IMG/VR virus record: IMGVR_UViG_3300034072_000758
Span: 1-64,000 of that record
Length of the DNA: 64,000 nt
Direction: 5' to 3' (one strand)
Part shown: positions 1-64,000 of the stretch, in pieces
Layout of the letters: each line of letters begins with the position of its first letter
How positions within the stretch are numbered: the first letter of the stretch is position 1
The notes under the pieces: generated by a model
What the model was told of the DNA's origin: nothing
The model's input: only the letters and a program-made list of their open reading frames with translations
Database searches by the model: none
Program-made: the position numbers and the translations under genes

Positions 1-1
1 C

Positions 2-127
2 GATGAAGCCAAGGATAAGATCATCGAAGAACTCCGTGATCAGGACTGGTATCAGGTCGTGGAATATACGACCAAGGAAGACGGAACTTCGACCTCGGAA
101 ATTGTCTATAAGCGCGGTCGTTTATAA
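2..127 (+). CDS. 3' end of a hypothetical protein truncated by the window edge
   Basis: Open frame DEAKDKIIEELR...YKRGRL* ends just before a terminator hairpin. Confidence 0.6.
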   Translation, partial: DEAKDKIIEELRDQDWYQVVEYTTKEDGTSTSEIVYKRGRL

Positions 128-149
128 GCCTTCTTCGGAAGGCTTTTTT
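126..149 (+). terminator. Intrinsic terminator
   Basis: aagccttc-ttcg-gaaggc followed by a T run. Confidence 0.8.
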
Positions 150-150
150 C

Positions 151-179
151 TTGCCTGTCTAATTTCTCTGTGATAGCTT
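151..179 (+). promoter_or_regulatory. Sigma70-type early promoter
   Basis: TTGCCT-17 nt-TAGCTT with extended -10 TG. Confidence 0.55.
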
Positions 180-208
180 TTACTTTCATCAAAAAAAGTA
201 GGCGAAAT

Positions 209-592
209 ATGGACCGGACACTTATCATTCTGAGCGAAATGGGTGACATCGAACTCAATTGGGATTCCAAGCACGACGATGAAATCAAAACGCTGATCGA
301 AAAGAAAATGGCCGCTGGGATGATCTTCTTCGTGATTAAGCCGGTGCTCGGTTTCATTCCGATGAAAAAGAAACTCACCGCGAACTGGTCGGACGGTCAA
401 GTCAACCCGGACGATCTCAAGACCCGCCGTATCTCCGTCAAAGACGAACATATCGAAGAACTCTTCTCGGCTGGGAAACTGAAACTGTCTCGTAGCGAAG
501 AGACGAAGTTCGAGACTGTCCGCAAAGCCAAGGATGCTGCTGACGTAGTGGCTAACCGCTGTATGGGAACCAGAGCGCTCGCTGGCGGCTAA
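209..592 (+). CDS. Hypothetical protein with C-terminal di-glycine (candidate ubiquitin-like modifier)
   Basis: ATG 209 downstream of the promoter; ends ...TRALAGG*; TAATG overlap with the next gene. Confidence 0.75.
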   Translation: MDRTLIILSEMGDIELNWDSKHDDEIKTLIEKKMAAGMIFFVIKPVLGFIPMKKKLTANWSDGQVNPDDLKTRRISVKDEHIEELFSAGKLKLSRSEETKFETVRKAKDAADVVANRCMGTRALAGG

Positions 593-1203
593 TGTCAAAT
601 ATTACGGTTCACCAAAATCAATTCAAAAAGCTATTTGACAGATCGTTCGTTATTGACGATCTAACAGATGGTGGCGAATACGCGAATTATGAGATCGCTA
701 AGAAAGGTGCTCACGGGTCTTTGCTGTCGGCATTTAGTAAGAAGCATGAAAATCTTCATTTGTGCGACATTTGTATTTACACACCAAATGTTCCTCTAGC
801 GGATCATATCGCATCCATAGTGATGCATATCCGCGCCGGGGAAGAAGAATCGGTTCTTCGAATTGGTAATTTCTTCAACATAACGTCTCTTGAGCCGTGG
901 ATGTATAAATTCGAGGCCCCGGAGCATTTAAATCGTGTTGCGGCTCGACTGAATGGTCAAGAAATCGTGACGGTACGTGATATTCAACCTTCGTTTGTTA
1001 CGCGATTGATTGCCGATATTAAAGAAAACAATCCACCCCGCCTCATGAAGAAGCGCGCCCGATTGAAAAACAAAGCACGTTCAATTGTCAAAAAAGAAAT
1101 TCTCGGTCTGATTTTCAAAGATAATTCTCCCGGTCTATTGTATAGGCATAATAACAAACCGAAAACTATTTCGCTTCATATCGACCGTATGGAAATCGCA
1201 TGA
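592..1203 (+). CDS. Hypothetical protein coupled to the -GG protein
   Basis: 203 aa; HLCDICIY...PLADH...EEESVLRIGN block; stop/start overlaps at both ends. Confidence 0.7.
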   Translation: MSNITVHQNQFKKLFDRSFVIDDLTDGGEYANYEIAKKGAHGSLLSAFSKKHENLHLCDICIYTPNVPLADHIASIVMHIRAGEEESVLRIGNFFNITSLEPWMYKFEAPEHLNRVAARLNGQEIVTVRDIQPSFVTRLIADIKENNPPRLMKKRARLKNKARSIVKKEILGLIFKDNSPGLLYRHNNKPKTISLHIDRMEIA

Positions 1204-1742
1204 TCCTACCTATTCTGTCTCACCCCAATCCAATCTTGGATTCGTATTCGGTTTATGTGCCGAAGAATGAGCCTGTGGGTGAACTAATCGACAACATGTT
1301 CGAGACCATGTACGCAGCCAATGGTATAGGTTTGGCTGCTGTTCAAGTCGGCGTCCGTTGGCGCATTATCGTGATCGATCTACAAGATGGCTCCGACCCC
1401 CTTCATTTGATCAACCCGGAGTTCGACAAGATTTCGGGCATTCTGTCAGAAGGGATTGTTGAAGGCTGTTTGTCGGTCCCAGACGAATTGTTACAAGTTC
1501 CTCGCTTCACTTGGTCCGAGATCAAATATTTCGACCGATATTGGAAGCCTCGGACTTTGCGGGCTGAGGGCATCCTTCAAATTTGCCTATCACATGAGAT
1601 CGATCATTTAAACGGAAAGACGTTGGCTTCTCGTAAAACGTGGTACGAGCGCGAAGCTTCGCGCCGCTGGGAAGAAACACAAGAGACGTATCCATATCAA
1701 AGCTATGTCGATCTGATGAAATCATCCATACCGCATGACTAA
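1200..1742 (+). CDS. def: Peptide deformylase
   Basis: All three PDF motifs present: GIGLAAVQ, EGCLS, HEIDH. Confidence 0.95.
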   Translation: MILPILSHPNPILDSYSVYVPKNEPVGELIDNMFETMYAANGIGLAAVQVGVRWRIIVIDLQDGSDPLHLINPEFDKISGILSEGIVEGCLSVPDELLQVPRFTWSEIKYFDRYWKPRTLRAEGILQICLSHEIDHLNGKTLASRKTWYEREASRRWEETQETYPYQSYVDLMKSSIPHD

Positions 1743-2084
1743 TTCTGCGAAGATCGTTTCCAATCGCTCGTAATCAATAGGAACTTCTGGATTATCTTGT
1801 TCCATTGTCATGTCGTGGAGGACTTTCGAATCACCGTTTATCAAAAAGAAATAGAACAACGCACCGCAAAAGCGAAACTCAATTCGCGTTATGTTGTTAT
1901 CGTTTCGTTTTATACTACGACCATGAACGACTTCATCACCCATATCGGTCAAAACATACATAACGTCTCTTGTATTTACTACCACATTACCCAACCGTTC
2001 GTCAAAATCTCGGTATGGGCCTGTACGGTAATTCTCAATTATGGCAAGCCATATGAATTTTTGCTTCCAAATTTCAGTCTTCAT
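1722..2084 (-). CDS. Hypothetical protein
   Basis: 120-aa ORF filling the gap, divergent from the next gene. Confidence 0.6.
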   Translation of the reverse strand: MKTEIWKQKFIWLAIIENYRTGPYRDFDERLGNVVVNTRDVMYVLTDMGDEVVHGRSIKRNDNNITRIEFRFCGALFYFFLINGDSKVLHDMTMEQDNPEVPIDYERLETIFAELVMRYG

Positions 2085-2168
2085 ATGGCGATTATCTCAT
2101 AATTTAGGTTGACCTTCAATCATCATTTAGTTTAAAAGAGAAGTCTTATATTTTAAAGGAACGAGACA

Positions 2169-2750
2169 ATGTTGATCGCTCGCATCAAATCTGACTATAT
2201 CGCCGCTCGCAAATTCAAGTCGGAAGACGCTCAAGAGACCGCCACCAACGCGGTCAGGAAGACGCTTCTGTCTACGCTCGTGGGCGAAATCGATATGATC
2301 GGTAAGAACGCCACAGCGGTCGAACTGGCCGAACACATCAAAGTGGGTGGTAAGTGGGTGCTTGGCTATACGGTCAATGATCCGTCACCCGATGCAGAAC
2401 GTTCTATGATCAAGGCAGAAATCAGTAAGCCTCGTGAAACTACCGATGAAGAAGCCCTCGACAAAGTGACTAAGTTCGCCAAGTCGCTGCGTAGCAACAT
2501 CGAAGTGTTTGCGAAAGCTCAAAAGCTGGAAGACGCCAAGAAGGCGGCTTTGGAGCTTGAAATTCTGTCGGCTTATTTGCCTAAGCAAATGAGCGACGAA
2601 GCCGTTCAAGACATCATCATGGACGCTCTCGCGTCTGGTGCGGCTGAGCGAAACATTGGTTCAGTGATGAAGTTTCTGAAAGCCAATTATGACGGACTGT
2701 ACGACTCGAAGAAAACTTCGGGCCTTATAAACGATATTCTCAAGAGCTAA
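2169..2750 (+). CDS. GatB/YqeY domain protein
   Basis: TDEE...K..R, ELEILSAYLPKQMS and IGSVMKFLK motifs. Confidence 0.9.
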   Translation: MLIARIKSDYIAARKFKSEDAQETATNAVRKTLLSTLVGEIDMIGKNATAVELAEHIKVGGKWVLGYTVNDPSPDAERSMIKAEISKPRETTDEEALDKVTKFAKSLRSNIEVFAKAQKLEDAKKAALELEILSAYLPKQMSDEAVQDIIMDALASGAAERNIGSVMKFLKANYDGLYDSKKTSGLINDILKS

Positions 2751-2764
2751 CAAAGGGGGCTACC

Positions 2765-4984
2765 ATGAAAGAACTTATTGATCTCTACAAGCTGATCTAT
2801 GTCGATACGACCGAAACTCGTATCGTAGATCGCCAGAAGGTATTCGCTTTCAACGCCGAACTGGCGTTGTCTGGTTACTCTCTCACGGAACGCGCTATCA
2901 GCGTTCTTCAAGCGACTTCGGATGAATCCTTCATGAATATTCGTTCGGAGGTTCTTTCGGCGCTGGAAAATCCGTCTTACACGGACAGAACCCTTTTCAG
3001 CAAGTTTCCATACGAGACGCCTGATCAATGGGCCTATCTGAACAAGCGCATTCTGTCGCATCAGCACAATGATGAACTTCTGCGTCGTAATAACGTGACC
3101 ATTCTATCGTGTGGTCACGCCATCCATGATGCTCTATTCGACCTGAACGACTTCGGTGCTTGCCCGGTCTGTCAAGAAAACGTGCCGGAACTGACTGGTA
3201 AGTCCAGCAAGCTTCTGGATTTCGAATCGGTAACTCCTCTTAAGCCTCTCGGTGTGGTGACTGAACAGGGTGTCAGCAAGATCGTGCGCGGTCTCCTGTC
3301 GCGCAATTCTTCCCTATCCCCGGCTGAAAAGGCTCTTATCCTGAAATACGGCAAGACCGAAGATTTCGACGTGGACGAAGTGTTTAAAGAAACGCTTCCG
3401 TTCCTGTTCGTTCATTCGGCTGATCCGATGTCGGTTCAGAAGCATATCTCTGGTCTGTCGGATATTCTGCGCATCGCGTCATATGTGAGCAACGAAAGCG
3501 CGGACCTGTCCTTGAAAGACAATACGAAATTCAAGCTCTCGACGGCTCGCAAGAAGCAAATCCTGCGCCTCATGGAAAACTCGATCAATGATCAGTCGAA
3601 TGAAGACCTGATGCGATACCGCGAACGCTGGTTGAAGCTGGGTAAGCTTCTGGCTATTGGATCGGAAGAAAATCGCCGTAAATACCCGAAGACGTTTGCG
3701 GCTTTCGACACCCTGCGTAACGATCCCAAGAGCATCGATACGTACAATCGCTTTGCAGAGCGTTTGGTACGCGCTAAGGTCAAGAAAGCCTCCAAGGGCG
3801 CTCTGGCTGATGCGCTGGCTGGTCTCGCTGCGCCTGTGGACGGTTTCACTACCGCTGATCTTGAACGTCTGGCGACCCGCCCTGCGGAGTTCGCCCGCCG
3901 CCTCGATTTCCTCCTGCGTAATGTAGAAAATGGTTCGGAAATTCTGAACCTGTTCGGAAAGTCGGTGGTCAAGAAGATCACCAAAAAGATGCTGTTCGAA
4001 CTGATCAGTGCTTTCCGTTATCGTATGAAGAACCTTGGAGTTCCGCTTAACCGTGCCTTCTTCCCGAAGGGGAATACGAACAATGTGAAGGTCATCCCTG
4101 ATCGTCGCACGAGCATCAATTCGAACCTGAGTTCCGATCTGTTCAAAGCCATCGACATCATGTCGGAGGAACTATTCAATCGTAACCAAGCTGAAACGCC
4201 GCTGGGTAAGGTATTCATCGATGGTGCGCTGGACGATGTTCTTGTGCCATTCAATCGCCGTGGCGATTCGGATGTTTCCGACAAAATGCTCAAGGGGTCT
4301 CGCTACCACTTTGATCATTCGGGGATCATTCGCGCGTTCCTCTTCTGGAATGATCCATCGGATGTTGACTTGTCGGTCGTGTGTTATGACGAGCATTTTG
4401 TCCAGACGGAACAGGTATCGTTCAGAAATTTGAGCGGTTCGGGTATGGTTCACTCCGGGGACATCACCAACGGTCAGGGCGGCGCAGCGGAATATATCGA
4501 CATCGATGTTTCCAAGCTGAAAAAGAACGTCCGATACGTGGCAATGATGGTGTACCTGTATTCGTATAACGGCGGCGGCGACCGCGCCAAGGCATTTGAG
4601 AACTTCGAATGTTATGCCGGGGTCATGCGCCGCGACAAACTGGCTTCGGGTGAGAAATTCGAACCAGCTTCGGTCGAGTTCAAGTTCAACGTCAACGCTC
4701 GCAAGACGCAAGCTATGCCGGTGCTGATCGATGTTCGTGAGGACAAGATCATTTATCTGGACATGGCCGTAGGTAACAACTACGGGGCTTGTGTCGAAGG
4801 CGAGAACATGACCGATCTGATCCGGGTGTTCGCGGACATGAAGGTGTCCAAGCCTACTCTCAAGGACGTTCTGACTGTCACCGCTTCGGCGCGCGGTGAG
4901 ATCGTGGATAATCGAGAAGACGCGGATGTGATCTATGATCTCACCACGGACATCGATACAATCCTTTCGGATTGTGGTATTTAA
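2765..4984 (+). CDS. Prokaryotic RING (Prok-RING_4-like) plus C-terminal TerD-domain protein
   Basis: ILSCGH...FGACPVC near the N-terminus; RPAEFARRLD; DVDLS and HSGDITN...AEYID TerD motifs. Confidence 0.8.
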   Translation: MKELIDLYKLIYVDTTETRIVDRQKVFAFNAELALSGYSLTERAISVLQATSDESFMNIRSEVLSALENPSYTDRTLFSKFPYETPDQWAYLNKRILSHQHNDELLRRNNVTILSCGHAIHDALFDLNDFGACPVCQENVPELTGKSSKLLDFESVTPLKPLGVVTEQGVSKIVRGLLSRNSSLSPAEKALILKYGKTEDFDVDEVFKETLPFLFVHSADPMSVQKHISGLSDILRIASYVSNESADLSLKDNTKFKLSTARKKQILRLMENSINDQSNEDLMRYRERWLKLGKLLAIGSEENRRKYPKTFAAFDTLRNDPKSIDTYNRFAERLVRAKVKKASKGALADALAGLAAPVDGFTTADLERLATRPAEFARRLDFLLRNVENGSEILNLFGKSVVKKITKKMLFELISAFRYRMKNLGVPLNRAFFPKGNTNNVKVIPDRRTSINSNLSSDLFKAIDIMSEELFNRNQAETPLGKVFIDGALDDVLVPFNRRGDSDVSDKMLKGSRYHFDHSGIIRAFLFWNDPSDVDLSVVCYDEHFVQTEQVSFRNLSGSGMVHSGDITNGQGGAAEYIDIDVSKLKKNVRYVAMMVYLYSYNGGGDRAKAFENFECYAGVMRRDKLASGEKFEPASVEFKFNVNARKTQAMPVLIDVREDKIIYLDMAVGNNYGACVEGENMTDLIRVFADMKVSKPTLKDVLTVTASARGEIVDNREDADVIYDLTTDIDTILSDCGI

Positions 4985-4987
4985 TAT

Positions 4988-5014
4988 AAGCCCCACCTTC
5001 GGGTGGGGTTTTTT
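4988..5014 (+). terminator. Intrinsic terminator
   Basis: aagccccacc-ttcg-ggtgggg followed by a T run. Confidence 0.85.
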
Positions 5015-5027
5015 CTGAGTAAAGCGT

Positions 5028-5501
5028 ATGTGTAAGCACAATAAATGGGATGCTCGATGGATGGGTATGTGTAATCATATCGCGTCATGGAGCATCGATG
5101 AATCGCGCAAGATCGGTGCGGTGATTGTGGATGACCGCAATGACGTGATCTCTATGGGGTGGAACGGGCCTCCTAGAGGGATCGATGATACACAAGAGCG
5201 CATTCACATTCGTCCCGAAAAATACAAATGGTACGAACACGCTGAACGCAATGCCCTCTATAACGCCGCTGCGAATGGTCGTAAGCTGGTAGGGTGTAAG
5301 ATTTACCAGAACATGTACCCCTGCGCCGATTGCGCCCGTGGGATCGTTCAGAGTGGAATTGTAAAGGTCATTACAGTCGAACCCAATTGGGATGATGCTA
5401 CCTACCGGGATGACTTTGCTGTGACTAGGTTGATGCTGGAACAGGCTGGGGTAAGCGTCCAGTTCATCGAAGGCGAACATTTGGAGAGAAAAGATGACTA
5501 A
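5028..5501 (+). CDS. dCMP deaminase
   Basis: HAERNA and PCADC zinc motifs; GWNG. Confidence 0.92.
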   Translation: MCKHNKWDARWMGMCNHIASWSIDESRKIGAVIVDDRNDVISMGWNGPPRGIDDTQERIHIRPEKYKWYEHAERNALYNAAANGRKLVGCKIYQNMYPCADCARGIVQSGIVKVITVEPNWDDATYRDDFAVTRLMLEQAGVSVQFIEGEHLERKDD

Positions 5502-5967
5502 AGACGAGTTCAATTCTGGCTTTGTTTTTCAACCGCATTTGGTTTCTATCTTTGATTTTCATGTGCTGGTCGCAACACCGGGCTATTCCGGCGTAAAAAT
5601 CGAAGGTCTCGTTAATAAAATGATTCCCTCGGAAGAGTTCAATGATAAAACTCTGAGAGAAATTTATACCTCGGAATTGATGTCGTGGATTAATTCTTTG
5701 ATTTTCGCTAATACGAATATCATATGGGTGAATGACTCCCTGACCGTCAATAAAAAGGTGGTAGCCACCGTATACCCGATGGGGAATGTCATTGGGATGG
5801 GGAATGGGGCTATCTGGTATAGTTTATATATTGAAGGTAAAAAATTCGGGAAGTTTGAATCCAAGATATTAGCCAGATCAGCGGCCAGAGAGTTTATTAT
5901 TGATTGGGCCACCAAACTACGATCCATACACATCACAATAAATGGCGATCTAAATTATACCGAGTAA
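5494..5967 (+). CDS. Hypothetical protein
   Basis: 157-aa ORF overlapping the upstream stop; GGAG SD. Confidence 0.6.
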   Translation: MTKDEFNSGFVFQPHLVSIFDFHVLVATPGYSGVKIEGLVNKMIPSEEFNDKTLREIYTSELMSWINSLIFANTNIIWVNDSLTVNKKVVATVYPMGNVIGMGNGAIWYSLYIEGKKFGKFESKILARSAAREFIIDWATKLRSIHITINGDLNYTE

Positions 5968-6465
5968 CTAGATCAGTCTCATAATGAGTGATAATAGGAA
6001 CTCATCTGGTTCACGTATGGAATACGAAAAAGCTTCGTATACAACTGGCCTAGATGGGTTCTTGCGCCGCCAGTCCTGTTGGACTTCAATAATCCATTCG
6101 TCTGTCGATAGATACGCTATATCGAACGTGCGATCATTGTTGATGTTTATTTTTGCGTACAGGTCATTCGGGGTAATTTCAAAATGAATGTCGGCGTCCC
6201 AGCCGTGATTACCAACAGCATATTGCTTTCTTACCCAATTACGAACGATATTATCGAACCGCCGCGATTCGGTCTTTGTGTACTGGTGGCTGAACTTAAA
6301 CTTTTCGTCTTCCGAAAGCGTAGCTTCATACGCCTCAATACGCTTCCGGCTTTGTTCCCGAAGCGCAGCCATTTCGGTCTCGAAATCGAAATCGGGATCG
6401 TCAAATGACTTGGGGGTCCGTTGAGACCCCCTTATCTTATTGTATGTGGTGGTGAAGACCTTCAT
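5968..6465 (-). CDS. Hypothetical protein
   Basis: 165 aa, coupled to the upstream NYN-like gene. Confidence 0.65.
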   Translation of the reverse strand: MKVFTTTYNKIRGSQRTPKSFDDPDFDFETEMAALREQSRKRIEAYEATLSEDEKFKFSHQYTKTESRRFDNIVRNWVRKQYAVGNHGWDADIHFEITPNDLYAKININNDRTFDIAYLSTDEWIIEVQQDWRRKNPSRPVVYEAFSYSIREPDEFLLSLIMRLI

Positions 6466-7223
6466 CAGGCGCGGGTCTTGACGGTCGTGATGCCAGCCTT
6501 GGCCTCGGCTGGCTTGTGGAACGGCGGCTTCGGGAGTTCCTTATGGAAGACCGGAAGGTCGAACAGTTCCAGAAAGCCGGTCGCAACCTTGGTCAGACGC
6601 TCGTTGGTGAACGTGGCCTGTTCGGGAACGACTGCTGCCCCGGCATCGATGCGATCATCGATGTCATCTTCGGAGATATTCGACGCGATCAGCGTGATTT
6701 CCAAGTCCTTGAAGCTGGACTTGAGACGATGAAGCGTGTGCGAAACGTCCGCGTTAGTGGTCAGGATGACGATGTGGCGACCGCCCGAAACGACATACTT
6801 GGTCAGTTCGATGGTCAGGTCGTTGTACATGAAGTGACGCGCATTTTCGTGAGCGAAGGTGTCGTCTTGCTTGATGCCGCGCGAATTGTAGGTGGTGGTC
6901 ACCACGTCGAAGCCGTTGGCTTGGAGCCAGTCGAGAGTGCGAACGAACGGATTGTAGCCGTTGTTTTCCTTCTTTTCCAGAACGGAGAAGAACTGGTGCG
7001 TGGCGATCTGGAAGCTTTCGACCGCCCACTTGCGAAGCGCGGCGAAGTCGGGCTTGGTTTCACCCACGTATTGATTGGTTTCGGGGTCGAGGTTGGCCTT
7101 TCGCAAAAGGCCACCGAGCGAAGCATAGTCGATGAAAAGCTGCGCCGGGATGTCCTTCTTGGTGAGAAGGGCTTTCACAGCCAGAATTTCGGACAGGACT
7201 TCGGCGTTCGATGGGTTTGACAT
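6465..7223 (-). CDS. Degenerate NYN/LabA (PIN-like) domain protein
   Basis: LFID, LDWLQANGFDVVT and HIVILTTNAD resemble LabA/NYN; strong SD (AGGAG). Confidence 0.65.
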   Translation of the reverse strand: MSNPSNAEVLSEILAVKALLTKKDIPAQLFIDYASLGGLLRKANLDPETNQYVGETKPDFAALRKWAVESFQIATHQFFSVLEKKENNGYNPFVRTLDWLQANGFDVVTTTYNSRGIKQDDTFAHENARHFMYNDLTIELTKYVVSGGRHIVILTTNADVSHTLHRLKSSFKDLEITLIASNISEDDIDDRIDAGAAVVPEQATFTNERLTKVATGFLELFDLPVFHKELPKPPFHKPAEAKAGITTVKTRA

Positions 7224-7337
7224 ATTTTGTTCTCCTAAGAGAGTTGAAGATAATTAAACAAATCATAAGCCAGCTATTACGGCTGGATTTTCCAACCGTA
7301 CCACAGGAAATAGATTAGTCAATAGACTTTGTTAAAT

Positions 7338-7631
7338 TTATTTGTGAAGCGTGTAAGAAATAACCGACCCACTTGTGAAGCGTGGATCATATTGACTAAA
7401 AGAATGCGTAATGTGCGATTCACCATCAGCACTTACAACACTATACGGGGCGAGAGACGCAACCCACTTATCAGCCAATTCAATTTCTTCTGGGTCCATG
7501 TCTGAATCATCACCGTTGATCAGATACGAAGCCCAAGCTTCTGGACCATCTATAGTCTCGACTTCGATTTCTTCATTGAGGTTATCTTCGTTCAAAAGAC
7601 TTTCGTTAACAATATTCATGAAATCGCGCAT
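7338..7631 (-). CDS. Small acidic protein with CTS-like N-terminus
   Basis: MRDFMNIVNE-SLLNE-NLNE; WASYLINGD motif; TATAAATA upstream at 7665-7672 (minus). Confidence 0.7.
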   Translation of the reverse strand: MRDFMNIVNESLLNEDNLNEEIEVETIDGPEAWASYLINGDDSDMDPEEIELADKWVASLAPYSVVSADGESHITHSFSQYDPRFTSGSVISYTLHK

Positions 7632-7707
7632 AGTAAATAACCTTTTTAATTGATAAGTATATTCTATTTATAGTATATTGTTTAAATCGAAGAGAGAATA
7701 GAGTAAG

Positions 7708-8424
7708 ATGAAAGTAGCAATTATCTCAGCTTATTACAATGAAAGCCTAGATGTGCTACGGCGTTGTCACGATAGTGTTAAGACCCAAACACATACTGAC
7801 GTTACACATTACTTTGTGTCGGACGGAAACCCAAACACAGCACTCGATACTTGGGATTGCGTTCATATAAAATTACCTAATCATAATGATTACGGTGACA
7901 CGCCACGAGCGGTAGGAAGTTTGTCGGCAGTTGCCTTGAACTACGATGCCGTAGTTTTCTTGGATGCTGACAACTTCCTTACCCCGGACCACATCGAAAA
8001 AATGGTCTCTTATTCGAAGTTTACAGGGGCCGACATCGTTACAGCCACCCGCTTTCTTGTCGATATTGACGGGAAGACCTTGGGTGTCTGTAACGAGTCG
8101 GATGGGAATAACTTCAACGATACGAACTGCTATTTCATCACAAGTAAAGCGTTTGATGTTTTCCGTTATCTCGGCTTCAAGAGTAATAAACACGGGATAG
8201 TAGGAGATCGTATGTTCTGGAATGCTGTCAAACAGATGCCATTCTCCCGGTCCCATTTCTCTACACCAACGGTCTATTACACCACCACATTCGCATTCCA
8301 CTATCAAGTTCTCGGCCTGACGCCTCCCGACCACACTAAGGTCATTGTGCGCTTCTCAGACGAAGAACATCACCGCATGATCAGCTATCCAGAATATGTG
8401 AAGCTCACCAAGGGACAAAAATGA
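7708..8424 (+). CDS. Glycosyltransferase family 2
   Basis: IISAYYNE, VSDG and FLDAD (DxD) motifs. Confidence 0.88.
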   Translation: MKVAIISAYYNESLDVLRRCHDSVKTQTHTDVTHYFVSDGNPNTALDTWDCVHIKLPNHNDYGDTPRAVGSLSAVALNYDAVVFLDADNFLTPDHIEKMVSYSKFTGADIVTATRFLVDIDGKTLGVCNESDGNNFNDTNCYFITSKAFDVFRYLGFKSNKHGIVGDRMFWNAVKQMPFSRSHFSTPTVYYTTTFAFHYQVLGLTPPDHTKVIVRFSDEEHHRMISYPEYVKLTKGQK

Positions 8425-9290
8425 AATCCAATCTCATTATCGGCGTAATCAAAGGCTATGACTGGTCCAAGGTAAGCCTATGGGCCTTGAGCATCATTAC
8501 TAGCGGTTTCAAAGGCACAGCGGCAGTCATTCAATACTATGACCCCGATGGTATCGAGCGCGATGAAGAAGTAGCTAAGAATCTAAAATCTCTTGGTATC
8601 CAAGTCATCAATATGAGATTGGAAGGTCAAATCTTTTCCAGACGTTTCTATGACATTCATTCAGTATTGCGATCCAGACTGGACTCGTTCGATCATGTGA
8701 TTGCTACCGATGTTCGTGACGTTATGTTCCAGAGCGACCCTGCGGCATGGCTCTCTCAGAACCTCAAGAAGGGCATCTACGCAGCTACGGAAGGGCTTCG
8801 TTATCGAGACGAAGATTGGGGTAGAAGCAATCTCGCTCAATCTTTCGGCGCAGATGGTATGCGGATCATGGATGAATTGATTTACAACGCTGGGGTAATC
8901 AGCGGTAAAGCCGAAAGCATTTCTGATTTGTTCTACAACATTTATGTATTGTCGGAAATTGCCAATATGCCTTCGGGTGGTGGTGGTCCAGATCAGGCGG
9001 CGTACAACATGCTTCTCAACATGAAAGCATACCAGTCCGAAGCTCAATTCGGCAACCACGAGGATGGTTACGCCGCTCAATTGGGGACCACAGCCGATCC
9101 GTCCAAAATCGACCGCTTCCGTCCATTCTTAGTTGAACCGGAACCGATCATGGAAGATGGCGTGGTGAAAACAAGTACAGGTATTCCGTTCTGCGTTGTT
9201 CACCAATATGATCGTCACCCGGAATGGGATAAGATAATCAGAGAGAGGGTAAACAATGAATTACGCGATCTACGTGCTCGAAATAGCTAA
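8421..9290 (+). CDS. GT-A fold glycosyltransferase
   Basis: TDVRDVMFQ, YNAGV, DQAAYN and VHQYDR motifs. Confidence 0.8.
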   Translation: MKSNLIIGVIKGYDWSKVSLWALSIITSGFKGTAAVIQYYDPDGIERDEEVAKNLKSLGIQVINMRLEGQIFSRRFYDIHSVLRSRLDSFDHVIATDVRDVMFQSDPAAWLSQNLKKGIYAATEGLRYRDEDWGRSNLAQSFGADGMRIMDELIYNAGVISGKAESISDLFYNIYVLSEIANMPSGGGGPDQAAYNMLLNMKAYQSEAQFGNHEDGYAAQLGTTADPSKIDRFRPFLVEPEPIMEDGVVKTSTGIPFCVVHQYDRHPEWDKIIRERVNNELRDLRARNS

Positions 9291-9387
9291 GGTTGCATTT
9301 ATTGGAATGGCCGCTTTTATGGTCATCATCGGTGTATTATATTCACTCATGTGCGCGGCTAAAGTCATAGTCAAGCACAAAGAATGA
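9256..9387 (+). CDS. Small membrane protein (43 aa, not in ORF track)
   Basis: MNYAIYVLEIAKVAFIGMAAFMVIIGVLYSLMCAAK...; GAGGG SD; fills the gap. Confidence 0.55.
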   Translation: MNYAIYVLEIAKVAFIGMAAFMVIIGVLYSLMCAAKVIVKHKE

Positions 9388-10707
9388 TTACATCACGAAT
9401 ATTTTGCCTTCGCATTCATTTAAAGCCGCATTGAAATTATCTTCGAGTTCTTCCGCCATGTCGGTAAGAGCATTGTTGTAATATTCATAATCGTGCTCGT
9501 TACCACGAAAGCTATAATAACCATTTTGACCGGCCTTAAAATGCTTCGGAAGTGGATTGAATTTGATCTTACCAGTCAACATATATTGGGCTAATAGCTC
9601 AAGAGTAAATTCAAATTCATTTCTGAGCGCAGCTTCTCTTGCCGATCTCATAGTCCCAATGTTCTGAAAGAAGTATTTTAGGATTTTGTCAGTATTAGCT
9701 TTTTTCTGATGCTCACCATATCGTCCGCTATTGTTGTGTCTTTCTTCGCTATTACCTACCTTTACGCCATAGTTTTCTAAAATATTATTCATATATCGGA
9801 ATATTATGTTTCTAACTTCCGTGAAATGATAAACTTGTCTTTGGCTTTGACCGGTAGTGAAATTGTATTTGCCGTAGCGTGAAATTGCGTGACCGAAACG
9901 GTGAGCGATAATCCAAGCTGTCATAGGAACCTTTTCATCGCCCTTGTTGCTGTTGAACAAGATGTTGATAGCATTTGGTTGATACTGGAACTCGGACAAA
10001 GCTTTCGGCATGTTTTGTTCCAGCCACTCTTGATCGACCATACCAATTTCGCTATTTCGATTAGCTTCCGGCGAATTGACGAAATACATGTTGTAGTTAT
10101 GTGGTGTTTTAGCCCACTTCGCCTTGATCTTCTCAACGGCTTTTGGGTTATTCAAGAGCTTGCGTTCATTATCCTTATAAGAACTGTTCTTATCCCAATT
10201 ACCTACCTTCTGGAAATTGGCAATTGGCATTTCTTCAAGGGTCTCTTCACCTTCGGTCAATGAGGCCATCAGTTCCTTTACAGTAGGTTCATCCATATAC
10301 CCAAAGTGCGGCATTTTCAGTCCACGAATTTTAGTCTTCTCGGTGGCACCGTTGCTCATGAAAGCCTTGATACACTGGAAAGCGTCATCTGATTTTGGAC
10401 CCATACCATCAATCGGCGGAGCGAAATGAATCACGCCATTTCGGTATCGCCCACCAACACCTACCCAACCTCTGATCCAGCTATCATACCCGGCATTCGA
10501 TCCTGTTACTTCAAAATATTCCTCAGCATGAGACGCGCTAAGGGTCTTTGTACCGGCAGTACCTTCGTCGCCCAAAATGAAGCGTCCAGTCTTAGCATTG
10601 AACATAAAGCGACGATTTTTGATTTGTTTAAAATCAAAGCGACGAGTCTGGTGGGCCTTGTCAGATAGGCTGGTTTCGTTTTCATTAAGAATTTCAAAGT
10701 AACGCAT
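9388..10707 (-). CDS. Multidomain late protein with CTS-like N-terminus
   Basis: MRYFEILNE start; internal LTE/LEE linker; HRFGH motif; TAAATA 5 nt before ATG. Confidence 0.75.
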   Translation of the reverse strand: MRYFEILNENETSLSDKAHQTRRFDFKQIKNRRFMFNAKTGRFILGDEGTAGTKTLSASHAEEYFEVTGSNAGYDSWIRGWVGVGGRYRNGVIHFAPPIDGMGPKSDDAFQCIKAFMSNGATEKTKIRGLKMPHFGYMDEPTVKELMASLTEGEETLEEMPIANFQKVGNWDKNSSYKDNERKLLNNPKAVEKIKAKWAKTPHNYNMYFVNSPEANRNSEIGMVDQEWLEQNMPKALSEFQYQPNAINILFNSNKGDEKVPMTAWIIAHRFGHAISRYGKYNFTTGQSQRQVYHFTEVRNIIFRYMNNILENYGVKVGNSEERHNNSGRYGEHQKKANTDKILKYFFQNIGTMRSAREAALRNEFEFTLELLAQYMLTGKIKFNPLPKHFKAGQNGYYSFRGNEHDYEYYNNALTDMAEELEDNFNAALNECEGKIFVM

Positions 10708-10712
10708 AAGAT

Positions 10713-10728
10713 TATTTATTACTAAATA
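10713..10728. promoter_or_regulatory. Back-to-back T4-type late promoters (TAAATA)
   Basis: TAAATA at 10718-10713 (minus) and 10723-10728 (plus), each exactly 5 nt from an ATG. Confidence 0.75.
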
Positions 10729-10733
10729 CGTGT

Positions 10734-11306
10734 ATGAAGTTTAGAGAATTGTTAGAACCTAAGAAGAGAATTTATATTGCTCGAAAACTACTTAATGGTG
10801 AAGACATCATTGCTTGGGCTAAGGAAAACGGTCTAACATATTGTTTAAAACCGGAAGATTTTCACACAACAATTTTCTATACAAAGAACGCTATTGACTG
10901 GTATGATGTAGAACGCCAGAATGATACGGTGGTATGTAATACCGATGGGACAGATCGTCACATTACTTTGCTAGGTAAAACTGCGTTGTGTTTAGTATTC
11001 AAAAATGAAATACTTGATAATCGTCATTTCCAACTTCGACATGATGGCTTAATTTCAACGTATAACGACCATATTTTACACGTGACTCTCTCATACCGGG
11101 AGTATGATCAGCCCCTCAACATCATGACTGTTCCGGTATATAGTGGGCCTCTAATCTTTGGTCCTGAGTATGTTGATAATCCCGACGAAGATAACGTTGA
11201 ATTTGAAGAAATGTGTCTCGATGAAAGTGAAACACAGGATTGTGAACTTGGTCCCTATTATCAAAGCGACGAAGAATTAGAAGCTCAAGGTGTAAAAAAG
11301 CTCTAA
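10734..11306 (+). CDS. acb1: Anti-CBASS Acb1-like (T4 gp57B-like) 2H phosphoesterase
   Basis: Two HxT motifs (FHTTIFY, LHVTLSY); IYIARK, LCLVFKNEILDNRH and PLIFGPEY align by eye with T4 gp57B. Confidence 0.8.
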   Translation: MKFRELLEPKKRIYIARKLLNGEDIIAWAKENGLTYCLKPEDFHTTIFYTKNAIDWYDVERQNDTVVCNTDGTDRHITLLGKTALCLVFKNEILDNRHFQLRHDGLISTYNDHILHVTLSYREYDQPLNIMTVPVYSGPLIFGPEYVDNPDEDNVEFEEMCLDESETQDCELGPYYQSDEELEAQGVKKL

Positions 11307-11312
11307 TATAGA

Positions 11313-11340
11313 TTGACAATATACCGTCATATGTTATCGT
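11313..11340 (+). promoter_or_regulatory. Sigma70-type early promoter
   Basis: TTGACA...TG-T-TATCGT upstream of GGAG-acaaaat-ATG. Confidence 0.6.
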
Positions 11341-11370
11341 GAAATATATCAATATTCACGGAGACAAAAT

Positions 11371-11721
11371 ATGACCGGTCTGACTATTCTCGCTAAAACC
11401 ATCGTTGTAGCTTTCAAGGAAGGCCGCAAGCGTTATGAAGTAGCCCGCCCGGTCACGGCGACGGTCGCGGATGATGCCTCACTTCGCGCATCCACCATCA
11501 GCCTGATCTCGGCTGGACAAAACGGCAGCATGGTCAACTGGAACGTCCGCGAAGCTACTCTGGCCGAAGTTCTGGCCCTTGCCGCGCAGTCGGCTCGCAA
11601 TTTTCTACTGACGCTCGGCGAAGAAAACGGAAAGTTCACGGTCGAAGACGATGGTGAAGTGCTATTCATCACCGACACCGAAACCACCCGATCCGAGGTA
11701 TTGGCTAAGGTATTCAAGTAA
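11371..11721 (+). CDS. Early hypothetical protein
   Basis: Own promoter and SD. Confidence 0.7.
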   Translation: MTGLTILAKTIVVAFKEGRKRYEVARPVTATVADDASLRASTISLISAGQNGSMVNWNVREATLAEVLALAAQSARNFLLTLGEENGKFTVEDDGEVLFITDTETTRSEVLAKVFK

Positions 11722-12172
11722 GCAATAACCGCATCATCATCGTGGCATTGGTGATTTCTTCCCAAGATGCGTTGATCCTAGCGGTATATCCGGTCATAGA
11801 TTCTATTTTGACCCATCGTTTGTAAGGGAGAACACCACCGCGTTCTCCCTTTATTTCGTAATACCCCTCCCCCATTTCTTGAATTGAAAAACTAGACACG
11901 AGGTCAAATTTGATCTCGAACTTTACATGTTGGAACACAACGCTCAAATAGGCGTCTGAAACCGTGGCCTTACCCTTGTCGTCGTTCACAAATCTGTTTC
12001 CGCGCCCGTGTATCAAAGAAAACACGACCGTTTTACCGGCTTCATATTCCAATGATATAATATCATCGCATCGTGCTTCTGCCTGATTGTACAGAATAAA
12101 CCAGTCGAGCAACGGTAACCCACATTCTAATATTTGCTCAGTCCGGTCGTCGCTCATAGCATAATTCTCCAA
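11714..12172 (-). CDS. Hypothetical protein (true start probably a few codons downstream)
   Basis: TTGACC-17-TAAAAT promoter upstream; GGAG SD. Confidence 0.6.
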   Translation of the reverse strand: MENYAMSDDRTEQILECGLPLLDWFILYNQAEARCDDIISLEYEAGKTVVFSLIHGRGNRFVNDDKGKATVSDAYLSVVFQHVKFEIKFDLVSSFSIQEMGEGYYEIKGERGGVLPYKRWVKIESMTGYTARINASWEEITNATMMMRLLLT

Positions 12173-12250
12173 GAAAATAGATTTTACGACCAGAAAAGAA
12201 TCTGGTCAACACCTCAACATTAATTTCGACTCTCGCATCTTTGGTATGTT

Positions 12251-13354
12251 ATGGTTAACGCTATGATGCTAGATATTAACTACGTTTGGAATGTCTTGGT
12301 TGCCAATCTACCGAAATCCCGGTCAGGTGGCTTCATCAAGATTTGCTGTCCGATGTGTCCAACTATGGGTGAAACACCGGATACCAGATTCCGTTGCGGT
12401 ATTACCAGAAACACCGATGGTGGCTTTGGTATAAACTGTTTCAACTGTGGTTTCAAAGCAAAATATGTCATGGGTAACGGTCTTTCCAAGAATGTGAAAG
12501 ACTTCATGTACGCCATCAACATCCCCGACCGGGTGATGATGGAAGTGGGTTATATGGTCCTTCTCGCCCAACGCCATTACAATAAGGCGGATGGTATAGT
12601 CGCTGAAATAGGCAGCGTTGCTACAGAGTTTGCGAGTCTACCTAAGAACTCGTTACCTATTAAAGAGTGGAAGGCTGAGGGATGTGATGATCCTAATTTC
12701 TTGGCCGTCTGTAAATATCTGGAAGGACGGGGTGATTATATAGCTAACAGCTATAATTATCACTGGTCCCCAGAAACCTCGGCCAAAATCAATCGTCGTG
12801 TGATTATACCATTTTATGATTATGGAGATCGCGTGGCTGGTTGGACTGGACGACTGATTGATCCTTCAAAAACTGATCGATACCTAACCAAAGGATCGAA
12901 AGCGCACTTGTTCAACAATCATCTTCTCTATGACAAGGAGATCGAAACGCTCATTGTCAATGAAGGCCCGTTTGACGCGATTGCTACTAATGGGGTGGCT
13001 CTACACGGTTCATCTATCAACGACTTTATTGTCAGCATCTTGAACGACTGCGGTAAGCGCATTGTCATTGTCCCTGATGGCGATAAGGCCGGTAGCAAGC
13101 TGATCCCGGTCGCGCTTGAGAATGGTTGGTCAGTGGCCTTCCCTAAGCTCCAAGGCATCTACAAGAAGGATAACTGGTGGGAAGATGACGTAGATGACCC
13201 GGCCAAAGCATGTGCCAAATACGGGCATCTTTTCACGGTTAGATCGATCATCGAAACAGCTACGGATAGCTCGTTCACGATACACATGAAGAGTAAGTTT
13301 TTGGTCGAAAAAGAAGAACCAAAACCAACTAAAAAAGTAAGCGAAGTAAGGTAA
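12251..13354 (+). CDS. DNA primase (zinc-binding plus TOPRIM)
   Basis: CPMC...CFNC zinc ribbon; RVIIPF, EGPFDA and PDGD TOPRIM motifs; adjacent to helicase. Confidence 0.9.
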   Translation: MVNAMMLDINYVWNVLVANLPKSRSGGFIKICCPMCPTMGETPDTRFRCGITRNTDGGFGINCFNCGFKAKYVMGNGLSKNVKDFMYAINIPDRVMMEVGYMVLLAQRHYNKADGIVAEIGSVATEFASLPKNSLPIKEWKAEGCDDPNFLAVCKYLEGRGDYIANSYNYHWSPETSAKINRRVIIPFYDYGDRVAGWTGRLIDPSKTDRYLTKGSKAHLFNNHLLYDKEIETLIVNEGPFDAIATNGVALHGSSINDFIVSILNDCGKRIVIVPDGDKAGSKLIPVALENGWSVAFPKLQGIYKKDNWWEDDVDDPAKACAKYGHLFTVRSIIETATDSSFTIHMKSKFLVEKEEPKPTKKVSEVR

Positions 13355-13419
13355 TTCAGGACTTTTTACCTTCTAAATATGAGTCCTCAAAAATAAGAAA
13401 GTATAGGAAAGAGTATAAT

Positions 13420-14733
13420 ATGGATGTTTTCAATGTAGAGTTACAGAAGCAGTTGGTGGCCTTTATGATGGCGGACTCGGAATCGTTCGCTATTTCACGG
13501 GACATCATTCGCCCTGAACTTTTCGACCGATCTTTAGAACCAGCCGTAGCCTTTATTTTGGACTACGCTAACCAACACAGCAATCTACCGCCAGTAGGTG
13601 TTCTATCGGCTTCTACGGGCTTTGACGTGCCGGATTTCCCCGACGCTAAAAGTCATCGGGACTGGTACACCCAAACCATTGAAAAATTCATTCAGAAGAG
13701 AACGCTCACCGATGTTATTCTGAACTATGCCGAAAAAATTCAGGAAAACAAAGAGCACCAAGTAGACATCGTAAAAGCATGTCAAGATGCTATGGCTATT
13801 TCTCTGATCAAGGATTTAGGTACGAATATCTTCAAGGATGCTGATCGCATTATTGAAAACTTCAAGGCCAACCAAGTTCTTGTTCCGACCGGCTTCAATG
13901 ACATAGACGGGAAGCTTTATGGTGGGCTGGCCGAAGAATCTTTGACGATTTTCGTCGGTCGTTCGGGTGAAGGTAAATCTCTCATTCTCCAAAATATAGG
14001 CATAAATTGGGCCGCAATGGGGAAAAATATCATTTATATCAGTCTCGAACTCTCCGAAGAATTGATTGGTCGTCGCTTGATTTCAATGGTCTCTGACTTG
14101 TCTACAACGGATGTTCTTAAAAACACTAAAGAAGCCTGTACCCGTATCAAGATTTTCGATAAGCGAAAACAAGCAGGTAACTACATCATCAAAGCCCTTC
14201 CGAATGGAAGTACGACAAATACAATCCGCGCGTTCATTAAAGAATACACGATTAAAACTGGTATCGAACCAGATGCGATCATTGTTGACTATCTGGACAT
14301 CATGTATCCAAACGAGAAGAATGTAGATATATCCAATCTCTTCACGAAGGATAAGTTCGTGTCGGAACAGCTTCGCGGTTTGTCCTTCGATCTCAAGGTT
14401 CCGGTCGTCACCGCGTCTCAGTTCAACCGATCTGCGACGGATACGGAAGAATTTGATCACTCACACATCGCGGGTGGTATCTCGAAGATCAACACAGCGG
14501 ATAACCTTATCTATCTCAATGCACCGAAGTCCAAGAAAGAAAAAGGCGAGTTTGAGATTATTTTTGGTAAGACACGTTCATCCGGCGCTGTCGGCGACAG
14601 ACTGAAACTCAAGTACAATAATCAGACCATGCGGTTACTTGATTGGGAAGGTCTACCCGATGTCGATCTCGACTTTGGTGACCTTGATGATGATAACGAT
14701 GCCAAGAACCAATTGATGAATCTGAATTTATAA
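13420..14733 (+). CDS. Replicative DNA helicase (gp41/DnaB-like)
   Basis: Walker A GRSGEGKS; SLELSE; IVDYLD; TASQFNR; KTRS. Confidence 0.93.
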   Translation: MDVFNVELQKQLVAFMMADSESFAISRDIIRPELFDRSLEPAVAFILDYANQHSNLPPVGVLSASTGFDVPDFPDAKSHRDWYTQTIEKFIQKRTLTDVILNYAEKIQENKEHQVDIVKACQDAMAISLIKDLGTNIFKDADRIIENFKANQVLVPTGFNDIDGKLYGGLAEESLTIFVGRSGEGKSLILQNIGINWAAMGKNIIYISLELSEELIGRRLISMVSDLSTTDVLKNTKEACTRIKIFDKRKQAGNYIIKALPNGSTTNTIRAFIKEYTIKTGIEPDAIIVDYLDIMYPNEKNVDISNLFTKDKFVSEQLRGLSFDLKVPVVTASQFNRSATDTEEFDHSHIAGGISKINTADNLIYLNAPKSKKEKGEFEIIFGKTRSSGAVGDRLKLKYNNQTMRLLDWEGLPDVDLDFGDLDDDNDAKNQLMNLNL

Positions 14734-14736
14734 ATC

Positions 14737-14766
14737 AAGGGGGTTTTAAAACCCCCTTCTTCTTTT
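14737..14766 (+). terminator. Probable terminator hairpin
   Basis: aagggggtttt-aaaacccctt inverted repeat after the helicase. Confidence 0.6.
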
Positions 14767-14779
14767 GCTAAATATTAAC

Positions 14780-15088
14780 ATGGAATTTAATAGCGAAATG
14801 CGCGATTATATGGCTATCGCGCAGTTATATTCTTGGGATTATATGGATGCTGTTCATTTTGAAAAAGAACAGTTGACTGAATCTGCGCAAGTGGAGACGG
14901 AAAACCCATCAGTAATCGGAGAATACGCTGTTGGTGAATTGAAGGATTTGGTTTTTAAACTCAGAGCATTTCAAGAATCTCAAAGTGGTGACTATGGCTA
15001 TGGCTTTGAAATGGGGATGCAACGAGCGGCTGATATGGTTGAAAATTTAATTCTAAGATTAAGTGAAGAGAACGATGGACAGAAGTAA
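14780..15088 (+). CDS. Late hypothetical protein, first gene of a probable virion operon
   Basis: TAAATA at 14769-14774, 5 nt before ATG 14780. Confidence 0.7.
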   Translation: MEFNSEMRDYMAIAQLYSWDYMDAVHFEKEQLTESAQVETENPSVIGEYAVGELKDLVFKLRAFQESQSGDYGYGFEMGMQRAADMVENLILRLSEENDGQK

Positions 15089-15329
15089 AAAATTCAGAAG
15101 TATTCTTGAGGAAATCGGTGGTATCGAAGAAACCGATAAGGACTTGTTCTTGGAATCAAAGGCCAAGCATCTTATTGCCTCAAGTTCGCATTTGATAAAA
15201 TATATCACCGAGAACTACGACGAAGAAACTAGCGCCGATCTAGTGAAGCGCCTAATTAACTCAATCCGTACCGGTGACGAGAAGAAGTTTATTCGCGGTA
15301 TTCGCAATGTCGGGAACAATGACGAATGA
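15075..15329 (+). CDS. Late hypothetical protein
   Basis: MDRSKKFRSILEE; overlapping neighbours in the operon. Confidence 0.7.
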   Translation: MDRSKKFRSILEEIGGIEETDKDLFLESKAKHLIASSSHLIKYITENYDEETSADLVKRLINSIRTGDEKKFIRGIRNVGNNDE

Positions 15330-16312
15330 CCATTGTAAACGAAGCTGGCTTTATGGATCGTATGAAGAAAGTGGTAGGCGACCGTCTTACCAGTGTGAAG
15401 GATCGCGCGCTGTATGCGACTGGTGATCATAAAGCTCTCGGTCGTTTAAATTTCAATCTGGCAAAAAAGAAGGTCATGAAAGATTGGCATGAATATCAGG
15501 GTGTGAAGTCCCAGACCACCGATGCCACCCCAACCTTCGGAATGTTTTTAGATTTTCTGAAATATGAATACAACATTCAGGTCAATTCGGATCAATATGA
15601 TGCCGTCAAGGACAAGCCGTTCGATGATGAAGCTCACCTTCCAAAATTTATTGATCATTTGATCCAAAACGGAAACATCGTCGTGAACCGTGGACAAACA
15701 GTTCACAAGTCGGCGTACAAGCCTGATCCAAAAAAGCAAGCCCCGTCTAAGGACACCGATAAAGAAGGCACGGACCTACCAGACGCTCCGACCGATGATA
15801 GTGAAACTCCAACAGATGCGGAAACGACAGAAGAACCATCAACCGAGACAGCGGAAGTAGATGAATACAGCATTTTCCCGAATGAAAATGTGTATATCAA
15901 TCTCGGTAAGTTCAAAACAGAGATAAAGCAAAATGCTCGAACCTCCGAGCTTATTGAACTGTCCGAGTTTCTTTCTAAGCAAGATAATGCCGACAATATA
16001 GACATGTCCAGTGATCATGTAAAACTGATGGGTGTTATCGTATACGCTTTCCTTTCTGCTACATCTACTGATCAGGCCATCATTTCTAAAGAAAAAGATG
16101 ACGCTAATATCTCAAGATTGTACAAGAAGATAAACAATCTCATGATTAAAACGAAATTCAAGAGTGAATACTATAGCGAAATCGCCAAGAAGGCCGGTGA
16201 CACCAAGCATGAAGCAATTTCATACGTTAGAAACTCTGGTAGTAATTTTAAGTATGTCGTTGCTCTCGTGTTAATTTTACTCGATTATATGAAGCTCCGT
16301 AATACGAAATGA
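15326..16312 (+). CDS. Late hypothetical protein, possible head protein
   Basis: MTIVNE start; acidic linker; coupled ORF. Confidence 0.7.
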   Translation: MTIVNEAGFMDRMKKVVGDRLTSVKDRALYATGDHKALGRLNFNLAKKKVMKDWHEYQGVKSQTTDATPTFGMFLDFLKYEYNIQVNSDQYDAVKDKPFDDEAHLPKFIDHLIQNGNIVVNRGQTVHKSAYKPDPKKQAPSKDTDKEGTDLPDAPTDDSETPTDAETTEEPSTETAEVDEYSIFPNENVYINLGKFKTEIKQNARTSELIELSEFLSKQDNADNIDMSSDHVKLMGVIVYAFLSATSTDQAIISKEKDDANISRLYKKINNLMIKTKFKSEYYSEIAKKAGDTKHEAISYVRNSGSNFKYVVALVLILLDYMKLRNTK

Positions 16313-17142
16313 GTATCATAAAGACACTTTCCGAATCTAAATCATTCCCATCGATAAAACATCTTGAACGTATCGATCTCGATACTCTGTGTGAACTCGC
16401 GGTATTAAATTTTTGTACTCTTTATATATTACACAATATTCCAGAAACAAAAGCTTTCGCAAACAAGTACATTTCAGTTTTGATCTCGGCTAATCACACG
16501 CATTTTAAGCGTTGGGCTACCGGAGGGAATGATCAATATGCTGTGTTGTACGGAATTTGTAACGACGAAAAAGAAAAGAAGAAAGTCATCCCGGTTGGTC
16601 TCAACGCTATGGACACATGGCTTACTCAGTTGAAGCGGGATTCGCTGACCAAAATTGCTCACACAACATTCTTCACTCGATTGGATTATAATTTCCAAAT
16701 CAAGAATGCTTCTCTGAAAGCGGTTCGCAGACTTGTTTCTGACTGGACAAATTTGAACCACGAAGAGAAGCAATTTGCGACCACTCGTTTGTTACAAATG
16801 ATTCGTTCCAGAAACCCAAAGAACGATCTTCTTCACTATCTCGAACAAGCGGCACACCACCATGATCTTGAGCTTCATGACGTGTGTAATAAAGACACTG
16901 GCGACGGCTGTGGACATACCGAATATGGTGGCGCTCAACAATACAAACAAAAGCCTGAAAAGAATACAAATTGGGTTGCTGGCGCGGCTGCTATGGCTGC
17001 TGGCTATGGTTTAGCTCGCTGGGCGCATGGCCGCAAGGTTACCGAAGACGATGCTGGTGGTGCGGCCCTTTCTACAACTAGCTCAAGTAATATCGCAACA
17101 CATGTAAAGCCATTAGGAAATACCGTAATAAAAAGAACCTGA
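16309..17142 (+). CDS. Late hypothetical protein, possible virion protein
   Basis: MSIIKTLSE start; C-terminal VTE-D...TTSSSNIAT tail. Confidence 0.7.
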   Translation: MSIIKTLSESKSFPSIKHLERIDLDTLCELAVLNFCTLYILHNIPETKAFANKYISVLISANHTHFKRWATGGNDQYAVLYGICNDEKEKKKVIPVGLNAMDTWLTQLKRDSLTKIAHTTFFTRLDYNFQIKNASLKAVRRLVSDWTNLNHEEKQFATTRLLQMIRSRNPKNDLLHYLEQAAHHHDLELHDVCNKDTGDGCGHTEYGGAQQYKQKPEKNTNWVAGAAAMAAGYGLARWAHGRKVTEDDAGGAALSTTSSSNIATHVKPLGNTVIKRT

Positions 17143-17183
17143 TTTGAATAAATATTATACAAACAAATAAGAGGGTTACTTTT

Positions 17184-17495
17184 ATGGGTCACGCCATTAT
17201 TTCTAATATGGATAGCTATGATTATTTCATCGTGAATACAAACGTTGATATTACTAATACTACGGTTGTTTCCAACGGCAAGACTAACTTTGACCGAATG
17301 GTTGAAATTATCAACATTCATAGCCAACCAGTTTTGATGTCGGCCATAACCGGTTCTGGTCCGTATACGTTCAAGTTCGCGGTCGAACACAAAGGCTTCC
17401 ACAAACCATCTGATATTCAGAACTCGTTCGTTCTTCACGGCGCGTCTTTTGGCTTCAACACAAACACGGTGGTTACACAAGCTTCGGGGCTGTAA
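17184..17495 (+). CDS. Small late protein, possibly structural
   Basis: TAAATA at 17149-17154, GAGGG SD; FKFAVEH motif. Confidence 0.7.
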   Translation: MGHAIISNMDSYDYFIVNTNVDITNTTVVSNGKTNFDRMVEIINIHSQPVLMSAITGSGPYTFKFAVEHKGFHKPSDIQNSFVLHGASFGFNTNTVVTQASGL

Positions 17496-17497
17496 TA

Positions 17498-17632
17498 ATG
17501 ACTTTACGTGAGCTTTTTGAAGACAGTAAAAATATTTGGGTTAAGAAGAACAACAAGATTGTCAAAAAAAGACAGTCTACGTTGGACTTTTCCAAACCCT
17601 TAAACAAAGTGGAAGTTAAAACCAATGAGTAA
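17498..17632 (+). CDS. Small basic protein (44 aa, not in ORF track) with CTS-like N-terminus
   Basis: MTLRELFEDSKNIWVKKNNKIVKKR...; fills the gap and overlaps the next start. Confidence 0.6.
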   Translation: MTLRELFEDSKNIWVKKNNKIVKKRQSTLDFSKPLNKVEVKTNE

Positions 17633-19010
17633 TTTCTCGAAGAAAATCTCTGAAATCACAAAGCTTTCCACGGAAGAAGTCGATAAAAAGATCGCGTTGC
17701 TGGATATACCAGCGATGTTGAAACTACAGCGCGCTGTTAGTGCGGGTAAGAAAGACGAAATTAATGACATACTCAAGATTTCGTCCAAATTGACCAAGAA
17801 TGACATTTCCCCGGAAGATAAGAAAACTCCAAATATCCATAAATATAATATCGGCGATGAAATTGAAGTGAATGGTGAAACGGCAATCGTGAAGATTCCA
17901 TCCGCACCACATCAAACAGTTGGCGCATTGATTGACGGAGAATTACAAATGATTGACAAAAATACTCGCCAAGATCGCAGCATCCGCGACCAACTCAAGG
18001 AAGCCCTTGGAATAAACGAACTCGAAGATGCGCCTATGAGAGCGCTCAAGACAGACGACGCGGTTGATATGACTGGCGCTGATGACTATTTCGATGCTGG
18101 TGGTGAAGATGGAACAGACGCCGATGCTGGCGATATGGGCTTCGATCTGGACCGCATGAAATCATTGGCCGGTTTAAGCACCGATGTTCCGGCCCTCCCG
18201 GCTCCCGATGCTATGGACTCCCCAGCAACCGACCCAACGGCTTCATCGTTGAGCGACCCGGCTGCTATTCCTCTCGCTTCTGATCAAATTACCGATGTTG
18301 AAGAAATCATTCGCGCTATTGACGATATTGAACAAAAAATTCTTGATGTTCGTTTGGGCGACTTCAAGCCTGTTCACCAGCGTCTTGAAACAATGATCGA
18401 TAACGTCCTCACAACAGGCCAACAATCGGTCAGTGATGATCAGGCACCGGGCACACTGGCTCCTGAGCCAATGGCCGCTCCTATGGCTCCTGTAGAGCCT
18501 GTTGATGCGGTTGTCACACCGGTTGACGACACAGAAGAAGAAACCGATTATAGCGTAGAAGACATGGACGAGAATAAGCATATATTCGAAGGCAAACAAT
18601 ATGTCTTACAAGGTATGAACGCTGACTTCAATGGCTTGGACGAGTTTACCCAAGGATACATCAAGAGTATGTTCTGGGCTGATGTTAACGAAGATTCTTT
18701 AGGCGGCGAAGGTACAGAGAATATCAATTGGGATGATATTGGTTTTGAAAATCTCGATCATCACAGTCTGTTAAAGATTATTGAAGATTGTAAGAAATTC
18801 CAAAAGAAGGCTGGCGCAGAAGCCATTGAAGCTTATGGCGCTGAACAAGCCGGTCATGACTTTTATATGACCCGTAATGGTCACGGCGTTGGTTTCTGGG
18901 AAGAAGATCATGCCACACCAGAAATATGTCAAGCATTGGACAAGCTGGCAAAAGCCACTGGTCAGACTTGGGTTTACATCGGAGACGATGAACAGGTTCA
19001 CGTAGGATAA
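17625..19010 (+). CDS. Acidic multidomain late protein, possible head-internal or scaffold-like
   Basis: D/E/P/A-rich middle; LDRMKSLAGL; several (I/L)xE sites; C-terminal AGHDFYMTRNGHGVGFW domain. Confidence 0.7.
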   Translation: MSNFSKKISEITKLSTEEVDKKIALLDIPAMLKLQRAVSAGKKDEINDILKISSKLTKNDISPEDKKTPNIHKYNIGDEIEVNGETAIVKIPSAPHQTVGALIDGELQMIDKNTRQDRSIRDQLKEALGINELEDAPMRALKTDDAVDMTGADDYFDAGGEDGTDADAGDMGFDLDRMKSLAGLSTDVPALPAPDAMDSPATDPTASSLSDPAAIPLASDQITDVEEIIRAIDDIEQKILDVRLGDFKPVHQRLETMIDNVLTTGQQSVSDDQAPGTLAPEPMAAPMAPVEPVDAVVTPVDDTEEETDYSVEDMDENKHIFEGKQYVLQGMNADFNGLDEFTQGYIKSMFWADVNEDSLGGEGTENINWDDIGFENLDHHSLLKIIEDCKKFQKKAGAEAIEAYGAEQAGHDFYMTRNGHGVGFWEEDHATPEICQALDKLAKATGQTWVYIGDDEQVHVG

Positions 19011-19013
19011 AAG

Positions 19014-19037
19014 AAAAGGCCCCTTTCGGGGCCTTTT
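19014..19037. terminator. Bidirectional terminator
   Basis: aaaaggccc-tttcg-gggcctttt between convergent genes. Confidence 0.8.
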
Positions 19038-19266
19038 AATTGTCTTCGACCATCAGGAGGTCCGCTTTTATAGCGGAAAGCTGAGTGAACAGATCGAGAT
19101 TGGCATCCACGAAATCACACATCGCTGTGTATTTTTCGATACGAACGAGCTTGTGGGCGATACTGGATAGAAGTTCGCCATAGATGCGTTCTACGTGGTT
19201 CTTGGCGTCGTATTCCGTTTCATGAAGCTGACCGTCGAAGGTTTGGATACGAGTCACAGCCTTCAT
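19036..19266 (-). CDS. Early hypothetical protein
   Basis: 76 aa, directly downstream of 19268-19624. Confidence 0.65.
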   Translation of the reverse strand: MKAVTRIQTFDGQLHETEYDAKNHVERIYGELLSSIAHKLVRIEKYTAMCDFVDANLDLFTQLSAIKADLLMVEDN

Positions 19267-19267
19267 T

Positions 19268-19624
19268 TTACGCCACCGCTTTCAGGTAGCCGAAACGAGT
19301 GCCATATTCGTATTCGAGGCATTCTTCATCCTGCCCGCCGATAGACTGGATCAGAAGACGGATGGCGTCGTCCCGCGAAGCCTTTGGCATGGTTGCCAGA
19401 AGATTGGCGATGTCTGCCTCAAGGCGTTCAGCACCCTTGGCTTCTTCGGCCTTTTCCTGTGCCGACATGGCGGCGAAGTCGGCGTCATAGGTCAGCCAGA
19501 ATTGGATCAGTTCTTCGCGTGACGGCATACCGCGCGGATTGACGTTGTGAAGCGACTTGTAGCATTCGCGGTAGCTGTCAAGAAGAGATTCGGTCGAGCG
19601 AGCTTCGAGTTCGGCGAGGGTCAT
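19268..19624 (-). CDS. Early hypothetical protein
   Basis: GGAG SD and TTGACG promoter upstream; YKSLHNVNPRG motif. Confidence 0.7.
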   Translation of the reverse strand: MTLAELEARSTESLLDSYRECYKSLHNVNPRGMPSREELIQFWLTYDADFAAMSAQEKAEEAKGAERLEADIANLLATMPKASRDDAIRLLIQSIGGQDEECLEYEYGTRFGYLKAVA

Positions 19625-19787
19625 ATTTTGTATCTCCGTAAAATATAATGTGTAGTAGTTGGATTTAATCTATCATAATTTGAGTATTCGTCAACAGATA
19701 ATCCCCAAATAAATTCAAAATAATTGACTTTTTCAGGATAACTAATATAGAATTAACCATAATCACCAATGAATGTTAGTCGAGTAA

Positions 19788-20231
19788 ATGGTACAAATTA
19801 ATGTCGTTCAACTGGAAAAGGCTGCGGGTCTGCCTCTTCCGAAGTATGAAACATCCGGCGCAGCGGGTATGGATTTGGTAGCAGCAGTCGAAGAAACTGT
19901 TGAAATTCAACCAAATGAAGTGAAGTTGATCCCCACCGGTATCAAGGTTCAATTACCAATAGGGTATGAACTTCAAGTGCGGCCAAGATCGGGCTTGGCG
20001 CTCAAACATGGCATTACTTGCCTCAACTCTCCCGGTACAGTCGATAGTGATTATCGCGGTGAAGTCGGCGTTATTCTTATCAATCATTCAACAAAGCCAT
20101 TCGTAATCAATCGCGGTGATCGCGTAGCACAAGCTGTTATTGCGAAATACGAAACGGCTGAATTTATTCCCGTAGAAACTCTGGACGAAACCGACAGAGG
20201 AACGGGTGGATTTGGGTCAACAGGAAAGTAA
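19788..20231 (+). CDS. dut: Trimeric dUTPase
   Basis: [28 protein letters not shown] and [10 protein letters not shown] motifs. Confidence 0.97.
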
Positions 20232-20233
20232 AC

Positions 20234-21241
20234 ATGACACAACAACCTCAACAAAAAGCTCCACATATCTGTATCGCTACGCCGTGCTATGGTGGAAAAG
20301 TATTTCAAAACTATTTTCTGTCTATCCTGAACTTGGTCTATGCCACGGTAAGACAGCAAAACATGAATTTATCGTTCATCATCCGTGGTGGTGACAGTTT
20401 GATCACTCGTGCCAGAAACTCTATCGTCGCAGAGTTCTTGTCGAATGATCAATATACTCACCTTCTCTGGATCGACGCTGACATTGGCTTTACGCCAGAA
20501 TCGGTTTTCCGTCTGGTTAGTGCCAATAAAGACATCGCTGCGGGTATTTACCCGTTGAAGGCGTACACCTTCCCCGATGTTCTTCCAGCGGAAATGACCA
20601 AGCAAGAGTTTGCGAACAGATACACCAAGTATCCGTTCAACCCAATCGGCGCTTCGTTCACCGTTGAAAACGGCTTTGCGGAAGTTAAGGACGCCCCAAC
20701 CGGTATGATGCTGATCAAAAGAGAAGTGTTCTACAAGATGATTGAGGCGTATCCAGAACTCAAATATTATCCCGATCACATGGTTGGTCTGGAAGGCATC
20801 GCACAAAAAATCAACGACTATTACTACAACTTCTTCGACACGTTTATCGATGACGAAGGCCGATACCTCTCTGAGGACTATGCGTTCTGTCGTCTGTGGC
20901 AAAAAATGGGTGGTAAGGTTTATGCCGACATCACATCTAAATTGTCGCACAACGGCTCGCATATGTTCCAAGGCGATCTGGCCGCTACGCTCTCTTACAA
21001 CTACAAGACTGAACAAACGCAAAAGCCAGCCGTCACGCCCCAACCGGTAACAGAAGTCGCCCTGTCCACTGATCCAGTATCTATTGATATTTCTGGTCTG
21101 GCGGAATTAGGTATTCAACTGGAACCGCCTACCGAAGATTTGACCGATGCTGGTATCGATCTGGCTCCGACCTCGGAAGTCGCCGAAGTCGCCCTTGAAT
21201 CGGAAACACCAGCCGAACCATTGGATGAAAAGCCAGAATGA
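20234..21241 (+). CDS. GT-A glycosyltransferase-like protein with acidic tail
   Basis: IATPCYGG, SLITRARN, WIDAD and LSEDYAFC motifs. Confidence 0.8.
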   Translation: MTQQPQQKAPHICIATPCYGGKVFQNYFLSILNLVYATVRQQNMNLSFIIRGGDSLITRARNSIVAEFLSNDQYTHLLWIDADIGFTPESVFRLVSANKDIAAGIYPLKAYTFPDVLPAEMTKQEFANRYTKYPFNPIGASFTVENGFAEVKDAPTGMMLIKREVFYKMIEAYPELKYYPDHMVGLEGIAQKINDYYYNFFDTFIDDEGRYLSEDYAFCRLWQKMGGKVYADITSKLSHNGSHMFQGDLAATLSYNYKTEQTQKPAVTPQPVTEVALSTDPVSIDISGLAELGIQLEPPTEDLTDAGIDLAPTSEVAEVALESETPAEPLDEKPE

Positions 21242-22134
21242 CAGTAGAACCAGATGATTACAATGAGGCGGAAATGTTTACCGCTCCACCAAAGCCGAAA
21301 AAGGCCGGACGTGTTAATCCGTTGGATCGTTATAAAGTCGGGGGCGTAGAAGTACGCCTTCCGACTAATGGTCGTTTTTATAAGGATTTTCATCCGAATT
21401 TGGGAGGTAAGATTGATGTCTTACCAATGCGCCCGCACGAACAAATTTTGATGAAGTCCCCGGATCATTTGTACAGCGGTAGTGCGGTCGAAAGTCTGAT
21501 CGCAGCCAGCGTACCGGCGATCACTAATCCGAAAGAAGTTTCCATCCCCGATTTGGATGTTCTGTTCTTGGCAGTTAAACTTGCTGGTGGTGATTCCAAT
21601 CTCGAATTGGAACTTACATGTCCAAATACCCAATGTAATAAGACAGAGAAGCACGTTGTTTCAATTCGTGAAGCTCTGGGTGTAGCTACCAATTGCGACG
21701 AAGACAATAGTGTTCGTTTGACGGATGAACTCGTAGCGTTCGTCCGTCCTCAGAACTTGGCCACGGCAACAAAAGTTTCTATCGCTCAATACGAAGAAGC
21801 CGTTAAATTTGAGGGATTGAACGTAGAGTCTCTTCCGGCAACCGAATTGTCGATCATGAAACAAGAAATGTTTACTCGACTGACCGAAGTAGCCATTGAA
21901 GCTGTGGTTGATTGTGTTCTGTATATTCAAACACCGGATGGTATCGTGGACGATCCTGAGTTCATCGGTGATTTCGTTCGCTCTAATAAAGCTTTCTATG
22001 AAGTATTGGATGAAAAAATTGTCGAGCTTGGTAAGTGCGGCGTCTTCCCAGAAGGCTATCACGCCACTTGTCCACACTGTAAACATGAATGGGATACTGC
22101 GGTAACGATAGACCCTTCAAGTTTTTTCGGATAA
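21238..22134 (+). CDS. Baseplate hub assembly protein (T4 gp26-like)
   Basis: VRLPTNGRFY; DLDVLFLAVK; two Cys pairs (CPNTQC, CPHC); ends DPSSFFG. Confidence 0.7.
   Translation: MTVEPDDYNEAEMFTAPPKPKKAGRVNPLDRYKVGGVEVRLPTNGRFYKDFHPNLGGKIDVLPMRPHEQILMKSPDHLYSGSAVESLIAASVPAITNPKEVSIPDLDVLFLAVKLAGGDSNLELELTCPNTQCNKTEKHVVSIREALGVATNCDEDNSVRLTDELVAFVRPQNLATATKVSIAQYEEAVKFEGLNVESLPATELSIMKQEMFTRLTEVAIEAVVDCVLYIQTPDGIVDDPEFIGDFVRSNKAFYEVLDEKIVELGKCGVFPEGYHATCPHCKHEWDTAVTIDPSSFFG
22122..22128 (+). other. Candidate -1 programmed frameshift slippery site T-TTT-TTC
   Basis: X-XXY-YYZ heptamer one codon before the stop; the -1 frame is open to 22352. Confidence 0.6.
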
Positions 22135-22352
22135 GGCTCTTGTCCCTCTCTCATGAAGAGGTTCAGGAGCTTCTTGCTGAAATGAGGCATGAGCAAAAAG
22201 CTGTTATTGACGAGATTTACATGATCGTTGTCAAATCGGAAGGCTCGTTATCAAGAGACGATGTGATGAACATGTCGCCCCAAGAAATCATGTCAGCTAT
22301 GAAGAACTTCAAACTTCGTGACGAAGCTCGTGCTAAAATGATGGGACAGTAA
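22128..22352 (+). CDS. gp51-like small hub chaperone segment, possibly the frameshift extension
   Basis: GSLSRDDVMNMSPQE resembles the gp51 / tail-chaperone T-domain pattern. Confidence 0.55.
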   Translation, partial: RIRLLSLSHEEVQELLAEMRHEQKAVIDEIYMIVVKSEGSLSRDDVMNMSPQEIMSAMKNFKLRDEARAKMMGQ

Positions 22353-22404
22353 TTGACATATTTTCAGATATGATTTAGAAGAACAATTCAATAAGAGGTT
22401 TGTT

Positions 22405-22851
22405 ATGAAAATCATATCTGAGAATAGAAGGTCGCGTTACGATTACGCCATTGAGAAAAAATATGAAGCTGGTATCATTCTGACTGGCTCTGAGGTCAAA
22501 TCTCTCCGTAACAACGGCGTTCAGGGTTTGGCTGAGTCTTACATATTCTTTGATAACGGCGTTCCGACTATCACGAATATGTCAATCTCTCCTTACAGCC
22601 ATAGCGGCACTCACTTCAATCACGTACCCACCCGCAATCGCGTTTTGCTATTGTCTCGCCGTGAAATCGGTCAACTGACCGCCGCTGTTGCTAAGGACGG
22701 TATGACCATCGTTCCTGTGCGAATGTACTTTGATGACAATCGCCGGGTGAAGATCGAAATTGCTCTGGCAAAGGGTAAGACGAACTACGATAAACGCCAA
22801 GCCACGGCTGAACGCGACTGGCAGCGCCGTAAGCAACGGGGAGAAGATTAA
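22405..22851 (+). CDS. smpB: SsrA-binding protein SmpB
   Basis: ENRRSRYDY, EAGIILTGSEVKSLR and AKGKTNYDKR motifs. Confidence 0.95.
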   Translation: MKIISENRRSRYDYAIEKKYEAGIILTGSEVKSLRNNGVQGLAESYIFFDNGVPTITNMSISPYSHSGTHFNHVPTRNRVLLLSRREIGQLTAAVAKDGMTIVPVRMYFDDNRRVKIEIALAKGKTNYDKRQATAERDWQRRKQRGED

Positions 22852-22922
22852 TTTCGAATTAAATTGACTTATTTTATCACCTTGATTAAATAGGTCATCG
22901 AAATTTTATTTTCTGTGAGCCA

Positions 22923-23225
22923 ATGACCGACACGTCCGTAATAGAAAAAACTGATACCAAAGTGAAAATCACCCGTCCGAAAATGTGGACCGTGGTATTT
23001 CACAATGATGACCATACCCCAATGCAATTTGTGGTACAGGTTCTTACTCAGTTATTCGGACTTAATAATGATGATGCGAATAACATCATGATGAAAATTC
23101 ACAACGAAGGTAAGGCCAACGTTGGGATTTATTCTAAAGATGTAGCGGAAACCAAGTCATTTGAAGTGAATGAAGTCGCCAAGACTTATGGCTTCCCGCT
23201 CAAGACGACTATTGATCAGCTTTGA
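22923..23225 (+). CDS. clpS: Clp protease adaptor ClpS
   Basis: VVFHNDDHTPMQFV, HNEGKA and AETK...FPL motifs. Confidence 0.93.
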   Translation: MTDTSVIEKTDTKVKITRPKMWTVVFHNDDHTPMQFVVQVLTQLFGLNNDDANNIMMKIHNEGKANVGIYSKDVAETKSFEVNEVAKTYGFPLKTTIDQL

Positions 23226-23516
23226 TCATTCTTCTTCGTTTACGACTTCAAAAGCCGTAAATTTCACCACGGTGAATTTATCGGTTTTGAAAATCTTGTT
23301 AAGGCGGTCACGTAGATTAAATGCGTGGCCGCTATTTGCGAAAGAAACCTTCTTATACTTCGGACCCGGATAGTCGTACAAGCTGTGGAGAGTCCTCAAA
23401 TTAATTGGCTTCCCGTCATGGTATACCGCATAAATAGACTCGGCCTTAAGCACTTGCTCAGACTTATACGTCTTTGTGTCTGTAAAGTTTAGGATAATTT
23501 CGGGCTTCGGTCTCAT
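23226..23516 (-). CDS. Late hypothetical protein
   Basis: MRPKP start 5 nt after TAAATA (23527-23522); PGPKYKKVSF motif. Confidence 0.75.
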   Translation of the reverse strand: MRPKPEIILNFTDTKTYKSEQVLKAESIYAVYHDGKPINLRTLHSLYDYPGPKYKKVSFANSGHAFNLRDRLNKIFKTDKFTVVKFTAFEVVNEEE

Positions 23517-23576
23517 ACAAATATTTATCAATTTACTTGACTTTACACCCTAATTAAAGTAGGTGTTTATAAATCT

Positions 23577-24347
23577 ATGTTTAAGGCAAATGTTATGTCC
23601 AGCGAATCCAAAGACAAACTCGGTGACCGAATGAAGGAATATGAGCGTATTGAAACCGCTCGTAAGTTCCACCCTTCTATGCCGATTTATGCTCGGATCG
23701 ATGGAAAGAACTTTTCCAATTTCACACGAGGTCTTAAACGACCCTTCGACATGACCATGACGCGGACCATGATCGAAACTACCAAGTTTCTTGTGGAAGA
23801 AACTCATGCTCTTTGTGGCTATGTCCAGTCCGACGAAATCAGCTTGGCTTGGCGTAAATGCTCAGATGTTTCGAGTTTCCTGTTCGATGGTAAAAGTCAC
23901 AAACTCCATAGCGTTTTGGCGTCGATGGCTGCGGGTAAATTCAACAAGCTTACGAATAGCTGGGCTGCGCCTTGGTGTGATCGCGTAGCTGCGTTCGATG
24001 CCCGTGTATGCCAGATGCCTTTTGACTTCGAGATCACAAACATGTTTCTGTGGCGCGCTCAGGATGCGACCAAAAATGCGGTCAGCATGGCAACCCGCGC
24101 CGAATTTTCAGCCAAGCAAATGCATGGCAAGAACCAGCCTCAAATGATTGAAATGCTGACTAACATGGGTATCGATTTTTACGATCACCCTGCGGAGTTT
24201 AGGAACGGAACATTTATTGTTCGTGAAAAGGTTGAAGTGGGGGACACAACCCGGTCGATCATCAAGGAAGTGCCTTTGGATACCCCATTCTCGGCATTGC
24301 CACATAATGAACGCCATGCGTTCATCTTCGGTTCAGTTTCAACATAA
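23577..24347 (+). CDS. Thg1-like tRNA 3'-5' polymerase / guanylyltransferase
   Basis: RIDGKNFSNFT, YVQSDEIS, FDAR and WRAQD motifs. Confidence 0.92.
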   Translation: MFKANVMSSESKDKLGDRMKEYERIETARKFHPSMPIYARIDGKNFSNFTRGLKRPFDMTMTRTMIETTKFLVEETHALCGYVQSDEISLAWRKCSDVSSFLFDGKSHKLHSVLASMAAGKFNKLTNSWAAPWCDRVAAFDARVCQMPFDFEITNMFLWRAQDATKNAVSMATRAEFSAKQMHGKNQPQMIEMLTNMGIDFYDHPAEFRNGTFIVREKVEVGDTTRSIIKEVPLDTPFSALPHNERHAFIFGSVST

Positions 24348-24418
24348 TAAGGTGCTGAGACTGATCGTCTATAAGAAATATAAAAATATGGTAAACGACC
24401 CGTTGACAATCTAAGTGG

Positions 24419-24805
24419 GTGTGGCACTATGATGCTTATAAAGGGGAGTTGCGAAGCGTGATAACCGAGATAGATGATTATATCCGAAGCGTAGTCAAGG
24501 TTATAGACGCCGTTGATAAAACCCGTCGAGATAGGACCGGTAAACATCGGACTGAGATTGCGGGTATATCTCTGTACACACAAGCAATTGAACAAAAAGA
24601 CAGAACCACGCGCCTATCATTGGGTGGTGACGGCTGGCTATTAATCTTGTCTATCCGCAAGAGACTTCCAAAAAACCCCACAGAAAATCGTGTTCAGCTA
24701 AAACATTCGTTTTTATACAGTGGGGAAATGTGGATAACTAATTATACAATACTATCCCCGGAAAAGTTTGAGGATGATCTTACGATTCTTAAACTTCTAA
24801 CATAA
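24419..24805 (+). CDS. Hypothetical protein (start possibly GTG 24458)
   Basis: TTGACA promoter and GGGGAG SD; coupled to the next gene. Confidence 0.55.
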   Translation: MWHYDAYKGELRSVITEIDDYIRSVVKVIDAVDKTRRDRTGKHRTEIAGISLYTQAIEQKDRTTRLSLGGDGWLLILSIRKRLPKNPTENRVQLKHSFLYSGEMWITNYTILSPEKFEDDLTILKLLT

Positions 24806-25173
24806 TGGAAATTCATAGAAAAATACTTGAGGAAGTTCGAAATCACCCATCCGTCAGTACCGATTTTAAGGCACTGACGGACGAACAGCTTTTGAAATAT
24901 ATCTTCAAAAATTTTCGTGGGAAAGTACCCAATACTAAGGGTCTCCAACTATCCATAGGTGGCTTCGAGTTAATTAAGCCAATTTTCACTTACTACGAGA
25001 TACCGGTCTCAGACGATGTGGATGCTCGTGATCTTATAAAATTTAATCGAAACGTTCGTTTTCCTTTCTTTGTAGATAAGAAAAAATGGCGAGTGTTCGA
25101 TTCCGACTTGGCGACAATGTTAAAAATGGTAGACGGCTCATTAAAAAAAATTGTCGAAATGGAAATTTTTTGA
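24805..25173 (+). CDS. Hypothetical protein
   Basis: 122 aa; GLQLSIGGFELIK motif. Confidence 0.65.
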   Translation: MEIHRKILEEVRNHPSVSTDFKALTDEQLLKYIFKNFRGKVPNTKGLQLSIGGFELIKPIFTYYEIPVSDDVDARDLIKFNRNVRFPFFVDKKKWRVFDSDLATMLKMVDGSLKKIVEMEIF

Positions 25174-25259
25174 TTGATCTTTCTTAGCAGGTCAATTATC
25201 GTCCAAACAAAGATTAACTACCGGTCTTTTGCTTTCATATTTCATTTAGAGGTGTACTC

Positions 25260-26693
25260 GTGGCCCCACGTCAGTCCCAAGGTGCTGTAGAATCCCCATC
25301 CATCGTCACACCGAAGGAGTTGACCAAAATGGTCGAACTCGTCGGTCGCGCCAAGCGCTATCGCGGTCGTTCCCTGTTCATCTGGGGGCCTCCCGGTATC
25401 GGTAAGTCGGCTCTCGTTCAAGCCGCTGCCAAAAAGTCGGGCCGCGCGTTCTTCGATCTCCGTCTTTCACAAATGGCCCCAGAAGACATTCGTGGTGTTC
25501 CGTTCAAGACCAAGATTCACAATCGTGATTTCGTTCTGTATTCGGAACCTTCGGCTCTGCCCCACGACATCGACTACGAAGTCGAAATGGACATCAAAGC
25601 GCGTCAAACGCGCGTGAAGTTCGAAAACCCGCACGGCTTCACCTTCCGCACGGGTCGCCATGAAAGCGGCAAGCCGATCTATTCTGACCTTCCGAAAATC
25701 ACGGTCGAATCGCTGACCGAAGGCGCTACGGCATCGGTCTCCGAAATCACCACCAACAGCTTCGAAGTCGTCCTGATCAACGACACGACCGGTCAACCGA
25801 CTGCCGGTGAAGTTCGCTGGAAGGCCGAAGCTCATGCGTTCGGTATTCTGGCTCTGGAAGAGTTCAACTCGGCGGCTCCCACCGTTCAGACGGCTTCGTA
25901 CCAACTGGTTCTGGACCGCAAGGTTGGTGACTATGTGGTTCCCGAAGACATTCAGATCATCGCTCTGGGTAACCGCGAAACCGACCGTGGCGTGACCTTT
26001 AAGCAACCACTGCCTATCGCCAACCGTTTCATTCACGTTGAATTGACTTCGAACGGTGCTGACCTTTATAAGGATTGGTTCGATTGGGCCATCGAAGAAA
26101 AGGTCCACCCCTATGTCGTCGGCTATCTGGAACACTACAAGGCGTCGATCTTCAAGTTCGATCCGACCACCGCATCGCGCGGCTTCCCGACCCCTCGTTC
26201 GTGGGAAATGGTTTCCGATCTGCTGCTGGCCGCGAATAAGATTTCGGATGCTCGTCCGCTGATCTATGGTTCCATCGGTGACGCGGAAGCTGGTCAATTC
26301 GTTACTTACTGCGACATGGCCGATGTTCTGCCGAAACCAGAAGGCATTCTGAACGGTACGGTCACCGATCTGTCGGCTGATGCCAAGCGTTCGGGTGTGG
26401 CTCTGACCTATTCCGTCGCCGTCTCGTTGTGCTATGAAATGCAAGCTCGTCAGCAAGCGTTCCAGAAGCTTGAAGACAAGACGCAAGCTGAAAAGCTCAA
26501 GAAGGAATGGTTTAAGGAAACCAACAACGCCTTGAAGTTCATGCTCGATAACTTCCAAGAAGAAGTCATCGTCGTGGCCATCAAAATGGCGCTCCAAAAG
26601 TACGATCTCAAGCTGAACGCCAAGGAACAGCCTGTTTTCGCCGACTTCACGAAGCGCTTCAAGCCGTATATTCTCGGCGGATCGCTTTCGTAA
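25260..26693 (+). CDS. MoxR-family AAA+ ATPase with an internal insertion
   Basis: Walker A GPPGIGKS; Walker B ILALEE; ALGNR; ANRF; TPRSWE. Confidence 0.9.
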   Translation: MAPRQSQGAVESPSIVTPKELTKMVELVGRAKRYRGRSLFIWGPPGIGKSALVQAAAKKSGRAFFDLRLSQMAPEDIRGVPFKTKIHNRDFVLYSEPSALPHDIDYEVEMDIKARQTRVKFENPHGFTFRTGRHESGKPIYSDLPKITVESLTEGATASVSEITTNSFEVVLINDTTGQPTAGEVRWKAEAHAFGILALEEFNSAAPTVQTASYQLVLDRKVGDYVVPEDIQIIALGNRETDRGVTFKQPLPIANRFIHVELTSNGADLYKDWFDWAIEEKVHPYVVGYLEHYKASIFKFDPTTASRGFPTPRSWEMVSDLLLAANKISDARPLIYGSIGDAEAGQFVTYCDMADVLPKPEGILNGTVTDLSADAKRSGVALTYSVAVSLCYEMQARQQAFQKLEDKTQAEKLKKEWFKETNNALKFMLDNFQEEVIVVAIKMALQKYDLKLNAKEQPVFADFTKRFKPYILGGSLS

Positions 26694-26761
26694 TAAGGGC
26701 GGGGGTGGTGAAATACCCACCCTCTCTCACAATTCCAGTATTCAGTATTCGGAGATTATAA

Positions 26762-28168
26762 ATGAGTGAGCATGATGATCCAGTAAGACGCGCAATTGTT
26801 GGTGCGAGAATCCAACTGTTGCTCCATAAGCCGTTCTTCGGCCAAATGGCTATGCGTCTCGATCTGGTCGATGCGACAAAGTGGTGTCAGACTGCCGCAA
26901 CCGATGGTCGCCGCCTATACTATAATCGTGAGTTTATCAAGAAGCTCACGCCACCTGAACTGGAATTTCTGGTTTGTCACGAAATTCTTCACTGTATCTA
27001 TATGCACATGACACGGCGTGGGAATCGTGATCCCAAGCTGTATAATATGGCCTGTGACTACATCGTCAACTGGACAATCAAGAACGAAAACATCGGCTCT
27101 ATGCCGAAGGGCGGTCTGTGGAAGTCCGAATACAACGACGATCTAACTTCCGAAGAACTTTACGAAATTCTTCTCAAGAATTGCGTTACCGTCGAAATGA
27201 CGATGGACGAGCACCTTGATTATGCTGGTTCCAACGACGACGATGATGACGAAGACGGCGAGAAGAAGCGCGGTAAAAACGGCAATCAATCCGGCGAAGA
27301 CGGTGATGAAGACGGTGAAGGCGGCGGTTCTGGCGGCGAGGACGGCGAAGAAGATGGCGAAGGCAAGGGTAAGGGCAAGGGCAACGGTAAGTCCAAGGTC
27401 CGAGTCTACGGCGAAGATGGTCCTCCTGAACTGACCAAGGAAGACATCGACAAGATAAAAGACAGCATGATTCAAGCGCTCCAAGAGACCGCTCAGAGCG
27501 TCGGTGCTGGCAATGTTCCGAAGGGCGTTCAACGCCTGATCAACAAGCTCACGGCCCCTAAGATGGACTGGCGGGAGCTTCTGGATGCCTCCATTCGTTC
27601 GCTGATCCGCGATGACTATACTTACGCTCAACCGAACCGTCGCAATTATGCCGGTGGCTTTGACGACATCATTTTCGCTGGTCAAGACTTCCTGAACACG
27701 ATCAAGATTGGTATCGCCATTGATACCTCTGGATCGATGACTGATCAGATGCTCCAAGACTTCTTGTCCGAAGTCAAGGGTATTATGGAAGAGTTCCGGG
27801 ACTTCGAACTTTGGCTGTGGACCTTCGATACACAGTGCTACGGTCTCAAGAAGTTCACGGGTGCCAACCTGAATGACATCTTCGAGTACCAGATGATCGG
27901 TCGAGGCGGCACAATGTTCGAATGTAATTGGGAGTTCATGATGAACCCACCCGAAACAGATGTTGACGGTGAAAGCATCAGTGGACCTATCGATGTCGAA
28001 CGCTTCATCATGTTTACGGACGGTTATCCGTGCGGAACATGGGGCGAAGCCTATGAAAACTTCGTGGATACCTTGTTCGTTATTCACGGCTCTGAAACCA
28101 TCGTTGCTCCGTTCGGTATGACGGCCTACTACGATGATCACCGTCGCAAGGCTCGCAAAGCCGCCTAA
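26762..28168 (+). CDS. Zincin metallopeptidase plus VWA domain protein (DUF2201-like), MoxR partner
   Basis: TAATDG, HEILH, acidic Gly linker, MIDAS DTSGS, GGT, FTDG. Confidence 0.9.
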   Translation: MSEHDDPVRRAIVGARIQLLLHKPFFGQMAMRLDLVDATKWCQTAATDGRRLYYNREFIKKLTPPELEFLVCHEILHCIYMHMTRRGNRDPKLYNMACDYIVNWTIKNENIGSMPKGGLWKSEYNDDLTSEELYEILLKNCVTVEMTMDEHLDYAGSNDDDDDEDGEKKRGKNGNQSGEDGDEDGEGGGSGGEDGEEDGEGKGKGKGNGKSKVRVYGEDGPPELTKEDIDKIKDSMIQALQETAQSVGAGNVPKGVQRLINKLTAPKMDWRELLDASIRSLIRDDYTYAQPNRRNYAGGFDDIIFAGQDFLNTIKIGIAIDTSGSMTDQMLQDFLSEVKGIMEEFRDFELWLWTFDTQCYGLKKFTGANLNDIFEYQMIGRGGTMFECNWEFMMNPPETDVDGESISGPIDVERFIMFTDGYPCGTWGEAYENFVDTLFVIHGSETIVAPFGMTAYYDDHRRKARKAA

Positions 28169-28172
28169 GACG

Positions 28173-28205
28173 AAAGCCCCGGATTTCTCCGGGGCTTTTT
28201 CTTTT
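28173..28205. terminator. Bidirectional terminator
   Basis: aaagccccgga-tttc-tccggggc followed by a T run. Confidence 0.85.
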
Positions 28206-28398
28206 ATAACCCTCTGTGAAGGCGTAGAGCCTCCTTCCAGTCATATGGTTTAGGAACCGGACGTACCGGAACAGGAACCCCGCGCTTGCGAAGCTCAAAC
28301 GCCGCCGCCTCGCTGGACAGCGACTTAGCCATCCAGAAATCGAGAAGTTCTTTTGTAGACTTTGTGGCCATCTTTGTGGCGCGTTTTGAAATAGACAT
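28204..28398 (-). CDS. Small basic protein (64 aa)
   Basis: GGGAG SD then ATG 28398 (MSISKRATK...). Confidence 0.5.
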   Translation of the reverse strand: MSISKRATKMATKSTKELLDFWMAKSLSSEAAAFELRKRGVPVPVRPVPKPYDWKEALRLHRGL

Positions 28399-28511
28399 AA
28401 CTATTCTCCCATGAACGGACAAATTTCCACGGGATTGTGAATTTAAATTCATCCGTCCAAGTTTGACGGAGTTAAGCTGTGTCTGCTGCCTTAGCCATGC
28501 TTTTATTTATA
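28399..28511 (-). promoter_or_regulatory. Late promoter plus structured 5' leader containing an 8-codon uORF
   Basis: TATAAATA at 28511-28504, ATG 28498 (MAKAADTA*), three hairpins, the last covering the SD. Confidence 0.5.
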
Positions 28512-28576
28512 TATCCAAGTCCATTATAACCCGATTTAAATTGATTTTATCACCCATGATTAACTATATTGAATAA

Positions 28577-28915
28577 ATGATACCTAGTAGCGTAACCATT
28601 TCGGGATATGAGGTCAACTACCGTGATGTGGTTGGGAATCTCGTAATTCTTCCCAAGATACCCCGATCTTGGGAAACGGTTGTCGAAGAAACTCAGTATC
28701 AAAACTACACGCTCTCGAAGATGCTTTCAGAGTGGATACAGGCCACGGTTTGCTTAGAGGGCCGCTACTGTATTCACGTCGAAAATATACCCAGAACAAA
28801 CAAAGTCGGCGCTCAACAAGGCTGGCGACAAAGGGTGTACGTCAGCTTCGAGTCGGATAACGACGCCATGTCATTCGTCTTGCTAGATGGCAAGAAATTC
28901 ATTTCGGAGAAATAA
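28577..28915 (+). CDS. Hypothetical protein (FxxxxDAxxFxL family)
   Basis: [14 protein letters not shown]; sigma70-like -10 TATATT 6 nt before the ATG. Confidence 0.65.
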
Positions 28916-28920
28916 AAAAA

Positions 28921-29511
28921 ATGAACCTAGTTCCTATGGTGCTGGAACAAACCGCCACGGGTGAACGTTCCTACGACATTTACAGCTTGATGTTGAAGCA
29001 CCGTCAAGTGTTTGTCGGCGGACCAGTCAACGATACGATGGCGCAAACCATCGTCGCTCAACTTCTCTATTTGGAAAATGAAAATCCCAAGAAAGAGATC
29101 ACCATGTACGTCAACAGCCCCGGTGGTGTCGTGACGGCTGGTATGAGCATCATTGATACCATGAATTTCATCAAACCAGACGTTCATGTTATCGTTATGG
29201 GGCAAGCCTGTTCTATGGGTGCCATGATCACGACCTTTGGTGCCAAAGGTCATCGTCATATTCTCCCAAACGCCCGTATGATGTTTCACCAACCTTCGGG
29301 GGGTGCTCAGGGCATGGCTTCGGACATCGAAATCCAAGCCCGTGAGATTAGCTATTTGAAAAAGAAGCTGAATCAAATGGTAGCAGACAATACCGGCCAA
29401 CCGCTTGAATATGTGGAGCGTATCATGGATCGTGATACTTTCATGAGCGCTGAGGAAGCGGTCGCGTTTGGGGCTGTCGATCACATTATTCAGTCGAGAA
29501 ATCAAATATAG
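28921..29511 (+). CDS. clpP: ClpP protease subunit
   Basis: YDIYS, YVNSPGG, GQACSMG (catalytic Ser), MFHQP (His), DRD (Asp). Confidence 0.96.
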
Positions 29512-29577
29512 ATAGCTTGACAATATATATTCTCATGATACTCTGAAATTTGGTAATATTCAGAAAGTAGGAGTACC

Positions 29578-29817
29578 ATGAGACCTGACTACCCACAAAA
29601 CGAATATACAGTTGTTCTTCTGAACAAGTTCACGCAAGATGATCTCAATCCAGTCCTATCTTTACTGGATCGTATGAGCATCAAGCTCGCTGGATACGGT
29701 CTGTGTGGTTTGGGTATTGTATTGGAATTTCAGCGCGCAAAAGCCGCGTTCGACATGATGAACTTCGGGATCACCGTCGATTTCCCAATCCAATTTAATA
29801 TAGTGGACCGAGGATAA
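29578..29817 (+). CDS. Early hypothetical protein
   Basis: TTGACA promoter and AGGAG SD. Confidence 0.6.
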   Translation: MRPDYPQNEYTVVLLNKFTQDDLNPVLSLLDRMSIKLAGYGLCGLGIVLEFQRAKAAFDMMNFGITVDFPIQFNIVDRG

Positions 29818-30169
29818 ACAACACTTCGTCATCCTCTTCATCGAAGAAGATTTTAACTTGGAAGTCGGGACCGGTATCTGTTCTTATGGTATAGCTGCCC
29901 GAACAGTTACTCATACACCAATCTTCTAGTATTGCTTCGGATAAGCAATACAAATCCTCTCTAATGAAGCGTTTATGATCAAACACAACCATGCTAATAT
30001 TTATTGACATGAGTGTGAAACATGGTACAACGGCCTCATGACCAAAGCTCTCGCATATTTTATCACCAATGACGGGATCATTACCCACGTAACGGGTGAT
30101 ATTGACACGGCCTTGCTTAACGAATGGTTCACCCATTATAAAATCGCGGGCGGTTTCATGAAATTTCAC
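29795..30169 (-). CDS. Hypothetical protein (FxxxxDxxxFxL family); start uncertain
   Basis: WCMSNCSG...IFFDEEDDEVLFIL. Confidence 0.6.
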   Translation of the reverse strand: MKFHETARDFIMGEPFVKQGRVNITRYVGNDPVIGDKICESFGHEAVVPCFTLMSINISMVVFDHKRFIREDLYCLSEAILEDWCMSNCSGSYTIRTDTGPDFQVKIFFDEEDDEVLFILGPLY

Positions 30170-30354
30170 GATAAGGATGCTTCGGATATTCTCGAAGAGA
30201 TCGCTCGTTTATATGGTAATTTTGAAATTTCTTATCGCTCTACCGATACTCTTAAGACATTTTCAAGTCTCAGTGGTAAAAACACCGTTGATTTTTTTAG
30301 AGCCGTAACAACAGGCTGTTCGAAAAATCAATCGGCTAAACTTCGTCTGTACAT

Positions 30355-30567
30355 TTAACGGTGGCGATAAACAATCCGCCCCTTGGTAAAATCGTGGATA
30401 CTCATTTCGATGTCTACCACATCACCCTGAGATACCCGAATATTATTTCGTTTTATTTTTCCACTTAGATGGCACATGACTTCGTGGCCATTTTCAAGCT
30501 TTACGCGGAACAGGCTAGGTAATAGCTCTGAGACCGTCCCTTTTATTTTTATGATGTCCTTTTCCAA
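30355..30567 (-). CDS. infA: Translation initiation factor IF-1
   Basis: FRVKLENGH, HLSGK, GDVV and KGRIVYR motifs; TAAATA upstream. Confidence 0.95.
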   Translation of the reverse strand: MEKDIIKIKGTVSELLPSLFRVKLENGHEVMCHLSGKIKRNNIRVSQGDVVDIEMSIHDFTKGRIVYRHR

Positions 30568-30683
30568 AAAGTTCCTCTGATTGGTTTACGAGATATTTAT
30601 TTTATCTCAGTTTTAAATTGACTTTGACGCGAAGTTATCGCTATGGTCATGTTAACCATGTCACCTAGCGTTAGAGTAAGCGT

Positions 30684-32633
30684 ATGATCGTTGAGTCCAA
30701 AGTCCGCGAGATCGAAACATCCGACAATGTAAAGACCAAAGGTTTTAGCATTAAGGCAAGCGGTAAGGCATTCAAGTTGCTGTCGTCCGGTCTGTATAAG
30801 GACAAGATCAAAGCAATTATCCGCGAGATTTCGTGTAACGCTTATGACTCTCATAAGGCGGCGGGTAATCCAAATCCGTTCGATGTTCACCTTCCCAATC
30901 AATTCGATCCAACTTTCACGGTGAGAGACTATGGTACTGGCTTGTCCGATGAAGACATGCTGAACCTGTTCACCACATACTTTGAAAGCACCAAAACGAA
31001 CACCAACGATCAAATTGGTGCGTTCGGCCTTGGATCGAAATCTCCGTTCTCGTACACTACCCAATTTACAGCAACCAGCTTCTTCCCGATCAATGAAACA
31101 ACCCGGATGAAGTCGGTCTACCAAGTGTTCCTGAACAGCTACGATGAACCGTCGATTTCTTTGCTTCACCAAGAAGAAACAGATGAACCGTCTGGTTTAG
31201 AAATCAGCTTGTCCATCGAGCCACGAGACTTCAATACGTTCCAGCGCTCGGCGGTTGAGGTCTATCGATATTTCGACCTGAAACCCAATGTTACGCCGAC
31301 ACTAACATACCCGGAGTCACAAGTGTTCTTGGAAGGTGAGAAATATCGTGTTCTCAAGTATGGTAACGCTGTGGCAATTATGGGTGTTGTCGCGTATCCC
31401 ATAGACACCAGCATTATCAGCCACAAAGCCGCCAGATGGGCCGTAGAGCTTAAGTTTGATATTGGTGATGTAGACATCACCGCTGGTCGTGAAGAACTCT
31501 CATACGACCCCCAGACCATTGCTGCCGTTAACAAGGCTCTGGATGGTGTTGTGAATGACTATTACGCACAGGCATCGACCGAGATCAAGAAATGTAAAAC
31601 GATGAAGGAGGCGTATGAGTTTTATGGCAAATACTCAGAATACATGTCTGACCCTCTGCTGTTCCGTGGTCATAAAATTTCGACCGATGTGGTGAAATAT
31701 TGGAACGATACTACCGATAATGTTTCGGTCCAGAGAGTCGAGAACACTGGTCCGATCAAGGACTTTAATAAAAGTTTTGACATTGCCACAACGGACGCCA
31801 TCATTTTGGATGACGGGACGCCATGTCGCACAACCAAGCTTCGATATTGGAAGAACAGCCGCCGTGGCCGCGCGTGGGTATTTTCTCGCATCCCAGAAGT
31901 TCTTAAGAAGTCACTCGAAGGCTGGGAAATTATCAATCTCGCCGATCTTCCAAAACCACCCCCTCGTCCGCGCGCCAATTATTCATACGTTCGTCAAAAG
32001 CCAATTATGTCGGTTTTGAATGTTGCTACTGGCGCGCGCGAAGAAGAAACCGTCCGTCCTCTGGTCGAAGGGGAAGTATACATCCGTCACGGAACCGCCA
32101 ACTATTTGTATGGCGATCATATGATTTCGATGAATGATAGTGGCGTAAATTTCCTCGCGCTATGTAAGCTCTTGGGTTTGGATAAACTCTACTTTGTCAC
32201 CACTACCACCAACAAGAAGCATCTGGTCAACGCTGTTGACTTGAAGACATATGTTTCCAACCGAATGAATCATCCAGAAGTCCTCAGCATTCTTCGCTAT
32301 AATGAGATCGAAGATTCATCAACCATATCGGTTTTGAGGTCTCTGGTCACCATTATGGAAGAAAAGAACCCGGACCATGTTGTCCTCCCGGTCATCAAGC
32401 GAAAAGTTGAAGTTTACAGCATGGTCAACTATGACCTGAGACGCAAGTTCAAGCTTTATCCGCCGCATACCTATAATCGCCAGAAGAGTGAATTTGAACT
32501 CCAATGGGACGAATTGGTCATGCAATATCCGCTTCTCACCTCAGCATTGAACGGTAGAGAAAAACACACCTACATCACCCTCGTGGACGAACTCAATTCG
32601 TTGCGTGAAGCCCAGCAGAAAGTATCCGCGTAA
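30684..32633 (+). CDS. rIIA: rIIA-like protein (GHKL ATPase domain)
   Basis: LSSGLYKDK, REISCNAYDSH, RDYGTGLS, GAFGLGSKS; followed by rIIB. Confidence 0.9.
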   Translation: MIVESKVREIETSDNVKTKGFSIKASGKAFKLLSSGLYKDKIKAIIREISCNAYDSHKAAGNPNPFDVHLPNQFDPTFTVRDYGTGLSDEDMLNLFTTYFESTKTNTNDQIGAFGLGSKSPFSYTTQFTATSFFPINETTRMKSVYQVFLNSYDEPSISLLHQEETDEPSGLEISLSIEPRDFNTFQRSAVEVYRYFDLKPNVTPTLTYPESQVFLEGEKYRVLKYGNAVAIMGVVAYPIDTSIISHKAARWAVELKFDIGDVDITAGREELSYDPQTIAAVNKALDGVVNDYYAQASTEIKKCKTMKEAYEFYGKYSEYMSDPLLFRGHKISTDVVKYWNDTTDNVSVQRVENTGPIKDFNKSFDIATTDAIILDDGTPCRTTKLRYWKNSRRGRAWVFSRIPEVLKKSLEGWEIINLADLPKPPPRPRANYSYVRQKPIMSVLNVATGAREEETVRPLVEGEVYIRHGTANYLYGDHMISMNDSGVNFLALCKLLGLDKLYFVTTTTNKKHLVNAVDLKTYVSNRMNHPEVLSILRYNEIEDSSTISVLRSLVTIMEEKNPDHVVLPVIKRKVEVYSMVNYDLRRKFKLYPPHTYNRQKSEFELQWDELVMQYPLLTSALNGREKHTYITLVDELNSLREAQQKVSA

Positions 32634-33835
32634 TGTCCATCCCATTTTCCTATATCCACAACAAGGGCGTGGCCCTGTCGTTCATGTCTCGTTCGGGTAA
32701 AGTCATCACCTATGTTGATGCCGAATTTTACGAACCCGGTTTGGAACTCGTTCGGGAAATATTAAAGACACCGAAAGACACCCCCGAATACGACGCTCTG
32801 CGCGAAAAGCTAGAAAATTTGAACAAACTCGCCGAAAAAGTGATCAAGTCGATGAACGGCCACATCGAAATTCGCGGCGATCAAGTTCTATATGACGGCG
32901 AGCCGGTTCATAATACCATCGTGGATCGCATCATCGAAGGTGCTAAGGAAGATATGGATATGACATCTTATATCAACTTCCTCGAAAACCTCATGCTGAA
33001 CCCGTCGAACCAGACTGTTAACGAGGTCTATGATTTCATGGAGGCTAACTCTATGGGGATCACTGACGATGGTTATCTGTTGGCTTACAAGCGCGTTCGC
33101 GGGGATTTTAAAGACATCTACACCGGCAAGATGGATAACAGCCCCGGTACAGTCGTGCGGATGCCGCGCAACCGTGTGAACGATGATCGAACCCAAACCT
33201 GTTCACATGGCCTCCACGCCTGTTCCATGAATTATCTTCCGCATTACGGGACTTCGCCGGAAAACACGGTCGTAATTGTGAAGATTCACCCCAAGGACGT
33301 GGTGAGCATTCCTATTGACTACAAGAACGCTAAGATGCGTTGCTGTGAGTATCTGGTTTTGGCCGAATACACCGACCCGGATAAAGAAGACATTCTCGCC
33401 ACCCGCTTCATTTGGAGCGAAGAAGACCTCGAAGACGAGTTCGGCTCCGAAGACGATCATGATAATTTCGATAACGACGATTTCGATAACGATGATTGGT
33501 ATAAAAACCACGACGAACAGCCTTCTACCGAATATGAGAAAAATGATGAAGGTGTATACGACTGGAAGGGCGAGGGTGAGCCGAACTACCCCGCGTCCGA
33601 TCCATACGAAGTCGCCAAGTTCTATTCAACCACCGCTAATAGCGAAGTCCCAGAAGATGCCACCGACATCGACACAGAGCGCGCCAAGACTTATGGTGAT
33701 GTGCGCGAAGATGTTTTGCGCCAAGCGACTGGTCAAACGTTCGTTCCCAGCGCCTCGCTATTCTATAATAACGGACGTATTCAGGTTTCTCCGACACCTA
33801 AATATGATTCCAATAATGATGACAAGGAAGTATAA
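32633..33835 (+). CDS. rIIB: rIIB-like protein with acidic C-terminal tail
   Basis: FLENLMLNPS, ITDDGYLLAYK, CSHGLH and VVSIPIDY...KMRCCEY motifs. Confidence 0.9.
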   Translation: MSIPFSYIHNKGVALSFMSRSGKVITYVDAEFYEPGLELVREILKTPKDTPEYDALREKLENLNKLAEKVIKSMNGHIEIRGDQVLYDGEPVHNTIVDRIIEGAKEDMDMTSYINFLENLMLNPSNQTVNEVYDFMEANSMGITDDGYLLAYKRVRGDFKDIYTGKMDNSPGTVVRMPRNRVNDDRTQTCSHGLHACSMNYLPHYGTSPENTVVIVKIHPKDVVSIPIDYKNAKMRCCEYLVLAEYTDPDKEDILATRFIWSEEDLEDEFGSEDDHDNFDNDDFDNDDWYKNHDEQPSTEYEKNDEGVYDWKGEGEPNYPASDPYEVAKFYSTTANSEVPEDATDIDTERAKTYGDVREDVLRQATGQTFVPSASLFYNNGRIQVSPTPKYDSNNDDKEV

Positions 33836-34146
33836 TGAATATCGTAATTCATACGAAAACAGGTTGCCCGTACTGCGACAAGGCTAAGGAATTTCTTACC
33901 CAAAAGGGCATCAAGTACGACGCTATTCTTCATGACGATCTGTCCGACCGACAAGCGATGTATGATTCTTTTGGTTTGGAAGGGAACAAAAGAACTGTTC
34001 CTCAGATCGTTATCGACGGCATCCGTATCGGAGGCTATAACGAACTGGTATCGATGTCTGCGTTCCAAAACGATGACGCCGAACCCGGTTCGGATGGATG
34101 CTCCGAAGACGGTTTCTGCGCCATCAATTTCAGTGACGATTTCTAA
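33835..34146 (+). CDS. Glutaredoxin
   Basis: CPYC, TVPQI and IGGY motifs. Confidence 0.92.
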   Translation: MNIVIHTKTGCPYCDKAKEFLTQKGIKYDAILHDDLSDRQAMYDSFGLEGNKRTVPQIVIDGIRIGGYNELVSMSAFQNDDAEPGSDGCSEDGFCAINFSDDF

Positions 34147-35285
34147 GCGAATTTCAACAAATCGTCTTTAGTTGCCTTAAAGTCGCTGTCGATCCAGATG
34201 GATTTCAGCGACTTTATTTTTGCCCCCATTTCGGGGCCGGGTTTGTATTTCCCGGTAGCCAGCAGATCATTCCCGTTGACCGGGAAATTCGGCACTTGAA
34301 AATCCGCGTAAGCAATATTGTCTCGGTGATAGATCAGAAATGCCTTTACGGCTTCCCTGCTGTAACCCCAAGCCAACATTTCTTTGACGAACTCTTCGCC
34401 GTACTTTCGATGTCCTTGCGATTGACTAATCAGCTTTTCCAAATCTTCGATCAGCTTGGCATCGTCTCGGCTCAGTTTCCATTCAGTAGGCAGACGGCGA
34501 GCCGACAAACGCCCGACAACCATAATCAGAACAGTGAATGGGTCGTTAGTCAGTTTATTGGCATGGGTGGCATGGGTTGGATGATTGAAATCCGTTCCGA
34601 TAGCCTTATCTACTCCCAATGTTTCCATCAGCGTCAGAACTTCATCGGCACGGTCCAGCATGACGATCTTGGACATTTCCTGCCAGATACGCTCGCGCGA
34701 AATCTTGCTCAAATTCGGAGCCAGAGTTCGGATGGCATTGATCGCATCCGAAGGATATTCGATCTTGCCGCCGAAACGACCATAGAAGCGGAACCATCGC
34801 AGGATGCGCAGATAGTCTTCGTCCAACCGCTCATAAGCGTTGCCGACGAAAACACATCGCCCAGCTTTCAGGTCCGACAGACCGTTGAACGGATCGATCA
34901 GTTCGCCTTCAAATGTCATAGACATCGCATTGAACGTCAGGTCACGGCGCGACAGGTCTTCGATCCAGTCACGAGTAAAAGAAACGTCAGCATGACGACC
35001 ATCGTGATTTTGCTCTGTGCGCAGGGAAGTGATCTCGTAGATTTCACCATCCAGAAGCACGCTGATGGTCCCGTGATCAATACCAGTCGGAATAGAATGA
35101 TACCCGTACTTCGTATAGATGCTGATCTGTTCTTGCGGATTTGCGTCCGTACAGAAATCGGTATCCTTCGGCTTGATACCTAATTGGTAATCACGAACAC
35201 ACCCGCCGACGAAACGAATATCAAAACCTTCCGCAACAAAATTATTTCTCAGTTTGATCAACGAAGGCTTAATAAAATCTTTCAT
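34143..35285 (-). CDS. cca: CCA-adding enzyme / tRNA nucleotidyltransferase (class II)
   Basis: VGGCVRD, DTD, RRDLTFNA, EDYLRILR and SRERI motifs; AAGGAG SD before ATG 35285. Confidence 0.92.
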   Translation of the reverse strand: MKDFIKPSLIKLRNNFVAEGFDIRFVGGCVRDYQLGIKPKDTDFCTDANPQEQISIYTKYGYHSIPTGIDHGTISVLLDGEIYEITSLRTEQNHDGRHADVSFTRDWIEDLSRRDLTFNAMSMTFEGELIDPFNGLSDLKAGRCVFVGNAYERLDEDYLRILRWFRFYGRFGGKIEYPSDAINAIRTLAPNLSKISRERIWQEMSKIVMLDRADEVLTLMETLGVDKAIGTDFNHPTHATHANKLTNDPFTVLIMVVGRLSARRLPTEWKLSRDDAKLIEDLEKLISQSQGHRKYGEEFVKEMLAWGYSREAVKAFLIYHRDNIAYADFQVPNFPVNGNDLLATGKYKPGPEMGAKIKSLKSIWIDSDFKATKDDLLKFA

Positions 35286-35366
35286 ATACGGGTCTCCTTT
35301 TAATCGATTTAAATTGAATTGTATCACAGGTATTGTTATTGTCAAGTAGTACCAAGGACTAAGTAA

Positions 35367-36032
35367 ATGTCAAATACAAATCAAGCAAGTTATTTTACCG
35401 GACCACAAGGAGCACATGGTTCAGTTAATGTTTTAGGTTCTATGTTGGGTATTAGCACAAGTGCTGTAATAAAAACCCCACCGCTACGTGATCCTACTAT
35501 CAAAGCCTCTACGTTTTTCAAATCCGATGTAGTATACTCAACAGTTATTGATTTTCACGTCTCCATTTTCCAAGAAGTATACCCGGAATTTAGTGATGAT
35601 ATTGGTTCCGTAAATATCTCAAACTTTAATTTGGGGTCAAATGACAGCTTTTTGGCTTTCTCTACAATTGAAGTGAAAGATGCGTATGATAAGTGGTTCT
35701 CAAACTATTCCAAAATGTTTGGTTCGGAAAATCTTGCGAAGGCGAATTACTTTCCAACATTGACGCAACAAACTGATCTTTCGATAATAGCTGCCAAGCA
35801 TGACAAAACCGCAATTGACACTTCGTATATCACCGTACCAAACACTAGCATAACCAGTGATTCCGGCTATATCAATTTTCCTAGACAGTTCTATACTGAG
35901 CTTAAGGATGAATGGGCTTGGATTGTAACTAATTGTGAAAATCCAGTAAGCGTCTTAAAGGGACCGTATACCTATTATTGGGTTTTCACGAACAGCGACG
36001 ACGCCGTAAGATTCAAACTTTCACAAAAATAG
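35367..36032 (+). CDS. Hypothetical protein (FxxxxDAxxFKL family)
   Basis: WIVTNCE...WVFTNSDDAVRFKL. Confidence 0.65.
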   Translation: MSNTNQASYFTGPQGAHGSVNVLGSMLGISTSAVIKTPPLRDPTIKASTFFKSDVVYSTVIDFHVSIFQEVYPEFSDDIGSVNISNFNLGSNDSFLAFSTIEVKDAYDKWFSNYSKMFGSENLAKANYFPTLTQQTDLSIIAAKHDKTAIDTSYITVPNTSITSDSGYINFPRQFYTELKDEWAWIVTNCENPVSVLKGPYTYYWVFTNSDDAVRFKLSQK

Positions 36033-36089
36033 TTAATTGTAATTTCGTCGCATATGTGCTTTGATGGTAAAATCAAAAGGAAATAGTTC

Positions 36090-36605
36090 ATGGGTAAGCT
36101 GGTAATTTTATCTAAGGAAGAAGCCGCGAAGAACATGTCGCGTTTTGGGGCCATTCAACCATCTGATAAATTCCGAACAATGGATGAATTACATGCGTTC
36201 GTAGAAAGTTTTGCGGGCGATTTTTTCATTGTCGGAAAGCTGGATACCTCAACCAAAGGTAATATGATTGATCGAGTAATTCCACTATCTTCGCTCGATG
36301 AAGTTAACATCGAAAAAGATAGCGTATATTTGGGTGGTTTCGAAACCATGAGCGATCTTCAACGCTGGATGATGATGGAAATCAACACCACTTTCTTCTT
36401 AAAGTCTGGTGCCGACGCCAAAAAAGTAAATGATATATTCGCCGAAATCGTTGCTCCCGAATATGGCTTTGTTACCTGCAACAGCGAATACGCCAAGTAC
36501 GTGATCACCGATGACGATCTCGCCTTGGTTTTTAAACTCAAGGTATCCGAAGACATAATTCAACACGACCCGAACATTAAATTGCCTTTCAAATCAGAAG
36601 CATGA
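36090..36605 (+). CDS. Hypothetical protein
   Basis: 171 aa; AGGA SD; DDDLALVFKL. Confidence 0.65.
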   Translation: MGKLVILSKEEAAKNMSRFGAIQPSDKFRTMDELHAFVESFAGDFFIVGKLDTSTKGNMIDRVIPLSSLDEVNIEKDSVYLGGFETMSDLQRWMMMEINTTFFLKSGADAKKVNDIFAEIVAPEYGFVTCNSEYAKYVITDDDLALVFKLKVSEDIIQHDPNIKLPFKSEA

Positions 36606-37165
36606 CAAAGCTCGTCTGGTACATACACGGGGCCAACAGCACCCCGAACTCATTCAACTGGATACGAAGCAACCTTCCAGAGCATGATATTGTGCCTATC
36701 AGCTACGATCATTCCGTGTCCATTGATATAGTGATAGAAGACCTTGTTAAGCGCGCCCAAAAAGAAACTCGACCAATTAATATCATTGCTCATAGTCTTG
36801 GCGGTGTTATTGCTGTTCGGCTGGCACAAGAAGTAGCAATTAACAAGATCGTCACCTTAAGCTCGCCTTTTGGTGGCTCTAATAGTGCCAATATCATCAG
36901 ATGGTTTGCCCCCTCGCACCTGATGAATGACATCACGCCACAAAATAAAAATTACCTTTTGCTCAAAACTAATCGACCGGAGACTCCAATTTTATCCTTC
37001 GTGTCCAGCATTGGTTCTGTTTTAGGTGAAGAAACTGATGGCGTGGTAAGTGTTTCTAGCCAGAAAGCATTGCCTTATGCTACTTACGTCGATGTGAAAA
37101 TTAATCACTTCGAAGTATTGCTTTCTCCTGAAATTCTTGGTAGGGTGGAAGCCTTCTTATTTTAA
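36602..37165 (+). CDS. Alpha/beta hydrolase
   Basis: IHG oxyanion motif, AHSLGG nucleophile elbow, DGVV, NH. Confidence 0.85.
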   Translation: MTKLVWYIHGANSTPNSFNWIRSNLPEHDIVPISYDHSVSIDIVIEDLVKRAQKETRPINIIAHSLGGVIAVRLAQEVAINKIVTLSSPFGGSNSANIIRWFAPSHLMNDITPQNKNYLLLKTNRPETPILSFVSSIGSVLGEETDGVVSVSSQKALPYATYVDVKINHFEVLLSPEILGRVEAFLF

Positions 37166-38441
37166 TTGGGTGTCCCGTATCATGCTATATGGTTTCCACG
37201 AAAATCATATCACTTTCAAAACCGCCATCGTGGCGTCGGATGTCGCGGCAGAGTTCGCCGACCTGACCCCTGAAATGTTTGCCGCGAATGATGGTTTTGT
37301 TGCGGCTTCGATCCCCGAAGTCAGTGAAATGCTAACGACCTATCCGGGTCTCTCAGACTTTCCGATTATCGTTGAGTTTCGCACCGAAAAGCAACGCGAA
37401 GCCTTCGATGAAAAACACGGGATCACAATTCTGCCTCTGGGTACGACCGACGAAGGCTTGGTTGATTATTCCAGCGTCATTGAGGTTCAATCCAAAATGA
37501 TTGCCTTGCCGGAAGGCGAGGAAGCCCCCCTCCAAACTATCGAACAGATGTACAATCTCGACATCGATGATCGATGGAGCACCTATACGCCGGAACAACT
37601 GGCGGCTATGGAGGCGATGAAAAAGAAAATACAATCCGACTCCAAGAAGAACTCCAATACCGCTGGTATGAGCGGTGACGGTTCGTTTGACCCTAACCAA
37701 GATCGCTCTGAGAACGGAGTTCGTGTCACGGACGTGCGCGTCAAGGAAGACGAGTCGGGGCGCAGCATCATCGACAACATCTTGGGTATGAAAGATACCC
37801 TTCTCGAACCGACCCACGAGTTTTTCATTGGTAAGGGCGAGAACTATTATCACAAGGTCGAAGTGTATGATAAGACCATCGAAGACATCAAGGATGTTAT
37901 CGAACTTCACCGCGCCAAGGTCTATAAGGACGCCGACTACGGTTGCTGGGTAGCCTTCGTGGCTGAGAAATCCGGTCGTAATGCCAAGAAGGCTTTGGAC
38001 GCCGCTGGTCTGTCCTATAAGCTCTATATCAGCGACGGTGACGGGAACGAATATGTACCGCCTGAGCATCTGGTGGAAGATGTGGAGCATCCGCGTCCGT
38101 GGAATGTCAACCGCGACAAACTTTGGGGCATGTCCGAGGAAGACATCAAGAAGAACAACAAGACCTACAAAGGCAAAGAATTTGCCTATACCGTCAAGGA
38201 ACTCGAATATCCGAAATCAGGCTGTATCGTGTACATCACGCCGTTCGCTTATTTTGAACAACAGAATAAGATGTGGTCTGGTCCGCTGGGTATCTCACAC
38301 ATCCTGCCATCCGATTTCGTGGAAAAAGAACCGGGCGTCTATTACTCGCCGTATAACGAGAACATGACGATGCATAAGCTCTCGGAAAAGGGCTTCATCG
38401 ATAACATGTTCTTGAAGACCTATTTGAACGAACACGCTTAA
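37137..38441 (+). CDS. Hypothetical protein (start probably ATG 37182)
   Basis: Long ORF with phage-like codon usage. Confidence 0.75.
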   Translation: MVGWKPSYFNWVSRIMLYGFHENHITFKTAIVASDVAAEFADLTPEMFAANDGFVAASIPEVSEMLTTYPGLSDFPIIVEFRTEKQREAFDEKHGITILPLGTTDEGLVDYSSVIEVQSKMIALPEGEEAPLQTIEQMYNLDIDDRWSTYTPEQLAAMEAMKKKIQSDSKKNSNTAGMSGDGSFDPNQDRSENGVRVTDVRVKEDESGRSIIDNILGMKDTLLEPTHEFFIGKGENYYHKVEVYDKTIEDIKDVIELHRAKVYKDADYGCWVAFVAEKSGRNAKKALDAAGLSYKLYISDGDGNEYVPPEHLVEDVEHPRPWNVNRDKLWGMSEEDIKKNNKTYKGKEFAYTVKELEYPKSGCIVYITPFAYFEQQNKMWSGPLGISHILPSDFVEKEPGVYYSPYNENMTMHKLSEKGFIDNMFLKTYLNEHA

Positions 38442-38501
38442 ATTCGTTCATGAGCGCGGTCAATCCAGATCGCGCTCTTATTTTACAGTAAAGCGTTAAC
38501 C

Positions 38502-38987
38502 ATGTTTGTAGCAGAGTTCAAAAAATTAGAAGAAGGTGATAAGGTAATTGTCACCAAGGGTGAGCGTAAGGATCAAATCGGAACCGTAACTAAAAAATCA
38601 TATTCTCGTTATGTGACGGTATTGTTTGAAGATGGTTCGGACGAAAGATTCGAGCATTCTGAGTTAAAAATGGAAACACAGAAAGACGATTATCTTTCTG
38701 ACACTCTGGGTAGAAAATTCAAACCTAATCAGCATGTGGTTTACGTCTCCAAACGTTTTGAACGACTAATCATGGGTGTGGGTCGCATCACAAAAGTGAA
38801 CCCTTCTGGTAAGGTCTTTATCGATAAGATTATGGAGGATGGTGAGAATGTCACCACCAAGCAATCCTTCATAACCGATTATACGAAATGCTTCATTATC
38901 CCAATCAATGATGAAGATGTAGTGATCGGCATCCTTCATGAATGGGATAAACAAAAGATGCTTGAGCATTTTAAAGACCGGGATTAA
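38502..38987 (+). CDS. KOW/SH3-like hypothetical protein
   Basis: GDKVIVTKGERKDQIGTV KOW pattern. Confidence 0.65.
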   Translation: MFVAEFKKLEEGDKVIVTKGERKDQIGTVTKKSYSRYVTVLFEDGSDERFEHSELKMETQKDDYLSDTLGRKFKPNQHVVYVSKRFERLIMGVGRITKVNPSGKVFIDKIMEDGENVTTKQSFITDYTKCFIIPINDEDVVIGILHEWDKQKMLEHFKDRD

Positions 38988-38999
38988 TCCCGGTCTTTT

Positions 39000-41900
39000 T
39001 TATGGAATGATAATGACGACCAGACCGTTTGCCGAAACAATACCGTTCCCGTTTCCAGTCACACCCATGTACGCACCACTTGCGGCAGCATTACTAATAT
39101 AGTCCACGTCTGATGTCATTGGTGGAACATAGCCCACACCAATCACGGTTGTTCCATTGCTGAGATATGGCGAGGCTATATAGGACGAGCCACCACCACC
39201 GCCAGAACCAGCCGATACTTGCGAACCAGAGCCAGAACCGCCTCCGCCTCCGCCGAAGTAGCCCCCACCACCGCCTCCGCCAGAACGACTTGAGATATTG
39301 ACGGCACCGTTACCACCATACAGCGCCCCACCCGGCGTTGGCGTAGCCCCAGCAGCCGTAGACGCTGTTCCCCCAGCCAACTGTGTGCCACCACCTCCTT
39401 GAAGTTGCTGACCGTTTCTGAATCCACCGGCAACGCCGGTTAAACCACCACCATTACCACCGTCTACGTCAATAGCACCACCACCACCAGCGGCAATAAT
39501 AATAGCATTAGCCTGTATTGGTGTGGAATTACTTATAAAGATACCAGACAGCCCGCCGCCCGATCCGGCGAAATAACCGGGACCGTAAGATGGGCCGCAG
39601 TATCCCCCACCACCAAAACCACCTTGGCGACCAAGTGAAAATGTGCCGGTGACCCCGCCGCCACCAACCCAAACGGTCATAGCTGTATTAGCAGTAACAG
39701 TCACAGTTCCATTTGCGAAACCGCCAACACCACCATGCCAGCCGCCGCCGCCACCACCCCAGAGCTTTGTTGGGAAGCTGAGGTTTTGATGAGCGCGAAG
39801 CTTCCATTCGCCCGCCGCATTCATGATTATTTTGCTGTTTGCTTTATATGTGGTAACAACACCAGTCGGGGACGTAACCGTCATCATATCAGCGGCAACA
39901 ACATTCGCAGTAAAGGTTCGGGTATTAGCACGACCGTCAATATCTTCAACGCGAGCGGTCAGTGTAAGAACAGTTCCGTTGGCATACAAGCCACTCTGAA
40001 CCGAACCACTAATGACGCCGTTTGAAAGAAGTGTTAGGTTATTAGGCCAAGAACCAACCGTACTATATGTCAATGGGAGGAAAGCCGCATTTGAGGTAGC
40101 CTGAATCTGAATATTTACCGGCTCATTTTCAACTAAATTTCCCAAATGACCAGCCGGTGTGATCCATTGTGGCGCAGGAGTGTAGAGAACTGTGAATGTG
40201 AACTCACGCTCAACCAAATGATAATCATCTAGCGCCCCTATGGTGAAGCTATAGACAGTATCGTTACCAACAAACTGTGTCACACCATCAAACGTGGCTG
40301 TATTTCCCGCAGCAGCATAGTTGGCCGTCAGGAACGGCGGTATGGTTGTTCCGGCTGACGGCGAATAATTGACTTGATGTCCATTAGGATCAGTCGCCAA
40401 CAATGTAAAGTTGACCGCTCTGTTTTCCAAGTATGTTCCGAGATTTGAGCCAGTCTGCCAAACAGGAGGCCAGTTTCTTCTAACCATAATAGTGAACGTC
40501 TGCTTTGTAAACTTAATACCAGTAGAGGCGTTCAATGTTACACTATACACGGTGTCCACAAATACTGGTGGCGAAACCCAAGTAAGCATACCGGAAATTG
40601 CGTCTATATGAACATCAACCATGTCTGTACTATCAATCGAATAATAGACCGGGAGACCGTTCGATGTAGCTACCATCGTTTTCATGAAAGCCGAGCTTTC
40701 CTGAACTTCACCGAGATAGGCGGCATTCTGCCATATTGGGGCCGAATTGAACTTTACTTTAAAAGTATAACGTTCCGATGCGCTTAGTACGCTGTCGTCC
40801 GCCGTAACATCAAGATAGAACTCTGTATCATTTTCTACCGCTGGAAATGTAACATTGGATATATATATTTGTGACAGACCATTCGCGTTGATGACGTTAC
40901 TGATGACAACCCAATCCGGGGAAGCAATATCCAAAGTCATGGTTGTGTTGTTTGGTTCAACGATATTGATTACTATTGGAGAATCGGTATCGCTATCCAA
41001 TTGAATCGTTTGTTCCCACGAATCAAAAATCGTGTATCCCGGTGTTTGGAATACAGGTGGTTGGTTCTGAATGACTTCGATCAAGAACGTGCTATTTACG
41101 ACCGCATTGCCGTCCGTAACCGAAATGATTGGAGAATAATTGGCGGTAACAGCCGAAACCGGGATTGTTCCGCTGATTTGTCCACCAGTAGATACGGTCG
41201 AGTCTGGTGGCCAAGAGCCGCCCGCGTTGGCATATACCAAGGTCTGAGACAGGTTTTGATCTGTGGCTTGAACTGTAGCTGAGAAACTATCACCACCAAA
41301 CACTTGAGCCAAAGTGACCGAGTTCGGGGTCTGCCAAACCGGCACATAATCTTCTTCAACATCAATGAAAAAATCACGTGTGGTGACATGATTACTATCG
41401 TCGGCCTGTACGGTAAACTCATAGCGCGTCAGGGAACCGTTGACCAGAGGTGCGGTTCCGCTGATACCTCCGGTAGTAGTATCGAATGTCAACGACGATG
41501 GGAAGTTACCACCAACAATCGAGTACACGACTGGATAGCGCTCGACATCGCCCGCCGACACTCCCGTAGCAACTGAATAGCGTTCAATCCATTCTCCTAA
41601 ATTCGGATTGGTATTGAAGTATGGATCAACGTCTTTGAGATTAAGCATAGAGAACGTGCGTTCTTCGCTTGTGGCCAAGTGATCGGAAACCGTCGCTTTG
41701 AATGTATAAACTGTATCGTTTTGTTCGAGCGGGAAGAAACCTTTGACTTGTCCTGTGATCAAATCCGAACGAGGATTGTCATACGGCTGGAATGACTTCC
41801 TAAACTTTGATACGCCGTTAGTGATGGTGAATGAATCAACTAACCCAAAAAGTTTATTTGTGCCACCGATGTCCGAACCCAAAGTGAATGAATTGCCGGT

Positions 41901-44900
41901 ATAGGTTACACGAGGATTAGTATATATTTCATCCACGATTTGATTGTTAATAACAAGATATGTATTCTTTTCAGACTTCGATAGAACAATCGAATTAGCC
42001 CCAGCTAATAATACTGGCGCAGATAGCGTAACTACTCCCTTAGATTCGAAAATCAATTCATTATTGACGCGCTTTAACTTAAAGCCATCAGCATCACCAT
42101 ATGTGAACAAGGTACAATCGGTAGCATCGTATGTCCCAACAACGATCTCTATTGTAAACTCTTCTTGAAGAGATACATCCCCAGAAACCCACAGATTGTT
42201 AAAGTTCAAAGCATAATTGCCATTACCTTGAGAAACGTAGCTCACAACCCCATGAGTAGTGAGCGTATTCGCGCCTGTCCCTTGGTTGTTTACATTATTA
42301 TTAAAATCGGCGTGATGTGTTATGTCGTAGAAGAAACGATCAGCCTCAATATTCGGCGGTGTAGATGGCAACATCCAAGTATCGTTTTTGGTGAACACAT
42401 ATTCGTCAATAACGCCGTGGAACGGATTATTACCCGCGACCGATCCAGCACCAATTACGGCGTTTGTTGTGCCACTGAATACTGGATATGTCGATACGAT
42501 TGTGCCGATGTACATACCGTCAATAGCCATGCTATAATTGGTATTCGAACCCGTCGCCCCCGGATTGTGATTGATGATCGAGACATGATACCATTCGCCA
42601 ACACGAATGATATTCGACATGATCTGAGACGGGCCATCGGTTAGAACAAAACGATCATTGGCGTAGAAACATTCCATGTTTCCACACTTGAAAAGGGTTT
42701 GAACTCCGCTATTTGATGTAGGTTTAACGAAACATTCTATACCGTAGTTCTCAAAACCTTGAACTCGCGTGACTTCGTGATAACCCCAAAGAGTTCCGTC
42801 CAAAATCGCCCCATTACCAAATTTACCACTGTCGAAATCAGCAGGAGTCAAAGCGCGCGACGGTGTAAGCGAACCTGTCGTAATCATATTGGCCGCAGGT
42901 AAATTCGGCGCATATACATCGACTTCTACACCGTTAAAATCACCGTCGAATGGGATATACTGATGAATGTATTCACCCTTATAAAGACCGAAAGCAATAT
43001 TCTCCGGGGAACCCGAACGATCTGTAAGAACTATCTTTGGTGTAAAGCCGGAACCATACACGCCATTCAAGTCATTGAATACCACACCAGTTTGAATGAC
43101 GTTGTTACCGTTGTTCTGGTAAAAATTACCCGTGCTTTGATCTATGGTGGTCCATGTTGGTGTGACGTTCTTGTAGACCGTGAACGTGAACTCTCTGTCT
43201 GTATAACGGATTGTGTTCGAAGCACGAATTGTAAATGTATACACAGTGTCTTCGTCAACCGTTTCAGCAATACCACTTAGCTTACCAGTAGACGACAGCG
43301 TGAAATTAGGCGGCAATACTCCACCCACAACGGTATAATTGATGCTTGGAGCATTACCAGCGCCAACCGCTTGAAGCTGTGTGGTGAAATACATATTCTG
43401 GACTCTTCCAAACGAACTCGGTCCCTGCCAGATTGGTGCTTGAAGGAAACGAGCGATCACTCGAAAAGACATAGGCGTCTTATAATAAAAACCCTCAGTG
43501 ATGCTTTCACTATGATCATACGCTTGAAGTGTAAATTCAATGATCTGATCTTGAGCAACTTGCGGGTATGTTCCGTAAATACGCCCAGCACCTTGATCTA
43601 TCATAATTCTGTTGCTATTAGATTCGTAAAGTATACTTGATGACTCTGAATAGAAGTATTCAACGATTTGACCATCAAGGTCCACAGCCTCAACGTATGG
43701 CTCGAATGCTGCGTTAGCGAAGGCGTATCCGATTGGTGTTTGCTCCCAACCGGACGCCAAAACAATTATGTTATCGATATGGTATGTGAATGGCTTTTCG
43801 GCTACGCCAGCCGGGTTTTGCGCTGTAACATAGAACTTATGTTCCGATGTAAAATACTCAGCATCATTGGTTGGATTTTTCTTAACAGACCCGGCTATGA
43901 TCGCCACGTTTGTCATCGGATCATCGAGAAGCATGGTGTAAATCTGATGATAAACCGGGGACTGCGTTGGATCGGCCAGTGTCGCATAATAGTCATCTTG
44001 GTGACCGAAGAAATCCAGACCTGACTTAGCCAATTCCGAAGAGGTATTGCTGTTCAGGAAATAGCTGGTCGCGTTTGACGCATATATCATTAGGGTCACG
44101 TCTTCGGCTAGACCGAAATGTCCAGCGGTAGTTCCCAAAACAGAAGGCGATTGCCACACTGGCGTAGAAACAGGCGATGGTCCCGGCGTAATCGGCGCGG
44201 CAGAATAATCACTACCCAATGTCGTATTATCTATAGTATCGCGCCAAACCGGCGCATTGTTATACTTGTTGGTTATCGAGAATGTTCTTACTACGCGATG
44301 ATTCGGAACTTCCACACCACCATTATCTACATCATAGATACCGATGTCGAATGTATAAGTTTCTTCCCAATTAGGAGAGTTGTTGGCGTCGTTAGGGAAC
44401 TTTCCAGAAATACCATTTCCGGTTAATATAAGCTCACTGAATACCGGAAGATTACCTCTATCTGCTATGTAGTAGACAAGACCTTGGTTAGTGTTCTTTG
44501 ACGTACCCACGAAGGTATGATTGAACTCGACCATACCCAAATGCGTACCCAAATTACCGGCTGGTGTGATCCACTCTGGCATCAAATCTTTTTCAATTGT
44601 GAAGAAATACTCTTGGCTTGTTGATAGAACACCATCGGTCGCATCGACCGTGAAGTAACAAGTTTCAGTATTCGCTCCCGGCGTTGTCAGATACCAAGCT
44701 TCGCCGCTAACAACACCGGAGAACGGATCAATTGTCGTGTTGATAGCCGAATTACTCAGTGTATAGATTATTGGTTTAAACTGAGGATCATGGGCTTCAA
44801 TCGTGAATGTGAAACTAAAGCCTTCTACGACATTACCCAAATTGATCGCTGGTGTATCAAAGATCGGTGGGGTATTGAGCCACGACACGAATTGATAATC

Positions 44901-46394
44901 TCGTGAAGACGTATGAACGCCATCAAAAGCTGTTACTGTAACGTTGGTAATGACATCTGCACCGTTATTTGCCGGGGGTAGCTTTCCTACAAACGTGCCG
45001 TCCGAGTAATCAAAGGTAATCTCGGATGGGAGAGGCGTGACGGTGTAGATCAATGGCTTACCATTCGGGTCTTGTGCGATAGGCTCTGGGATACCGACCA
45101 GCGTTGTGTTTCCCAAATCCTGAAACAAGACGGTGTTGCCATTGAATACTGGTGGTAAATCTTTTTCGTTTGTAATTAGAACAGCGAGGTCCGCCGATTT
45201 TATACCGTTCGTCGCCGAAATCGTAAAATCAATCGGGAAAAATTGTGGTTCTTCGGCATCAACCGGATATGGCGACATCGTGCCACTCAGTTCATTCGTG
45301 ACCGTGTTATAAACAATTTCTGGATAGTCTTCGAGGCCACTAACAGTGTAGGTATATGGGATCGGTGTATATGTAGACGAAACGATTTGTGTAGTCGTTA
45401 GTGTCGTGTTTTCCAGATATGTCCCCAGATCAAGCGCCCCACCGACTACACCATCAAAGGTTGGTATTTGAACATATTCAACTCTGATCTTGAACAGACG
45501 CGGGGTCGTATAGAGATCGGTTCTAGCACCAGCAATGACCGTGTAAGTCGTCGTATCGGGCACCATAGGGGCGATACCCGATGTATACCCGGTGGTGTTT
45601 TCGATTAGAATGCCATCTGGCAAAGAACCCGCCAGAATGACATATTCTATGGGTAGAGAACCCGGATCGGCAGCGAGTAATTGCGCGTCCCAGAAAAGTG
45701 TTTCGATAGCTGTATTACCTAGATTACCAGCCGGGGTAATCCATTTTGGCGCATACTCTGGTGGAACAACGGTGAGATAAAGCGCAAATTGTCTCGTTGC
45801 GGCAGAAGAGAGGTTCGATGCGGAAACGATGAATGTATAAATTTGATCTATTTCGACATTGATAGGAGTACCATAAATCTCTCCGGTATCCGTATTCAGG
45901 AACAAACCGGGTGGGAGACTTCCACCGACTAAGGTGTAAAATACCGGAAGATCGAGTTCATCTTCGGCCAAAAGATTATAGGTGAACGGCATATTGGTAT
46001 AAGCCATCGCATCCAAAATACCCGAAGGCGTGACCCATACAGGTGCGGGGACTTCCCCAACAACCATTCGTAATTGTTTTGTTATGCTGACCGAAGCGCT
46101 TGCGGCTTTAACAACGAACGTGTAAACACCGTCAGCACCAGTGATCGTGCCGGTGATTGTCCCACCCGGATTGACAGTCAAACCAGCCGGAAGAATACCA
46201 CTTTCAAAAGTATAAATGATTGGGAGACCGGTTGTTGTCTCCGCTTTCAGAGCTATATTCACGGTTTTAGACGGACGATACATGGAGCCATATGGCCCAA
46301 GCGTCTTTGTAGGAGATACCCACCAGATAGTTGGCGAACCTGATTTATTGAGTGTCAAGTTGCCACGCAACTTGAGTTCCGACAGTCTAAGCAT
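39000..46394 (-). CDS. Giant Ig-like repeat protein with LamG-like domains and Gly-rich C-terminus (fibre/adhesin)
   Basis: Many P-x-W-x-T...LG / YS...GxLP / GxISG / YTFxVxA repeats; WYHV and FHGVIDE LamG motifs; GGGG-rich C-terminal domain; TAAATA 4 nt before ATG. Confidence 0.85.
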   Translation of the reverse strand: MLRLSELKLRGNLTLNKSGSPTIWWVSPTKTLGPYGSMYRPSKTVNIALKAETTTGLPIIYTFESGILPAGLTVNPGGTITGTITGADGVYTFVVKAASASVSITKQLRMVVGEVPAPVWVTPSGILDAMAYTNMPFTYNLLAEDELDLPVFYTLVGGSLPPGLFLNTDTGEIYGTPINVEIDQIYTFIVSASNLSSAATRQFALYLTVVPPEYAPKWITPAGNLGNTAIETLFWDAQLLAADPGSLPIEYVILAGSLPDGILIENTTGYTSGIAPMVPDTTTYTVIAGARTDLYTTPRLFKIRVEYVQIPTFDGVVGGALDLGTYLENTTLTTTQIVSSTYTPIPYTYTVSGLEDYPEIVYNTVTNELSGTMSPYPVDAEEPQFFPIDFTISATNGIKSADLAVLITNEKDLPPVFNGNTVLFQDLGNTTLVGIPEPIAQDPNGKPLIYTVTPLPSEITFDYSDGTFVGKLPPANNGADVITNVTVTAFDGVHTSSRDYQFVSWLNTPPIFDTPAINLGNVVEGFSFTFTIEAHDPQFKPIIYTLSNSAINTTIDPFSGVVSGEAWYLTTPGANTETCYFTVDATDGVLSTSQEYFFTIEKDLMPEWITPAGNLGTHLGMVEFNHTFVGTSKNTNQGLVYYIADRGNLPVFSELILTGNGISGKFPNDANNSPNWEETYTFDIGIYDVDNGGVEVPNHRVVRTFSITNKYNNAPVWRDTIDNTTLGSDYSAAPITPGPSPVSTPVWQSPSVLGTTAGHFGLAEDVTLMIYASNATSYFLNSNTSSELAKSGLDFFGHQDDYYATLADPTQSPVYHQIYTMLLDDPMTNVAIIAGSVKKNPTNDAEYFTSEHKFYVTAQNPAGVAEKPFTYHIDNIIVLASGWEQTPIGYAFANAAFEPYVEAVDLDGQIVEYFYSESSSILYESNSNRIMIDQGAGRIYGTYPQVAQDQIIEFTLQAYDHSESITEGFYYKTPMSFRVIARFLQAPIWQGPSSFGRVQNMYFTTQLQAVGAGNAPSINYTVVGGVLPPNFTLSSTGKLSGIAETVDEDTVYTFTIRASNTIRYTDREFTFTVYKNVTPTWTTIDQSTGNFYQNNGNNVIQTGVVFNDLNGVYGSGFTPKIVLTDRSGSPENIAFGLYKGEYIHQYIPFDGDFNGVEVDVYAPNLPAANMITTGSLTPSRALTPADFDSGKFGNGAILDGTLWGYHEVTRVQGFENYGIECFVKPTSNSGVQTLFKCGNMECFYANDRFVLTDGPSQIMSNIIRVGEWYHVSIINHNPGATGSNTNYSMAIDGMYIGTIVSTYPVFSGTTNAVIGAGSVAGNNPFHGVIDEYVFTKNDTWMLPSTPPNIEADRFFYDITHHADFNNNVNNQGTGANTLTTHGVVSYVSQGNGNYALNFNNLWVSGDVSLQEEFTIEIVVGTYDATDCTLFTYGDADGFKLKRVNNELIFESKGVVTLSAPVLLAGANSIVLSKSEKNTYLVINNQIVDEIYTNPRVTYTGNSFTLGSDIGGTNKLFGLVDSFTITNGVSKFRKSFQPYDNPRSDLITGQVKGFFPLEQNDTVYTFKATVSDHLATSEERTFSMLNLKDVDPYFNTNPNLGEWIERYSVATGVSAGDVERYPVVYSIVGGNFPSSLTFDTTTGGISGTAPLVNGSLTRYEFTVQADDSNHVTTRDFFIDVEEDYVPVWQTPNSVTLAQVFGGDSFSATVQATDQNLSQTLVYANAGGSWPPDSTVSTGGQISGTIPVSAVTANYSPIISVTDGNAVVNSTFLIEVIQNQPPVFQTPGYTIFDSWEQTIQLDSDTDSPIVINIVEPNNTTMTLDIASPDWVVISNVINANGLSQIYISNVTFPAVENDTEFYLDVTADDSVLSASERYTFKVKFNSAPIWQNAAYLGEVQESSAFMKTMVATSNGLPVYYSIDSTDMVDVHIDAISGMLTWVSPPVFVDTVYSVTLNASTGIKFTKQTFTIMVRRNWPPVWQTGSNLGTYLENRAVNFTLLATDPNGHQVNYSPSAGTTIPPFLTANYAAAGNTATFDGVTQFVGNDTVYSFTIGALDDYHLVEREFTFTVLYTPAPQWITPAGHLGNLVENEPVNIQIQATSNAAFLPLTYSTVGSWPNNLTLLSNGVISGSVQSGLYANGTVLTLTARVEDIDGRANTRTFTANVVAADMMTVTSPTGVVTTYKANSKIIMNAAGEWKLRAHQNLSFPTKLWGGGGGGWHGGVGGFANGTVTVTANTAMTVWVGGGGVTGTFSLGRQGGFGGGGYCGPSYGPGYFAGSGGGLSGIFISNSTPIQANAIIIAAGGGGAIDVDGGNGGGLTGVAGGFRNGQQLQGGGGTQLAGGTASTAAGATPTPGGALYGGNGAVNISSRSGGGGGGGYFGGGGGGSGSGSQVSAGSGGGGGSSYIASPYLSNGTTVIGVGYVPPMTSDVDYISNAAASGAYMGVTGNGNGIVSANGLVVIIIP

Positions 46395-46410
46395 CTAGTA
46401 TTTATTAAAC

Positions 46411-46441
46411 AAAAAACCCCACATTTTCATGTGGGGTTTTT
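46411..46441. terminator. Intrinsic terminator ending the minus-strand ncRNA
   Basis: aaaaaccccacat-tttc-atgtggggttttt. Confidence 0.85.
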
Positions 46442-46501
46442 AAACTCAACTTTAAAACTCAAACTTCGTCGCTGTGAAACTTTACTACGAAATTAGACAT
46501 T

Positions 46502-46677
46502 GGCGGCAACTCACAGGCCCCTTGCTTACCAAACCCTTATAAGGCGTTTGTCTAACTCCATTATTCTAATCACCAAAATATGCTTAAAAGTACGCTAAAC
46601 ATATTTATCTTTTAGTGATAAAACACTACTATTTTTCGCTAAGACACCTAACAGGCCATGACCCCTATTTGCGCGCC
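46502..46677 (-). ncRNA. Structured ncRNA with 6S-RNA-like rod and central bubble
   Basis: Interval with no ORF of 60 aa or more, own promoter and terminator; terminal, internal and apical helices found by hand. Confidence 0.55.
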
Positions 46678-46692
46678 GTTCCCGATACAAAC

Positions 46693-46722
46693 AGCCTATC
46701 ACACCATTTTTTTATGCGTCAA
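46693..46722 (-). promoter_or_regulatory. Sigma70-type promoter for the ncRNA
   Basis: TTGACG-18 nt-TAGGCT with extended TG. Confidence 0.6.
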
Positions 46723-46774
46723 TTTAAATAATAAAATTCTCGCAAAAAATCTGTTAGTAAGTTAGTATTCTCCA

Positions 46775-47329
46775 ATGAAGAAACTTTTCCTTCGCGCTCG
46801 CAAAAATATTTTTGATGCGCCGCCAGATAACCTTGTTCGTGTTTACTCGTATCAGCATGTAAATGCGTATGAAGCTGCTAAAGAAACCGGCTTCTTTACA
46901 GGCAATCATCCGTACAGATATGAAGAGTATAGCGATGCCTATACTTGGATGCGAGATCAGATGTCTGTGCGTATTTCTGATTTCAGTGGCGAATATCCTG
47001 TATGGGCTTACTTAAAAAGGCCAAACTTGAAGGCCGATCCTATACCAAAAGATGAATTATTGATTACCGCTCTTGTGCCACGTAAACGTATGTTACTATC
47101 GGACTATAATAAGTGGCATCATCCTCTGAATGATTGGCCGATCTATAAGGATCAGGCTGAGGAAGATATTCGCAAAGACGAACCACCTAGCAACACTTGG
47201 GACCGTTGTTTTGAAATAACAAACGCCCCATCCGAATGGTGGGGCGCTGGTAATTACGTTCAAGCCTGTCTGGACAGAATTTACTTGTCCGAAATCGTCC
47301 GGGTGAAATCACCAATCCGAAGAAGATGA
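46775..47329 (+). CDS. DUF3841-like protein
   Basis: AYTWM...YPVWAY...LLSDYNKWH...LN and QAC motifs. Confidence 0.7.
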   Translation: MKKLFLRARKNIFDAPPDNLVRVYSYQHVNAYEAAKETGFFTGNHPYRYEEYSDAYTWMRDQMSVRISDFSGEYPVWAYLKRPNLKADPIPKDELLITALVPRKRMLLSDYNKWHHPLNDWPIYKDQAEEDIRKDEPPSNTWDRCFEITNAPSEWWGAGNYVQACLDRIYLSEIVRVKSPIRRR

Positions 47330-47812
47330 TGACGACCCACTGTCCGAGGACGAACTATAAGAGCTATCGGACGACGAACTATCCGACCAAGACGAACTCG
47401 ATCCACCGCCACCGAAGCTTCCGCCGCCGCCGCGAAAGCTATCATCATCCGATGATGGTGTAGGTGACCAAGAAGAAGAAGGCGTTGCTAGGTTGGCAAA
47501 AGTCACAAGAGCGGCTGCGTCATCATCGGTTTGTTGTCTGCGACGACGTTCTTCTTCAATGTTCTCATTGGTCTTAGAACGTTTGCTATTGGCAACAATT
47601 TGACGACTAGCGGCGTATTCCTCAACCGTGATAGTCTTTCTCTGTTCAGCCTTCTTTTTACGTTCTTGCTCCAAATACAGAGCAACCGTCCGGTCATGTT
47701 CGGCCTGTTGTTCCGCCTTCTTTAGTGCCGCGCTCTTACCCCGGCTTACCAAAAAGAGCACAGATAGCCACACGATCATCCCGACAGCAAAAGCTAAAGC
47801 TAAAAGTTCCAT
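47309..47812 (-). CDS. Membrane-anchored protein with Ser/Gly-rich tail
   Basis: N-terminal TM helix; FRGGGGSFGGGGSSSSW tail. Confidence 0.7.
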   Translation of the reverse strand: MELLALAFAVGMIVWLSVLFLVSRGKSAALKKAEQQAEHDRTVALYLEQERKKKAEQRKTITVEEYAASRQIVANSKRSKTNENIEEERRRRQQTDDDAAALVTFANLATPSSSWSPTPSSDDDSFRGGGGSFGGGGSSSSWSDSSSSDSSYSSSSDSGSSSSSSDW

Positions 47813-47867
47813 TTACTTTCTCCAATATGGTTAATAACACATTAACTATAATGGATGCATAACGCAA

Positions 47868-48143
47868 TTATTTTCTTACGATGATATATTTTACGCGCGG
47901 TTTGTCATCATTATGAAAATATGTATAATTTCCATAGTGATCCAGTGCGCCATATCTGAAATCGTAACATATTTCATTAAGTTCTTTTATGATCTCGAAT
48001 GGAGCATCTATATTAATTTCGACAGTACCGCCTCCCAGAGAATACCAACGGTGTATCTCATAAGGATATTGAGGATACTTGTCTGCCAGCAATTTTTTTA
48101 GCTCGCTGACGACTTCGATAGTTTTATCGATATTTCTGGACAC
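47868..48143 (-). CDS. Hypothetical protein
   Basis: GTG 4 nt after TAAATA; YSLGGG motif. Confidence 0.55.
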   Translation of the reverse strand: MSRNIDKTIEVVSELKKLLADKYPQYPYEIHRWYSLGGGTVEINIDAPFEIIKELNEICYDFRYGALDHYGNYTYFHNDDKPRVKYIIVRK

Positions 48144-48224
48144 AAAATATTTAGGCCAGATACATTGACTAAATCCAAGTTTGTGTTAGTATCAATATAC
48201 AAAATATTTAATGGAGATTGATCT

Positions 48225-48557
48225 ATGACCGCTCGCGCGCAATACGTTCAGAAGTCGGCTTGGCTCGGTACAGAGTTTGGCGAGTCGTATGCTCGCCGTC
48301 TGTTTGGCGACGAAGTAATCGATCAAACCCCGCGCTATGTGCGCGGTAAGAATGCCGGTAAGTTCAAAGCCTCGGTCGAATGGATCAAGGTTGAGCGCGG
48401 CGGCTGGGTCAAAACCGGCACATATTACGGTGAACCCGAAGGCACCGTGGAACGCCGTGTTGGTAAGCAAATTGCCGCGCGGTTGATTCTCGTTCCTTTC
48501 GGCGGTGGCGAGCCGAAAATCTTCGCACAAACCGGGGAAACCCATCGGTTCCATTAA
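48225..48557 (+). CDS. Early hypothetical protein
   Basis: TTGACT promoter and GGAG SD; WIKVERGGW. Confidence 0.7.
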   Translation: MTARAQYVQKSAWLGTEFGESYARRLFGDEVIDQTPRYVRGKNAGKFKASVEWIKVERGGWVKTGTYYGEPEGTVERRVGKQIAARLILVPFGGGEPKIFAQTGETHRFH

Positions 48558-48568
48558 TAGGAGGACAT

Positions 48569-48703
48569 ATGAACAAGTATGACATCAACGGCGAGGCTCT
48601 ACCGTCGAGCCTCGATAATCTCGTCTTCACGGATGGCGACCGGGTTCTGTCGGATGCCGAGGTCGAAGCTCTCCTGCGAACGCTGGAAGGCTCCGATGTC
48701 TAA
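48569..48703 (+). CDS. Small acidic protein (44 aa, not in ORF track)
   Basis: AGGAGG SD; MNKYDINGEALP...VLSDAEVEALLRTLEGSDV*. Confidence 0.65.
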   Translation: MNKYDINGEALPSSLDNLVFTDGDRVLSDAEVEALLRTLEGSDV

Positions 48704-48950
48704 AATCGAAACCCGCGACTTTACTCCGTGGACCCGCGATTTTCTGATCGAACTCGAAACCCGCCGCATCAACGCAGAAGCGGCGCAGAACGAGGTTGTC
48801 TGTCGAGAAATTCTCGCCACCGCGCGCGCGGCTATATTGAACGCGCTGGGGAAACACGTGAACAACGAAAGGGTTCTCACTACGATCCTAAATGCGGTCT
48901 ATAACCAAACCCCAATCGAAATCGAATTGGAACCAAGAGGCTTCCGCTAA
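48696..48950 (+). CDS. Hypothetical protein
   Basis: MSKIETRDF start overlapping the upstream ORF. Confidence 0.6.
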   Translation: MSKIETRDFTPWTRDFLIELETRRINAEAAQNEVVCREILATARAAILNALGKHVNNERVLTTILNAVYNQTPIEIELEPRGFR

Positions 48951-48952
48951 GT

Positions 48953-49966
48953 ATGCGGCTCGACCGAAAAACATTCGAACAGCATGTGTTCAAGCGTGAT
49001 GGAAATAAGTGCGTCTTTTGCGATAAACCCGCAATCGACGCACACCATATTCTTGAGCGCAAATTGTTCCATGACGGTTCGGGCGGTTATTATCTTGACA
49101 ACGGGGCCTCGGTCTGCGCTGAACACCACTTGCTCTGCGAAACCACGGACATTTCTGTGGAGGACGTTCGCAGAGCATGTGGTATAACTAATGTCGTTCT
49201 TCCGGCACAACTGTCGCCAAATGAACGATATGATAAATGGGGCAACATCATCTTGGAAGATGGATCGCTGGTTAAGGGCGAACTTTTTTATGATACTGGT
49301 GTCCAAAAGATTTTGAGGCGTGAAGCAATGAATGCTGTGACAAATTTGGTCAAGTACCCACGTACTTATCACCTTTCGTTTTCGGAAGGTGCGACCGATG
49401 ATGACAAGATGCTCAAGGACACGTCTTGCTTCGACGGCGAACAAGTGATTATCACTGAGAAAATGGATGGTGAAAATACCTCGCTCTATCCTGACTATTT
49501 CCATGCGCGCAGTTTGGATGGCAATCATCACTGGACCCGCGATTGGGTCAAACAATACTGGTCGAGCTTCGCGCACGATATTCCCGCCGAACATCGTATC
49601 TGTGGTGAGAACCTGTTCGCGCGACATTCCATCGCCTATGACAATCTCAAGTCCTATTTTATGGGCTTTTCCATGTGGCATAATGATCGTTGTTTAAGCT
49701 GGGACGAAACGATCACGTATTTTGAATTGCTCGGTATTGAACCGGTCCCGGTTCTGTATAGGGGTATCTGGGATGAAAAGATCGCAAGGTCTCTTTATAA
49801 TCCCAGCGACGACTCTCTTATCGAAGGGATCGTTGTGCGCAAAGCCGGGTCGTTCATGCTTGCTGATTTCAAAACTTCGGTAGCGAAAGCTGTTCGTAAG
49901 AACCACGTTCAGACCGAAGATCACTGGATGTATGGCGAAATACAAAAGAATGGTCTAATCAGCTAA
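48953..49966 (+). CDS. HNH endonuclease-like domain fused to RNA ligase
   Basis: CVFC...AHHI...NGASVCAEHH; KYPRTYHL, motif I TEKMDG, GEN, EGIVVR. Confidence 0.85.
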   Translation: MRLDRKTFEQHVFKRDGNKCVFCDKPAIDAHHILERKLFHDGSGGYYLDNGASVCAEHHLLCETTDISVEDVRRACGITNVVLPAQLSPNERYDKWGNIILEDGSLVKGELFYDTGVQKILRREAMNAVTNLVKYPRTYHLSFSEGATDDDKMLKDTSCFDGEQVIITEKMDGENTSLYPDYFHARSLDGNHHWTRDWVKQYWSSFAHDIPAEHRICGENLFARHSIAYDNLKSYFMGFSMWHNDRCLSWDETITYFELLGIEPVPVLYRGIWDEKIARSLYNPSDDSLIEGIVVRKAGSFMLADFKTSVAKAVRKNHVQTEDHWMYGEIQKNGLIS

Positions 49967-50022
49967 GCCTTATTGACACAACAAAATAAAAACGCCATAA
50001 GTTTGACTTTCATGGAGGAATC

Positions 50023-50223
50023 ATGAGCTTTGTAATTCGCAGTCAGGTCCGCAAAAAAGATGGCGAAACTGTTGTTGTATTTTTTGAAAATACGAACATG
50101 GTGAAAAGCAAGGCTCAGGATGCTTCTAAATTTCCCACAAAAGGCGAGGCGGACGCTAAAGCCAAATTGTTGAACTCGTATAATTATATGGGTATAAGTG
50201 GCTGGATTTCCCAACCGTGTTGA
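50023..50223 (+). CDS. Small hypothetical protein
   Basis: TTGACA promoter and GGAGG SD. Confidence 0.6.
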   Translation: MSFVIRSQVRKKDGETVVVFFENTNMVKSKAQDASKFPTKGEADAKAKLLNSYNYMGISGWISQPC

Positions 50224-50341
50224 GAATGATACTATGAATCAAGATAAAGATTTAATTTCGGGATTTAAGACGGCTATCTGCGTAGGCGGGATAGTCGCTT
50301 TGATAATTTTGATTCTGTCTCTGATTTTGTCGTGAGGATTT

Positions 50342-51355
50342 ATGAAAACGATTATGTCTGGTATTCAGCCGACCGGTGATCTCCACTTAGGAAACTATCT
50401 GGGGGCTTTGCGTAATTTCGCCGGGTTTGAAACCAACAGTTCTGATTGTTATTTCTGTATAGCTGATCTTCACGCAATCACCGTAAAGCATGATCCTGCT
50501 ATGCTTCGTCAAAATGTTCGCTTGATCGCTGCGGCAATGTTGGCGACCGGGATTGATCATCGCCGCTCCAAAATATTCGTTCAATCCGCTGTCCCGGCTC
50601 ATGCTGAACTGGCATGGTTATTCAACTGCGTGGCGCGCATGGGTTGGATGGAGCGTATGCCCCAATTCAAGGATAAGGCCGGTCAGGACGCCGAGAGAGC
50701 GTCTGTGGGCCTGTTTACCTACCCAATCCTCCAAGCCGCCGACATCCTCTTGTACAAGGCCACCGAAGTCCCTGTAGGCATCGACCAAGTTCATCACCTT
50801 GAACTGGCCGGGGAGATCGCGCGCAAGTTCAACCACGATTTCAATACCGATCTCTTCCCACACCCAAAGCCCATGATCGTGAAGAACACGAAAATCATGT
50901 CGCTTCTGGATGGGTCGAAGAAAATGTCGAAGTCAGACCCGAACGATAATTCGCGTATCAACATGATGGATGCGCCAGAATTAATCGCTAAAAAGATCAA
51001 GAAGGCCACGGCAGCGACCGAACCCCTCCCGTTCGAGGTCGAAGAAGGCTATCCCAACGCCTCCGTTGAGAACTTGGTCAACATCTATGCTTTGATCGAA
51101 GAATCCTGTCCACAAGCCGTTCTGGACGATTTTGGTGGTAAGGGCTACGGCATCTTCAAAACGGCACTGGCTGACCTTCTAATCGCCAAGCTGACGCCTT
51201 TGGCGACCGATATGAAACAAACCCTCGCCGATCCGGGTTCTCTGGATGCTATTTTGGGTTACGGTAATCTCATGGCCAATAACAAGGCTTACGAGACCTT
51301 GTGTGAAACCAAAGAGGTCTTGGGCCTCTGGAACAAAGAATCGATGCGGAGATAA
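50342..51355 (+). CDS. trpS: Tryptophanyl-tRNA synthetase
   Basis: SGIQPTG, HLGN, ADLHAIT, YPILQAADIL, VPVGIDQ and KMSKS motifs. Confidence 0.96.
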   Translation: MKTIMSGIQPTGDLHLGNYLGALRNFAGFETNSSDCYFCIADLHAITVKHDPAMLRQNVRLIAAAMLATGIDHRRSKIFVQSAVPAHAELAWLFNCVARMGWMERMPQFKDKAGQDAERASVGLFTYPILQAADILLYKATEVPVGIDQVHHLELAGEIARKFNHDFNTDLFPHPKPMIVKNTKIMSLLDGSKKMSKSDPNDNSRINMMDAPELIAKKIKKATAATEPLPFEVEEGYPNASVENLVNIYALIEESCPQAVLDDFGGKGYGIFKTALADLLIAKLTPLATDMKQTLADPGSLDAILGYGNLMANNKAYETLCETKEVLGLWNKESMRR

Positions 51356-51357
51356 TC

Positions 51358-52071
51358 ATGGGCGGTATGATCAACGTTGCTATTCGTTTCCGCGATGGAC
51401 GAACTGTCTGCCAAGAACGCTGGACAAACAATATACCCTTCTGGTTCAAACACCCTCTGATGTTTGCCGGGGATACTGATTATGTTCAAGCCTACATCAA
51501 TTTGACTCGTTCTAATGAGCATGTCGATTGGAAAAACCCACCTGAGCTATGTTTGACCGGGCGTCCGTCTCCGGTTAGAAATTCAGATTATGGTATTATT
51601 GTTTGGGATTTTGTAACCAATACAATTTTAGATAATAATGTATACAGCGACCCAATAAGCATGACCGAATTGGAAGCTGGTTCCGACAACTTTGGTAAGA
51701 TGGAATTGTTTAACCTTCTGGCCAAAGCTGGACAAATTCATACGCGACAATATATTCGTATCGACTCGGAAGATGATTATGGGAGTCGGGTTGAAATTAG
51801 CGACCCGCTATCATTCGAACAAGCCAGAGCCGTCGCCGACAAGCTTTTTGCTGAACGTCGCATCGATAAAGACACCGGTAAAGATGGCGATGTGATTTGG
51901 CAAGACTTCTATATCAATCCCAAACCAATGACATACCTTAAGTTTCCAGAACGTAGCTGGAAACCGATTAAAGATAAATTGATCGAACTTGATTTTCCGA
52001 TGACGAAGAAAGCCGGTTTGAACAAGCTGATCTACGTAGATTCATCTTATCAAGTCGAAGATGAAGAATAA
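51358..52071 (+). CDS. Hypothetical protein
   Basis: 237 aa; MGG...RWTN motif. Confidence 0.7.
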   Translation: MGGMINVAIRFRDGRTVCQERWTNNIPFWFKHPLMFAGDTDYVQAYINLTRSNEHVDWKNPPELCLTGRPSPVRNSDYGIIVWDFVTNTILDNNVYSDPISMTELEAGSDNFGKMELFNLLAKAGQIHTRQYIRIDSEDDYGSRVEISDPLSFEQARAVADKLFAERRIDKDTGKDGDVIWQDFYINPKPMTYLKFPERSWKPIKDKLIELDFPMTKKAGLNKLIYVDSSYQVEDEE

Positions 52072-52108
52072 ATTGTAATATCTTCACGGGTCGTTTACCA
52101 TATGATCC

Positions 52109-52891
52109 ATGAAGATTTTGCTGTTGAGTGATCTTCACCGGGAGTTCGGCAAGATACGAATCGACTCAGGTGAAGCCGATGTCGTTGTGCTGGCCGGGGA
52201 TATATCCGTAGGTTCAGAAGGAATCGTATGGGCTGCGAACGAGTTCAAGGTTCCTGTCATTTACGTGGCCGGTAATCATGAGTTCTATAGCAAAAAACGC
52301 ACCCACCAAAAGCATATCGAGAACCTACGCAAACGCGCCGAAGGTACGAATGTCCACTTCTTAGAAAACGATACGATCACCATAGATGATGTGAAATTCA
52401 TCGGTGCTACGTTGTGGACTGATTACGGTCTATTCGGAAAACCATACCTGAGTGGTACTGTCGCCGCGCGCGGCCTCAATGACTTTGAGAACATCACCAT
52501 TGGCGTAAACCAACGATTAACTACCGATTACATAATGGGCGTTAATTCCGACTCCAAGATGTTCATTCAGGAAGAATTGAACAAGCCATTTGACGGAAAA
52601 GTCATAGTCGTTACTCACCATGCTCCGTCGATCCATTCGTGTCTTGATCGCTATAAACACGACGAACTTACCCCAGCCTATGCCTCGCGGCTAGAGCACA
52701 TGATGCTCTACTCGCCACGCAATCCCGACTATTGGTTCCACGGCCACATGCACAACACCAGTGACTATGTGATCGGAGAATGTCGGGTCGTAGTCAATCC
52801 ACGCGGATACCACCCCTTTGCGGTAAATGACGACTTCGAGTATAAGATTATCGATACGAGCAAGCGCCACCCGCAATTCGAAGATCAGTAA
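52109..52891 (+). CDS. Calcineurin-like metallophosphoesterase
   Basis: SDLH, AGD, GNHE, THH, HGH and NPRGY motifs. Confidence 0.92.
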   Translation: MKILLLSDLHREFGKIRIDSGEADVVVLAGDISVGSEGIVWAANEFKVPVIYVAGNHEFYSKKRTHQKHIENLRKRAEGTNVHFLENDTITIDDVKFIGATLWTDYGLFGKPYLSGTVAARGLNDFENITIGVNQRLTTDYIMGVNSDSKMFIQEELNKPFDGKVIVVTHHAPSIHSCLDRYKHDELTPAYASRLEHMMLYSPRNPDYWFHGHMHNTSDYVIGECRVVVNPRGYHPFAVNDDFEYKIIDTSKRHPQFEDQ

Positions 52892-53208
52892 CGGATGTAT
52901 ATCGGAACGTATTCGCCTTCTTTAGCCAATTCATCTTGGATGCGAATAATACTATCCAAAGCTTCCTGTGGCGAGTTCTCATAACCGTATGAACGCTTTT
53001 CTTTACGAATACCATAATAGTCATCGAGATAGTCATGAGACCACAGATTGTGGCTCAGTTCGACCGTGAGATAATGATCCGTGAAATTGGGGATACGTTG
53101 CCCTTCATGCCAGACATGCGGCACACCATCTTCAATCGTCACGGGAGCGAAGCGATGCCACCCATTCGGAAGATTGTCTTTTGGGTACACGAGATCAGTC
53201 ATTTTCAT
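52885..53208 (-). CDS. Hypothetical protein; start approximate
   Basis: ORF overlapping the end of 53195-53776. Confidence 0.5.
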   Translation of the reverse strand: MKMTDLVYPKDNLPNGWHRFAPVTIEDGVPHVWHEGQRIPNFTDHYLTVELSHNLWSHDYLDDYYGIRKEKRSYGYENSPQEALDSIIRIQDELAKEGEYVPIYIRY

Positions 53209-53776
53209 CAGCCAGAATTTGAGCGACAATTCGGCGGGCCTTATCGCGGCGTTGTTCCATTTCCTCTTCGGTATACGGGCAGAGCTTTGTTTGGAGAGCG
53301 ACCAATTCTTCGGCCAGCGTATTCAGATTGTGACCACGCGCCCTTGAAATAAGCTCAGATAGAAATTTATCACAAGCCTTGCGCCATTCCGGGTCACATT
53401 TTTCCACCGGCAGGTTTTCGAGGCGAGTGCGTTGACCAGACAACCCACCACGATTGGCGAGATCGAAAACGGTGTAAGCGACCGAATAGCCTTGGTTGGA
53501 TTGGAAGTATTGATCGTCGGACGCATACAGGTCGAGATTGTCATAGCGAAGACCATTTTCCAGTTTCTCGATCTCGGAATGCGAATCCGCAATGAATTGC
53601 TCACGGGTGACATTCGGCTTGTCCTTGGTTCCCCAAAAGTTCGTGAGTTCACCATCGCGCCATTCATAGTCACCGCCCGTGGACAGAAGGACATAGGCCA
53701 GAACTTGCCACCGATTCTTATACAGAGTCGGGTAGTTGAGCATAGCTTGCTTTACGAGTTGATCAACTTTGTTCAT
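53195..53776 (-). CDS. Early hypothetical protein
   Basis: TTGACA promoter and AGGAG SD. Confidence 0.7.
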   Translation of the reverse strand: MNKVDQLVKQAMLNYPTLYKNRWQVLAYVLLSTGGDYEWRDGELTNFWGTKDKPNVTREQFIADSHSEIEKLENGLRYDNLDLYASDDQYFQSNQGYSVAYTVFDLANRGGLSGQRTRLENLPVEKCDPEWRKACDKFLSELISRARGHNLNTLAEELVALQTKLCPYTEEEMEQRRDKARRIVAQILADEND

Positions 53777-53852
53777 GACTATCTCCTATATTTTGTATAT
53801 TCATGATAACATAAAAGCTTGATATGTCAACGTATCCTGATAATATAATCCT

Positions 53853-54206
53853 ATGGCATTTATAGTTCTCAAAGATGAAGTGGCGGAAAAGTTTTGGTTA
53901 AAATGTTGGCGCATTTTAATCGCCGAACGCGATGCTAACCCAGCAGATCATTGGTTTAATCGCGCTTCGTGGGATTTGTTGGGCGGGCGCTCTATATTTG
54001 CTGGCGACGAATATCAAGTGGTTTTAAAAAATATAGACGCCGCCCATCGCAGTATAGGCACCATGACTAGCCACAACACTCGAATAGAATTTGGTCCATA
54101 TAGTAGCGAATACGACATGACTTTTTCCTGTCGAGAAGTAGTCATCTATTCAGAAGAAGTCGATCCCGATGAAATATTCATCAAGATCAGCTTGATGGAC
54201 ACCTAA
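53853..54206 (+). CDS. Hypothetical protein
   Basis: -10-like TAATAT 6 nt before the ATG. Confidence 0.6.
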   Translation: MAFIVLKDEVAEKFWLKCWRILIAERDANPADHWFNRASWDLLGGRSIFAGDEYQVVLKNIDAAHRSIGTMTSHNTRIEFGPYSSEYDMTFSCREVVIYSEEVDPDEIFIKISLMDT

Positions 54207-54439
54207 TATCCGCGAGATTTTAGCCAGTCTTTCATGGCATCATCTATTGGTAATTTTACCCCCGGATTGCTCTTTATCTTGGGAGCTTTATCCTTGAATT
54301 TGCTTTTTTTGGGTTCTGGACAGTTGTTCAACTCATTAAATAGCTTTGCTTCAACTTCCATATAAGATGGTTTTGGCTTAGGTTTAGCCACGGGTGGGAG
54401 CTTCTTGGAGCGCTTCTTTTTCATTTTAAATCTGAACAT
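54203..54439 (-). CDS. Small Lys/Pro-rich basic protein
   Basis: TTGACT-18-TAGTAT 6 nt before the ATG. Confidence 0.55.
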   Translation of the reverse strand: MFRFKMKKKRSKKLPPVAKPKPKPSYMEVEAKLFNELNNCPEPKKSKFKDKAPKIKSNPGVKLPIDDAMKDWLKSRGY

Positions 54440-54479
54440 ACATTCATACTATTATAGATGAATTTCATGAGTCAATTTA

Positions 54480-54506
54480 AAAGGCCCGTATTTCTACGGG
54501 CCTTTG
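54480..54506. terminator. Terminator hairpin after phoH
   Basis: aaaggcccgta-tttc-tacgggccttt. Confidence 0.8.
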
Positions 54507-54509
54507 TTT

Positions 54510-55343
54510 TTATTCTTCGAACTTCTTATAGATGTTCAAGATTTCTTCGATGACCTCATGACGCTCAACGTCTTTAGCCGCGAAGGTAGCGACCGCAAGA
54601 GACTTGCTTCCTGTTCTCAAAAGCTTGTCGGTGAAGTCCTTCAAACCGTTCTTTTCGAAGCCACGGTCGTGCTGAGCCAAGTCACCAGTAACGATCATGC
54701 GCGATCCTTCACCAATACGGGTCAGAACCATTTGCATCTGGTTTGGCGTCGAGTTTTGCATTTCGTCGGCCAGAATGATGGCATTCTTGAATGTACGACC
54801 GCGCATGTAAGCGAGCGGGCAGATGTCGATAATTTCTTCGCGCAACATCTTGTCAACCTGCGCTGGGGTATAGTGTTCCTTGAATACGTCGATGATCGGC
54901 AGAACCCAAGGGGCCATTTTTTCGATCAACGATCCCGGCAGGAAGCCGTGCTGTTCGTCAACGCTTACCGCTGGTCTGGTGATGATGATTTTTTCGATAA
55001 GTCCTTCCTGATAGCACTTGATAGCATACAATGTGGCCAAAAGAGTTTTTCCGCAACCGGCTGGTCCCATAGCAAAAATGATGTGTTTATCGTCATCATT
55101 CAGCAAATCTACATAACGTTCTTGGGCTACATTTCTCGGTACAATATCTACACGCTTCTTGCGGCTTCTAACGTCATCGAACTCAACTACGTTTGAATTT
55201 TGTTGCTGTTGTCGATTACCACGACGATTGGATTTTTGGTAATCTGTGTTGTTACGGTCTTCTCTAGGGTTGGCTTTATTTGCGCGTTTGGCGAATTTGC
55301 TTTGTGCCACTGGATTCTCCTTCTGGATAATTGTCGTATCCAA
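54510..55343 (-). CDS. phoH: PhoH-like ATPase (start possibly GTG 55310)
   Basis: GPAGCGKT, TRPAV, GFLPG, YMRGRTF, DEMQN and GDLAQ motifs. Confidence 0.95.
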   Translation of the reverse strand: MDTTIIQKENPVAQSKFAKRANKANPREDRNNTDYQKSNRRGNRQQQQNSNVVEFDDVRSRKKRVDIVPRNVAQERYVDLLNDDDKHIIFAMGPAGCGKTLLATLYAIKCYQEGLIEKIIITRPAVSVDEQHGFLPGSLIEKMAPWVLPIIDVFKEHYTPAQVDKMLREEIIDICPLAYMRGRTFKNAIILADEMQNSTPNQMQMVLTRIGEGSRMIVTGDLAQHDRGFEKNGLKDFTDKLLRTGSKSLAVATFAAKDVERHEVIEEILNIYKKFEE

Positions 55344-55464
55344 AAGTATTTAGAGGTCCATTTTTCAGCATATTAACATATGTTTTAATATTCGATTTTG
55401 ACCATAAATACATTACTTGATCATCCGCCTCTTGACAGAAAACATCATTCTGTTAATTTGAGGC

Positions 55465-56052
55465 ATGAACTTCTATGACACCAGCCGCCAAAAAGATTGG
55501 GATCATCTTAATTATGTGATCGCCGCCCCCGGCGCGACCAATATTCTATTATTGGATGGCCAGTACGATCCAGATCAATTATGGTTAGACCTCGGACAGG
55601 TTTTTATATACAAACCCCTAATCGAAGAAGTGGTCGAAAAGAAGAGAGTTCGCTACCGCAAGAAGCAGAAATGGGAACCCATTCCCACCACTGAACGCGA
55701 TTACTATATCTATGATTATATTCCCACGCATTTTTATGATTATTTCTTCAATAACACAAAAAGCGAATATGTGAAACAATATAGAATACTGTTCCCCGAA
55801 GGACGATTACTACAAATTAACACAATGTCGGAAAGCGAAACAGCGGCGATATTTGTGTTAGATAAAATGACTGCCGCTCAGGGACGGGATTGGTTAAAAA
55901 ATAATACAATAAGCTTTTGGAGTATCAGTACCAATTCTCGTGGAGAACTGACAGTTCGCTTAGAAAGCGACGATGATGCTATTCGTTTCAAACTGGAATT
56001 TGGAAAATTAGCCGAACCAGCACATTGGTGGAAACGGAGTAAGCCGGATTAA
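55465..56052 (+). CDS. Hypothetical protein (DAxxFKL family)
   Basis: WLKNN...RLESDDDAIRFKLEFG; TTGACA promoter directly upstream. Confidence 0.65.
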   Translation: MNFYDTSRQKDWDHLNYVIAAPGATNILLLDGQYDPDQLWLDLGQVFIYKPLIEEVVEKKRVRYRKKQKWEPIPTTERDYYIYDYIPTHFYDYFFNNTKSEYVKQYRILFPEGRLLQINTMSESETAAIFVLDKMTAAQGRDWLKNNTISFWSISTNSRGELTVRLESDDDAIRFKLEFGKLAEPAHWWKRSKPD

Positions 56053-56237
56053 CCCCGACCTTTTATTTTCACCACAATACCATTTTTCAGTTCAACGTTG
56101 ATACGCTTCATCTGGACATCGCAAGTCCCGATCTGAGGCTGGCCGTCAACTACCCACGGACGAATAGTGAACCCATTTTCGCGCGCCAATGTGTCGGCGT
56201 CATCTAGCGACAGTCCAAGAAGTTGCTCATCTCTCAT
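56049..56237 (-). CDS. Peptidase inhibitor I78/I13-like small protein
   Basis: LLGLS...GTCDVQMKRINVELKNGIV...G matches the T-x-D-x-x-x-x-R-x-N loop pattern. Confidence 0.6.
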   Translation of the reverse strand: MRDEQLLGLSLDDADTLARENGFTIRPWVVDGQPQIGTCDVQMKRINVELKNGIVVKIKGRG

Positions 56238-56303
56238 TGTTTAATCCTCGATTTACCAAATTTTAGAGCATTTATCCGTCCGAGTCAATGAATAAATATC
56301 ATT

Positions 56304-57080
56304 ATGACGGCCTCATTAACTCTTTATCAGACACCAAGAGTAGTCACATTGTCTTTAGCGGAAGGTATTCTCATGCATTACCCAATAAATCATACTGCCT
56401 TCAAGATCACAAAAGGAATTACGACTGAAATTCTTTTCTTTATTAAAAACATTGACAATGTTCCGGTGACTACACTTGTCGGTACGCCAAAGATTATCAT
56501 CAATACTCAAAATAATGAGATCGAAATTCTTCAAAAGGACTTCGAACTGGTCAACGCTGAGAAGTCTTTGTGGAAGATCGTGTTCACACCACAAGAAATG
56601 GAATCCATTCCTCTGGGCGGATATATCTATTTTGTCGTGGTTAATAATGCGGGCGTAGAGACCTTCCTGTACACCGACAAGGCATACGGTGCCACTGGAA
56701 CGCTGGAAGCCGTCACAGGGCCTTACGCAGCCCCACAGGGGCCTGTTATCGTCCAGCGCCGCGACATGCTCTGGGACAACGGTATTGTCGTCTCTGGCTC
56801 TTATAAAAGCGCCGAAAATCCATATCAAACCGGCAATCATGTCATCAACACTTCGATCACCGAGTTCACCGGTAATATCTACGTGGAAGCATCAACTTTC
56901 GATCAACCGTCTCAAAATCACGTTGATTGGGAAAAAGTACACACCGTCGAAGTCACCGAAGCTACAAGCAACGCGATTGAAATATCATTACCATCGGCGG
57001 GATATAAGTGGCTACGCTTCTCTGCTAAAGAGAAAACAGGTAACGTAGTTACGTTCTCATACAGTAGATACATGGAATAA
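56304..57080 (+). CDS. Late beta-rich protein, probably structural
   Basis: TAAATA 5 nt before ATG; FTGNIYVEAS...W and WLRF motifs. Confidence 0.7.
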   Translation: MTASLTLYQTPRVVTLSLAEGILMHYPINHTAFKITKGITTEILFFIKNIDNVPVTTLVGTPKIIINTQNNEIEILQKDFELVNAEKSLWKIVFTPQEMESIPLGGYIYFVVVNNAGVETFLYTDKAYGATGTLEAVTGPYAAPQGPVIVQRRDMLWDNGIVVSGSYKSAENPYQTGNHVINTSITEFTGNIYVEASTFDQPSQNHVDWEKVHTVEVTEATSNAIEISLPSAGYKWLRFSAKEKTGNVVTFSYSRYME

Positions 57081-57081
57081 T

Positions 57082-57549
57082 ATGCGTTACTATAATATCC
57101 TACAAGAAATGGCGTTAGATCGCGTATTTTATCATGGCACCAATCATGATTTTAACCAATTTGAAAAGACTAGAGGAACTGTGGCTAGTATATTTGGAAG
57201 CGAACAAGTTGATCGTCAAGGTTTCTTTTTTACGGATAATGTGGAGTTCGCCAAAAACTTTGGTAACAAAATCATCAAAGTCAAACTTAGAATGAACAAG
57301 CCATTCGATCTGTCAAACGGATTGAGTTCTACTATGACCGCCGAATTAGAACGCCACGGTATTTCTTTCAAATGGATGTTGAGCAATGAAGATTGGGAAA
57401 AATTCGACGGCGAGGAAGGAGAAATGTTCGTAAACGCCTTGAAAGCTCTTGGCTACGATAGTGCTATTATTCAAGAGCCGGATGATCACGGCCACGATCA
57501 GACCGCATATATAGTGTTCGATCCTTCCCAGATTAAAATCATTGGATGA
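57082..57549 (+). CDS. ADP-ribosyltransferase-like domain protein with CTS-like N-terminus
   Basis: FYHGT, GFFFTDN..FA, GYDS and YIVFDPSQIK resemble the ART-PolyVal-type domain; MRYYNILQE start. Confidence 0.7.
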   Translation: MRYYNILQEMALDRVFYHGTNHDFNQFEKTRGTVASIFGSEQVDRQGFFFTDNVEFAKNFGNKIIKVKLRMNKPFDLSNGLSSTMTAELERHGISFKWMLSNEDWEKFDGEEGEMFVNALKALGYDSAIIQEPDDHGHDQTAYIVFDPSQIKIIG

Positions 57550-57573
57550 TTAAAACCGCATATAAATATCGGT

Positions 57574-58101
57574 ATGGGAAAACGATCCGATTTTGAACGC
57601 AATGAGCGCGACTTCTACGAAACGCCTCTGGAAGGCGTAAAGCCTCTACTGGTCCACTTAGAACCAAACACCAAATTTGTAGAGCCTTGCGGTGGTAAAG
57701 GTAAGCTTATAGACCATCTGGTGTCATTTGGTCATGAGTGTGTCGGAGCTTATGATGTTCATCCGCTGAGAGACGATATTTTGGTTGGTGATGCCACGAC
57801 CGTTCAACATGTCGGGGAAAATTTTGTCTTCATCACTAACCCACCTTGGGATCGCAAGCTTCTTCACCCGATGATCGAGAACCTGTCTGATCAGGCTCCC
57901 ACTTGGTTACTATTTGATGCTGATTGGCTTCACACAAAGCAGTCTATCCCGTTCTTACCACGCCTTAGAAAGGTAGTATCTATAGGACGCTTGAAGTGGA
58001 TACCAGATAGCAAGATGACAGGTAAGGACAATTGCGCTTGGTATCTCTTTGAGAAGCCTTCCTCAGAACATCTTCCCATCTTCTATGGTCGAACCCTCTA
58101 A
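57574..58101 (+). CDS. Amino-DNA methyltransferase (N6-adenine type)
   Basis: DFYETP, EPCGGKG (motif I) and ITNPPW (motif IV); TATAAATA 5 nt before ATG. Confidence 0.85.
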   Translation: MGKRSDFERNERDFYETPLEGVKPLLVHLEPNTKFVEPCGGKGKLIDHLVSFGHECVGAYDVHPLRDDILVGDATTVQHVGENFVFITNPPWDRKLLHPMIENLSDQAPTWLLFDADWLHTKQSIPFLPRLRKVVSIGRLKWIPDSKMTGKDNCAWYLFEKPSSEHLPIFYGRTL

Positions 58102-58383
58102 GTGGACTTCGTGACCAACGATAACCAAATAGGAGTCAATCCCCGGAAAATCGCCAGCGTCTTGCGCACCAGTCTGTAAGTAAACATTATTGATTTGAAT
58201 CAATCGACCGCCGCTGGTGCGAACGAATTTGTTCACCGCAAGCAGTTCCATAGAAAGCCAATCAGCATTCTCGATAAGTGTCTCGAAGAGTGGCTGGCCC
58301 TCTTCGTTTCGGATAGGTCTTTGAACGCGCCCCGCGCCGTTCTTAACACCCTCGGTTTGATATATTTGATACTTCACTCTCAT
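58063..58383 (-). CDS. Hypothetical protein
   Basis: TTGAAA-18-TATACT 6 nt before the ATG. Confidence 0.6.
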   Translation of the reverse strand: MRVKYQIYQTEGVKNGAGRVQRPIRNEEGQPLFETLIENADWLSMELLAVNKFVRTSGGRLIQINNVYLQTGAQDAGDFPGIDSYLVIVGHEVHLEGSTIEDGKMF

Positions 58384-58405
58384 GAATAAAGTATATCAAA
58401 AACCA

Positions 58406-58807
58406 TTACTGATTTTCAATTAAAAATATATCGCCCATTTCTTTTCTATACTTCTTATAAAAATCCAAATGCTTGGAAATCTTATCATCTAACCCATTCA
58501 AAGGAATATTCATGAGTTTAAGATGATACAAAATATAGAATGTGAAAGCCGCGTAATCCGCCCCACCATGACTACTGGCAGTATTGATCCCAACAAAATG
58601 ATCCACACCAACTAACTTACCCCCAAATGACCAGTCATCATAAAACGTGATGGTTCCGCTTTGACCGGGGAACTTAACCAGATTGAAAGTCAAATTATGC
58701 TGGCTTCCGCTCACCGCTTCTATAGTAAGGTCCGAAAAGATATGCTTCGCGCGCTGCTTGAGCACGGCCAAAATCTTCTTTCCAAAGGCAGGGTATAGCT
58801 TTTTCAT
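58406..58807 (-). CDS. Hypothetical protein
   Basis: TTGACA promoter directly upstream. Confidence 0.6.
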   Translation of the reverse strand: MKKLYPAFGKKILAVLKQRAKHIFSDLTIEAVSGSQHNLTFNLVKFPGQSGTITFYDDWSFGGKLVGVDHFVGINTASSHGGADYAAFTFYILYHLKLMNIPLNGLDDKISKHLDFYKKYRKEMGDIFLIENQ

Positions 58808-58889
58808 ATCCCAAAAGTTGCCTATTTTCTCGTATATGTCAATATGTGGATTTTATTAAAATATGTTTTTTAAAACAATAAATAAAACT

Positions 58890-59258
58890 ATGGATGATGA
58901 AATAACCAAGATCATTGAAAAGTATCCTTTTTTGAGCTATGGGAAAATGCTCGATGAAGAATACTTGGGGATCATTCAAAATTCAGATAACCAGATGCTC
59001 TCGATGTATTGTCTCAATTACATGCCGGTGGAGTTGCGCAAGCAATTCTTGAAATATGGCGAGGAATGGTGGTGGGAGAGTAATCGATCTGTACCAATTA
59101 ATATTTTCATTAAAGATCGATTCAAAGTATATCGCCCCTATCTGAAACATTTCAATAGAAAAGATTTCGATCTACAATGCGGATACGCACTATCTCTCCA
59201 AGAAGCTATAGCAAAACGTGTGCGCACCAAGCAAGTTATTCTTGTGAAGAACATTTAA
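58890..59258 (+). CDS. Late hypothetical protein
   Basis: TAAATA at 58879-58884, 5 nt before ATG; KYPFLS and WWWESNR motifs. Confidence 0.75.
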   Translation: MDDEITKIIEKYPFLSYGKMLDEEYLGIIQNSDNQMLSMYCLNYMPVELRKQFLKYGEEWWWESNRSVPINIFIKDRFKVYRPYLKHFNRKDFDLQCGYALSLQEAIAKRVRTKQVILVKNI

Positions 59259-59376
59259 ATCGAATCGAGCTAAAGCATACGTCAATTCTTCCTCGCGGAA
59301 TTTAGCCAGAGCCGCAACATATCTATAACGTTCCATAAAATCAGGTTCGAATTTGTAAGTGTTATAAAGTAGTTTT

Positions 59377-59661
59377 TCAAGTATGAGTGATCTGGACATT
59401 ATCAAAATCAAAAATAAGAGCTAAGTTATCGAATATATTGTTGTGAGTGTCGAGTATCCAAGTAACATCCGCGTCTCTGTCTTGAAACTTAGCCAAATTC
59501 TCTATATAGCTCCGTTCATGCGGATCAAGAAATTTAAGCCGTGACAGCACCCTATTTTTGCTTTGGGTGATATATATTTTATTCATTGACATCACCTTGG
59601 AGTGGTTCAAAAAGTCGATGATGCTGTTTGAGGAAAAACACTCGGTCCATTTCAACATCAT
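59377..59661 (-). CDS. Hypothetical protein; start uncertain
   Basis: Part of an overlapping minus-strand run; NLAKF motif shared with neighbours. Confidence 0.45.
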   Translation of the reverse strand: MMLKWTECFSSNSIIDFLNHSKVMSMNKIYITQSKNRVLSRLKFLDPHERSYIENLAKFQDRDADVTWILDTHNNIFDNLALIFDFDNVQITHT

Positions 59662-59779
59662 TAAAGCGAGCTAGATTTACAATGGATGAATACACATATG
59701 GAAATATATCCCCATAGGCCCCTTCGCAAGCATAAATCACAACACCTGCTAGAAATTCTTCTTCGGTTTCTTGTATCAT
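59579..59779 (-). CDS. Hypothetical protein
   Basis: ATGA overlap with the upstream gene; NLARF motif. Confidence 0.55.
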   Translation of the reverse strand: MIQETEEEFLAGVVIYACEGAYGDIFPYVYSSIVNLARFNDVEMDRVFFLKQHHRLFEPLQGDVNE

Positions 59780-60567
59780 TGACCCTCATCCGAGTCATAC
59801 GTATCTGGTATCAAATCCATGATCACTAATGTTTCAGCTTCAATCTTGGCGATACCCTCTGGCGTCTTCAAATAATCCATCGCGTCTAAAACAGGCCCGA
59901 AACTGGAAAAATTCTCGTCAGGGACATATACGCTGAAATACACGCGATCCTTCGCTATTGTTCTAGCGCGTTGTTCCTTAGAAGGGAAACAGGACAGCAG
60001 TTCGTCGGGCGATACGTAATGGTGCTCATAATACGGTAGGGTTAGATTGATCTCGAAACCAGTCCCGCCATATGTGCCGTTCGTGTTCGCAAAAATACCG
60101 TTCCATACTCTTTTGCGAGCACTCCATTCTTTTTTAGAAACATTTTCGGGGCAGTCAGTGCTATCCCACCATCCGAACCAAGTAATTTTGTCGGAGGATT
60201 CAATAATGACATTAAGTAAATCCTCTCGTTCAACAATTGGAAACAAATAGAAGTTTCGCTTGTAAGGATAAAGCAAAAGTTTTACTTCGAAATCAATTCG
60301 AGAATCACGATAGCCGGTAACCTTTTGTTCTTTATAATCATTTCGGAACTCGGTTCTGTATTCTGAGCATTCATTTCGAAGAGAACATTCTTCCCCGTCA
60401 ATGAACTTGCGGTCCAATCGGCGTGAGACGGTTTCTGCCATTTGTATGGCGAATAGTTCCTTGGTCTTATCACCGACAACTTTCCGAAGCGCGACCATAT
60501 GATCGTTTAGCTCGAAAATATTCATATCGATTTTGTGGCCTTGGCCCATTCGGATAGACATTATCAC
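59776..60567 (-). CDS. Hypothetical protein
   Basis: WWDSTDCPENVSKKEWSARKRVW motif; TTGACT promoter. Confidence 0.7.
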   Translation of the reverse strand: MIMSIRMGQGHKIDMNIFELNDHMVALRKVVGDKTKELFAIQMAETVSRRLDRKFIDGEECSLRNECSEYRTEFRNDYKEQKVTGYRDSRIDFEVKLLLYPYKRNFYLFPIVEREDLLNVIIESSDKITWFGWWDSTDCPENVSKKEWSARKRVWNGIFANTNGTYGGTGFEINLTLPYYEHHYVSPDELLSCFPSKEQRARTIAKDRVYFSVYVPDENFSSFGPVLDAMDYLKTPEGIAKIEAETLVIMDLIPDTYDSDEGQ

Positions 60568-60656
60568 GCGCTCTTTTTTGATCTCAAAACGCAGTTAATC
60601 AAACTTTCCTTTATAAGTCAAATTATTAAAACCGGCCATTATTACTAAATAATATA

Positions 60657-62255
60657 ATGGACAATCCAGAAGTTGTAAAAAAACCGTATCTTAAGACTAA
60701 AATGACATTAGAACAATGTCATGAATTGGTTCGTTGTACGCACGACTATATTCACTTCATTAAGAATTACGTAAAGATTCAGCACCCGACAGACGGTGTT
60801 GTTCCTTTTGAACCATTTCCATTTCAGTATCGTTTATTTGATAGTTTCGCGCAGAATCGATTCACTATTGCGCTTACAGCACGTCAGATGGGCAAGACGA
60901 CTGTGGCCGCTGCGTTCCTTCTTTGGAAAGCTATGTTTGTGCCTAACTTCAAAATCCTAATCGTGGCCAACACTTACAAACAAGCGTTAGAAATTATGGA
61001 CCGCGTTCGCTTCGCTTATGAGAATCTACCAGATTTTATCCGATGCGGAGCGACTGAATACAATAAGGGTACTGTTACGTTCGACAACGGTTCCCAAATT
61101 ACATCCCGCGCCACTGGCCCAAACTCAACCCGTGGTCTTTCGATCTCGATGTTGTATTGTGACGAGTTCGCGTTCGTTAGCCCGCGTATCGCGGATGACT
61201 TCTGGACATCGGCCCGTCCGGTTCTGGCGACCGGGGGTGGTTGCGTAATCACTTCGACGCCAAAGAACGACGAAGATAAATTCGCACAAATCTGGCGTCA
61301 GGCGCTCGACATATACGATGATAACGGCAATCCAAACGATACTGGATTGGGGAAGAACGGTTTCAAGGCCGTGAAGATCACGTGGGATGAACACCCACTA
61401 CGTGATGAAGAATGGGCCAAGAAAGAGCGCGCCGCCATCGGCGAACAGAAGTTTCTACAGGAATATAATTGTGAGTTCGTATCGGACGACGAAACGTTGG
61501 TCAATTCGATTGTGCTATCTCAGCTTCGAGGACGCGAGCCAGAGTTTTATACGACTACGGTTCGGTGGTTCAAGGAGCCTGAGCCTAACAAGACCTACCT
61601 CGTGGCTCTTGACCCTTGTACGGGGTCTGGGGGCGACCACGCGGCTATTGAGGTCTTCGAGGTAGGCGGTAAAACCGTCAACCAGATTGCCGAATGGCAG
61701 CACAATTTGACCCCGGCGCGGGGTCAGGTAGCATTGCTCATGAATATTTTGAAATTCTTATATAGCAGCCTTCACGATCACCCGGACCAAGAAGGTGACC
61801 CGGAAATCTTCTGGACCTTTGAGAACAACAGCATAGGCGATTCCATTCTTCAAGTTATAGAAGATACCGGAGAAGAAAACTTTCCCGGCATACTTTTGAA
61901 CGAAAAGAAGAAGAAGGGTCAAGTGAAACGAAACAAGCGCGGTCTTTTGACAGACAACCGCCGAAAGCTCGCTGGATGTAACCGCTTAAAATCACTGATT
62001 GAGTCGGCACGTATGACCATCAATAGTAAAAAGCTCCTTAAGGAGTTAAAGAACTTTGTAGCATCAGGCGCATCATATAAGGCGAAGCCGGGTGAGCATG
62101 ATGATCTGGTCATGGGGACTGTCCTGATCGCCAGAATGTTGGACTTGGTGGTCAACTATTCGTTGAACAACATGGATGATCTTAAAGAAGCTATCAACGA
62201 GGACGATGAAGAAGATGCGGGCGGCGGGGATGACCTGTTGCCGGTACTGGTGTAA
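60657..62255 (+). CDS. terL: Terminase large subunit (T4 gp17-like)
   Basis: ARQMGKT Walker A; YCDEFAFV Walker B; TSTP; QEYNCEF; LDP; HDDLVM. Confidence 0.96.
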   Translation: MDNPEVVKKPYLKTKMTLEQCHELVRCTHDYIHFIKNYVKIQHPTDGVVPFEPFPFQYRLFDSFAQNRFTIALTARQMGKTTVAAAFLLWKAMFVPNFKILIVANTYKQALEIMDRVRFAYENLPDFIRCGATEYNKGTVTFDNGSQITSRATGPNSTRGLSISMLYCDEFAFVSPRIADDFWTSARPVLATGGGCVITSTPKNDEDKFAQIWRQALDIYDDNGNPNDTGLGKNGFKAVKITWDEHPLRDEEWAKKERAAIGEQKFLQEYNCEFVSDDETLVNSIVLSQLRGREPEFYTTTVRWFKEPEPNKTYLVALDPCTGSGGDHAAIEVFEVGGKTVNQIAEWQHNLTPARGQVALLMNILKFLYSSLHDHPDQEGDPEIFWTFENNSIGDSILQVIEDTGEENFPGILLNEKKKKGQVKRNKRGLLTDNRRKLAGCNRLKSLIESARMTINSKKLLKELKNFVASGASYKAKPGEHDDLVMGTVLIARMLDLVVNYSLNNMDDLKEAINEDDEEDAGGGDDLLPVLV

Positions 62256-62364
62256 CAATGAAGCTTTCTGACTTTGAAGAGATCAACACGCATGTAAAGT
62301 GGATACCACCATTCAACGGTAATACCGTGTTGTCAATAGAGACGCGGCCATGTTCCGATCTCCC

Positions 62365-62742
62365 TTAGTTTGCGCGATTACCGAAACGCATGTCGCGGAC
62401 GATACCCGAAATGATTGCGAGCTTTTGAATGTCGTCGCCCGAAGCAACCTTTTGGCCGATCTTCGTACCGCTGGCCAGTTGGACCATCCATGTGAAAAGG
62501 AAGTTGTTGAACTCGTCCTTGGGGACATAGGCGGCTTCACCGCGCTCGAACAGATATTCGATGATGTCCGAATAGACGCTGATCCAGAGATTGTTTTCGG
62601 TAATCTGATCGAACAGACCTTGGCGAGCATCACCCGCATTCTGAGACAGTTGAGCAATAACACGTTCCGAAACCTTCGCGGTGTCGGCTTGGAGAGTAGT
62701 GATGGCGGCTTTGATGTCAGCGAGCGGGATCATAACAGTCAT
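62365..62742 (-). CDS. Early hypothetical protein
   Basis: TTGACA promoter and AGGAG SD. Confidence 0.7.
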   Translation of the reverse strand: MTVMIPLADIKAAITTLQADTAKVSERVIAQLSQNAGDARQGLFDQITENNLWISVYSDIIEYLFERGEAAYVPKDEFNNFLFTWMVQLASGTKIGQKVASGDDIQKLAIISGIVRDMRFGNRAN

Positions 62743-62814
62743 AAATCAATCTCCTATATTTTATTCGATGATTTATAGTAACACAGACCGATATATTGTC
62801 AAGCTATCAACAAA

Positions 62815-63165
62815 CTATTCTGGATAAAATTCCCAAAAATCTTCTTCGCTGTCAGTTGTGGTTACGACCTTGGAGTATTTAATGTAGTATGTTGGGTATT
62901 GTTCTTCATCACACCAGAATTTGATCATTTCTGGTATCTTGGCTTTACGTTCTTCTTCCGGTAAAGCTTGTAGGTGTGGCCAGCCAGTGAAATCAGCAGC
63001 TTCAAACCTAGCTTTCATGTTAGAAAGGCGCTGACGAAGCTCCGTAACCGTTTCTACTATGTATTCCTCAGCAGACTTGCGCGTCTGAAAACTACTGACG
63101 AAAATAGGGCCGCAAACATTTGAGTGATACACGTCATACTTTATAACGGTTGTTATTTCATGCAT
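62815..63165 (-). CDS. Hypothetical protein
   Basis: 116-aa ORF in a minus-strand operon. Confidence 0.6.
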   Translation of the reverse strand: MHEITTVIKYDVYHSNVCGPIFVSSFQTRKSAEEYIVETVTELRQRLSNMKARFEAADFTGWPHLQALPEEERKAKIPEMIKFWCDEEQYPTYYIKYSKVVTTTDSEEDFWEFYPE

Positions 63166-63326
63166 CTCAACGCAGCCTTTTTCGCTTCTTCAACGGATGA
63201 ATATATCACACCGTTGAAGCTGATACCATAGGGGGAGGACACAACTGCGCGCTGTTCAAAGGCACCGGGATGCGTATAGATGATCGCGTTGCCTTTGCGC
63301 TTTTTAGACCACTCAACTTCGGACAT
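63153..63326 (-). CDS. Small hypothetical protein (57 aa, not in ORF track)
   Basis: GGAG SD; MSEVEWSKKRKG...SSVEEAKKAALRCMK*. Confidence 0.55.
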   Translation of the reverse strand: MSEVEWSKKRKGNAIIYTHPGAFEQRAVVSSPYGISFNGVIYSSVEEAKKAALRCMK

Positions 63327-63456
63327 TCATATTCTCCAAAGATGATATTCATCAAAGTGAAAAGTAAGCCCAAAAAGCACGAGGGTGATTCTGACTATAT
63401 CTATGTTGTCTTCCGGGTAAATTATTCGACTGTCGGTCAGTGAGAATAGTTTCATA

Positions 63457-63984
63457 TCACAGCCCCGGAATTTTCACCCTGTAGGTATCGGCGATATGGA
63501 TCAAGGCTTCGACATTACCCTTAGCATCATCTACCGGATCATGGGTATGCTTCGTCTTGCGGAACTTCTTCCACTTGCTTGAGGCGAACCAATCTTTCTC
63601 CAACCCAGCATAGAAGTTGCCAATACGATGGCCAGAGAACCCGAACGGATTCTTGATGTCGTACAAGGCAAAATAATAGTTGGGCCACATCCAGTCATAA
63701 GCCAGATTGTCCGAGATAAACATCGGACGACCATCGCTGGTATCTTTCAGAAAAGCTTCGAGGTCTCGGATACCGATCTCAGGATCGGGGAACGCCTCAT
63801 GTTCTTCTCTTGTGATGTTTGAAATAGCCAAAGCTTCTGGAACCCATTTATCGGAAATGGGGGCGAAATCTGCGCGGAAGGTTGTTTTCATCTGACGATC
63901 AACTCGGACCAACCCGATGGAAACCATCGAATACAATCCCGGCGCAGGACCATCACCTTCAATATCTACAACATATAAACTCAT
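63457..63984 (-). CDS. DEDDh 3'-5' exonuclease
   Basis: VDIEGDGP, AYD and HDPVDDA motifs. Confidence 0.85.
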   Translation of the reverse strand: MSLYVVDIEGDGPAPGLYSMVSIGLVRVDRQMKTTFRADFAPISDKWVPEALAISNITREEHEAFPDPEIGIRDLEAFLKDTSDGRPMFISDNLAYDWMWPNYYFALYDIKNPFGFSGHRIGNFYAGLEKDWFASSKWKKFRKTKHTHDPVDDAKGNVEALIHIADTYRVKIPGL

Positions 63985-64000
63985 GTGCGTATCTTAGCGC

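Follow-up and report, generated by a model that had tools for sequence, protein, structure and literature searches.

Unrelated late proteins of a jumbo phage share a short N-terminal peptide that resembles the T4 capsid-targeting sequence

Unrelated proteins encoded by a jumbo phage begin with a common N-terminal peptide tag. The motif is genuine, it works as a peptide, and it goes together with late promoters. The tag begins at Met1, ends at residue 8–13 and follows a single plan, in which Met comes first, followed by a basic residue, one that is aromatic or large and hydrophobic, two hydrophobics and finally Glu. We consider it likely that this peptide is a capsid-targeting leader of the T4 type. 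Because the tag almost perfectly predicts virion proteins in the related Agrobacterium phage Atu_ph07, it probably marks proteins that are carried into the cell with the DNA.

The phage is a metagenomic assembly, known here from sequence alone, with a genome of 516,805 bp; the window that we analysed is its first 64 kb. Its kin are Sinorhizobium phage Phosso and Atu_ph07, both among the nearest cultured relatives, with capsid protein identities of 78% and 67%, respectively. Its head and late genes include a Peptidase_S77 prohead protease, a gp23-like capsid protein (Gp23 match, E = 4e-91), a portal and a gp55-like late sigma factor (phrog_12791, E = 6e-76).

Results

A shared N-terminal motif on unrelated proteins

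A preliminary description of this DNA had singled out five main N-termini, all of which are in place (MRDFMNIVNE, MRYFEILNE, MKFRELLE, MTLRELFE and MRYYNILQE; Table 1). Its looser examples (KFRSILEE, MTIVNE and MSIIKTLSE) are present as well, with KFRSILEE lying 7 residues into 15075–15329. Written as a regular expression, the proposed pattern matched 15 of the 757 called N-termini genome-wide before gene starts were corrected, compared to 2.8 ± 1.6 in shuffles of residues 2–12 (maximum 8 in 500) and 9 of 3144 internal Met windows. When gene starts were reset by promoter position, 19 of the 757 N-termini matched, against 2.8 ± 1.7 in shuffles. A scoring matrix built from the five in-window examples only reached at least 10 bits in 5 of 673 out-of-window N-termini and in 1 of 2970 internal-Met windows (p = 0.001). 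By both measures, the motif is above chance.

Start correction leaves ~25 tagged genes, scattered over 517 kb, and most of their starts are independently fixed by TAAATA-N5-ATG spacing. The tags fall into three classes (MRYFEILNE-like, MRDFMNIVNE-like and MSNWYRNLVNLIE-like), with lengths of 8–9, 10 and 13 residues. Matches outnumber those in shuffles in every class: 15 versus 0.33 for the 9-residue class, 4 versus 0 for the 10-residue class and 6 versus 0 for the WYRN class.

Could such a motif arise by chance, or be an N-terminal helix common to one divergent paralogous family? It is short, and three groups of cargo are paralogous (9388/142551/514400, the ADP-ribosyltransferases (ARTs), and Atu_ph07 gp53–62). 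However, the frequency of the motif exceeds that in the shuffles and the internal-Met windows 7- to 45-fold, and with the tag removed the 25 credible tagged proteins form 20 homology groups (phmmer, E < 1e-3), with Pfam domains of unrelated folds after the tag. The enrichment, the scoring matrix and the homology groups refute this explanation, to which we attach practically no weight, and the preliminary description was right to call these proteins unrelated. Within the ART family, homologous cargo stands under different tag classes; paralogues without a tag also occur, for example 106280.

Tagged genes, late promoters and leaderless starts

We judged late expression from promoters. Of the 14 core tagged genes, 10 have a TAAATA in the 100 nt before the start, but only 124 of the 743 others do (odds ratio 12.5, p = 1e-5), so that the motif is enriched ~12-fold on late-promoter genes rather than being equally common elsewhere. 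The earlier claim that all the examples lie in TAAATA late units also holds, including 57082, the second gene in its unit, and 17498, which follows 17184. In most tagged late genes TAAATA stands exactly 5 nt before the ATG, which implies a leaderless mRNA; leaderless starts are found in 9 of 14 core tagged genes and 30 of 743 others (p = 2e-9). The divergent pair 9388–10707 and 10734–11306 illustrates this arrangement, with an intergenic gap too short for a leader or ribosome-binding site. Gene 7338–7631 has a Shine-Dalgarno site, and TATAAATA lies 33 nt upstream (TAAATA at 7665–7670).

This coupling is also found across IMG/VR. In 32 of its stretches, an ORF that starts at a TAAATA-N5-ATG begins with MRYxE(hydrophobic)(hydrophobic)xE, compared to none in a control with an N9 spacer, and Peptidase_S77 is encoded on four of the five largest of these contigs. 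An IMG/VR scan for MRYFEILxxE that did not require the promoter gave two matches only, both inside a baseplate-like ORF, no more than expected by chance.

Given the coupling, the conserved start could act as nucleic acid to allow leaderless expression, either as an initial transcribed sequence or as a 5'-terminal translation element, with the peptide as a by-product. Yet the amino acids are kept while their codons vary freely: Arg is written CGT, CGC or AGA, Ile ATT, ATC or ATA, and Leu CTT, TTA, CTA, TTG or CTC. Because synonymous codons vary within the tag, the selected signal is the peptide. Moreover, ~40 leaderless genes have no tag, five core tagged genes are not leaderless, and the tagged genes of Atu_ph07 all have ordinary Shine-Dalgarno leaders without TAAATA-N5 spacing. 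These observations largely refute an RNA-level signal, which we regard as highly improbable.

Tagged proteins in the virions of a relative

The tags of Phosso and Atu_ph07 were read from the N-termini of their whole genomes. A degenerate DNA pattern of the tag (up to 3 mismatches) has no match in either phage, where the tag uses other residues. Atu_ph07 has the same head genes and a similar leader, as in MRLIDLLE and MRWEQLTE.

The virion proteome of Atu_ph07 (Table S5 in Attai et al., 2018; PMC6102473), which covers whole virions, heads and tails together, and so shows presence in the virion (PEG-purified, a type of preparation that can carry contaminants), includes 14 of the 15 ORFs that match the 9-residue regular expression, against 123 of 808 untagged ORFs; as nine of these matches are paralogues, they represent ~7 independent families rather than 14, and most of the matches belong to one tandem family. 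The fifteenth tagged ORF is absent from the annotation. Counted by class, 14 of 137 virion proteins are tagged, compared to 1 of 686 others (odds ratio 78, p = 9e-11), and a generic regular expression finds 21 virion proteins versus 2 others (p = 2e-15). The tagged virion proteins are gp43, gp53–63, gp381, gp408, gp482, gp548, gp561 and gp672, and the proteome contains homologues of window genes 57082, 15075 and 16309. In the parts of the Atu_ph07 paper available to us, the tagged proteins appear as hypothetical virion proteins, and we found no mention there of a shared leader (PMC6102473).

These data also bear on whether the leader is a turnover or chaperoning signal, for example for a phage Clp system, that sets the level or timing of an effector rather than its packaging. 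Short N-terminal motifs can serve as protease tags, and relatives encode ClpP (Phosso annotation; Atu_ph07 paper, PMC6102473). Against this, tagged proteins accumulate in Atu_ph07 virions with good peptide coverage, the motif agrees with the T4 tag position by position, as set out below, and we saw no known Clp N-motif. We therefore find a role in turnover very unlikely.

The expansion of the tag appears to be lineage-specific. Phage CBB, which is Rak2-like and shares the protease and capsid protein, shows neither tag enrichment nor N5 spacing; thus, this head type can occur without the tag, whose expansion is specific to the Atu_ph07-like lineage.

Comparison with the T4 capsid-targeting sequence

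In T4, IPII and IPIII carry the capsid-targeting sequence MKTYQEFIAE, which is cut by the gp21 prohead protease, and Alt is processed likewise (PMC9026906, PMC8442874). Positions 4 and 7 of the T4 tag determine targeting and positions 8 and 10 determine processing, and the gp21 cleavage logo has the form (L/I)-x-E, as in LIE-9 (PMC9026906). In the 10-residue class of our phage, the same four positions are occupied by F/Y/I (4), I (7), V/L/I/F (8) and E (10); the 9-residue class is one residue shorter, with its spacing back from Glu unchanged. We wrote a regular expression that takes in the T4 tag, M[RKT]x[FYI]xx[IFL][LIVF]xE. It finds three proteins in T4 (ipII, ipIII and gp61.1) and exactly four in our phage, where 0.12 are expected.

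In both phages, then, late proteins that are otherwise unrelated start with a leader ~10 residues long, which has an aromatic at position 4, hydrophobics at positions 7 and 8 and a Glu at position 10. Both also encode an S77-family prohead protease (Table 1) and a gp23-like capsid protein, and both have an ADP-ribosyltransferase among the cargo (Alt in T4). In the capsid precursor, [V/L]-M-E is kept immediately ahead of the residues that align with the N-terminus of mature T4 gp23, and the conserved [V/L]-M-E and V-L-E sites of the precursor lend indirect support to removal of the leader after Glu. However, the residues differ (Arg-Tyr-Phe-Glu-Ile-Leu versus Lys-Thr-Tyr-Gln-Glu-Phe-Ile in T4), and there are three length classes on ~25 genes here versus three matches to the regular expression in T4. 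The cargo here consists mostly of recognisable enzymes and most is not basic, unlike the T4 internal proteins; most of the genes are leaderless, and packaging and cleavage, established in T4, would here follow by analogy. The preliminary description had already read the motif as a T4-type leader. The head machinery, the T4 regular expression, the late enrichment and the proteome of the relative, which are all of its predictions that can be checked in silico, agree with that reading.

The tag could instead be a virion docking peptide for the tail, baseplate or whiskers, or be retained uncut, so that the enzymes decorate the particle and are not injected. The Atu_ph07 proteome comes from whole virions, Atu_ph07 has complex whiskers, and the tag of the anti-CBASS protein Acb1 has a Pro after its Glu, all of which would be in keeping with this alternative. 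However, the motif ends in (L/I)-x-E, the gp21 cleavage logo, and the protease encoded here is of that family. A similar leader is borne by head-module proteins whose genes adjoin those of the portal and protease, both here and in Atu_ph07 and Phosso (the head-module gene 320434 has the short L/I/V-x-E start MTILNE). Finally, ART, kinase, GNAT and Acb1 act in the cytoplasm and would be useless outside the cell. On balance we consider this alternative unlikely, and a T4-type targeting leader remains our preferred reading.

Tagged and neighbouring loci

Table 1. Tagged and neighbouring features of the window, and the prohead protease gene of the same genome.
Coordinates	Strand	Feature	Details
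7338–7631	-	97-aa protein, cargo DUF6926	10-residue-class tag MRDFMNIVNE, tag codons 7602–7631
9388–10707	-	439-aa protein	9-residue-class tag MRYFEILNE; leaderless; TAAATA 10713–10718, minus strand
10708–10733	.	26-bp intergenic gap	Back-to-back TAAATA-N5-ATG late promoters, one per divergent tagged gene
10734–11306	+	190-aa predicted Acb1 (anti-CBASS 2H phosphoesterase)	Leaderless; tag MKFRELLE, then Pro
14780–15088	+	First gene of late operon	Leaderless start 14780, TAAATA at 14769
15075–15329	+	84-aa 'virion structural protein'	phrog_11854; KFRSILEE near N-terminus
15326–16312	+	328-aa protein	Start MTIVNE, resembles MTILNE of 320434
16309–17142	+	277-aa protein	Start MSIIKTLSE; homologue Atu_ph07 gp64, virion-detected
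17498–17632	+	44-aa ORF	Start MTLRELFE; late unit, follows 17184 (TAAATA at 17149)
56304–57080	+	Untagged 258-aa leaderless gene	Heads ART unit; TAAATA-N5-ATG promoter 56293–56303
57082–57549	+	155-aa predicted ART-PolyVal ADP-ribosyltransferase	Tag MRYYNILQE; second gene of unit
323839–324474		Prohead protease	Peptidase_S77, 75 bits; phrog_207 head maturation protease, E = 2e-57

The tagged cargo includes Acb1, three ARTs, a GNAT acetyltransferase, a T7 gp0.7-like kinase and a ParB-C-like protein. The Acb1 and ART identities proposed in the preliminary description proved correct (Pfam PF23474 and PF18760). As predicted from profile matches, residues 13–153 of 10734–11306 form the Acb1 domain (81.9 bits, cut-off 27) and residues 15–153 of 57082–57549 the ART-PolyVal domain (70.4 bits, cut-off 31.2), which Pfam describes as the ART of polyvalent proteins. 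The ART paralogues at 90987 and 222225 are also above the PF18760 cut-off, and the Atu_ph07 homologue of 57082–57549, gp381, has the tag MKWQDLSE and was detected in virions.

Acb1 is the weakest case for a tag because Pro follows the Glu. A search for homologues of this protein found only two, neither of them tagged, with N-termini similar in length. In view of the Pro and of these N-termini, Acb1 may be targeted but uncut, or its leader may be no tag at all. An Acb1-like domain is also fused to the portal protein of Pam3.

Residues 157–439 of the 9388–10707 product belong to a widespread family of ~285 aa that Pfam does not list; where members of this family stand alone, they mostly begin with a similar tag. 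Tagged paralogues of the gene lie at 142551 and 514400, and some metagenomic homologues combine a tag, an ART-like domain and the 285-aa domain in one protein. A tblastn search of GenBank phages gave essentially no matches to the family. When the predicted model of the protein was compared with the PDB and AlphaFold clusters, the fold search returned only an uncharacterised relative; weak matches to a metallopeptidase or lethal factor, with probabilities of at most 0.15, were disregarded.

The remaining window examples are of mixed strength. Homologues of 15075–15329 include Atu_ph07 gp68, detected in virions, and a Phosso protein with MKTMRSIISE. Gene 15326–16312 is a weak case because it has no homologue in relatives. 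We did not count the tag-like MRDYMAIAQ of 14780–15088, a fringe example, because it is internal and without Glu. The ORF at 17498–17632, which the gene caller did not accept, is doubtful as a gene.

Discussion

If the tag works as in T4, it would bind its protein to the scaffold core while the prohead is built and so trap it within the shell. The T4-type prohead protease would then probably cut after (L/I/V/F)-x-Glu, leaving the cargo free in the head. We infer scaffold binding, cleavage and a location inside the head from these parallels. Injection would be the last step, with the three ARTs, Acb1, acetyltransferase, kinase and ParB-C-like protein entering the host together with the DNA, as suggested by the T4 precedent and the cytoplasmic nature of the enzymes.

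Other phages and mobile elements offer partial likenesses. PhiKZ-like giant phages such as SPN3US are also reported to package many proteins in a giant head, to eject them and to process them after Glu by a prohead protease. The phiKZ-like giants are, however, a different lineage, with the cleavage motif S/A/G-x-E and long propeptides, and to our knowledge they have no short shared N-terminal address. The polyvalent proteins of phages and conjugative elements likewise have ART-PolyVal and ParB-C-like effector domains (the latter by PHROG) and are presumed to be delivered with DNA. There, the domains are fused in one giant protein, whereas here they are separate small proteins with their own tags.

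Phage proteins that travel with the DNA are known for few model phages, and finding them normally needs virion proteomics. It is tempting to speculate, as a tentative though real possibility, that a peptide code readable from sequence, usually coupled to a leaderless TAAATA-N5-ATG promoter, defines the full injected set of a large, mostly uncultivated phage group with a T4-type head protease. The packaged set of jumbo phages known only from metagenomes could then be read from sequence, and new effectors discovered by scanning N-termini. Our phage would inject 25 or more proteins, among them an anti-CBASS nuclease packaged in advance, three ARTs, a kinase and acetyltransferases, and host takeover and counter-defence would begin ahead of phage gene expression. 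Candidates for takeover and anti-defence in the first minute would be the ARTs, the kinase, the acetyltransferases, Acb1 and the 285-aa family of no known fold; an Acb1 packaged beforehand would counter CBASS in a new way. The T4 tag has already been used to load foreign proteins into heads, and the tag described here could provide a second address peptide for this purpose.

Sequencing runs with DNA of this phage come from subsurface and soil metagenomes, and pieces of it occur in wastewater runs. Two metatranscriptomes contain only three short contigs, all inside 9388–10707, in which transcript 5' ends cannot be read. The strict TAAATA-N5-ATG spacing implies ~60 late mRNAs without a leader, an unusual feature in such a phage.

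Leader classes and their reality

Genes were called with a simple codon-usage model, giving 757 genes genome-wide (gene names below are coordinates on the whole contig, of which the window is bases 1-64,000). The preliminary description had proposed that unrelated late genes begin with a short leader ending in Glu, like the capsid targeting sequence of T4. Every N-terminus that it quoted was found in place, and its motif is commoner than chance: 15/757 N-termini match, against 2.8±1.6 when residues 2-12 are shuffled and 9/3144 among windows starting at an internal Met. Outside the window, MRYFEILTE, MRYFEVLNE, MRYREILES, MRYEELLEA, MKFREIISE, MRDIINIILE, MREYMTILNE and MRLSELFDE are plainly the same motif, and a scoring matrix built from the five main in-window examples alone told N-termini outside the window apart from internal-Met windows (p = 0.001). 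Weaker cases are Acb1, whose tag Glu is followed by Pro, and the two short starts MTIVNE and MSIIKTLSE; MTLRELFE belongs to a doubtful 44-aa ORF at 17498.

Start codons were then corrected by promoter spacing (TAAATA-N5-ATG), independently of the peptide, which added genes 90987, 142551, 283555, 513514 and three of a longer class, bringing the credible tagged genes to about 25, in three classes. The eight- to nine-residue class (M-R/K-Y/F/L-x-E-I/L-L/I-x-E) has 15 matches against 0.33 in shuffles, the ten-residue class (M-R-D/E-F/Y/I-x-x-I-V/L/I-x-E) 4 against 0, and the thirteen-residue class (M-S/T-N/H-W-Y-R-N-L/I-V/I-N-L-I/M-E) 6 against 0. The last, which ends L-x-E as the other classes do, stands on six leaderless genes, all outside the window (141194, 255156, 258993, 261857, 262252 and 498670), and their cargo is mutually unrelated, except that 255156 groups with the tagged ADP-ribosyltransferases (ARTs).

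With the first 14 residues removed, 25 tagged proteins fall into 20 homology groups, and in the ART family homologous cargo carries differing tag classes. Codons vary within the tag while the amino acids are kept: Arg is encoded by CGT, CGC and AGA, Ile by ATT, ATC and ATA, and Leu by CTT, TTA, CTA, TTG and CTC. The tag is thus modular and selected as a peptide. The statistics exclude both chance and paralogy as the origin of the motif.

Late promoters and leaderless starts

In 31 of the called genes, exactly 5 nt separate TAAATA from the ATG. Genome-wide, the N5 spacing from TAAATA to ATG occurs 56 times, N4 16 times, and other spacings (0 to 15) 3-9 times each; the promoter consensus is A-TAAATA at -12 to -6 (A of ATG = +1). 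T4 late promoters have the sequence TATAAATA, centred near -10. Taken with this geometry, the N5 spacing would place the transcript start on the start codon, which implies that late mRNAs from these genes are leaderless. Examples in the window are at 10708-10733, 14769-14782 and 56293-56306, among about 60 sites genome-wide. The first is the 26-bp gap between divergent tagged genes 9388 and 10734, which holds two back-to-back TAAATA-N5-ATG elements; a second such promoter pair is at 225597-225617. A 2,464-aa ORF at 39000-46394 (minus strand) begins MLRLSELKL and has TAAATA at the N4 spacing from its ATG; it probably encodes a large structural protein expressed late.

The proposed tie between tag and late promoters is borne out: TAAATA lies at most 100 nt upstream of 10/14 core tagged genes vs 124/743 others (odds ratio 12.5, p = 1e-5), and 9/14 vs 30/743 are leaderless (p = 2e-9). 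The ART gene 57082 follows one other gene in a unit starting at 56304, and the looser matches (15075, 15326 and 16309) lie within a late operon, 14780 to 17142, that is syntenic with a virion-protein cluster of Agrobacterium phage Atu_ph07. Directly upstream of this operon, 12251-14733 holds primase-like (phrog_47) and DnaB-like helicase (phrog_19) genes. In T4 the N5 spacing is weak (10 vs about 4), and the whole genomes of Atu_ph07, Sinorhizobium phage Phosso and CBB lack it.

Head machinery and comparison with T4

The IMG/VR virus record is a single contig of 516,805 bp (45% G+C) whose terminal repeats are direct; among its genes are one for a portal protein and the head genes tabulated below. 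By capsid protein, Phosso (469 kb) is the nearest cultured relative (78% identity), followed by Atu_ph07 (490 kb; 67%) and the Rak2-like jumbo phages (about 64%). The capsid precursor of this phage shares V-L-E and [V/L]-M-E sites with those of Phosso and Atu_ph07; the sites lie shortly before the stretch aligning with residue 14 of mature T4 gp23 and would be consistent with gp21-like cleavage specificity. The motif is real, tied to late promoters, and present in a genome with T4-type head machinery.

Coordinates of head, regulatory and cargo genes on the contig
Feature	Position	Remark
T4-family prohead protease	323839-324474	Peptidase_S77
gp23-like capsid protein	327198-328409	
gp55-like late sigma factor	307850-308638	
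Acb1	10734-11306	PF23474, 82 bits; domain from residue 13
ART-PolyVal	57082-57549; 90987; 222225	
285-aa family paralogues	142551; 514400	
GNAT acetyltransferase	508716	100014 is a weak match
T7 gp0.7-like kinase	261059	phrog_15752, E = 6e-11
ParB C-terminal-like	93986	
DUF6926	7338-7631	
'Virion structural protein' PHROGs	494674; 15075-15329	

The T4 tag and its T-even variants have long been known. Its sequence is MKTYQEFIAE (PMC8442874), and the first 10 residues of IPIII are enough for packaging; residues 4 and 7 serve targeting and 8 and 10 processing, and a tag with Asp at position 10 still targets but is not cleaved (PMC9026906). Applied to T4 genes called in the same way, the regex M[RKT]x[FYI]xx[IFL][LIVF]xE returned gp61.1 as well as ipII and ipIII, the last two bearing the annotation 'internal virion protein'; in this genome it returns exactly the four ten-residue-class proteins (0.12 expected). 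T4 gp61.1 (NC_000866 18966-19130, gene 61.1) is a 54-aa hypothetical protein beginning MKTFKEFIKE, and its gene adjoins the primase gene.

The tag is most likely a capsid-targeting leader of the T4 type that has expanded here to the products of about 25 genes, mainly enzymes. By analogy, the leader would bind the scaffold core and be cut after the tag Glu, leaving tagged proteins inside the head from which the cargo would be injected. Alternatively, the tag may target another part of the virion, or may be retained. Four things set this case apart from the T4 tag: its scale, the division of the tags into three classes, a cargo of enzymes with Acb1 among them, and the pairing of the tag with a strict leaderless promoter spacing.

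The tag predicts virion presence in Atu_ph07

Among the whole genomes compared (Phosso, Atu_ph07 and CBB), tag enrichment was not found in CBB and Phosso has few tags. Atu_ph07 has leaders of the same kind (MRLIDLLE, MRLFQLLE, MRLSEILE, MRWNDLLE) and a tandem family, M-R/K-W-x-Q-L-T-E. Its virion proteins were listed by ESI-MS/MS (Attai et al. 2018; PMC6102473, Supplementary Table S5), and we assigned 137/140 of the entries to ORFs from their molecular weights and positions, with RefSeq locus tags as a check. The nine-residue-class regex, defined on this phage, matches 14/137 virion vs 1/686 other ORFs (odds ratio 78, p = 9e-11), the sole non-virion match being an ORF outside the published annotation. 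A broader generic regex matches 21/137 vs 2/686 (odds ratio 62, p = 2e-15), and that of the preliminary description 7/137 vs 3/686 (odds ratio 12.3, p = 2e-4). Nine of the Atu_ph07 matches are paralogues, leaving about seven independent families. The tag thus predicts virion presence in this relative.

Detected proteins include gp381, the ART homologue of 57082, with the tag MKWQDLSE; gp68 and gp64, homologues of 15075 and 16309; and gp205 and gp206, whose genes come right after that of the protease. The Atu_ph07 paper calls these hypothetical virion proteins (PMC6102473), and the literature searched yielded no account of a leader of this kind in jumbo phages like Atu_ph07 or Rak2. The tagged Atu_ph07 genes also bear on whether the tag might instead serve leaderless expression, with which it coincides here: they have ordinary ribosome-binding sites and lack the N5 spacing. 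Together with the codon variation inside the tag, this contradicts such a role.

Cargo proteins

The enzymes named in the preliminary description, Acb1 and ART, were both identified. The Acb1 domain aligns (E = 2e-9) with the C-terminus (residues 470-611) of the portal protein of cyanophage Pam3 (PDB 8hds), so an Acb1-like domain can form part of a virion, as it does in that phage. In addition to the three tagged ARTs, the genome has an untagged ART-PolyVal paralogue (106280-107629, 449 aa), which recalls the packaging of Alt, but not of ModA or ModB, in T4.

The C-terminal 285 residues (157-439) of the 9388-10707 product define a family of 1,201 representative clusters in metagenomes, which has no Pfam entry and is essentially missing from GenBank cultured phages. 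Most stand-alone members have the same kind of leader, followed directly by a conserved A-P-I-x-D stretch; invariant positions include His269, Arg270, His273, Glu366 and Glu370. The AlphaFold model of the 9388 protein is confident over residues 160-439, with the tag disordered, and has no match to a known fold.

Spread in uncultivated phages

Scanning IMG/VR for TAAATA-N5-ATG followed by M-R-Y-x-E-hydrophobic-hydrophobic-x-E gave 32 stretches, every one at the start of an ORF (66 to 497 aa where complete), on contigs ranging from 5 to 561 kb; an N9-spacer version of the pattern gave none. Neighbouring leaderless genes are often tagged as well, ART-like ones included. Peptidase_S77 is encoded by four of the five largest contigs with such stretches, the fifth being only 72% complete. 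Few genes are tagged in one complete member of 328 kb, but they include that of a small protein adjoining the head module. DNA of the window at 7000-12000 has copies at least 99% identical in a soil metagenome from the same study, and near-identical pieces of it turn up in wastewater, both in metagenomes and in two metatranscriptomes, so the phage or its close kin is not confined to the source sample.

What the first reader, a model, noticed from the sequence alone, without database searches (positions are those of the whole stretch)
10707..60659. Late genes appear to be transcribed as leaderless mRNAs (TAAATA-N5-ATG)
Seen: TAAATA lies exactly 5 nt before the start codon, leaving no room for an SD, at 10707(-), 10734(+), 14780(+), 23516(-), 28498(-), 56304(+), 57574(+), 58890(+) and 60657(+, terminase). 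It lies 4 nt before at 46394(-) and 48143(-). The 26-nt gap 10708-10733 holds two such promoters back to back. Known: the T4 late promoter TATAAATA spans about -13 to -6, which would put +1 on the A of ATG. Other late genes (13420, 17184, 30567) keep leaders with an SD. Inference: a two-tier late translation programme, possibly insensitive to shut-off of SD-led initiation and linked to the phage-encoded IF-1.
Basis: partly seen in the sequence, partly recalled or inferred. Interest (0 to 1): 0.75.

Follow-up and report, generated by a model that had tools for sequence, protein, structure and literature searches.

The report
Late promoters fused to start codons
In this 517-kb uncultivated T4-related giant phage, about 58 late (virion and packaged-protein) genes have the T4-type late promoter box TAAATA exactly 4-5 bases before their ATG, so their mRNAs should start at the start codon with no ribosome-binding leader, whereas the same genes in related phages keep a normal leader.

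Summary
TAAATA-N5-ATG occurs 10 times in the window (0.66 expected) and 56 times in the 516,805-bp genome (4.7 expected). Of my 705 gene calls, 58 start 4-5 nt after TAAATA. None has a Shine-Dalgarno sequence and 57 of 58 start with ATG.

The distance from TAAATA to the gene start is bimodal: 4-5 nt (58 genes), none at 7-15 nt, and about 55 genes at 16-40 nt with an SD. This fits a promoter whose start site lies about 5 nt downstream, giving either no leader or one long enough for an SD.

The phage encodes a gp55-type late sigma factor. The sites lack a -35 element, prefer a pyrimidine at -1, sit mostly at divergent junctions, and precede terminase, baseplate, fibre, adaptor and virion proteins and probable capsid-targeted proteins.

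Orthologues in Atu_ph07 and PA5oct carry the same box 19-38 nt upstream with a leader. T4, Atu_ph07, PA5oct and CBB show no 5-nt peak.

No transcription start site could be mapped, so "leaderless" remains a strong inference. The proposed link to phage IF-1 and to shut-off resistance is untested. I class this as a new variant of known things: T4-type late promoters, and the leaderless phage mRNAs known from Thermus phages.

The parts
10705..10718 (-). TAAATA-N5-ATG; start of a 439-aa protein beginning MRYFEILNE (capsid-targeting-like N-terminus)
   Evidence: first start codon of the ORF, no SD
10723..10736 (+). TAAATA-N5-ATG; start of a 190-aa Acb1 homologue beginning MKFRELLEP; back to back with the previous site (26 nt between the two ATGs)
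   Evidence: Pfam PF23474 Acb1 E=5e-23
14769..14782 (+). TAAATA-N5-ATG directly after a terminator-like hairpin; 102-aa ORF
23514..23527 (-). TAAATA-N5-ATG; 96-aa ORF. Orthologues in Atu_ph07 and PA5oct have the box 31 and 27 nt upstream.
28496..28509 (-). TATAAATA-N5-ATG that opens only an 8-codon ORF (MAKAADTA*). Probably a late promoter for a leadered transcript of the next gene, or a mini-ORF.
29990..30003 (-).
46392..46404 (-). TAAATA-N4-ATG just after a terminator hairpin; start of a 2464-aa protein with Ig-like (He_PIG) repeats
   Evidence: Pfam He_PIG E=4e-48
48141..48153 (-). TAAATA-N4-GTG; 91-aa ORF. The only non-ATG member of the class.
56293..56306 (+). TAAATA-N5-ATG; 258-aa protein of unknown function
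57563..57576 (+). TATAAATA-N5-ATG; 175-aa protein like a DNA methyltransferase
   Evidence: phrog_799 E=5e-30
58879..58892 (+). TAAATA-N5-ATG; 122-aa protein. Orthologues in Atu_ph07 and PA5oct have the box 33 and 19 nt upstream.
60646..60659 (+). TAAATA-N5-ATG; start of the large terminase (532 aa, 60657-62255)
   Evidence: The same arrangement precedes terL in metagenomic relatives L055, L056, L057 and L063. In Atu_ph07 the box is 31 nt upstream.
17149..17186 (+). Leadered late-type arrangement: ATAAATA, then a 29-nt leader with SD (AGAGGG), then ATG at 17184
30355..30599 (-). IF-1 gene (TTG start at 30567) preceded by ATAAATA (30594-30600) and a 26-nt leader with SD GAGGA
   Evidence: PF01176 E=1.6e-20; sequence

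Best explanation
TAAATA (usually ATAAATA or CTAAATA, sometimes TATAAATA) is the -10-type box of this phage's late promoters. It is read by host RNA polymerase carrying the phage's gp55-type late sigma factor. As in T4, transcription should begin about 6 nt after the last A of the box.

At about 58 genes the box sits 5 nt (45 genes) or 4 nt (13 genes) before the start codon. The transcript should therefore begin at the A of AUG and be translated as a leaderless mRNA, through recognition of a 5'-terminal AUG rather than an SD. About 55 other genes have the same box 16-40 nt upstream and an ordinary SD leader. These include the tail sheath, the portal and the major-capsid operon.

Shown here: the motif, its spacing statistics, the sigma factor gene, the gene functions, and the leadered state of the orthologues. 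Inferred: the exact transcription start site and the mode of translation. A further inference is that the leaderless set, mostly lower-copy virion parts, terminase and packaged proteins, is a separately tuned expression class.
For: Excess and sharpness of the motif:
- 56 TAAATA-N5-ATG in the genome against 4.7 expected. 50 of them open ORFs of at least 60 aa.
- One-mismatch variants are not enriched at this spacing.
- The distance from TAAATA to the gene start is bimodal: 58 genes at 4-5 nt, none at 7-15 nt, about 55 at 16-40 nt, mostly with an SD.

Properties of the class:
- 0 of 58 have an SD; 45% of the other genes have one at their first candidate start, against 13% at random ATGs.
- 57 of 58 start with ATG, against 80% of strongly SD-led genes.
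- Position -1 is a pyrimidine in 41 of 45 N5 sites, with A at +1.
- 0 of 58 have a -35-like hexamer.
- The first 35 nt are less structured: -1.8 against -3.3 kcal/mol, p = 3e-5.

Promoter-like placement:
- 37 of 58 have a divergent upstream neighbour, against 161 of 646 other genes (p = 5e-9).
- Seven genes lie in back-to-back pairs with only 21-28 nt between the two ATGs. Several sites follow terminator hairpins.
- TAAATA is about ten-fold denser in intergenic DNA: 195 of 318 copies lie in 14% of the genome. It is depleted inside genes in both orientations (55 against 97, and 58 against 99).

Machinery:
- A gp55-type late sigma is encoded at genome 307850-308638(-): phrog_12791 E=6e-76, phrog_234 E=7e-18. 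It aligns to the sigma-2-like segment of T4 gp55.
- In T4 the first base of the 8-bp box is at -13, so 5 nt separate the box from +1 (PMC2988020).

Late functions of the class: terminase, five virion structural proteins, tail fibres, two baseplate wedge proteins, a head-tail adaptor, and ART-PolyVal proteins with T4-like capsid-targeting N-termini.

Comparative evidence:
- In 9 of 11 Atu_ph07 orthologues and 7 of 10 PA5oct orthologues with aligned N-termini, the same box lies 19-38 nt upstream with an SD-like leader.
- T4, Atu_ph07, PA5oct and CBB have no peak at 5 nt.
Against: - No transcript 5' end was observed. The one read-laying run on RNA libraries gave only short, low-depth contigs of relatives and no start-site information.
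- The start site of the gp55-type holoenzyme is assumed to follow T4 geometry.
- Homologues of the T4 co-activator gp33 and the clamp gp45 were not detected, so the initiation complex may differ from T4's.
- In the 13 N4 sites the start must shift by one base.
- Some leadered TAAATA sites precede DNA polymerase and RNR genes, so the box is not exclusive to morphogenesis genes, or some copies are chance.
- The host is unknown, so how well it translates leaderless mRNA is unknown.
- The gene calls and start choices come from my own heuristic.
Confidence: 0.75

Rival explanations
1. TAAATA-N5-ATG is a non-SD translation initiation signal, for example an A/U-rich enhancer or protein-binding site, inside longer leadered or polycistronic mRNAs, and not a promoter at these sites.
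For: The class has no SD, so some other ribosome recruitment signal is needed. 21 of 58 sites lie 3-46 nt behind a co-directional gene, where read-through transcripts are likely to exist as well.
Against: The word is identical to the late-promoter box found 16-40 nt upstream of SD-led late genes in the same genome, and upstream of the orthologues in Atu_ph07 and PA5oct. A1-mismatch copies are not enriched at this spacing, which is unlike known A/U-rich enhancers. The empty 7-15 nt zone, the enrichment at divergent junctions (p = 5e-9), the back-to-back pairs 21-28 nt apart and the pyrimidine at -1 are promoter properties.
Confidence: 0.07
2. The box is a late promoter, but the leaderless class exists to serve a dedicated late translation programme. 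Phage IF-1, and perhaps phage bS21 and tRNA-CAT genes, would bias ribosomes towards 5'-terminal AUGs, or keep these mRNAs translated when SD-led initiation is shut off. It adds to the best explanation rather than excluding it.
For: IF-1 is encoded at 30355-30567(-) behind a leadered ATAAATA box, so it is probably co-expressed late. bS21 is encoded at genome 501044-501199(-), and there are three tRNA-CAT genes. No IF3 domain was found. A review states that IF1 and IF2 enhance leaderless translation, that excess IF3 inhibits it, and that extra initiator tRNA strongly enhances it (PMC9031893). Thermus phages are reported to have mostly leaderless transcripts (bioRxiv 10.64898/2026.04.20.719267).
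Against: Nothing here tests function. The most abundant late proteins (capsid operon, sheath, portal) are SD-led, so SD-led initiation cannot be shut off late. IF-1, bS21 and tRNAs are common in huge phages whatever their promoter layout (my knowledge, not tested here). A simpler reading is that lack of an SD just sets a lower or different translation rate for low-copy proteins.
Confidence: 0.15
3. The excess comes from duplication of a few genes together with their upstream regions (paralogue families), not from independent selection at each site.
For: Many members share N-terminal peptides (MRYFE..., MSNWY...), and a few small paralogue groups exist.
Against: All-against-all BLASTP links only a handful of class members. 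Sequences upstream of the box differ between sites. The class includes unrelated conserved genes (terminase, baseplate, adaptor, fibres) whose orthologues in other phages carry the box at another distance.
Confidence: 0.02
4. The motif marks an RNA processing site where longer transcripts are cut to leave a 5'-terminal AUG.
For: Processing could also yield leaderless mRNAs. PMC2988020 warns that primer extension cannot tell initiation from processing.
Against: This does not explain the identity with the gp55 box, the absence of any other promoter in the 21-28-nt divergent gaps, or the same box at leadered genes. No candidate nuclease was looked for.
Confidence: 0.02

Closest known systems
T4 late promoters (TATAAATA, gp55/gp33/gp45-dependent)
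   Same: Same core box, no -35 element, A/T-rich G-poor segment after the box, a gp55-type sigma encoded, placement before virion genes on either strand.
   Different: In T4 the distance from box to ATG peaks at 25-29 nt and no TATAAATA copy has an ORF-opening ATG at 5 nt. Here 58 genes have 4-5 nt. The first two positions of the box are looser (A/C/T then TAAATA). gp33 and gp45 homologues were not detected.
ATAAATA late motif of Rak2-like jumbo phages (CBB, GAP32) and of Atu_ph07 and PA5oct
   Same: Closest relatives by terminase (44-52% identity). An ATAAATA motif before structural genes and a gp55-like sigma, without detectable gp33 or gp45, were already described for CBB and GAP32 (PMC5259590). 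Orthologous genes carry the box.
   Different: In those phages the box lies 19-38 nt upstream with a leader. TAAATA-N5-ATG is at background level: Atu_ph07 15 against 9 control, PA5oct 15 against 12, CBB 4 against 10, Phosso 3 against 2.
Leaderless transcripts of Thermus phages (YS40, Lalka27a) and single cases such as lambda cI
   Same: [quoted passage not shown] In the Thermus phages this holds for most transcripts.
   Different: Different hosts, where leaderless mRNAs are common, and different promoter elements and factors (for example TAGGGT late -10 in Lalka27a). Those cases are mapped experimentally; here the start site is inferred. In this phage only about half of the late promoters are of this type.

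Membership tests
T4-type (gp55) late promoter | TATAAATA-like box about one helical turn upstream of +1 | tested here: met
   The TAAATA core is invariant. The extended consensus is aATAAATA, and 13 of the sites are full TATAAATA. The position relative to +1 could not be measured.
T4-type (gp55) late promoter | No conserved -35 element | tested here: met
   0 of 58 sites have TTGACA (up to 1 mismatch) at 16-18 bp; there is no information content upstream of -13.
T4-type (gp55) late promoter | Phage encodes a gp55-family sigma factor | tested here: met
   Genome 307850-308638(-): phrog_12791 E=6e-76 and phrog_234 E=7e-18; BLASTP against T4 gp55 residues 40-110, E=2e-6.
T4-type (gp55) late promoter | Co-activator gp33 and sliding clamp gp45 | tested here: inconclusive
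   phmmer and tblastn with T4 gp33 and gp45 found nothing significant. Pfam gp45-slide_C gave no match. A gp44 clamp-loader homologue is present at 359244-360170, E=1.6e-20. Both proteins are small or divergent. The same absence is reported for CBB (PMC5259590).
T4-type (gp55) late promoter | Precedes late (morphogenesis) genes | tested here: met
   Terminase, virion structural proteins, fibres, baseplate, adaptor, sheath, portal and the capsid operon. Exceptions are DNA polymerase, RNR and the helicase, each with a leadered box.
Leaderless mRNA | Transcript 5' end at, or within a few nt of, the start codon | not testable with these tools
   No RNA data for this phage. Read laying on four RNA libraries gave only 151-281-nt contigs of relatives. 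The claim is inferred from T4 promoter geometry and the spacing statistics.
Leaderless mRNA | No SD or other leader signal | tested here: met
   0 of 58 have an SD-like word; only 4-5 nt separate the box from the start codon.
Leaderless mRNA | Strong preference for AUG and an unstructured 5' end | tested here: met
   57 of 58 start with ATG, against 80% of strongly SD-led genes. Mean MFE of +1..+35 is -1.8 against -3.3 kcal/mol, p = 3e-5.

The most novel reading that the evidence does not exclude
The phage runs two parallel late translation channels from one promoter type: SD-led for bulk structural proteins and leaderless for about 58 low-copy virion, packaging and injected proteins. It would actively tune the leaderless channel with its own IF-1, bS21 and possibly an initiator-like tRNA. 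That would be a virus-encoded switch of initiation mode in a T4-type phage.
Probability: 0.15. Interest if true: 0.85.

Novelty: new variant of a known kind. Interest (0 to 1): 0.62.

Why it matters
T4-type late transcription is a textbook system, and its mRNAs are leadered. Here the same promoter appears to have been moved flush against the start codon at more than half of the late transcription units of a 517-kb phage. The orthologues in cultured relatives keep leaders.

If confirmed, this is a natural large-scale conversion from SD-led to leaderless expression within one phage lineage. It offers matched leadered and leaderless orthologue pairs for studying what leaderless initiation buys a virus, and a reason to ask why huge phages carry IF-1 and bS21. 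It also helps annotation: in this clade TAAATA-N4/5-ATG marks true start codons, which SD-based gene callers would misplace.

Tried and rejected
- RNA evidence. Two run searches found the genome only in DNA metagenomes, plus traces of relatives in RNA libraries. Laying X7-X10 on genome 323001-329000 gave a few short low-depth contigs and no 5'-end information.
- Close relatives for phylogenetic footprinting. Megablast against phages found nothing. IMG/VR and metagenome scans with TerL gave at most 57% identity. Some of these loci share the N5 arrangement at terL, but the contigs are short.
- One-mismatch variants of the box at N5 are not enriched, so the class is not larger than about 60 genes.
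- gp33 and gp45 were searched for and not found.
- Paralogue duplication as the source of the excess was rejected.
- Initiator identity of the three tRNA-CAT genes was looked at by eye only and left unresolved.
- The host was not inferred.
- Literature: no paper in the library holds both 'TATAAATA' and 'leaderless'. The PA5oct transcriptome paper reports only sigma70-like promoters.
Full report
**What the window is.** The window is the first 64 kb of a single 516,805-bp contig (45% G+C) with short direct terminal repeats, judged complete. It was found in subsurface and soil metagenomes.

Its large terminase is 52% identical to that of Agrobacterium phage Atu_ph07 and Sinorhizobium phage Phosso. 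It is 47% identical to that of Pseudomonas phage PA5oct and 43-45% to the Rak2-like phages GAP32 and CBB. The phage therefore belongs to the T4-superfamily jumbo and huge phages. It encodes:
- a Gp23-type major capsid protein;
- a gp21-type prohead protease;
- a gp44-like clamp loader;
- RIIA and RIIB;
- 57 tRNAs;
- IF-1;
- bS21.

**Check of the observation.** In the window TAAATA-N5-ATG occurs 10 times against 0.66 expected. In the genome it occurs 56 times against 4.7 +/- 2.1 expected. Spacings 0-15 otherwise give 3-9 each, except N4 with 16.

Of the 56 sites, 50 open an ORF of at least 60 aa. A hexamer scan that assumes no motif finds only two signals upstream of first start codons: SD-like words (TAGGAG, AGGAGA) at -12 to -14, and TAAATA at -11 (30 observed, 0.22 expected).

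One listed site, 28498(-), opens only an 8-codon ORF. One further site, 29992(-), was missed.

**Gene-level picture.** With a simple ORF and codon-usage gene caller I obtained 705 genes covering 87% of the genome. Fifty-eight start 4 nt (13 genes) or 5 nt (45 genes) after TAAATA. In 41 of them this is the first possible start of the ORF.
- None has an SD-like word. By comparison, 45% of the other genes have one at their first candidate start, and 13% of random ATGs do.
- 57 of 58 start with ATG, against 80% of strongly SD-led genes.
- Position -1 is T or C in 41 of 45 N5 sites, followed by A. This is the usual pyrimidine-purine start-site context.
- No site has a -35-like hexamer.
- The first 35 nt are less structured than in other genes, -1.8 against -3.3 kcal/mol, p = 3e-5.

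**The key pattern.** The distance from the nearest upstream TAAATA to the gene start is bimodal. There are 58 genes at 4-5 nt, none at 7-15 nt, and about 55 spread over 16-40 nt, nearly all with an SD between box and start.

This is what a promoter that starts about 5 nt downstream of the box predicts. The mRNA either has no leader, or has one long enough to hold an SD. A translational enhancer would not leave such a gap.

One-mismatch copies of the box are not enriched at N5, in line with the tight consensus of T4 late promoters (PMC2988020).

**Promoter-like placement.**
- 37 of 58 class members have a divergently oriented upstream neighbour, against 161 of 646 other genes (odds ratio 5.3, p = 5e-9).
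- Several pairs are back to back with only 21-28 nt between the two ATGs: 10707/10734, 99985/100014, 225596/225618 and 262878/262901. That leaves no room for any other promoter outside coding sequence.
- Several sites directly follow terminator-like hairpins, for example 14780 and 46394.
- TAAATA is about ten times denser in intergenic DNA than in genes.
- Inside genes it is depleted to 0.57-0.59 of the synonymous-shuffle expectation in both orientations. Two of eight control hexamers were also depleted, to about 0.7.

**Machinery.** Genome 307850-308638(-) encodes a 262-aa protein matching PHROG families for the late sigma factor (E=6e-76 and 7e-18). It aligns to the sigma-2-like core of T4 gp55.

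In T4 the 8-bp box begins at -13, so it ends at -6 and 5 nt separate it from +1 (PMC2988020). This is exactly the N5 spacing seen here. gp33 and gp45 homologues were not detected, as already reported for CBB (PMC5259590).

**Are these late genes?** The class includes the following:
- the terminase;
- five proteins of 'virion structural' PHROGs;
- tail fibre and collar proteins;
- two baseplate wedge proteins;
- a head-tail adaptor;
- a 2464-aa Ig-repeat protein.

About twenty more members begin with peptides such as MRYFEILNE, MRYHEIISE, MKFRELLEP or MSNWYRNLINLLE. These share the Y-x-x-[F/I/L]-[I/L/M]-x-E pattern of the T4 internal proteins, whose ORFs start MKTYQEFIAE. A crude pattern is 17-fold enriched in the class, and four members carry ART-PolyVal domains.

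With a gp21-type protease present, these are probably capsid-targeted, injected proteins, which must be made late. A DNA methyltransferase-like gene and an Acb1 homologue also belong to the class.

The leadered boxes precede the tail sheath, the portal, a long tail fibre and the scaffold/capsid operon. They also precede DNA polymerase and an RNR subunit.

**Comparative evidence.** T4 shows TATAAATA-to-ATG distances peaking at 25-29 nt and none at 5 nt. Atu_ph07 peaks at 20-34 nt. PA5oct, CBB and Phosso show no excess at N5.

The orthologues of the class members in Atu_ph07 (9 of 11 with aligned N-termini, counting terL) and PA5oct (7 of 10) carry the same box 19-38 nt upstream, followed by an SD-like leader. 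The promoter is therefore conserved with the gene, and the leader is what is missing in this genome.

The N5 arrangement also precedes terL and one or two other genes in short metagenomic contigs whose TerL is 45-49% identical. So it is not unique to this genome, although it is most developed here.

**Interpretation.** The best explanation is that these are gp55-type late promoters placed so that +1 is the A of AUG, giving leaderless late mRNAs. I put confidence at about 0.75. The main gap is the lack of any mapped 5' end.

- In favour, the IF-1 gene has a leadered ATAAATA box. bS21 and three tRNA-CAT genes are present and no IF3 domain was found. IF1 is said to stimulate leaderless translation in vitro (PMC9031893).
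- Against, the bulk structural proteins are SD-led, so SD-led initiation must stay active late.
- A simpler reading is that the leaderless layout sets a distinct, probably lower, translation rate for low-copy virion parts, terminase and injected proteins.

**Relation to what is known.** ATAAATA late motifs and gp55-like sigmas in Rak2-like phages are published (PMC5259590). Leaderless phage transcripts are known for Thermus phages YS40 and Lalka27a and for single genes such as lambda cI. The phiKZ early dRNA-seq map found no leaderless phage transcript, and AR9 transcripts have 26-491-nt UTRs. I found no paper combining the T4 late box with leaderless mRNAs.

I therefore class this as a new variant of a known kind. 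It is of moderate to high interest and directly testable.

Noticed in passing
genome-wide; in the window 9388-10707(-) and 10734-11306(+): About 20 proteins begin with MRYFEILNE-, MKFRELLE- or MSNWYRNLINLLE-type peptides. These resemble the T4 capsid-targeting sequence MKTYQEFIAE with its L/I-x-E protease site. Four carry ART-PolyVal domains, and a gp21-type protease lies at genome 323908-324354. They are probably a large set of packaged, injected proteins.
   Followed up: partly
window 10734-11306 (+): An Acb1 (anti-CBASS) homologue, Pfam PF23474 E=5e-23, has a capsid-targeting-like N-terminus and a leaderless-type start. The counter-defence enzyme might be delivered with the DNA.
   Followed up: no
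genome 117291-117364 (+) (L008:17291-17364): A tRNA with anticodon CTA (amber suppressor type) is among 57 tRNA genes. TAG is the rarest stop in my gene calls (80 of 705). Whether any genes are read through TAG was not tested.
   Followed up: no
genome 501044-501199 (-) (L028:1044-1199); window 30355-30567 (-): The phage encodes ribosomal protein bS21 (PF01165, E=5e-18) as well as IF-1. No IF3 C-domain was found. The bS21 gene lies downstream of a gene with a leadered TAAATA box.
   Followed up: partly
window 28397-28509 (-): A full TATAAATA-N5-ATG opens only an 8-codon ORF (MAKAADTA*), followed by an SD-led small gene. It is either a leaderless mini-ORF or a leadered late transcript that happens to begin with AUG.
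   Followed up: partly
intergenic regions upstream of many class members, e.g. window 56270-56292 and 23528-23550: TGTCAA or GTCAAT, the reverse complement of a TTGACA -35 element, often lies at variable distance just upstream of the late box at divergent junctions. It is probably the sigma70-type promoter of the oppositely oriented early gene. Seen in the listing and not quantified.
   Followed up: no
window 39000-46394 (-): A 2464-aa protein has six He_PIG Ig-like repeats, a laminin-G-like domain and an ALK/LTK glycine-rich domain. It has three paralogues, including one of about 3755 aa at genome 76305-87572.
   Followed up: no
L019:3001-9000 (genome 323001-329000): RNA-type libraries of two coded organisms and a plant metatranscriptome contain short contigs 90-97% identical to the capsid and scaffold genes. 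Close relatives of this phage therefore occur in quite different sample types.
   Followed up: no

Follow-up and report, generated by a model that had tools for sequence, protein, structure and literature searches.

A putative late Acb1-family phosphodiesterase with a capsid-targeting-like tag in a T4-superfamily jumbo phage

Anti-CBASS nucleases are usually thought of as enzymes made during infection. The locus described here, an Acb1-like open reading frame (ORF) of a jumbo phage that is preceded by a late-promoter-like element and opens with a short peptide tag, raises the question of when such an enzyme is made and in which cell it acts. An earlier note on this DNA had proposed that the product is either timed to late CBASS activation or delivered from the virion before phage gene expression; the two are compatible alternatives, and both fit the results reported below. 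The main reading, the chances of which are judged to be about even, is that of a late Acb1-family enzyme translated from a leaderless mRNA, loaded into the head by means of its tag and acting in both the producing cell and the next one.

The window, i.e., the whole stretch of DNA that was analysed, comprises the first 64 kb of an IMG/VR record that is complete (516,805 bp, direct terminal repeats, 45% GC), and translation was performed throughout with genetic code 11 only. The phage is a distant T4-superfamily jumbo phage whose genome encodes a T4-type portal, a major head protein and a Peptidase_S77 (gp21-type) prohead protease (whole-record positions 323839-324474; Peptidase_S77 match at 323908-324354, 75 bits). 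A search with the prohead protease gave Sinorhizobium phage Phosso (62%), Pseudomonas phage PA5oct (58%) and Agrobacterium phage Atu_ph07 (54%) as the nearest relatives in culture, and megablast of the region against phages gave no match. With a 3,001-letter query the same phage was found in soil/subsurface and wastewater DNA runs, and two short contigs only, both in neighbouring genes, were recovered from RNA runs.

The ORF is a real gene and a member of the Acb1 family; after its ATG the next possible start codon occurs only at M131. Its coordinates and those of the associated features are collected in Table 1. For the small ORF directly downstream a separate sigma-70-like promoter (11313-11340) and a Shine-Dalgarno (SD) site were found, and genes for a primase and a DnaB helicase lie further downstream. 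For the divergent neighbour on the other side, zincin-like peptidases were obtained as weak leads only (Atlas).

Table 1. Features of the Acb1-like locus (positions in the window).
Feature	Positions	Strand	Remarks
Divergent neighbour, 439 aa	9388-10707	-	Consensus tag MRYFEILNE; late-type promoter element; two paralogues elsewhere in the genome
Back-to-back partner element ATAAATA	10713-10719	-	5 nt upstream of the ATG of the 9388-10707 gene
Late-promoter-like element CTAAATA	10722-10728	+	5 nt upstream of the ATG of the Acb1-like ORF
Acb1-family 2H phosphodiesterase ORF	10734-11306	+	190 aa, ATG start
N-terminal tag MKFRELLE, residues 1-8	10734-10757	+	Outside the Acb1 fold; ends L-L-E
Acb1 domain, residues 13-153	10770-11192	+	Pfam PF23474, invariant residues, AF2 model
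HxT motif 1, H44-T-T46	10863-10871	+	Catalytic pair
HxT motif 2, H116-V-T118	11079-11087	+	Catalytic pair
Acidic C-terminal extension, residues 148-190	11175-11303	+	Charge count, pLDDT, alignment

Family, fold and relatives of the encoded enzyme

The Pfam model Acb1 (PF23474) matches the ORF with 81.9 bits (cut-off 27; E 5e-23). In T4 the family is defined by residues H44, T46, H113 and T115 together with the base-stacking aromatics Y12, W74, F107 and W147 (PMC9117128). The catalytic tetrad is present in the ORF, and in an alignment of 60 sequences H44, T46 and H116 show no variation, T118 being conserved to at least 90%. Pairwise BLASTP against T4 gp57B (28% identity over 108 aa, E 2e-7) covers both HxT blocks, so that the match of the two motifs and their flanking blocks to T4 gp57B/Acb1, made by eye in the earlier note, was borne out. 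A word-based protein search returned 2 relatives only, and a match to PHROG 755 carries the label 'RNA ligase'.

The fold points to the same family. A single-sequence AF2 model (pLDDT 34) was not used and was replaced by one built on 60 homologues (pLDDT 82), for which the best solved structural neighbour identified with VIA-align is Acb1 7T26 (Z 14.8, rmsd 2.0 Å, 131/137 residues); Acb1 7T27 gives Z 14.4, with rmsd values for the two structures of 2.0-2.2 Å. The phosphodiesterase of Burkholderia phage BCSR5 is the second-best structural match (Z 13.6), and LigT ranks below both the Acb1 and the BCSR5 enzymes (Z 10.1, rmsd 4.0 Å). Foldseek likewise gave E 1.4e-7 for Acb1 versus 4e-4 for LigT, and the top matches among the BFVD predicted viral structures are mostly annotated as Acb1. 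No LigT Pfam model matched the ORF at E<=1; the closer match to LigT/ThpR-type enzymes that the earlier note had named as contrary evidence was thus not found, and the Acb1-like identity stands. No NCBIfam model matched at E<=0.01, as was also the case for 9 other tagged proteins of this phage.

The ORF therefore encodes an Acb1-family enzyme with intact catalytic machinery and an uncertain substrate range. Of the four base-stacking aromatics, Y14 (T4 Y12) and Y110 (T4 F107) are kept and two are missing, T4 W74 being aligned with I77 and the lid W147 with N154; furthermore, the place of the short Trp-bearing Acb1 lid (T4 residues 145-152) is occupied by a 43-aa acidic tail. Because of these two changes the substrate range may differ from that of T4 Acb1, and F157 or Y146 might substitute for the lid Trp. 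The product is most likely a metal-independent 2H phosphodiesterase that cleaves the 3'-5' bonds of host cyclic oligonucleotide immune signals.

By tblastn, the unbiased ranking of which was taken as the basis for wider relationships, the cultured-phage relatives were found in the C-terminal portions of portal or head proteins, or in unnamed ORFs, from phages of Rhizobium, Pseudomonas (phiPSA1 group), Synechococcus and Pseudanabaena. The best sequence match among solved structures is the Pam3 portal (8HDS, residues 470-611), whose C-terminal 2H domain is not discussed in the Pam3 structure paper. The IMG/VR set consists of 58 representatives from 76 loci, including 25 domains at the C-terminus of proteins of portal size, 23 other fusions (among those scanned are Phage_portal_3+Acb1, portal+Acb1+Mu_F, NUDIX+Acb1 and Acb1+XkdF protease) and 10 stand-alone relatives. 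Several of the stand-alone proteins have short N-terminal extensions ending in LFE, LHE or INE before a conserved LYVSR, and for two of them, L039 (LFE) and L069 (LHE), S77 proteases are encoded on the same contigs. In the tree the ORF groups with the head-associated clade and not with the T4-type proteins (SH-aLRT 96), on a branch of 2.6 substitutions per site versus a median of 0.3, and its place inside the clade is not fixed; since the ingroup was gathered by patterns from this clade, the tree is silent on wider relationships. All members of the head-associated clade are without W74, have an invariant R75 nearby and keep the lid Trp as (E/D)(D/N)W.

Compared with the Acb1 of T4 (gp57B) and Erwinia phage FBB1 (PF23474; 7T26, 7T27; Hobbs et al. 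2022), the ORF shares the 2H fold, the HxT/HxT tetrad, equivalents of Y12 and F107 and a core of about 140 aa, whereas identity is only 22-28%, I77 stands for W74, the lid Trp is absent, the acidic tail and an 8-aa tag resembling the T4 capsid targeting sequence (CTS) are added, and the protein belongs to a separate clade. Two further likenesses concern the genes: T4 Acb1 is expressed late, as would be the case here judging from the promoter motif, and T4 acb1 adjoins ipI, the gene of a CTS-bearing internal protein. The BCSR5 phosphodiesterase (9Q2G, 9Q2Y), for which no paper was found in the literature searched, is likewise a 2H enzyme from a phage; its lid is mobile, and its identity to the ORF is 14-16%.

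The closest sequence relatives are the portal/MuF/XkdF-fused 2H domains (Pam3 portal, phiPSA1, Rhizobium RHEph portals; 27-39% identity), which share R17, R75, G105 and the HxT motifs with this ORF. For 2H domains that are fused to MuF or portal proteins, Iyer et al. (2022) suggested packaging and injection as a counter to nucleotide signalling, with SMODS, cyclic-mononucleotide and CRISPR signalling as possible targets (PMC9503650). Neither the Acb1 family nor the idea of delivery is therefore new; the novelty here lies in a free version of the 2H domain that would be directed by a tag. The presumed logic is the same, namely a nucleotide-signal hydrolase delivered with the virion, whereas the present ORF is stand-alone, has a short cleavable-type tag in place of the covalent fusion, and its product would be a free internal protein and not 12 copies fixed at the portal. 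In a limited literature search no description was found of an Acb1 homologue carrying a CTS-type tag, or of a megaphage whose tagged effectors form a leaderless late regulon.

The late-type element upstream of the ORF

No good sigma-70-type promoter was found upstream of the ORF. The 26 bp that separate it from the divergent neighbour hold both back-to-back elements, and back-to-back elements with spacers of 21-28 bp occur at three other divergent pairs in the genome, the palindrome TATTTATAAATA being the layout at two of the three. The heptamer ATAAATA occurs 115 times genome-wide, 37 times exactly 5 nt and 8 times 4 nt before an ORF-opening ATG (45 in total), and with related heptamers a position lock to the ATG is seen in the matching register only. 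In this genome the consensus reads [ACT]TAAATA, and [ACT]TAAATA-N4/5-ATG precedes 63 ORFs across the genome. Among the larger ORFs with the element, 7 of the 10 scanned match virion structural, tail-fibre or tail-collar families. An SD-like motif was found for 1/47 element-bearing ORFs versus 282/713 others, as counted in a crude gene set.

In T4 the late promoter TATAAATA occupies positions -13 to -6 (PMC1524935), and in the jumbo phage CBB, too, ATAAATA has been put forward as a late promoter (PMC5259590). With one preceding base included, the element of the ORF (aCTAAATA) matches TATAAATA at 6/8 positions. A gp55-type late sigma factor is encoded on the minus strand (whole-record positions 307850-308638; phrog_12791 6e-76, phrog_234 7e-18). 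The late promoter proposed in the earlier note thus gains support from an element that is position-locked genome-wide and precedes virion and tail-fibre genes too, together with a gp55-type sigma factor encoded by the same phage. Given the N5 spacing and the T4 geometry, the transcription start would fall on the A of the ATG and the mRNA would therefore be leaderless; the most economical reading is that the element is a T4-type late promoter giving leaderless, gp55-dependent mRNAs. Both the promoter arrangement and the tag are absent in the closest cultured relatives Phosso and Atu_ph07, which was counted against the main reading, and the PA5oct omics paper mentions neither leaderless late genes nor propeptides.

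The N-terminal tag and the acidic tail

The MKFRELLE N-terminus pointed out earlier was read from the translation. Alignment of the model to Acb1 (7T26) begins only at residue 11, so that the tag was rejected as part of the Acb1 fold; it was also rejected as a signal peptide, being short, charged and of too little hydrophobicity. It belongs, as the shortest member, to the family M[KR][YF]xE[IL][IL]xE, which opens 11 ORFs and is found at no other in-frame Met position in the genome. Given this restriction and the position lock of the heptamer described above, the features noted for the ORF are not regarded as accidental. A late-promoter-type motif precedes all 11 (one motif is a variant), and the 11 proteins have no similarity beyond the tag, except within a single set of three or four paralogues. 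Synonymous codons alternate in the tag (CGT/CGC, TAT/TAC, CTT/TTA/TTG), an indication that it is the peptide that is under selection. The same genome has a second family, M[ST][NH]WYRN[LI][IV]NL[ILM]E, and strict, second-family and looser tags total about 25, nearly all behind the late element. More generally, [IL]xE is found within the first 16 aa in 20/47 late-type ORFs versus 73/713 others (p 5e-8). Scans of IMG/VR with the tag plus promoter and with the tag alone gave 0 matches each.

Where a domain could be recognised, the tagged proteins are of an effector-like kind: besides the Acb1-like enzyme, ART-PolyVal was detected once at 63 bits and in three sub-threshold matches, and GNAT twice, one of them below the Pfam cut-off. 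The tagged genes cluster, and one cluster, in which the Acb1-like ORF is included, extends across the genome ends (508-516 kb and 7-11 kb). The N-termini of head proteins of the phage are MNKLFE (major head protein), MTILNE, MRSILEE, MIIE (scaffold-like) and MSLLLRE (protease).

The T4 CTS is MKTYQEFIAE, with targeting determinants at residues 4 and 7 and processing determinants at 8 and 10, and gp21 cleaves after I/LxE (PMC8442874, PMC9026906, PMC12991175). The tag MRYFEILNE aligns to it with one deletion. In T4 targeting is independent of cleavage, and Alt is trimmed at the C-terminus. The T4 internal proteins IPI-III are basic, and Alt is an example of an enzyme as cargo. The tags of T4 IPI/IPII/IPIII and Alt resemble those described here in length (about 8-10 aa), in an aromatic residue at position 3-4, and in a Glu, two hydrophobics and a final xE; further likenesses are the late gene, the gp21-type protease and the use of one tag by diverse anti-defence or effector-like proteins, including ADP-ribosyltransferases. 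They differ in that the tag dialect is MRYFEILNE/MKFRELLE versus MKTYQEFIAE, the cargo is acidic and not basic, the mRNAs are of the leaderless type, and packaging in this phage is a prediction from sequence. The earlier suggestion of a packaging-type tag is consistent with a peptide that opens 11 mostly unrelated ORFs, resembles the T4 CTS and co-occurs with an encoded T4-type prohead protease. Taken by analogy, the tag looks like a capsid targeting sequence that would direct packaging and perhaps cleavage. Two further observations were counted against the main reading, namely that the protein is acidic (pI 4.63), unlike the basic T4 internal proteins, and that its gene adjoins replication genes, outside the head module. 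Cleavage of this particular protein is doubtful because Pro9 would stand at P1', after the putative site; in the other tags the residue that follows is S, A, G, N, K, V or M.

The acidic C-terminal extension recorded in the earlier note was confirmed: residues 148-190 hold 16 D/E versus 2 K/R (pI 4.05, net charge about -14), compared with a pI of 6.06 for the core. The tail is modelled with low confidence (pLDDT about 50) and was found in no homologue among the 76 loci examined; its end, GVKKL, is like the G[VI]KE of the clade. It contains L162-D-E164 followed by S, a second possible protease site as judged from its sequence, and C-terminal trimming at L-D-E|S, as in T4 Alt, is conceivable but speculative.

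Timing, delivery and competing explanations

In the proposed mechanism, the gene would be transcribed alone from the minimal T4-type late promoter CTAAATA, read by the gp55-like sigma factor of the phage, giving an mRNA that starts at or next to the AUG. The 8-residue tag would be the phage's version of the T4 CTS and would dock the protein into the prohead scaffolding core with about 20-25 other tagged effector-like proteins, and cleavage of the tag after L-L-E by the T4-type prohead protease may follow. Such an enzyme would act first late in the producing cell, at a time when the prohead protease, itself known to trigger CBASS, is active, and a second time in the next cell, where it would arrive with the DNA before any phage gene expression. 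In T4 the prohead protease gp21 activates CBASS by cutting a loop of the CD-NTase at an I/LxE-type site from about 14 min (Hobbs and Kranzusch, PMC12991175), and activity of T4 Acb1 is observed at about 15 min (PMC9117128). In a phage that encodes an S77 protease, an Acb1 of the late class would thus be matched in time to the CBASS trigger. The prohead protease would then be both the trigger of CBASS and the likely processing enzyme of the countermeasure, which ties the two mechanistically.

Three other explanations were weighed against the main reading. The enzyme could be a late cytoplasmic Acb1 only, which neutralises the CBASS signals triggered by head assembly and is left unpackaged, the tag serving another purpose, for example efficient initiation on leaderless mRNAs, stabilisation of their products or a common interaction that does not involve the capsid. 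Such a role is that of T4 Acb1, a late cytoplasmic enzyme (PMC9117128), and would agree with the Pro after the cleavage site and with the acidity of the protein, unlike T4 internal proteins; moreover, nearly all tagged ORFs are also of the leaderless type, so that tag and mRNA type are confounded. However, roughly 35-40 of the 63 leaderless-type ORFs, including those of virion and tail-fibre proteins, have no tag, and the tag is therefore dispensable for leaderless translation. The synonymous variation of its codons, its ending in a protease motif, its residue-by-residue resemblance to the T4 CTS and the physical fusion of the domain's relatives to head proteins also argue against a purely cytoplasmic enzyme, which is regarded as rather unlikely. 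Little probability is given to the proposal that [ACT]TAAATA-N5-ATG is not a promoter at all and represents an AT-rich translation-initiation element on longer transcripts, silent on timing. The fixed distance to the ATG is what would be expected of a ribosome-binding element, and the promoter role is a prediction; yet the element matches the T4 late -10 element in a genome that encodes a gp55 homologue, divergent pairs with 21-28 bp spacers leave no room for other promoters, an SD-like motif precedes about 40% of the other ORFs, and the element-bearing gene set is rich in virion proteins.

The remaining alternative retains the 2H enzyme and changes its substrate, which would be 2',3'-cyclic RNA ends in a LigT-like healing reaction or the cyclic oligoadenylates of type III CRISPR, with no anti-CBASS role. 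In its favour are the 'RNA ligase' label of PHROG 755, the loss of W74 and of the lid W147, the acidic tail in the place of the lid and the long branch; Iyer et al. had named SMODS, cyclic-mononucleotide and CRISPR signalling alike as possible targets (PMC9503650). On the other hand, Acb1 is the best match in both sequence profile and structure, the LigT match is weaker in structure and absent from the Pfam results, as are NCBIfam matches at the threshold used, and Y14 and Y110 are kept; this alternative is accordingly considered unlikely.

If the protein is packaged, as in the main reading, a signal-degrading enzyme would be in the cell on DNA arrival, and models of the timing of CBASS and related signalling defences would change. 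The combination of a late leaderless promoter and an [IL]xE-ended tag would also provide a compact rule for predicting which effectors an uncultured megaphage injects, most of them being proteins with no known function. A broader version, put forward tentatively and as something that may well prove too bold, is that of a megaphage with its own CTS dialect, in which at least 20 unrelated effector enzymes made from leaderless gp55-type mRNAs would be loaded into the head, with Acb1 as a pre-delivered anti-CBASS enzyme. The effectors would comprise the Acb1-like protein, several ADP-ribosyltransferases, GNATs, a kinase-like protein and putative peptidases, and the acidic tail may be an autoinhibitory segment that the protease removes at L-D-E|S.

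A related observation comes from T4-like phages: the Acb1 homologue of Aeromonas phage Ahp1 (QIW87136.1) starts with MKTFSQFCE, like T4 IPI (MKTFKEF), and T4 Acb1 itself starts with MMEFKDFS, close to the MKTFKEFTS of IPI. Judging from these N-termini, CTS-type tagging of Acb1 may be more general.

Acb1 homologues with capsid-targeting-like starts or within portals

N-termini resembling the capsid targeting sequence (CTS) of T4 may be a more general occurrence among Acb1 proteins. The Acb1 homologue of the T4-like Aeromonas phage Ahp1_CNU-2021 (QIW87136.1, L098:1456-1929) begins with MKTFSQFCE and is the only ORF of its genome matched by the pattern MKT[FY]x[QE]F, which in T4 selects the internal proteins IPI, IPII, IPIII as well as one small ORF. 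T4 Acb1 itself (57B, L097:1492-1950) starts with MMEFKDFST, similar to MKTFKEFTST of the adjacent IPI (ipI, L104). An Acb1 domain is also found at the C-terminal end of many portal proteins, and portal, Acb1 and Mu_F are joined in one ORF (Pam3 portal, PDB 8HDS chain A, residues 470-611, and loci L017, L042 and L045).

The late element and the genes behind it

In the whole megaphage genome (G000) 63 ORFs are preceded by [ACT]TAAATA-N4/5-ATG, and a Shine-Dalgarno site is almost always absent from them; judged from sequence, their mRNAs appear to form a leaderless, late class of the gp55 type. This arrangement was not seen in Phosso and Atu_ph07, the closest cultured relatives. Three giant ORFs lie behind the element, of which the 1773-aa ORF matches virion structural families and the 2464-aa ORF matches, at its C-terminus, PHROGs of unknown function only. 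A palindromic double promoter, TATTTATAAATA, is common to divergent late gene pairs, held in spacers of 21-22 bp.

Tagged families and neighbouring genes

The divergent neighbour of the Acb1-like ORF has two paralogues, and the three tagged proteins conserve the segment W[IM]IAHR[FL]GH. No match to this family was obtained in Pfam, PHROG or NCBIfam, and the Atlas leads, to zincin-like peptidase clusters, were only weak (0.83). Window 7708-9290, immediately upstream of this pair of tagged genes, holds a family-2 glycosyltransferase and, after it, a 289-aa ORF that matched no family. In G000 a second family of N-terminal tags, M[ST][NH]WYRN[LI][IV]NL[ILM]E, occurs at the start of small proteins mostly of unknown function, many of them clustered at 255-264 kb; one protein carrying it gave a sub-threshold match to ART-PolyVal.

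Coordinates of late elements, giant ORFs and tagged or neighbouring genes (strand in brackets where it differs within a row)
Feature	Position	Strand	Remark
Late element and ORF	window 14780, 23516(-), 29992(-), 46394(-), 56304, 57574, 58890, 60657
Giant ORF	window 39000-46394	-	2464 aa
Giant ORF	G000 122151-129422	-	2423 aa
Giant ORF	G000 450442-455763	-	1773 aa
Divergent late pairs	G000 223536-225618, 262878-262901		double promoter
Three-member tagged family	window 9388-10707(-); G000 142551-143441(-), 514400-515656(+)		paralogues
Family-2 glycosyltransferase	window 7708-8424
Second tag family	G000 141194, 255156, 258993, 259799, 261857(-), 262252(-), 498670(-), 353464(-)
Tag-like start MRDFMNIVNE	window 7338-7631	-	without canonical promoter spacing
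Tag-like start MRYYNILQEM	window 57082-57549	+	without canonical promoter spacing

Occurrence beyond the source sample

The phage or a close relative appears to be present outside its source sample, since DNA near-identical to window 9300-12300 was found in a soil run belonging to the same study as the source, where 0.58 of the sampled words matched, and wastewater runs of other studies contained short near-identical pieces of it (0.07-0.12 of words).
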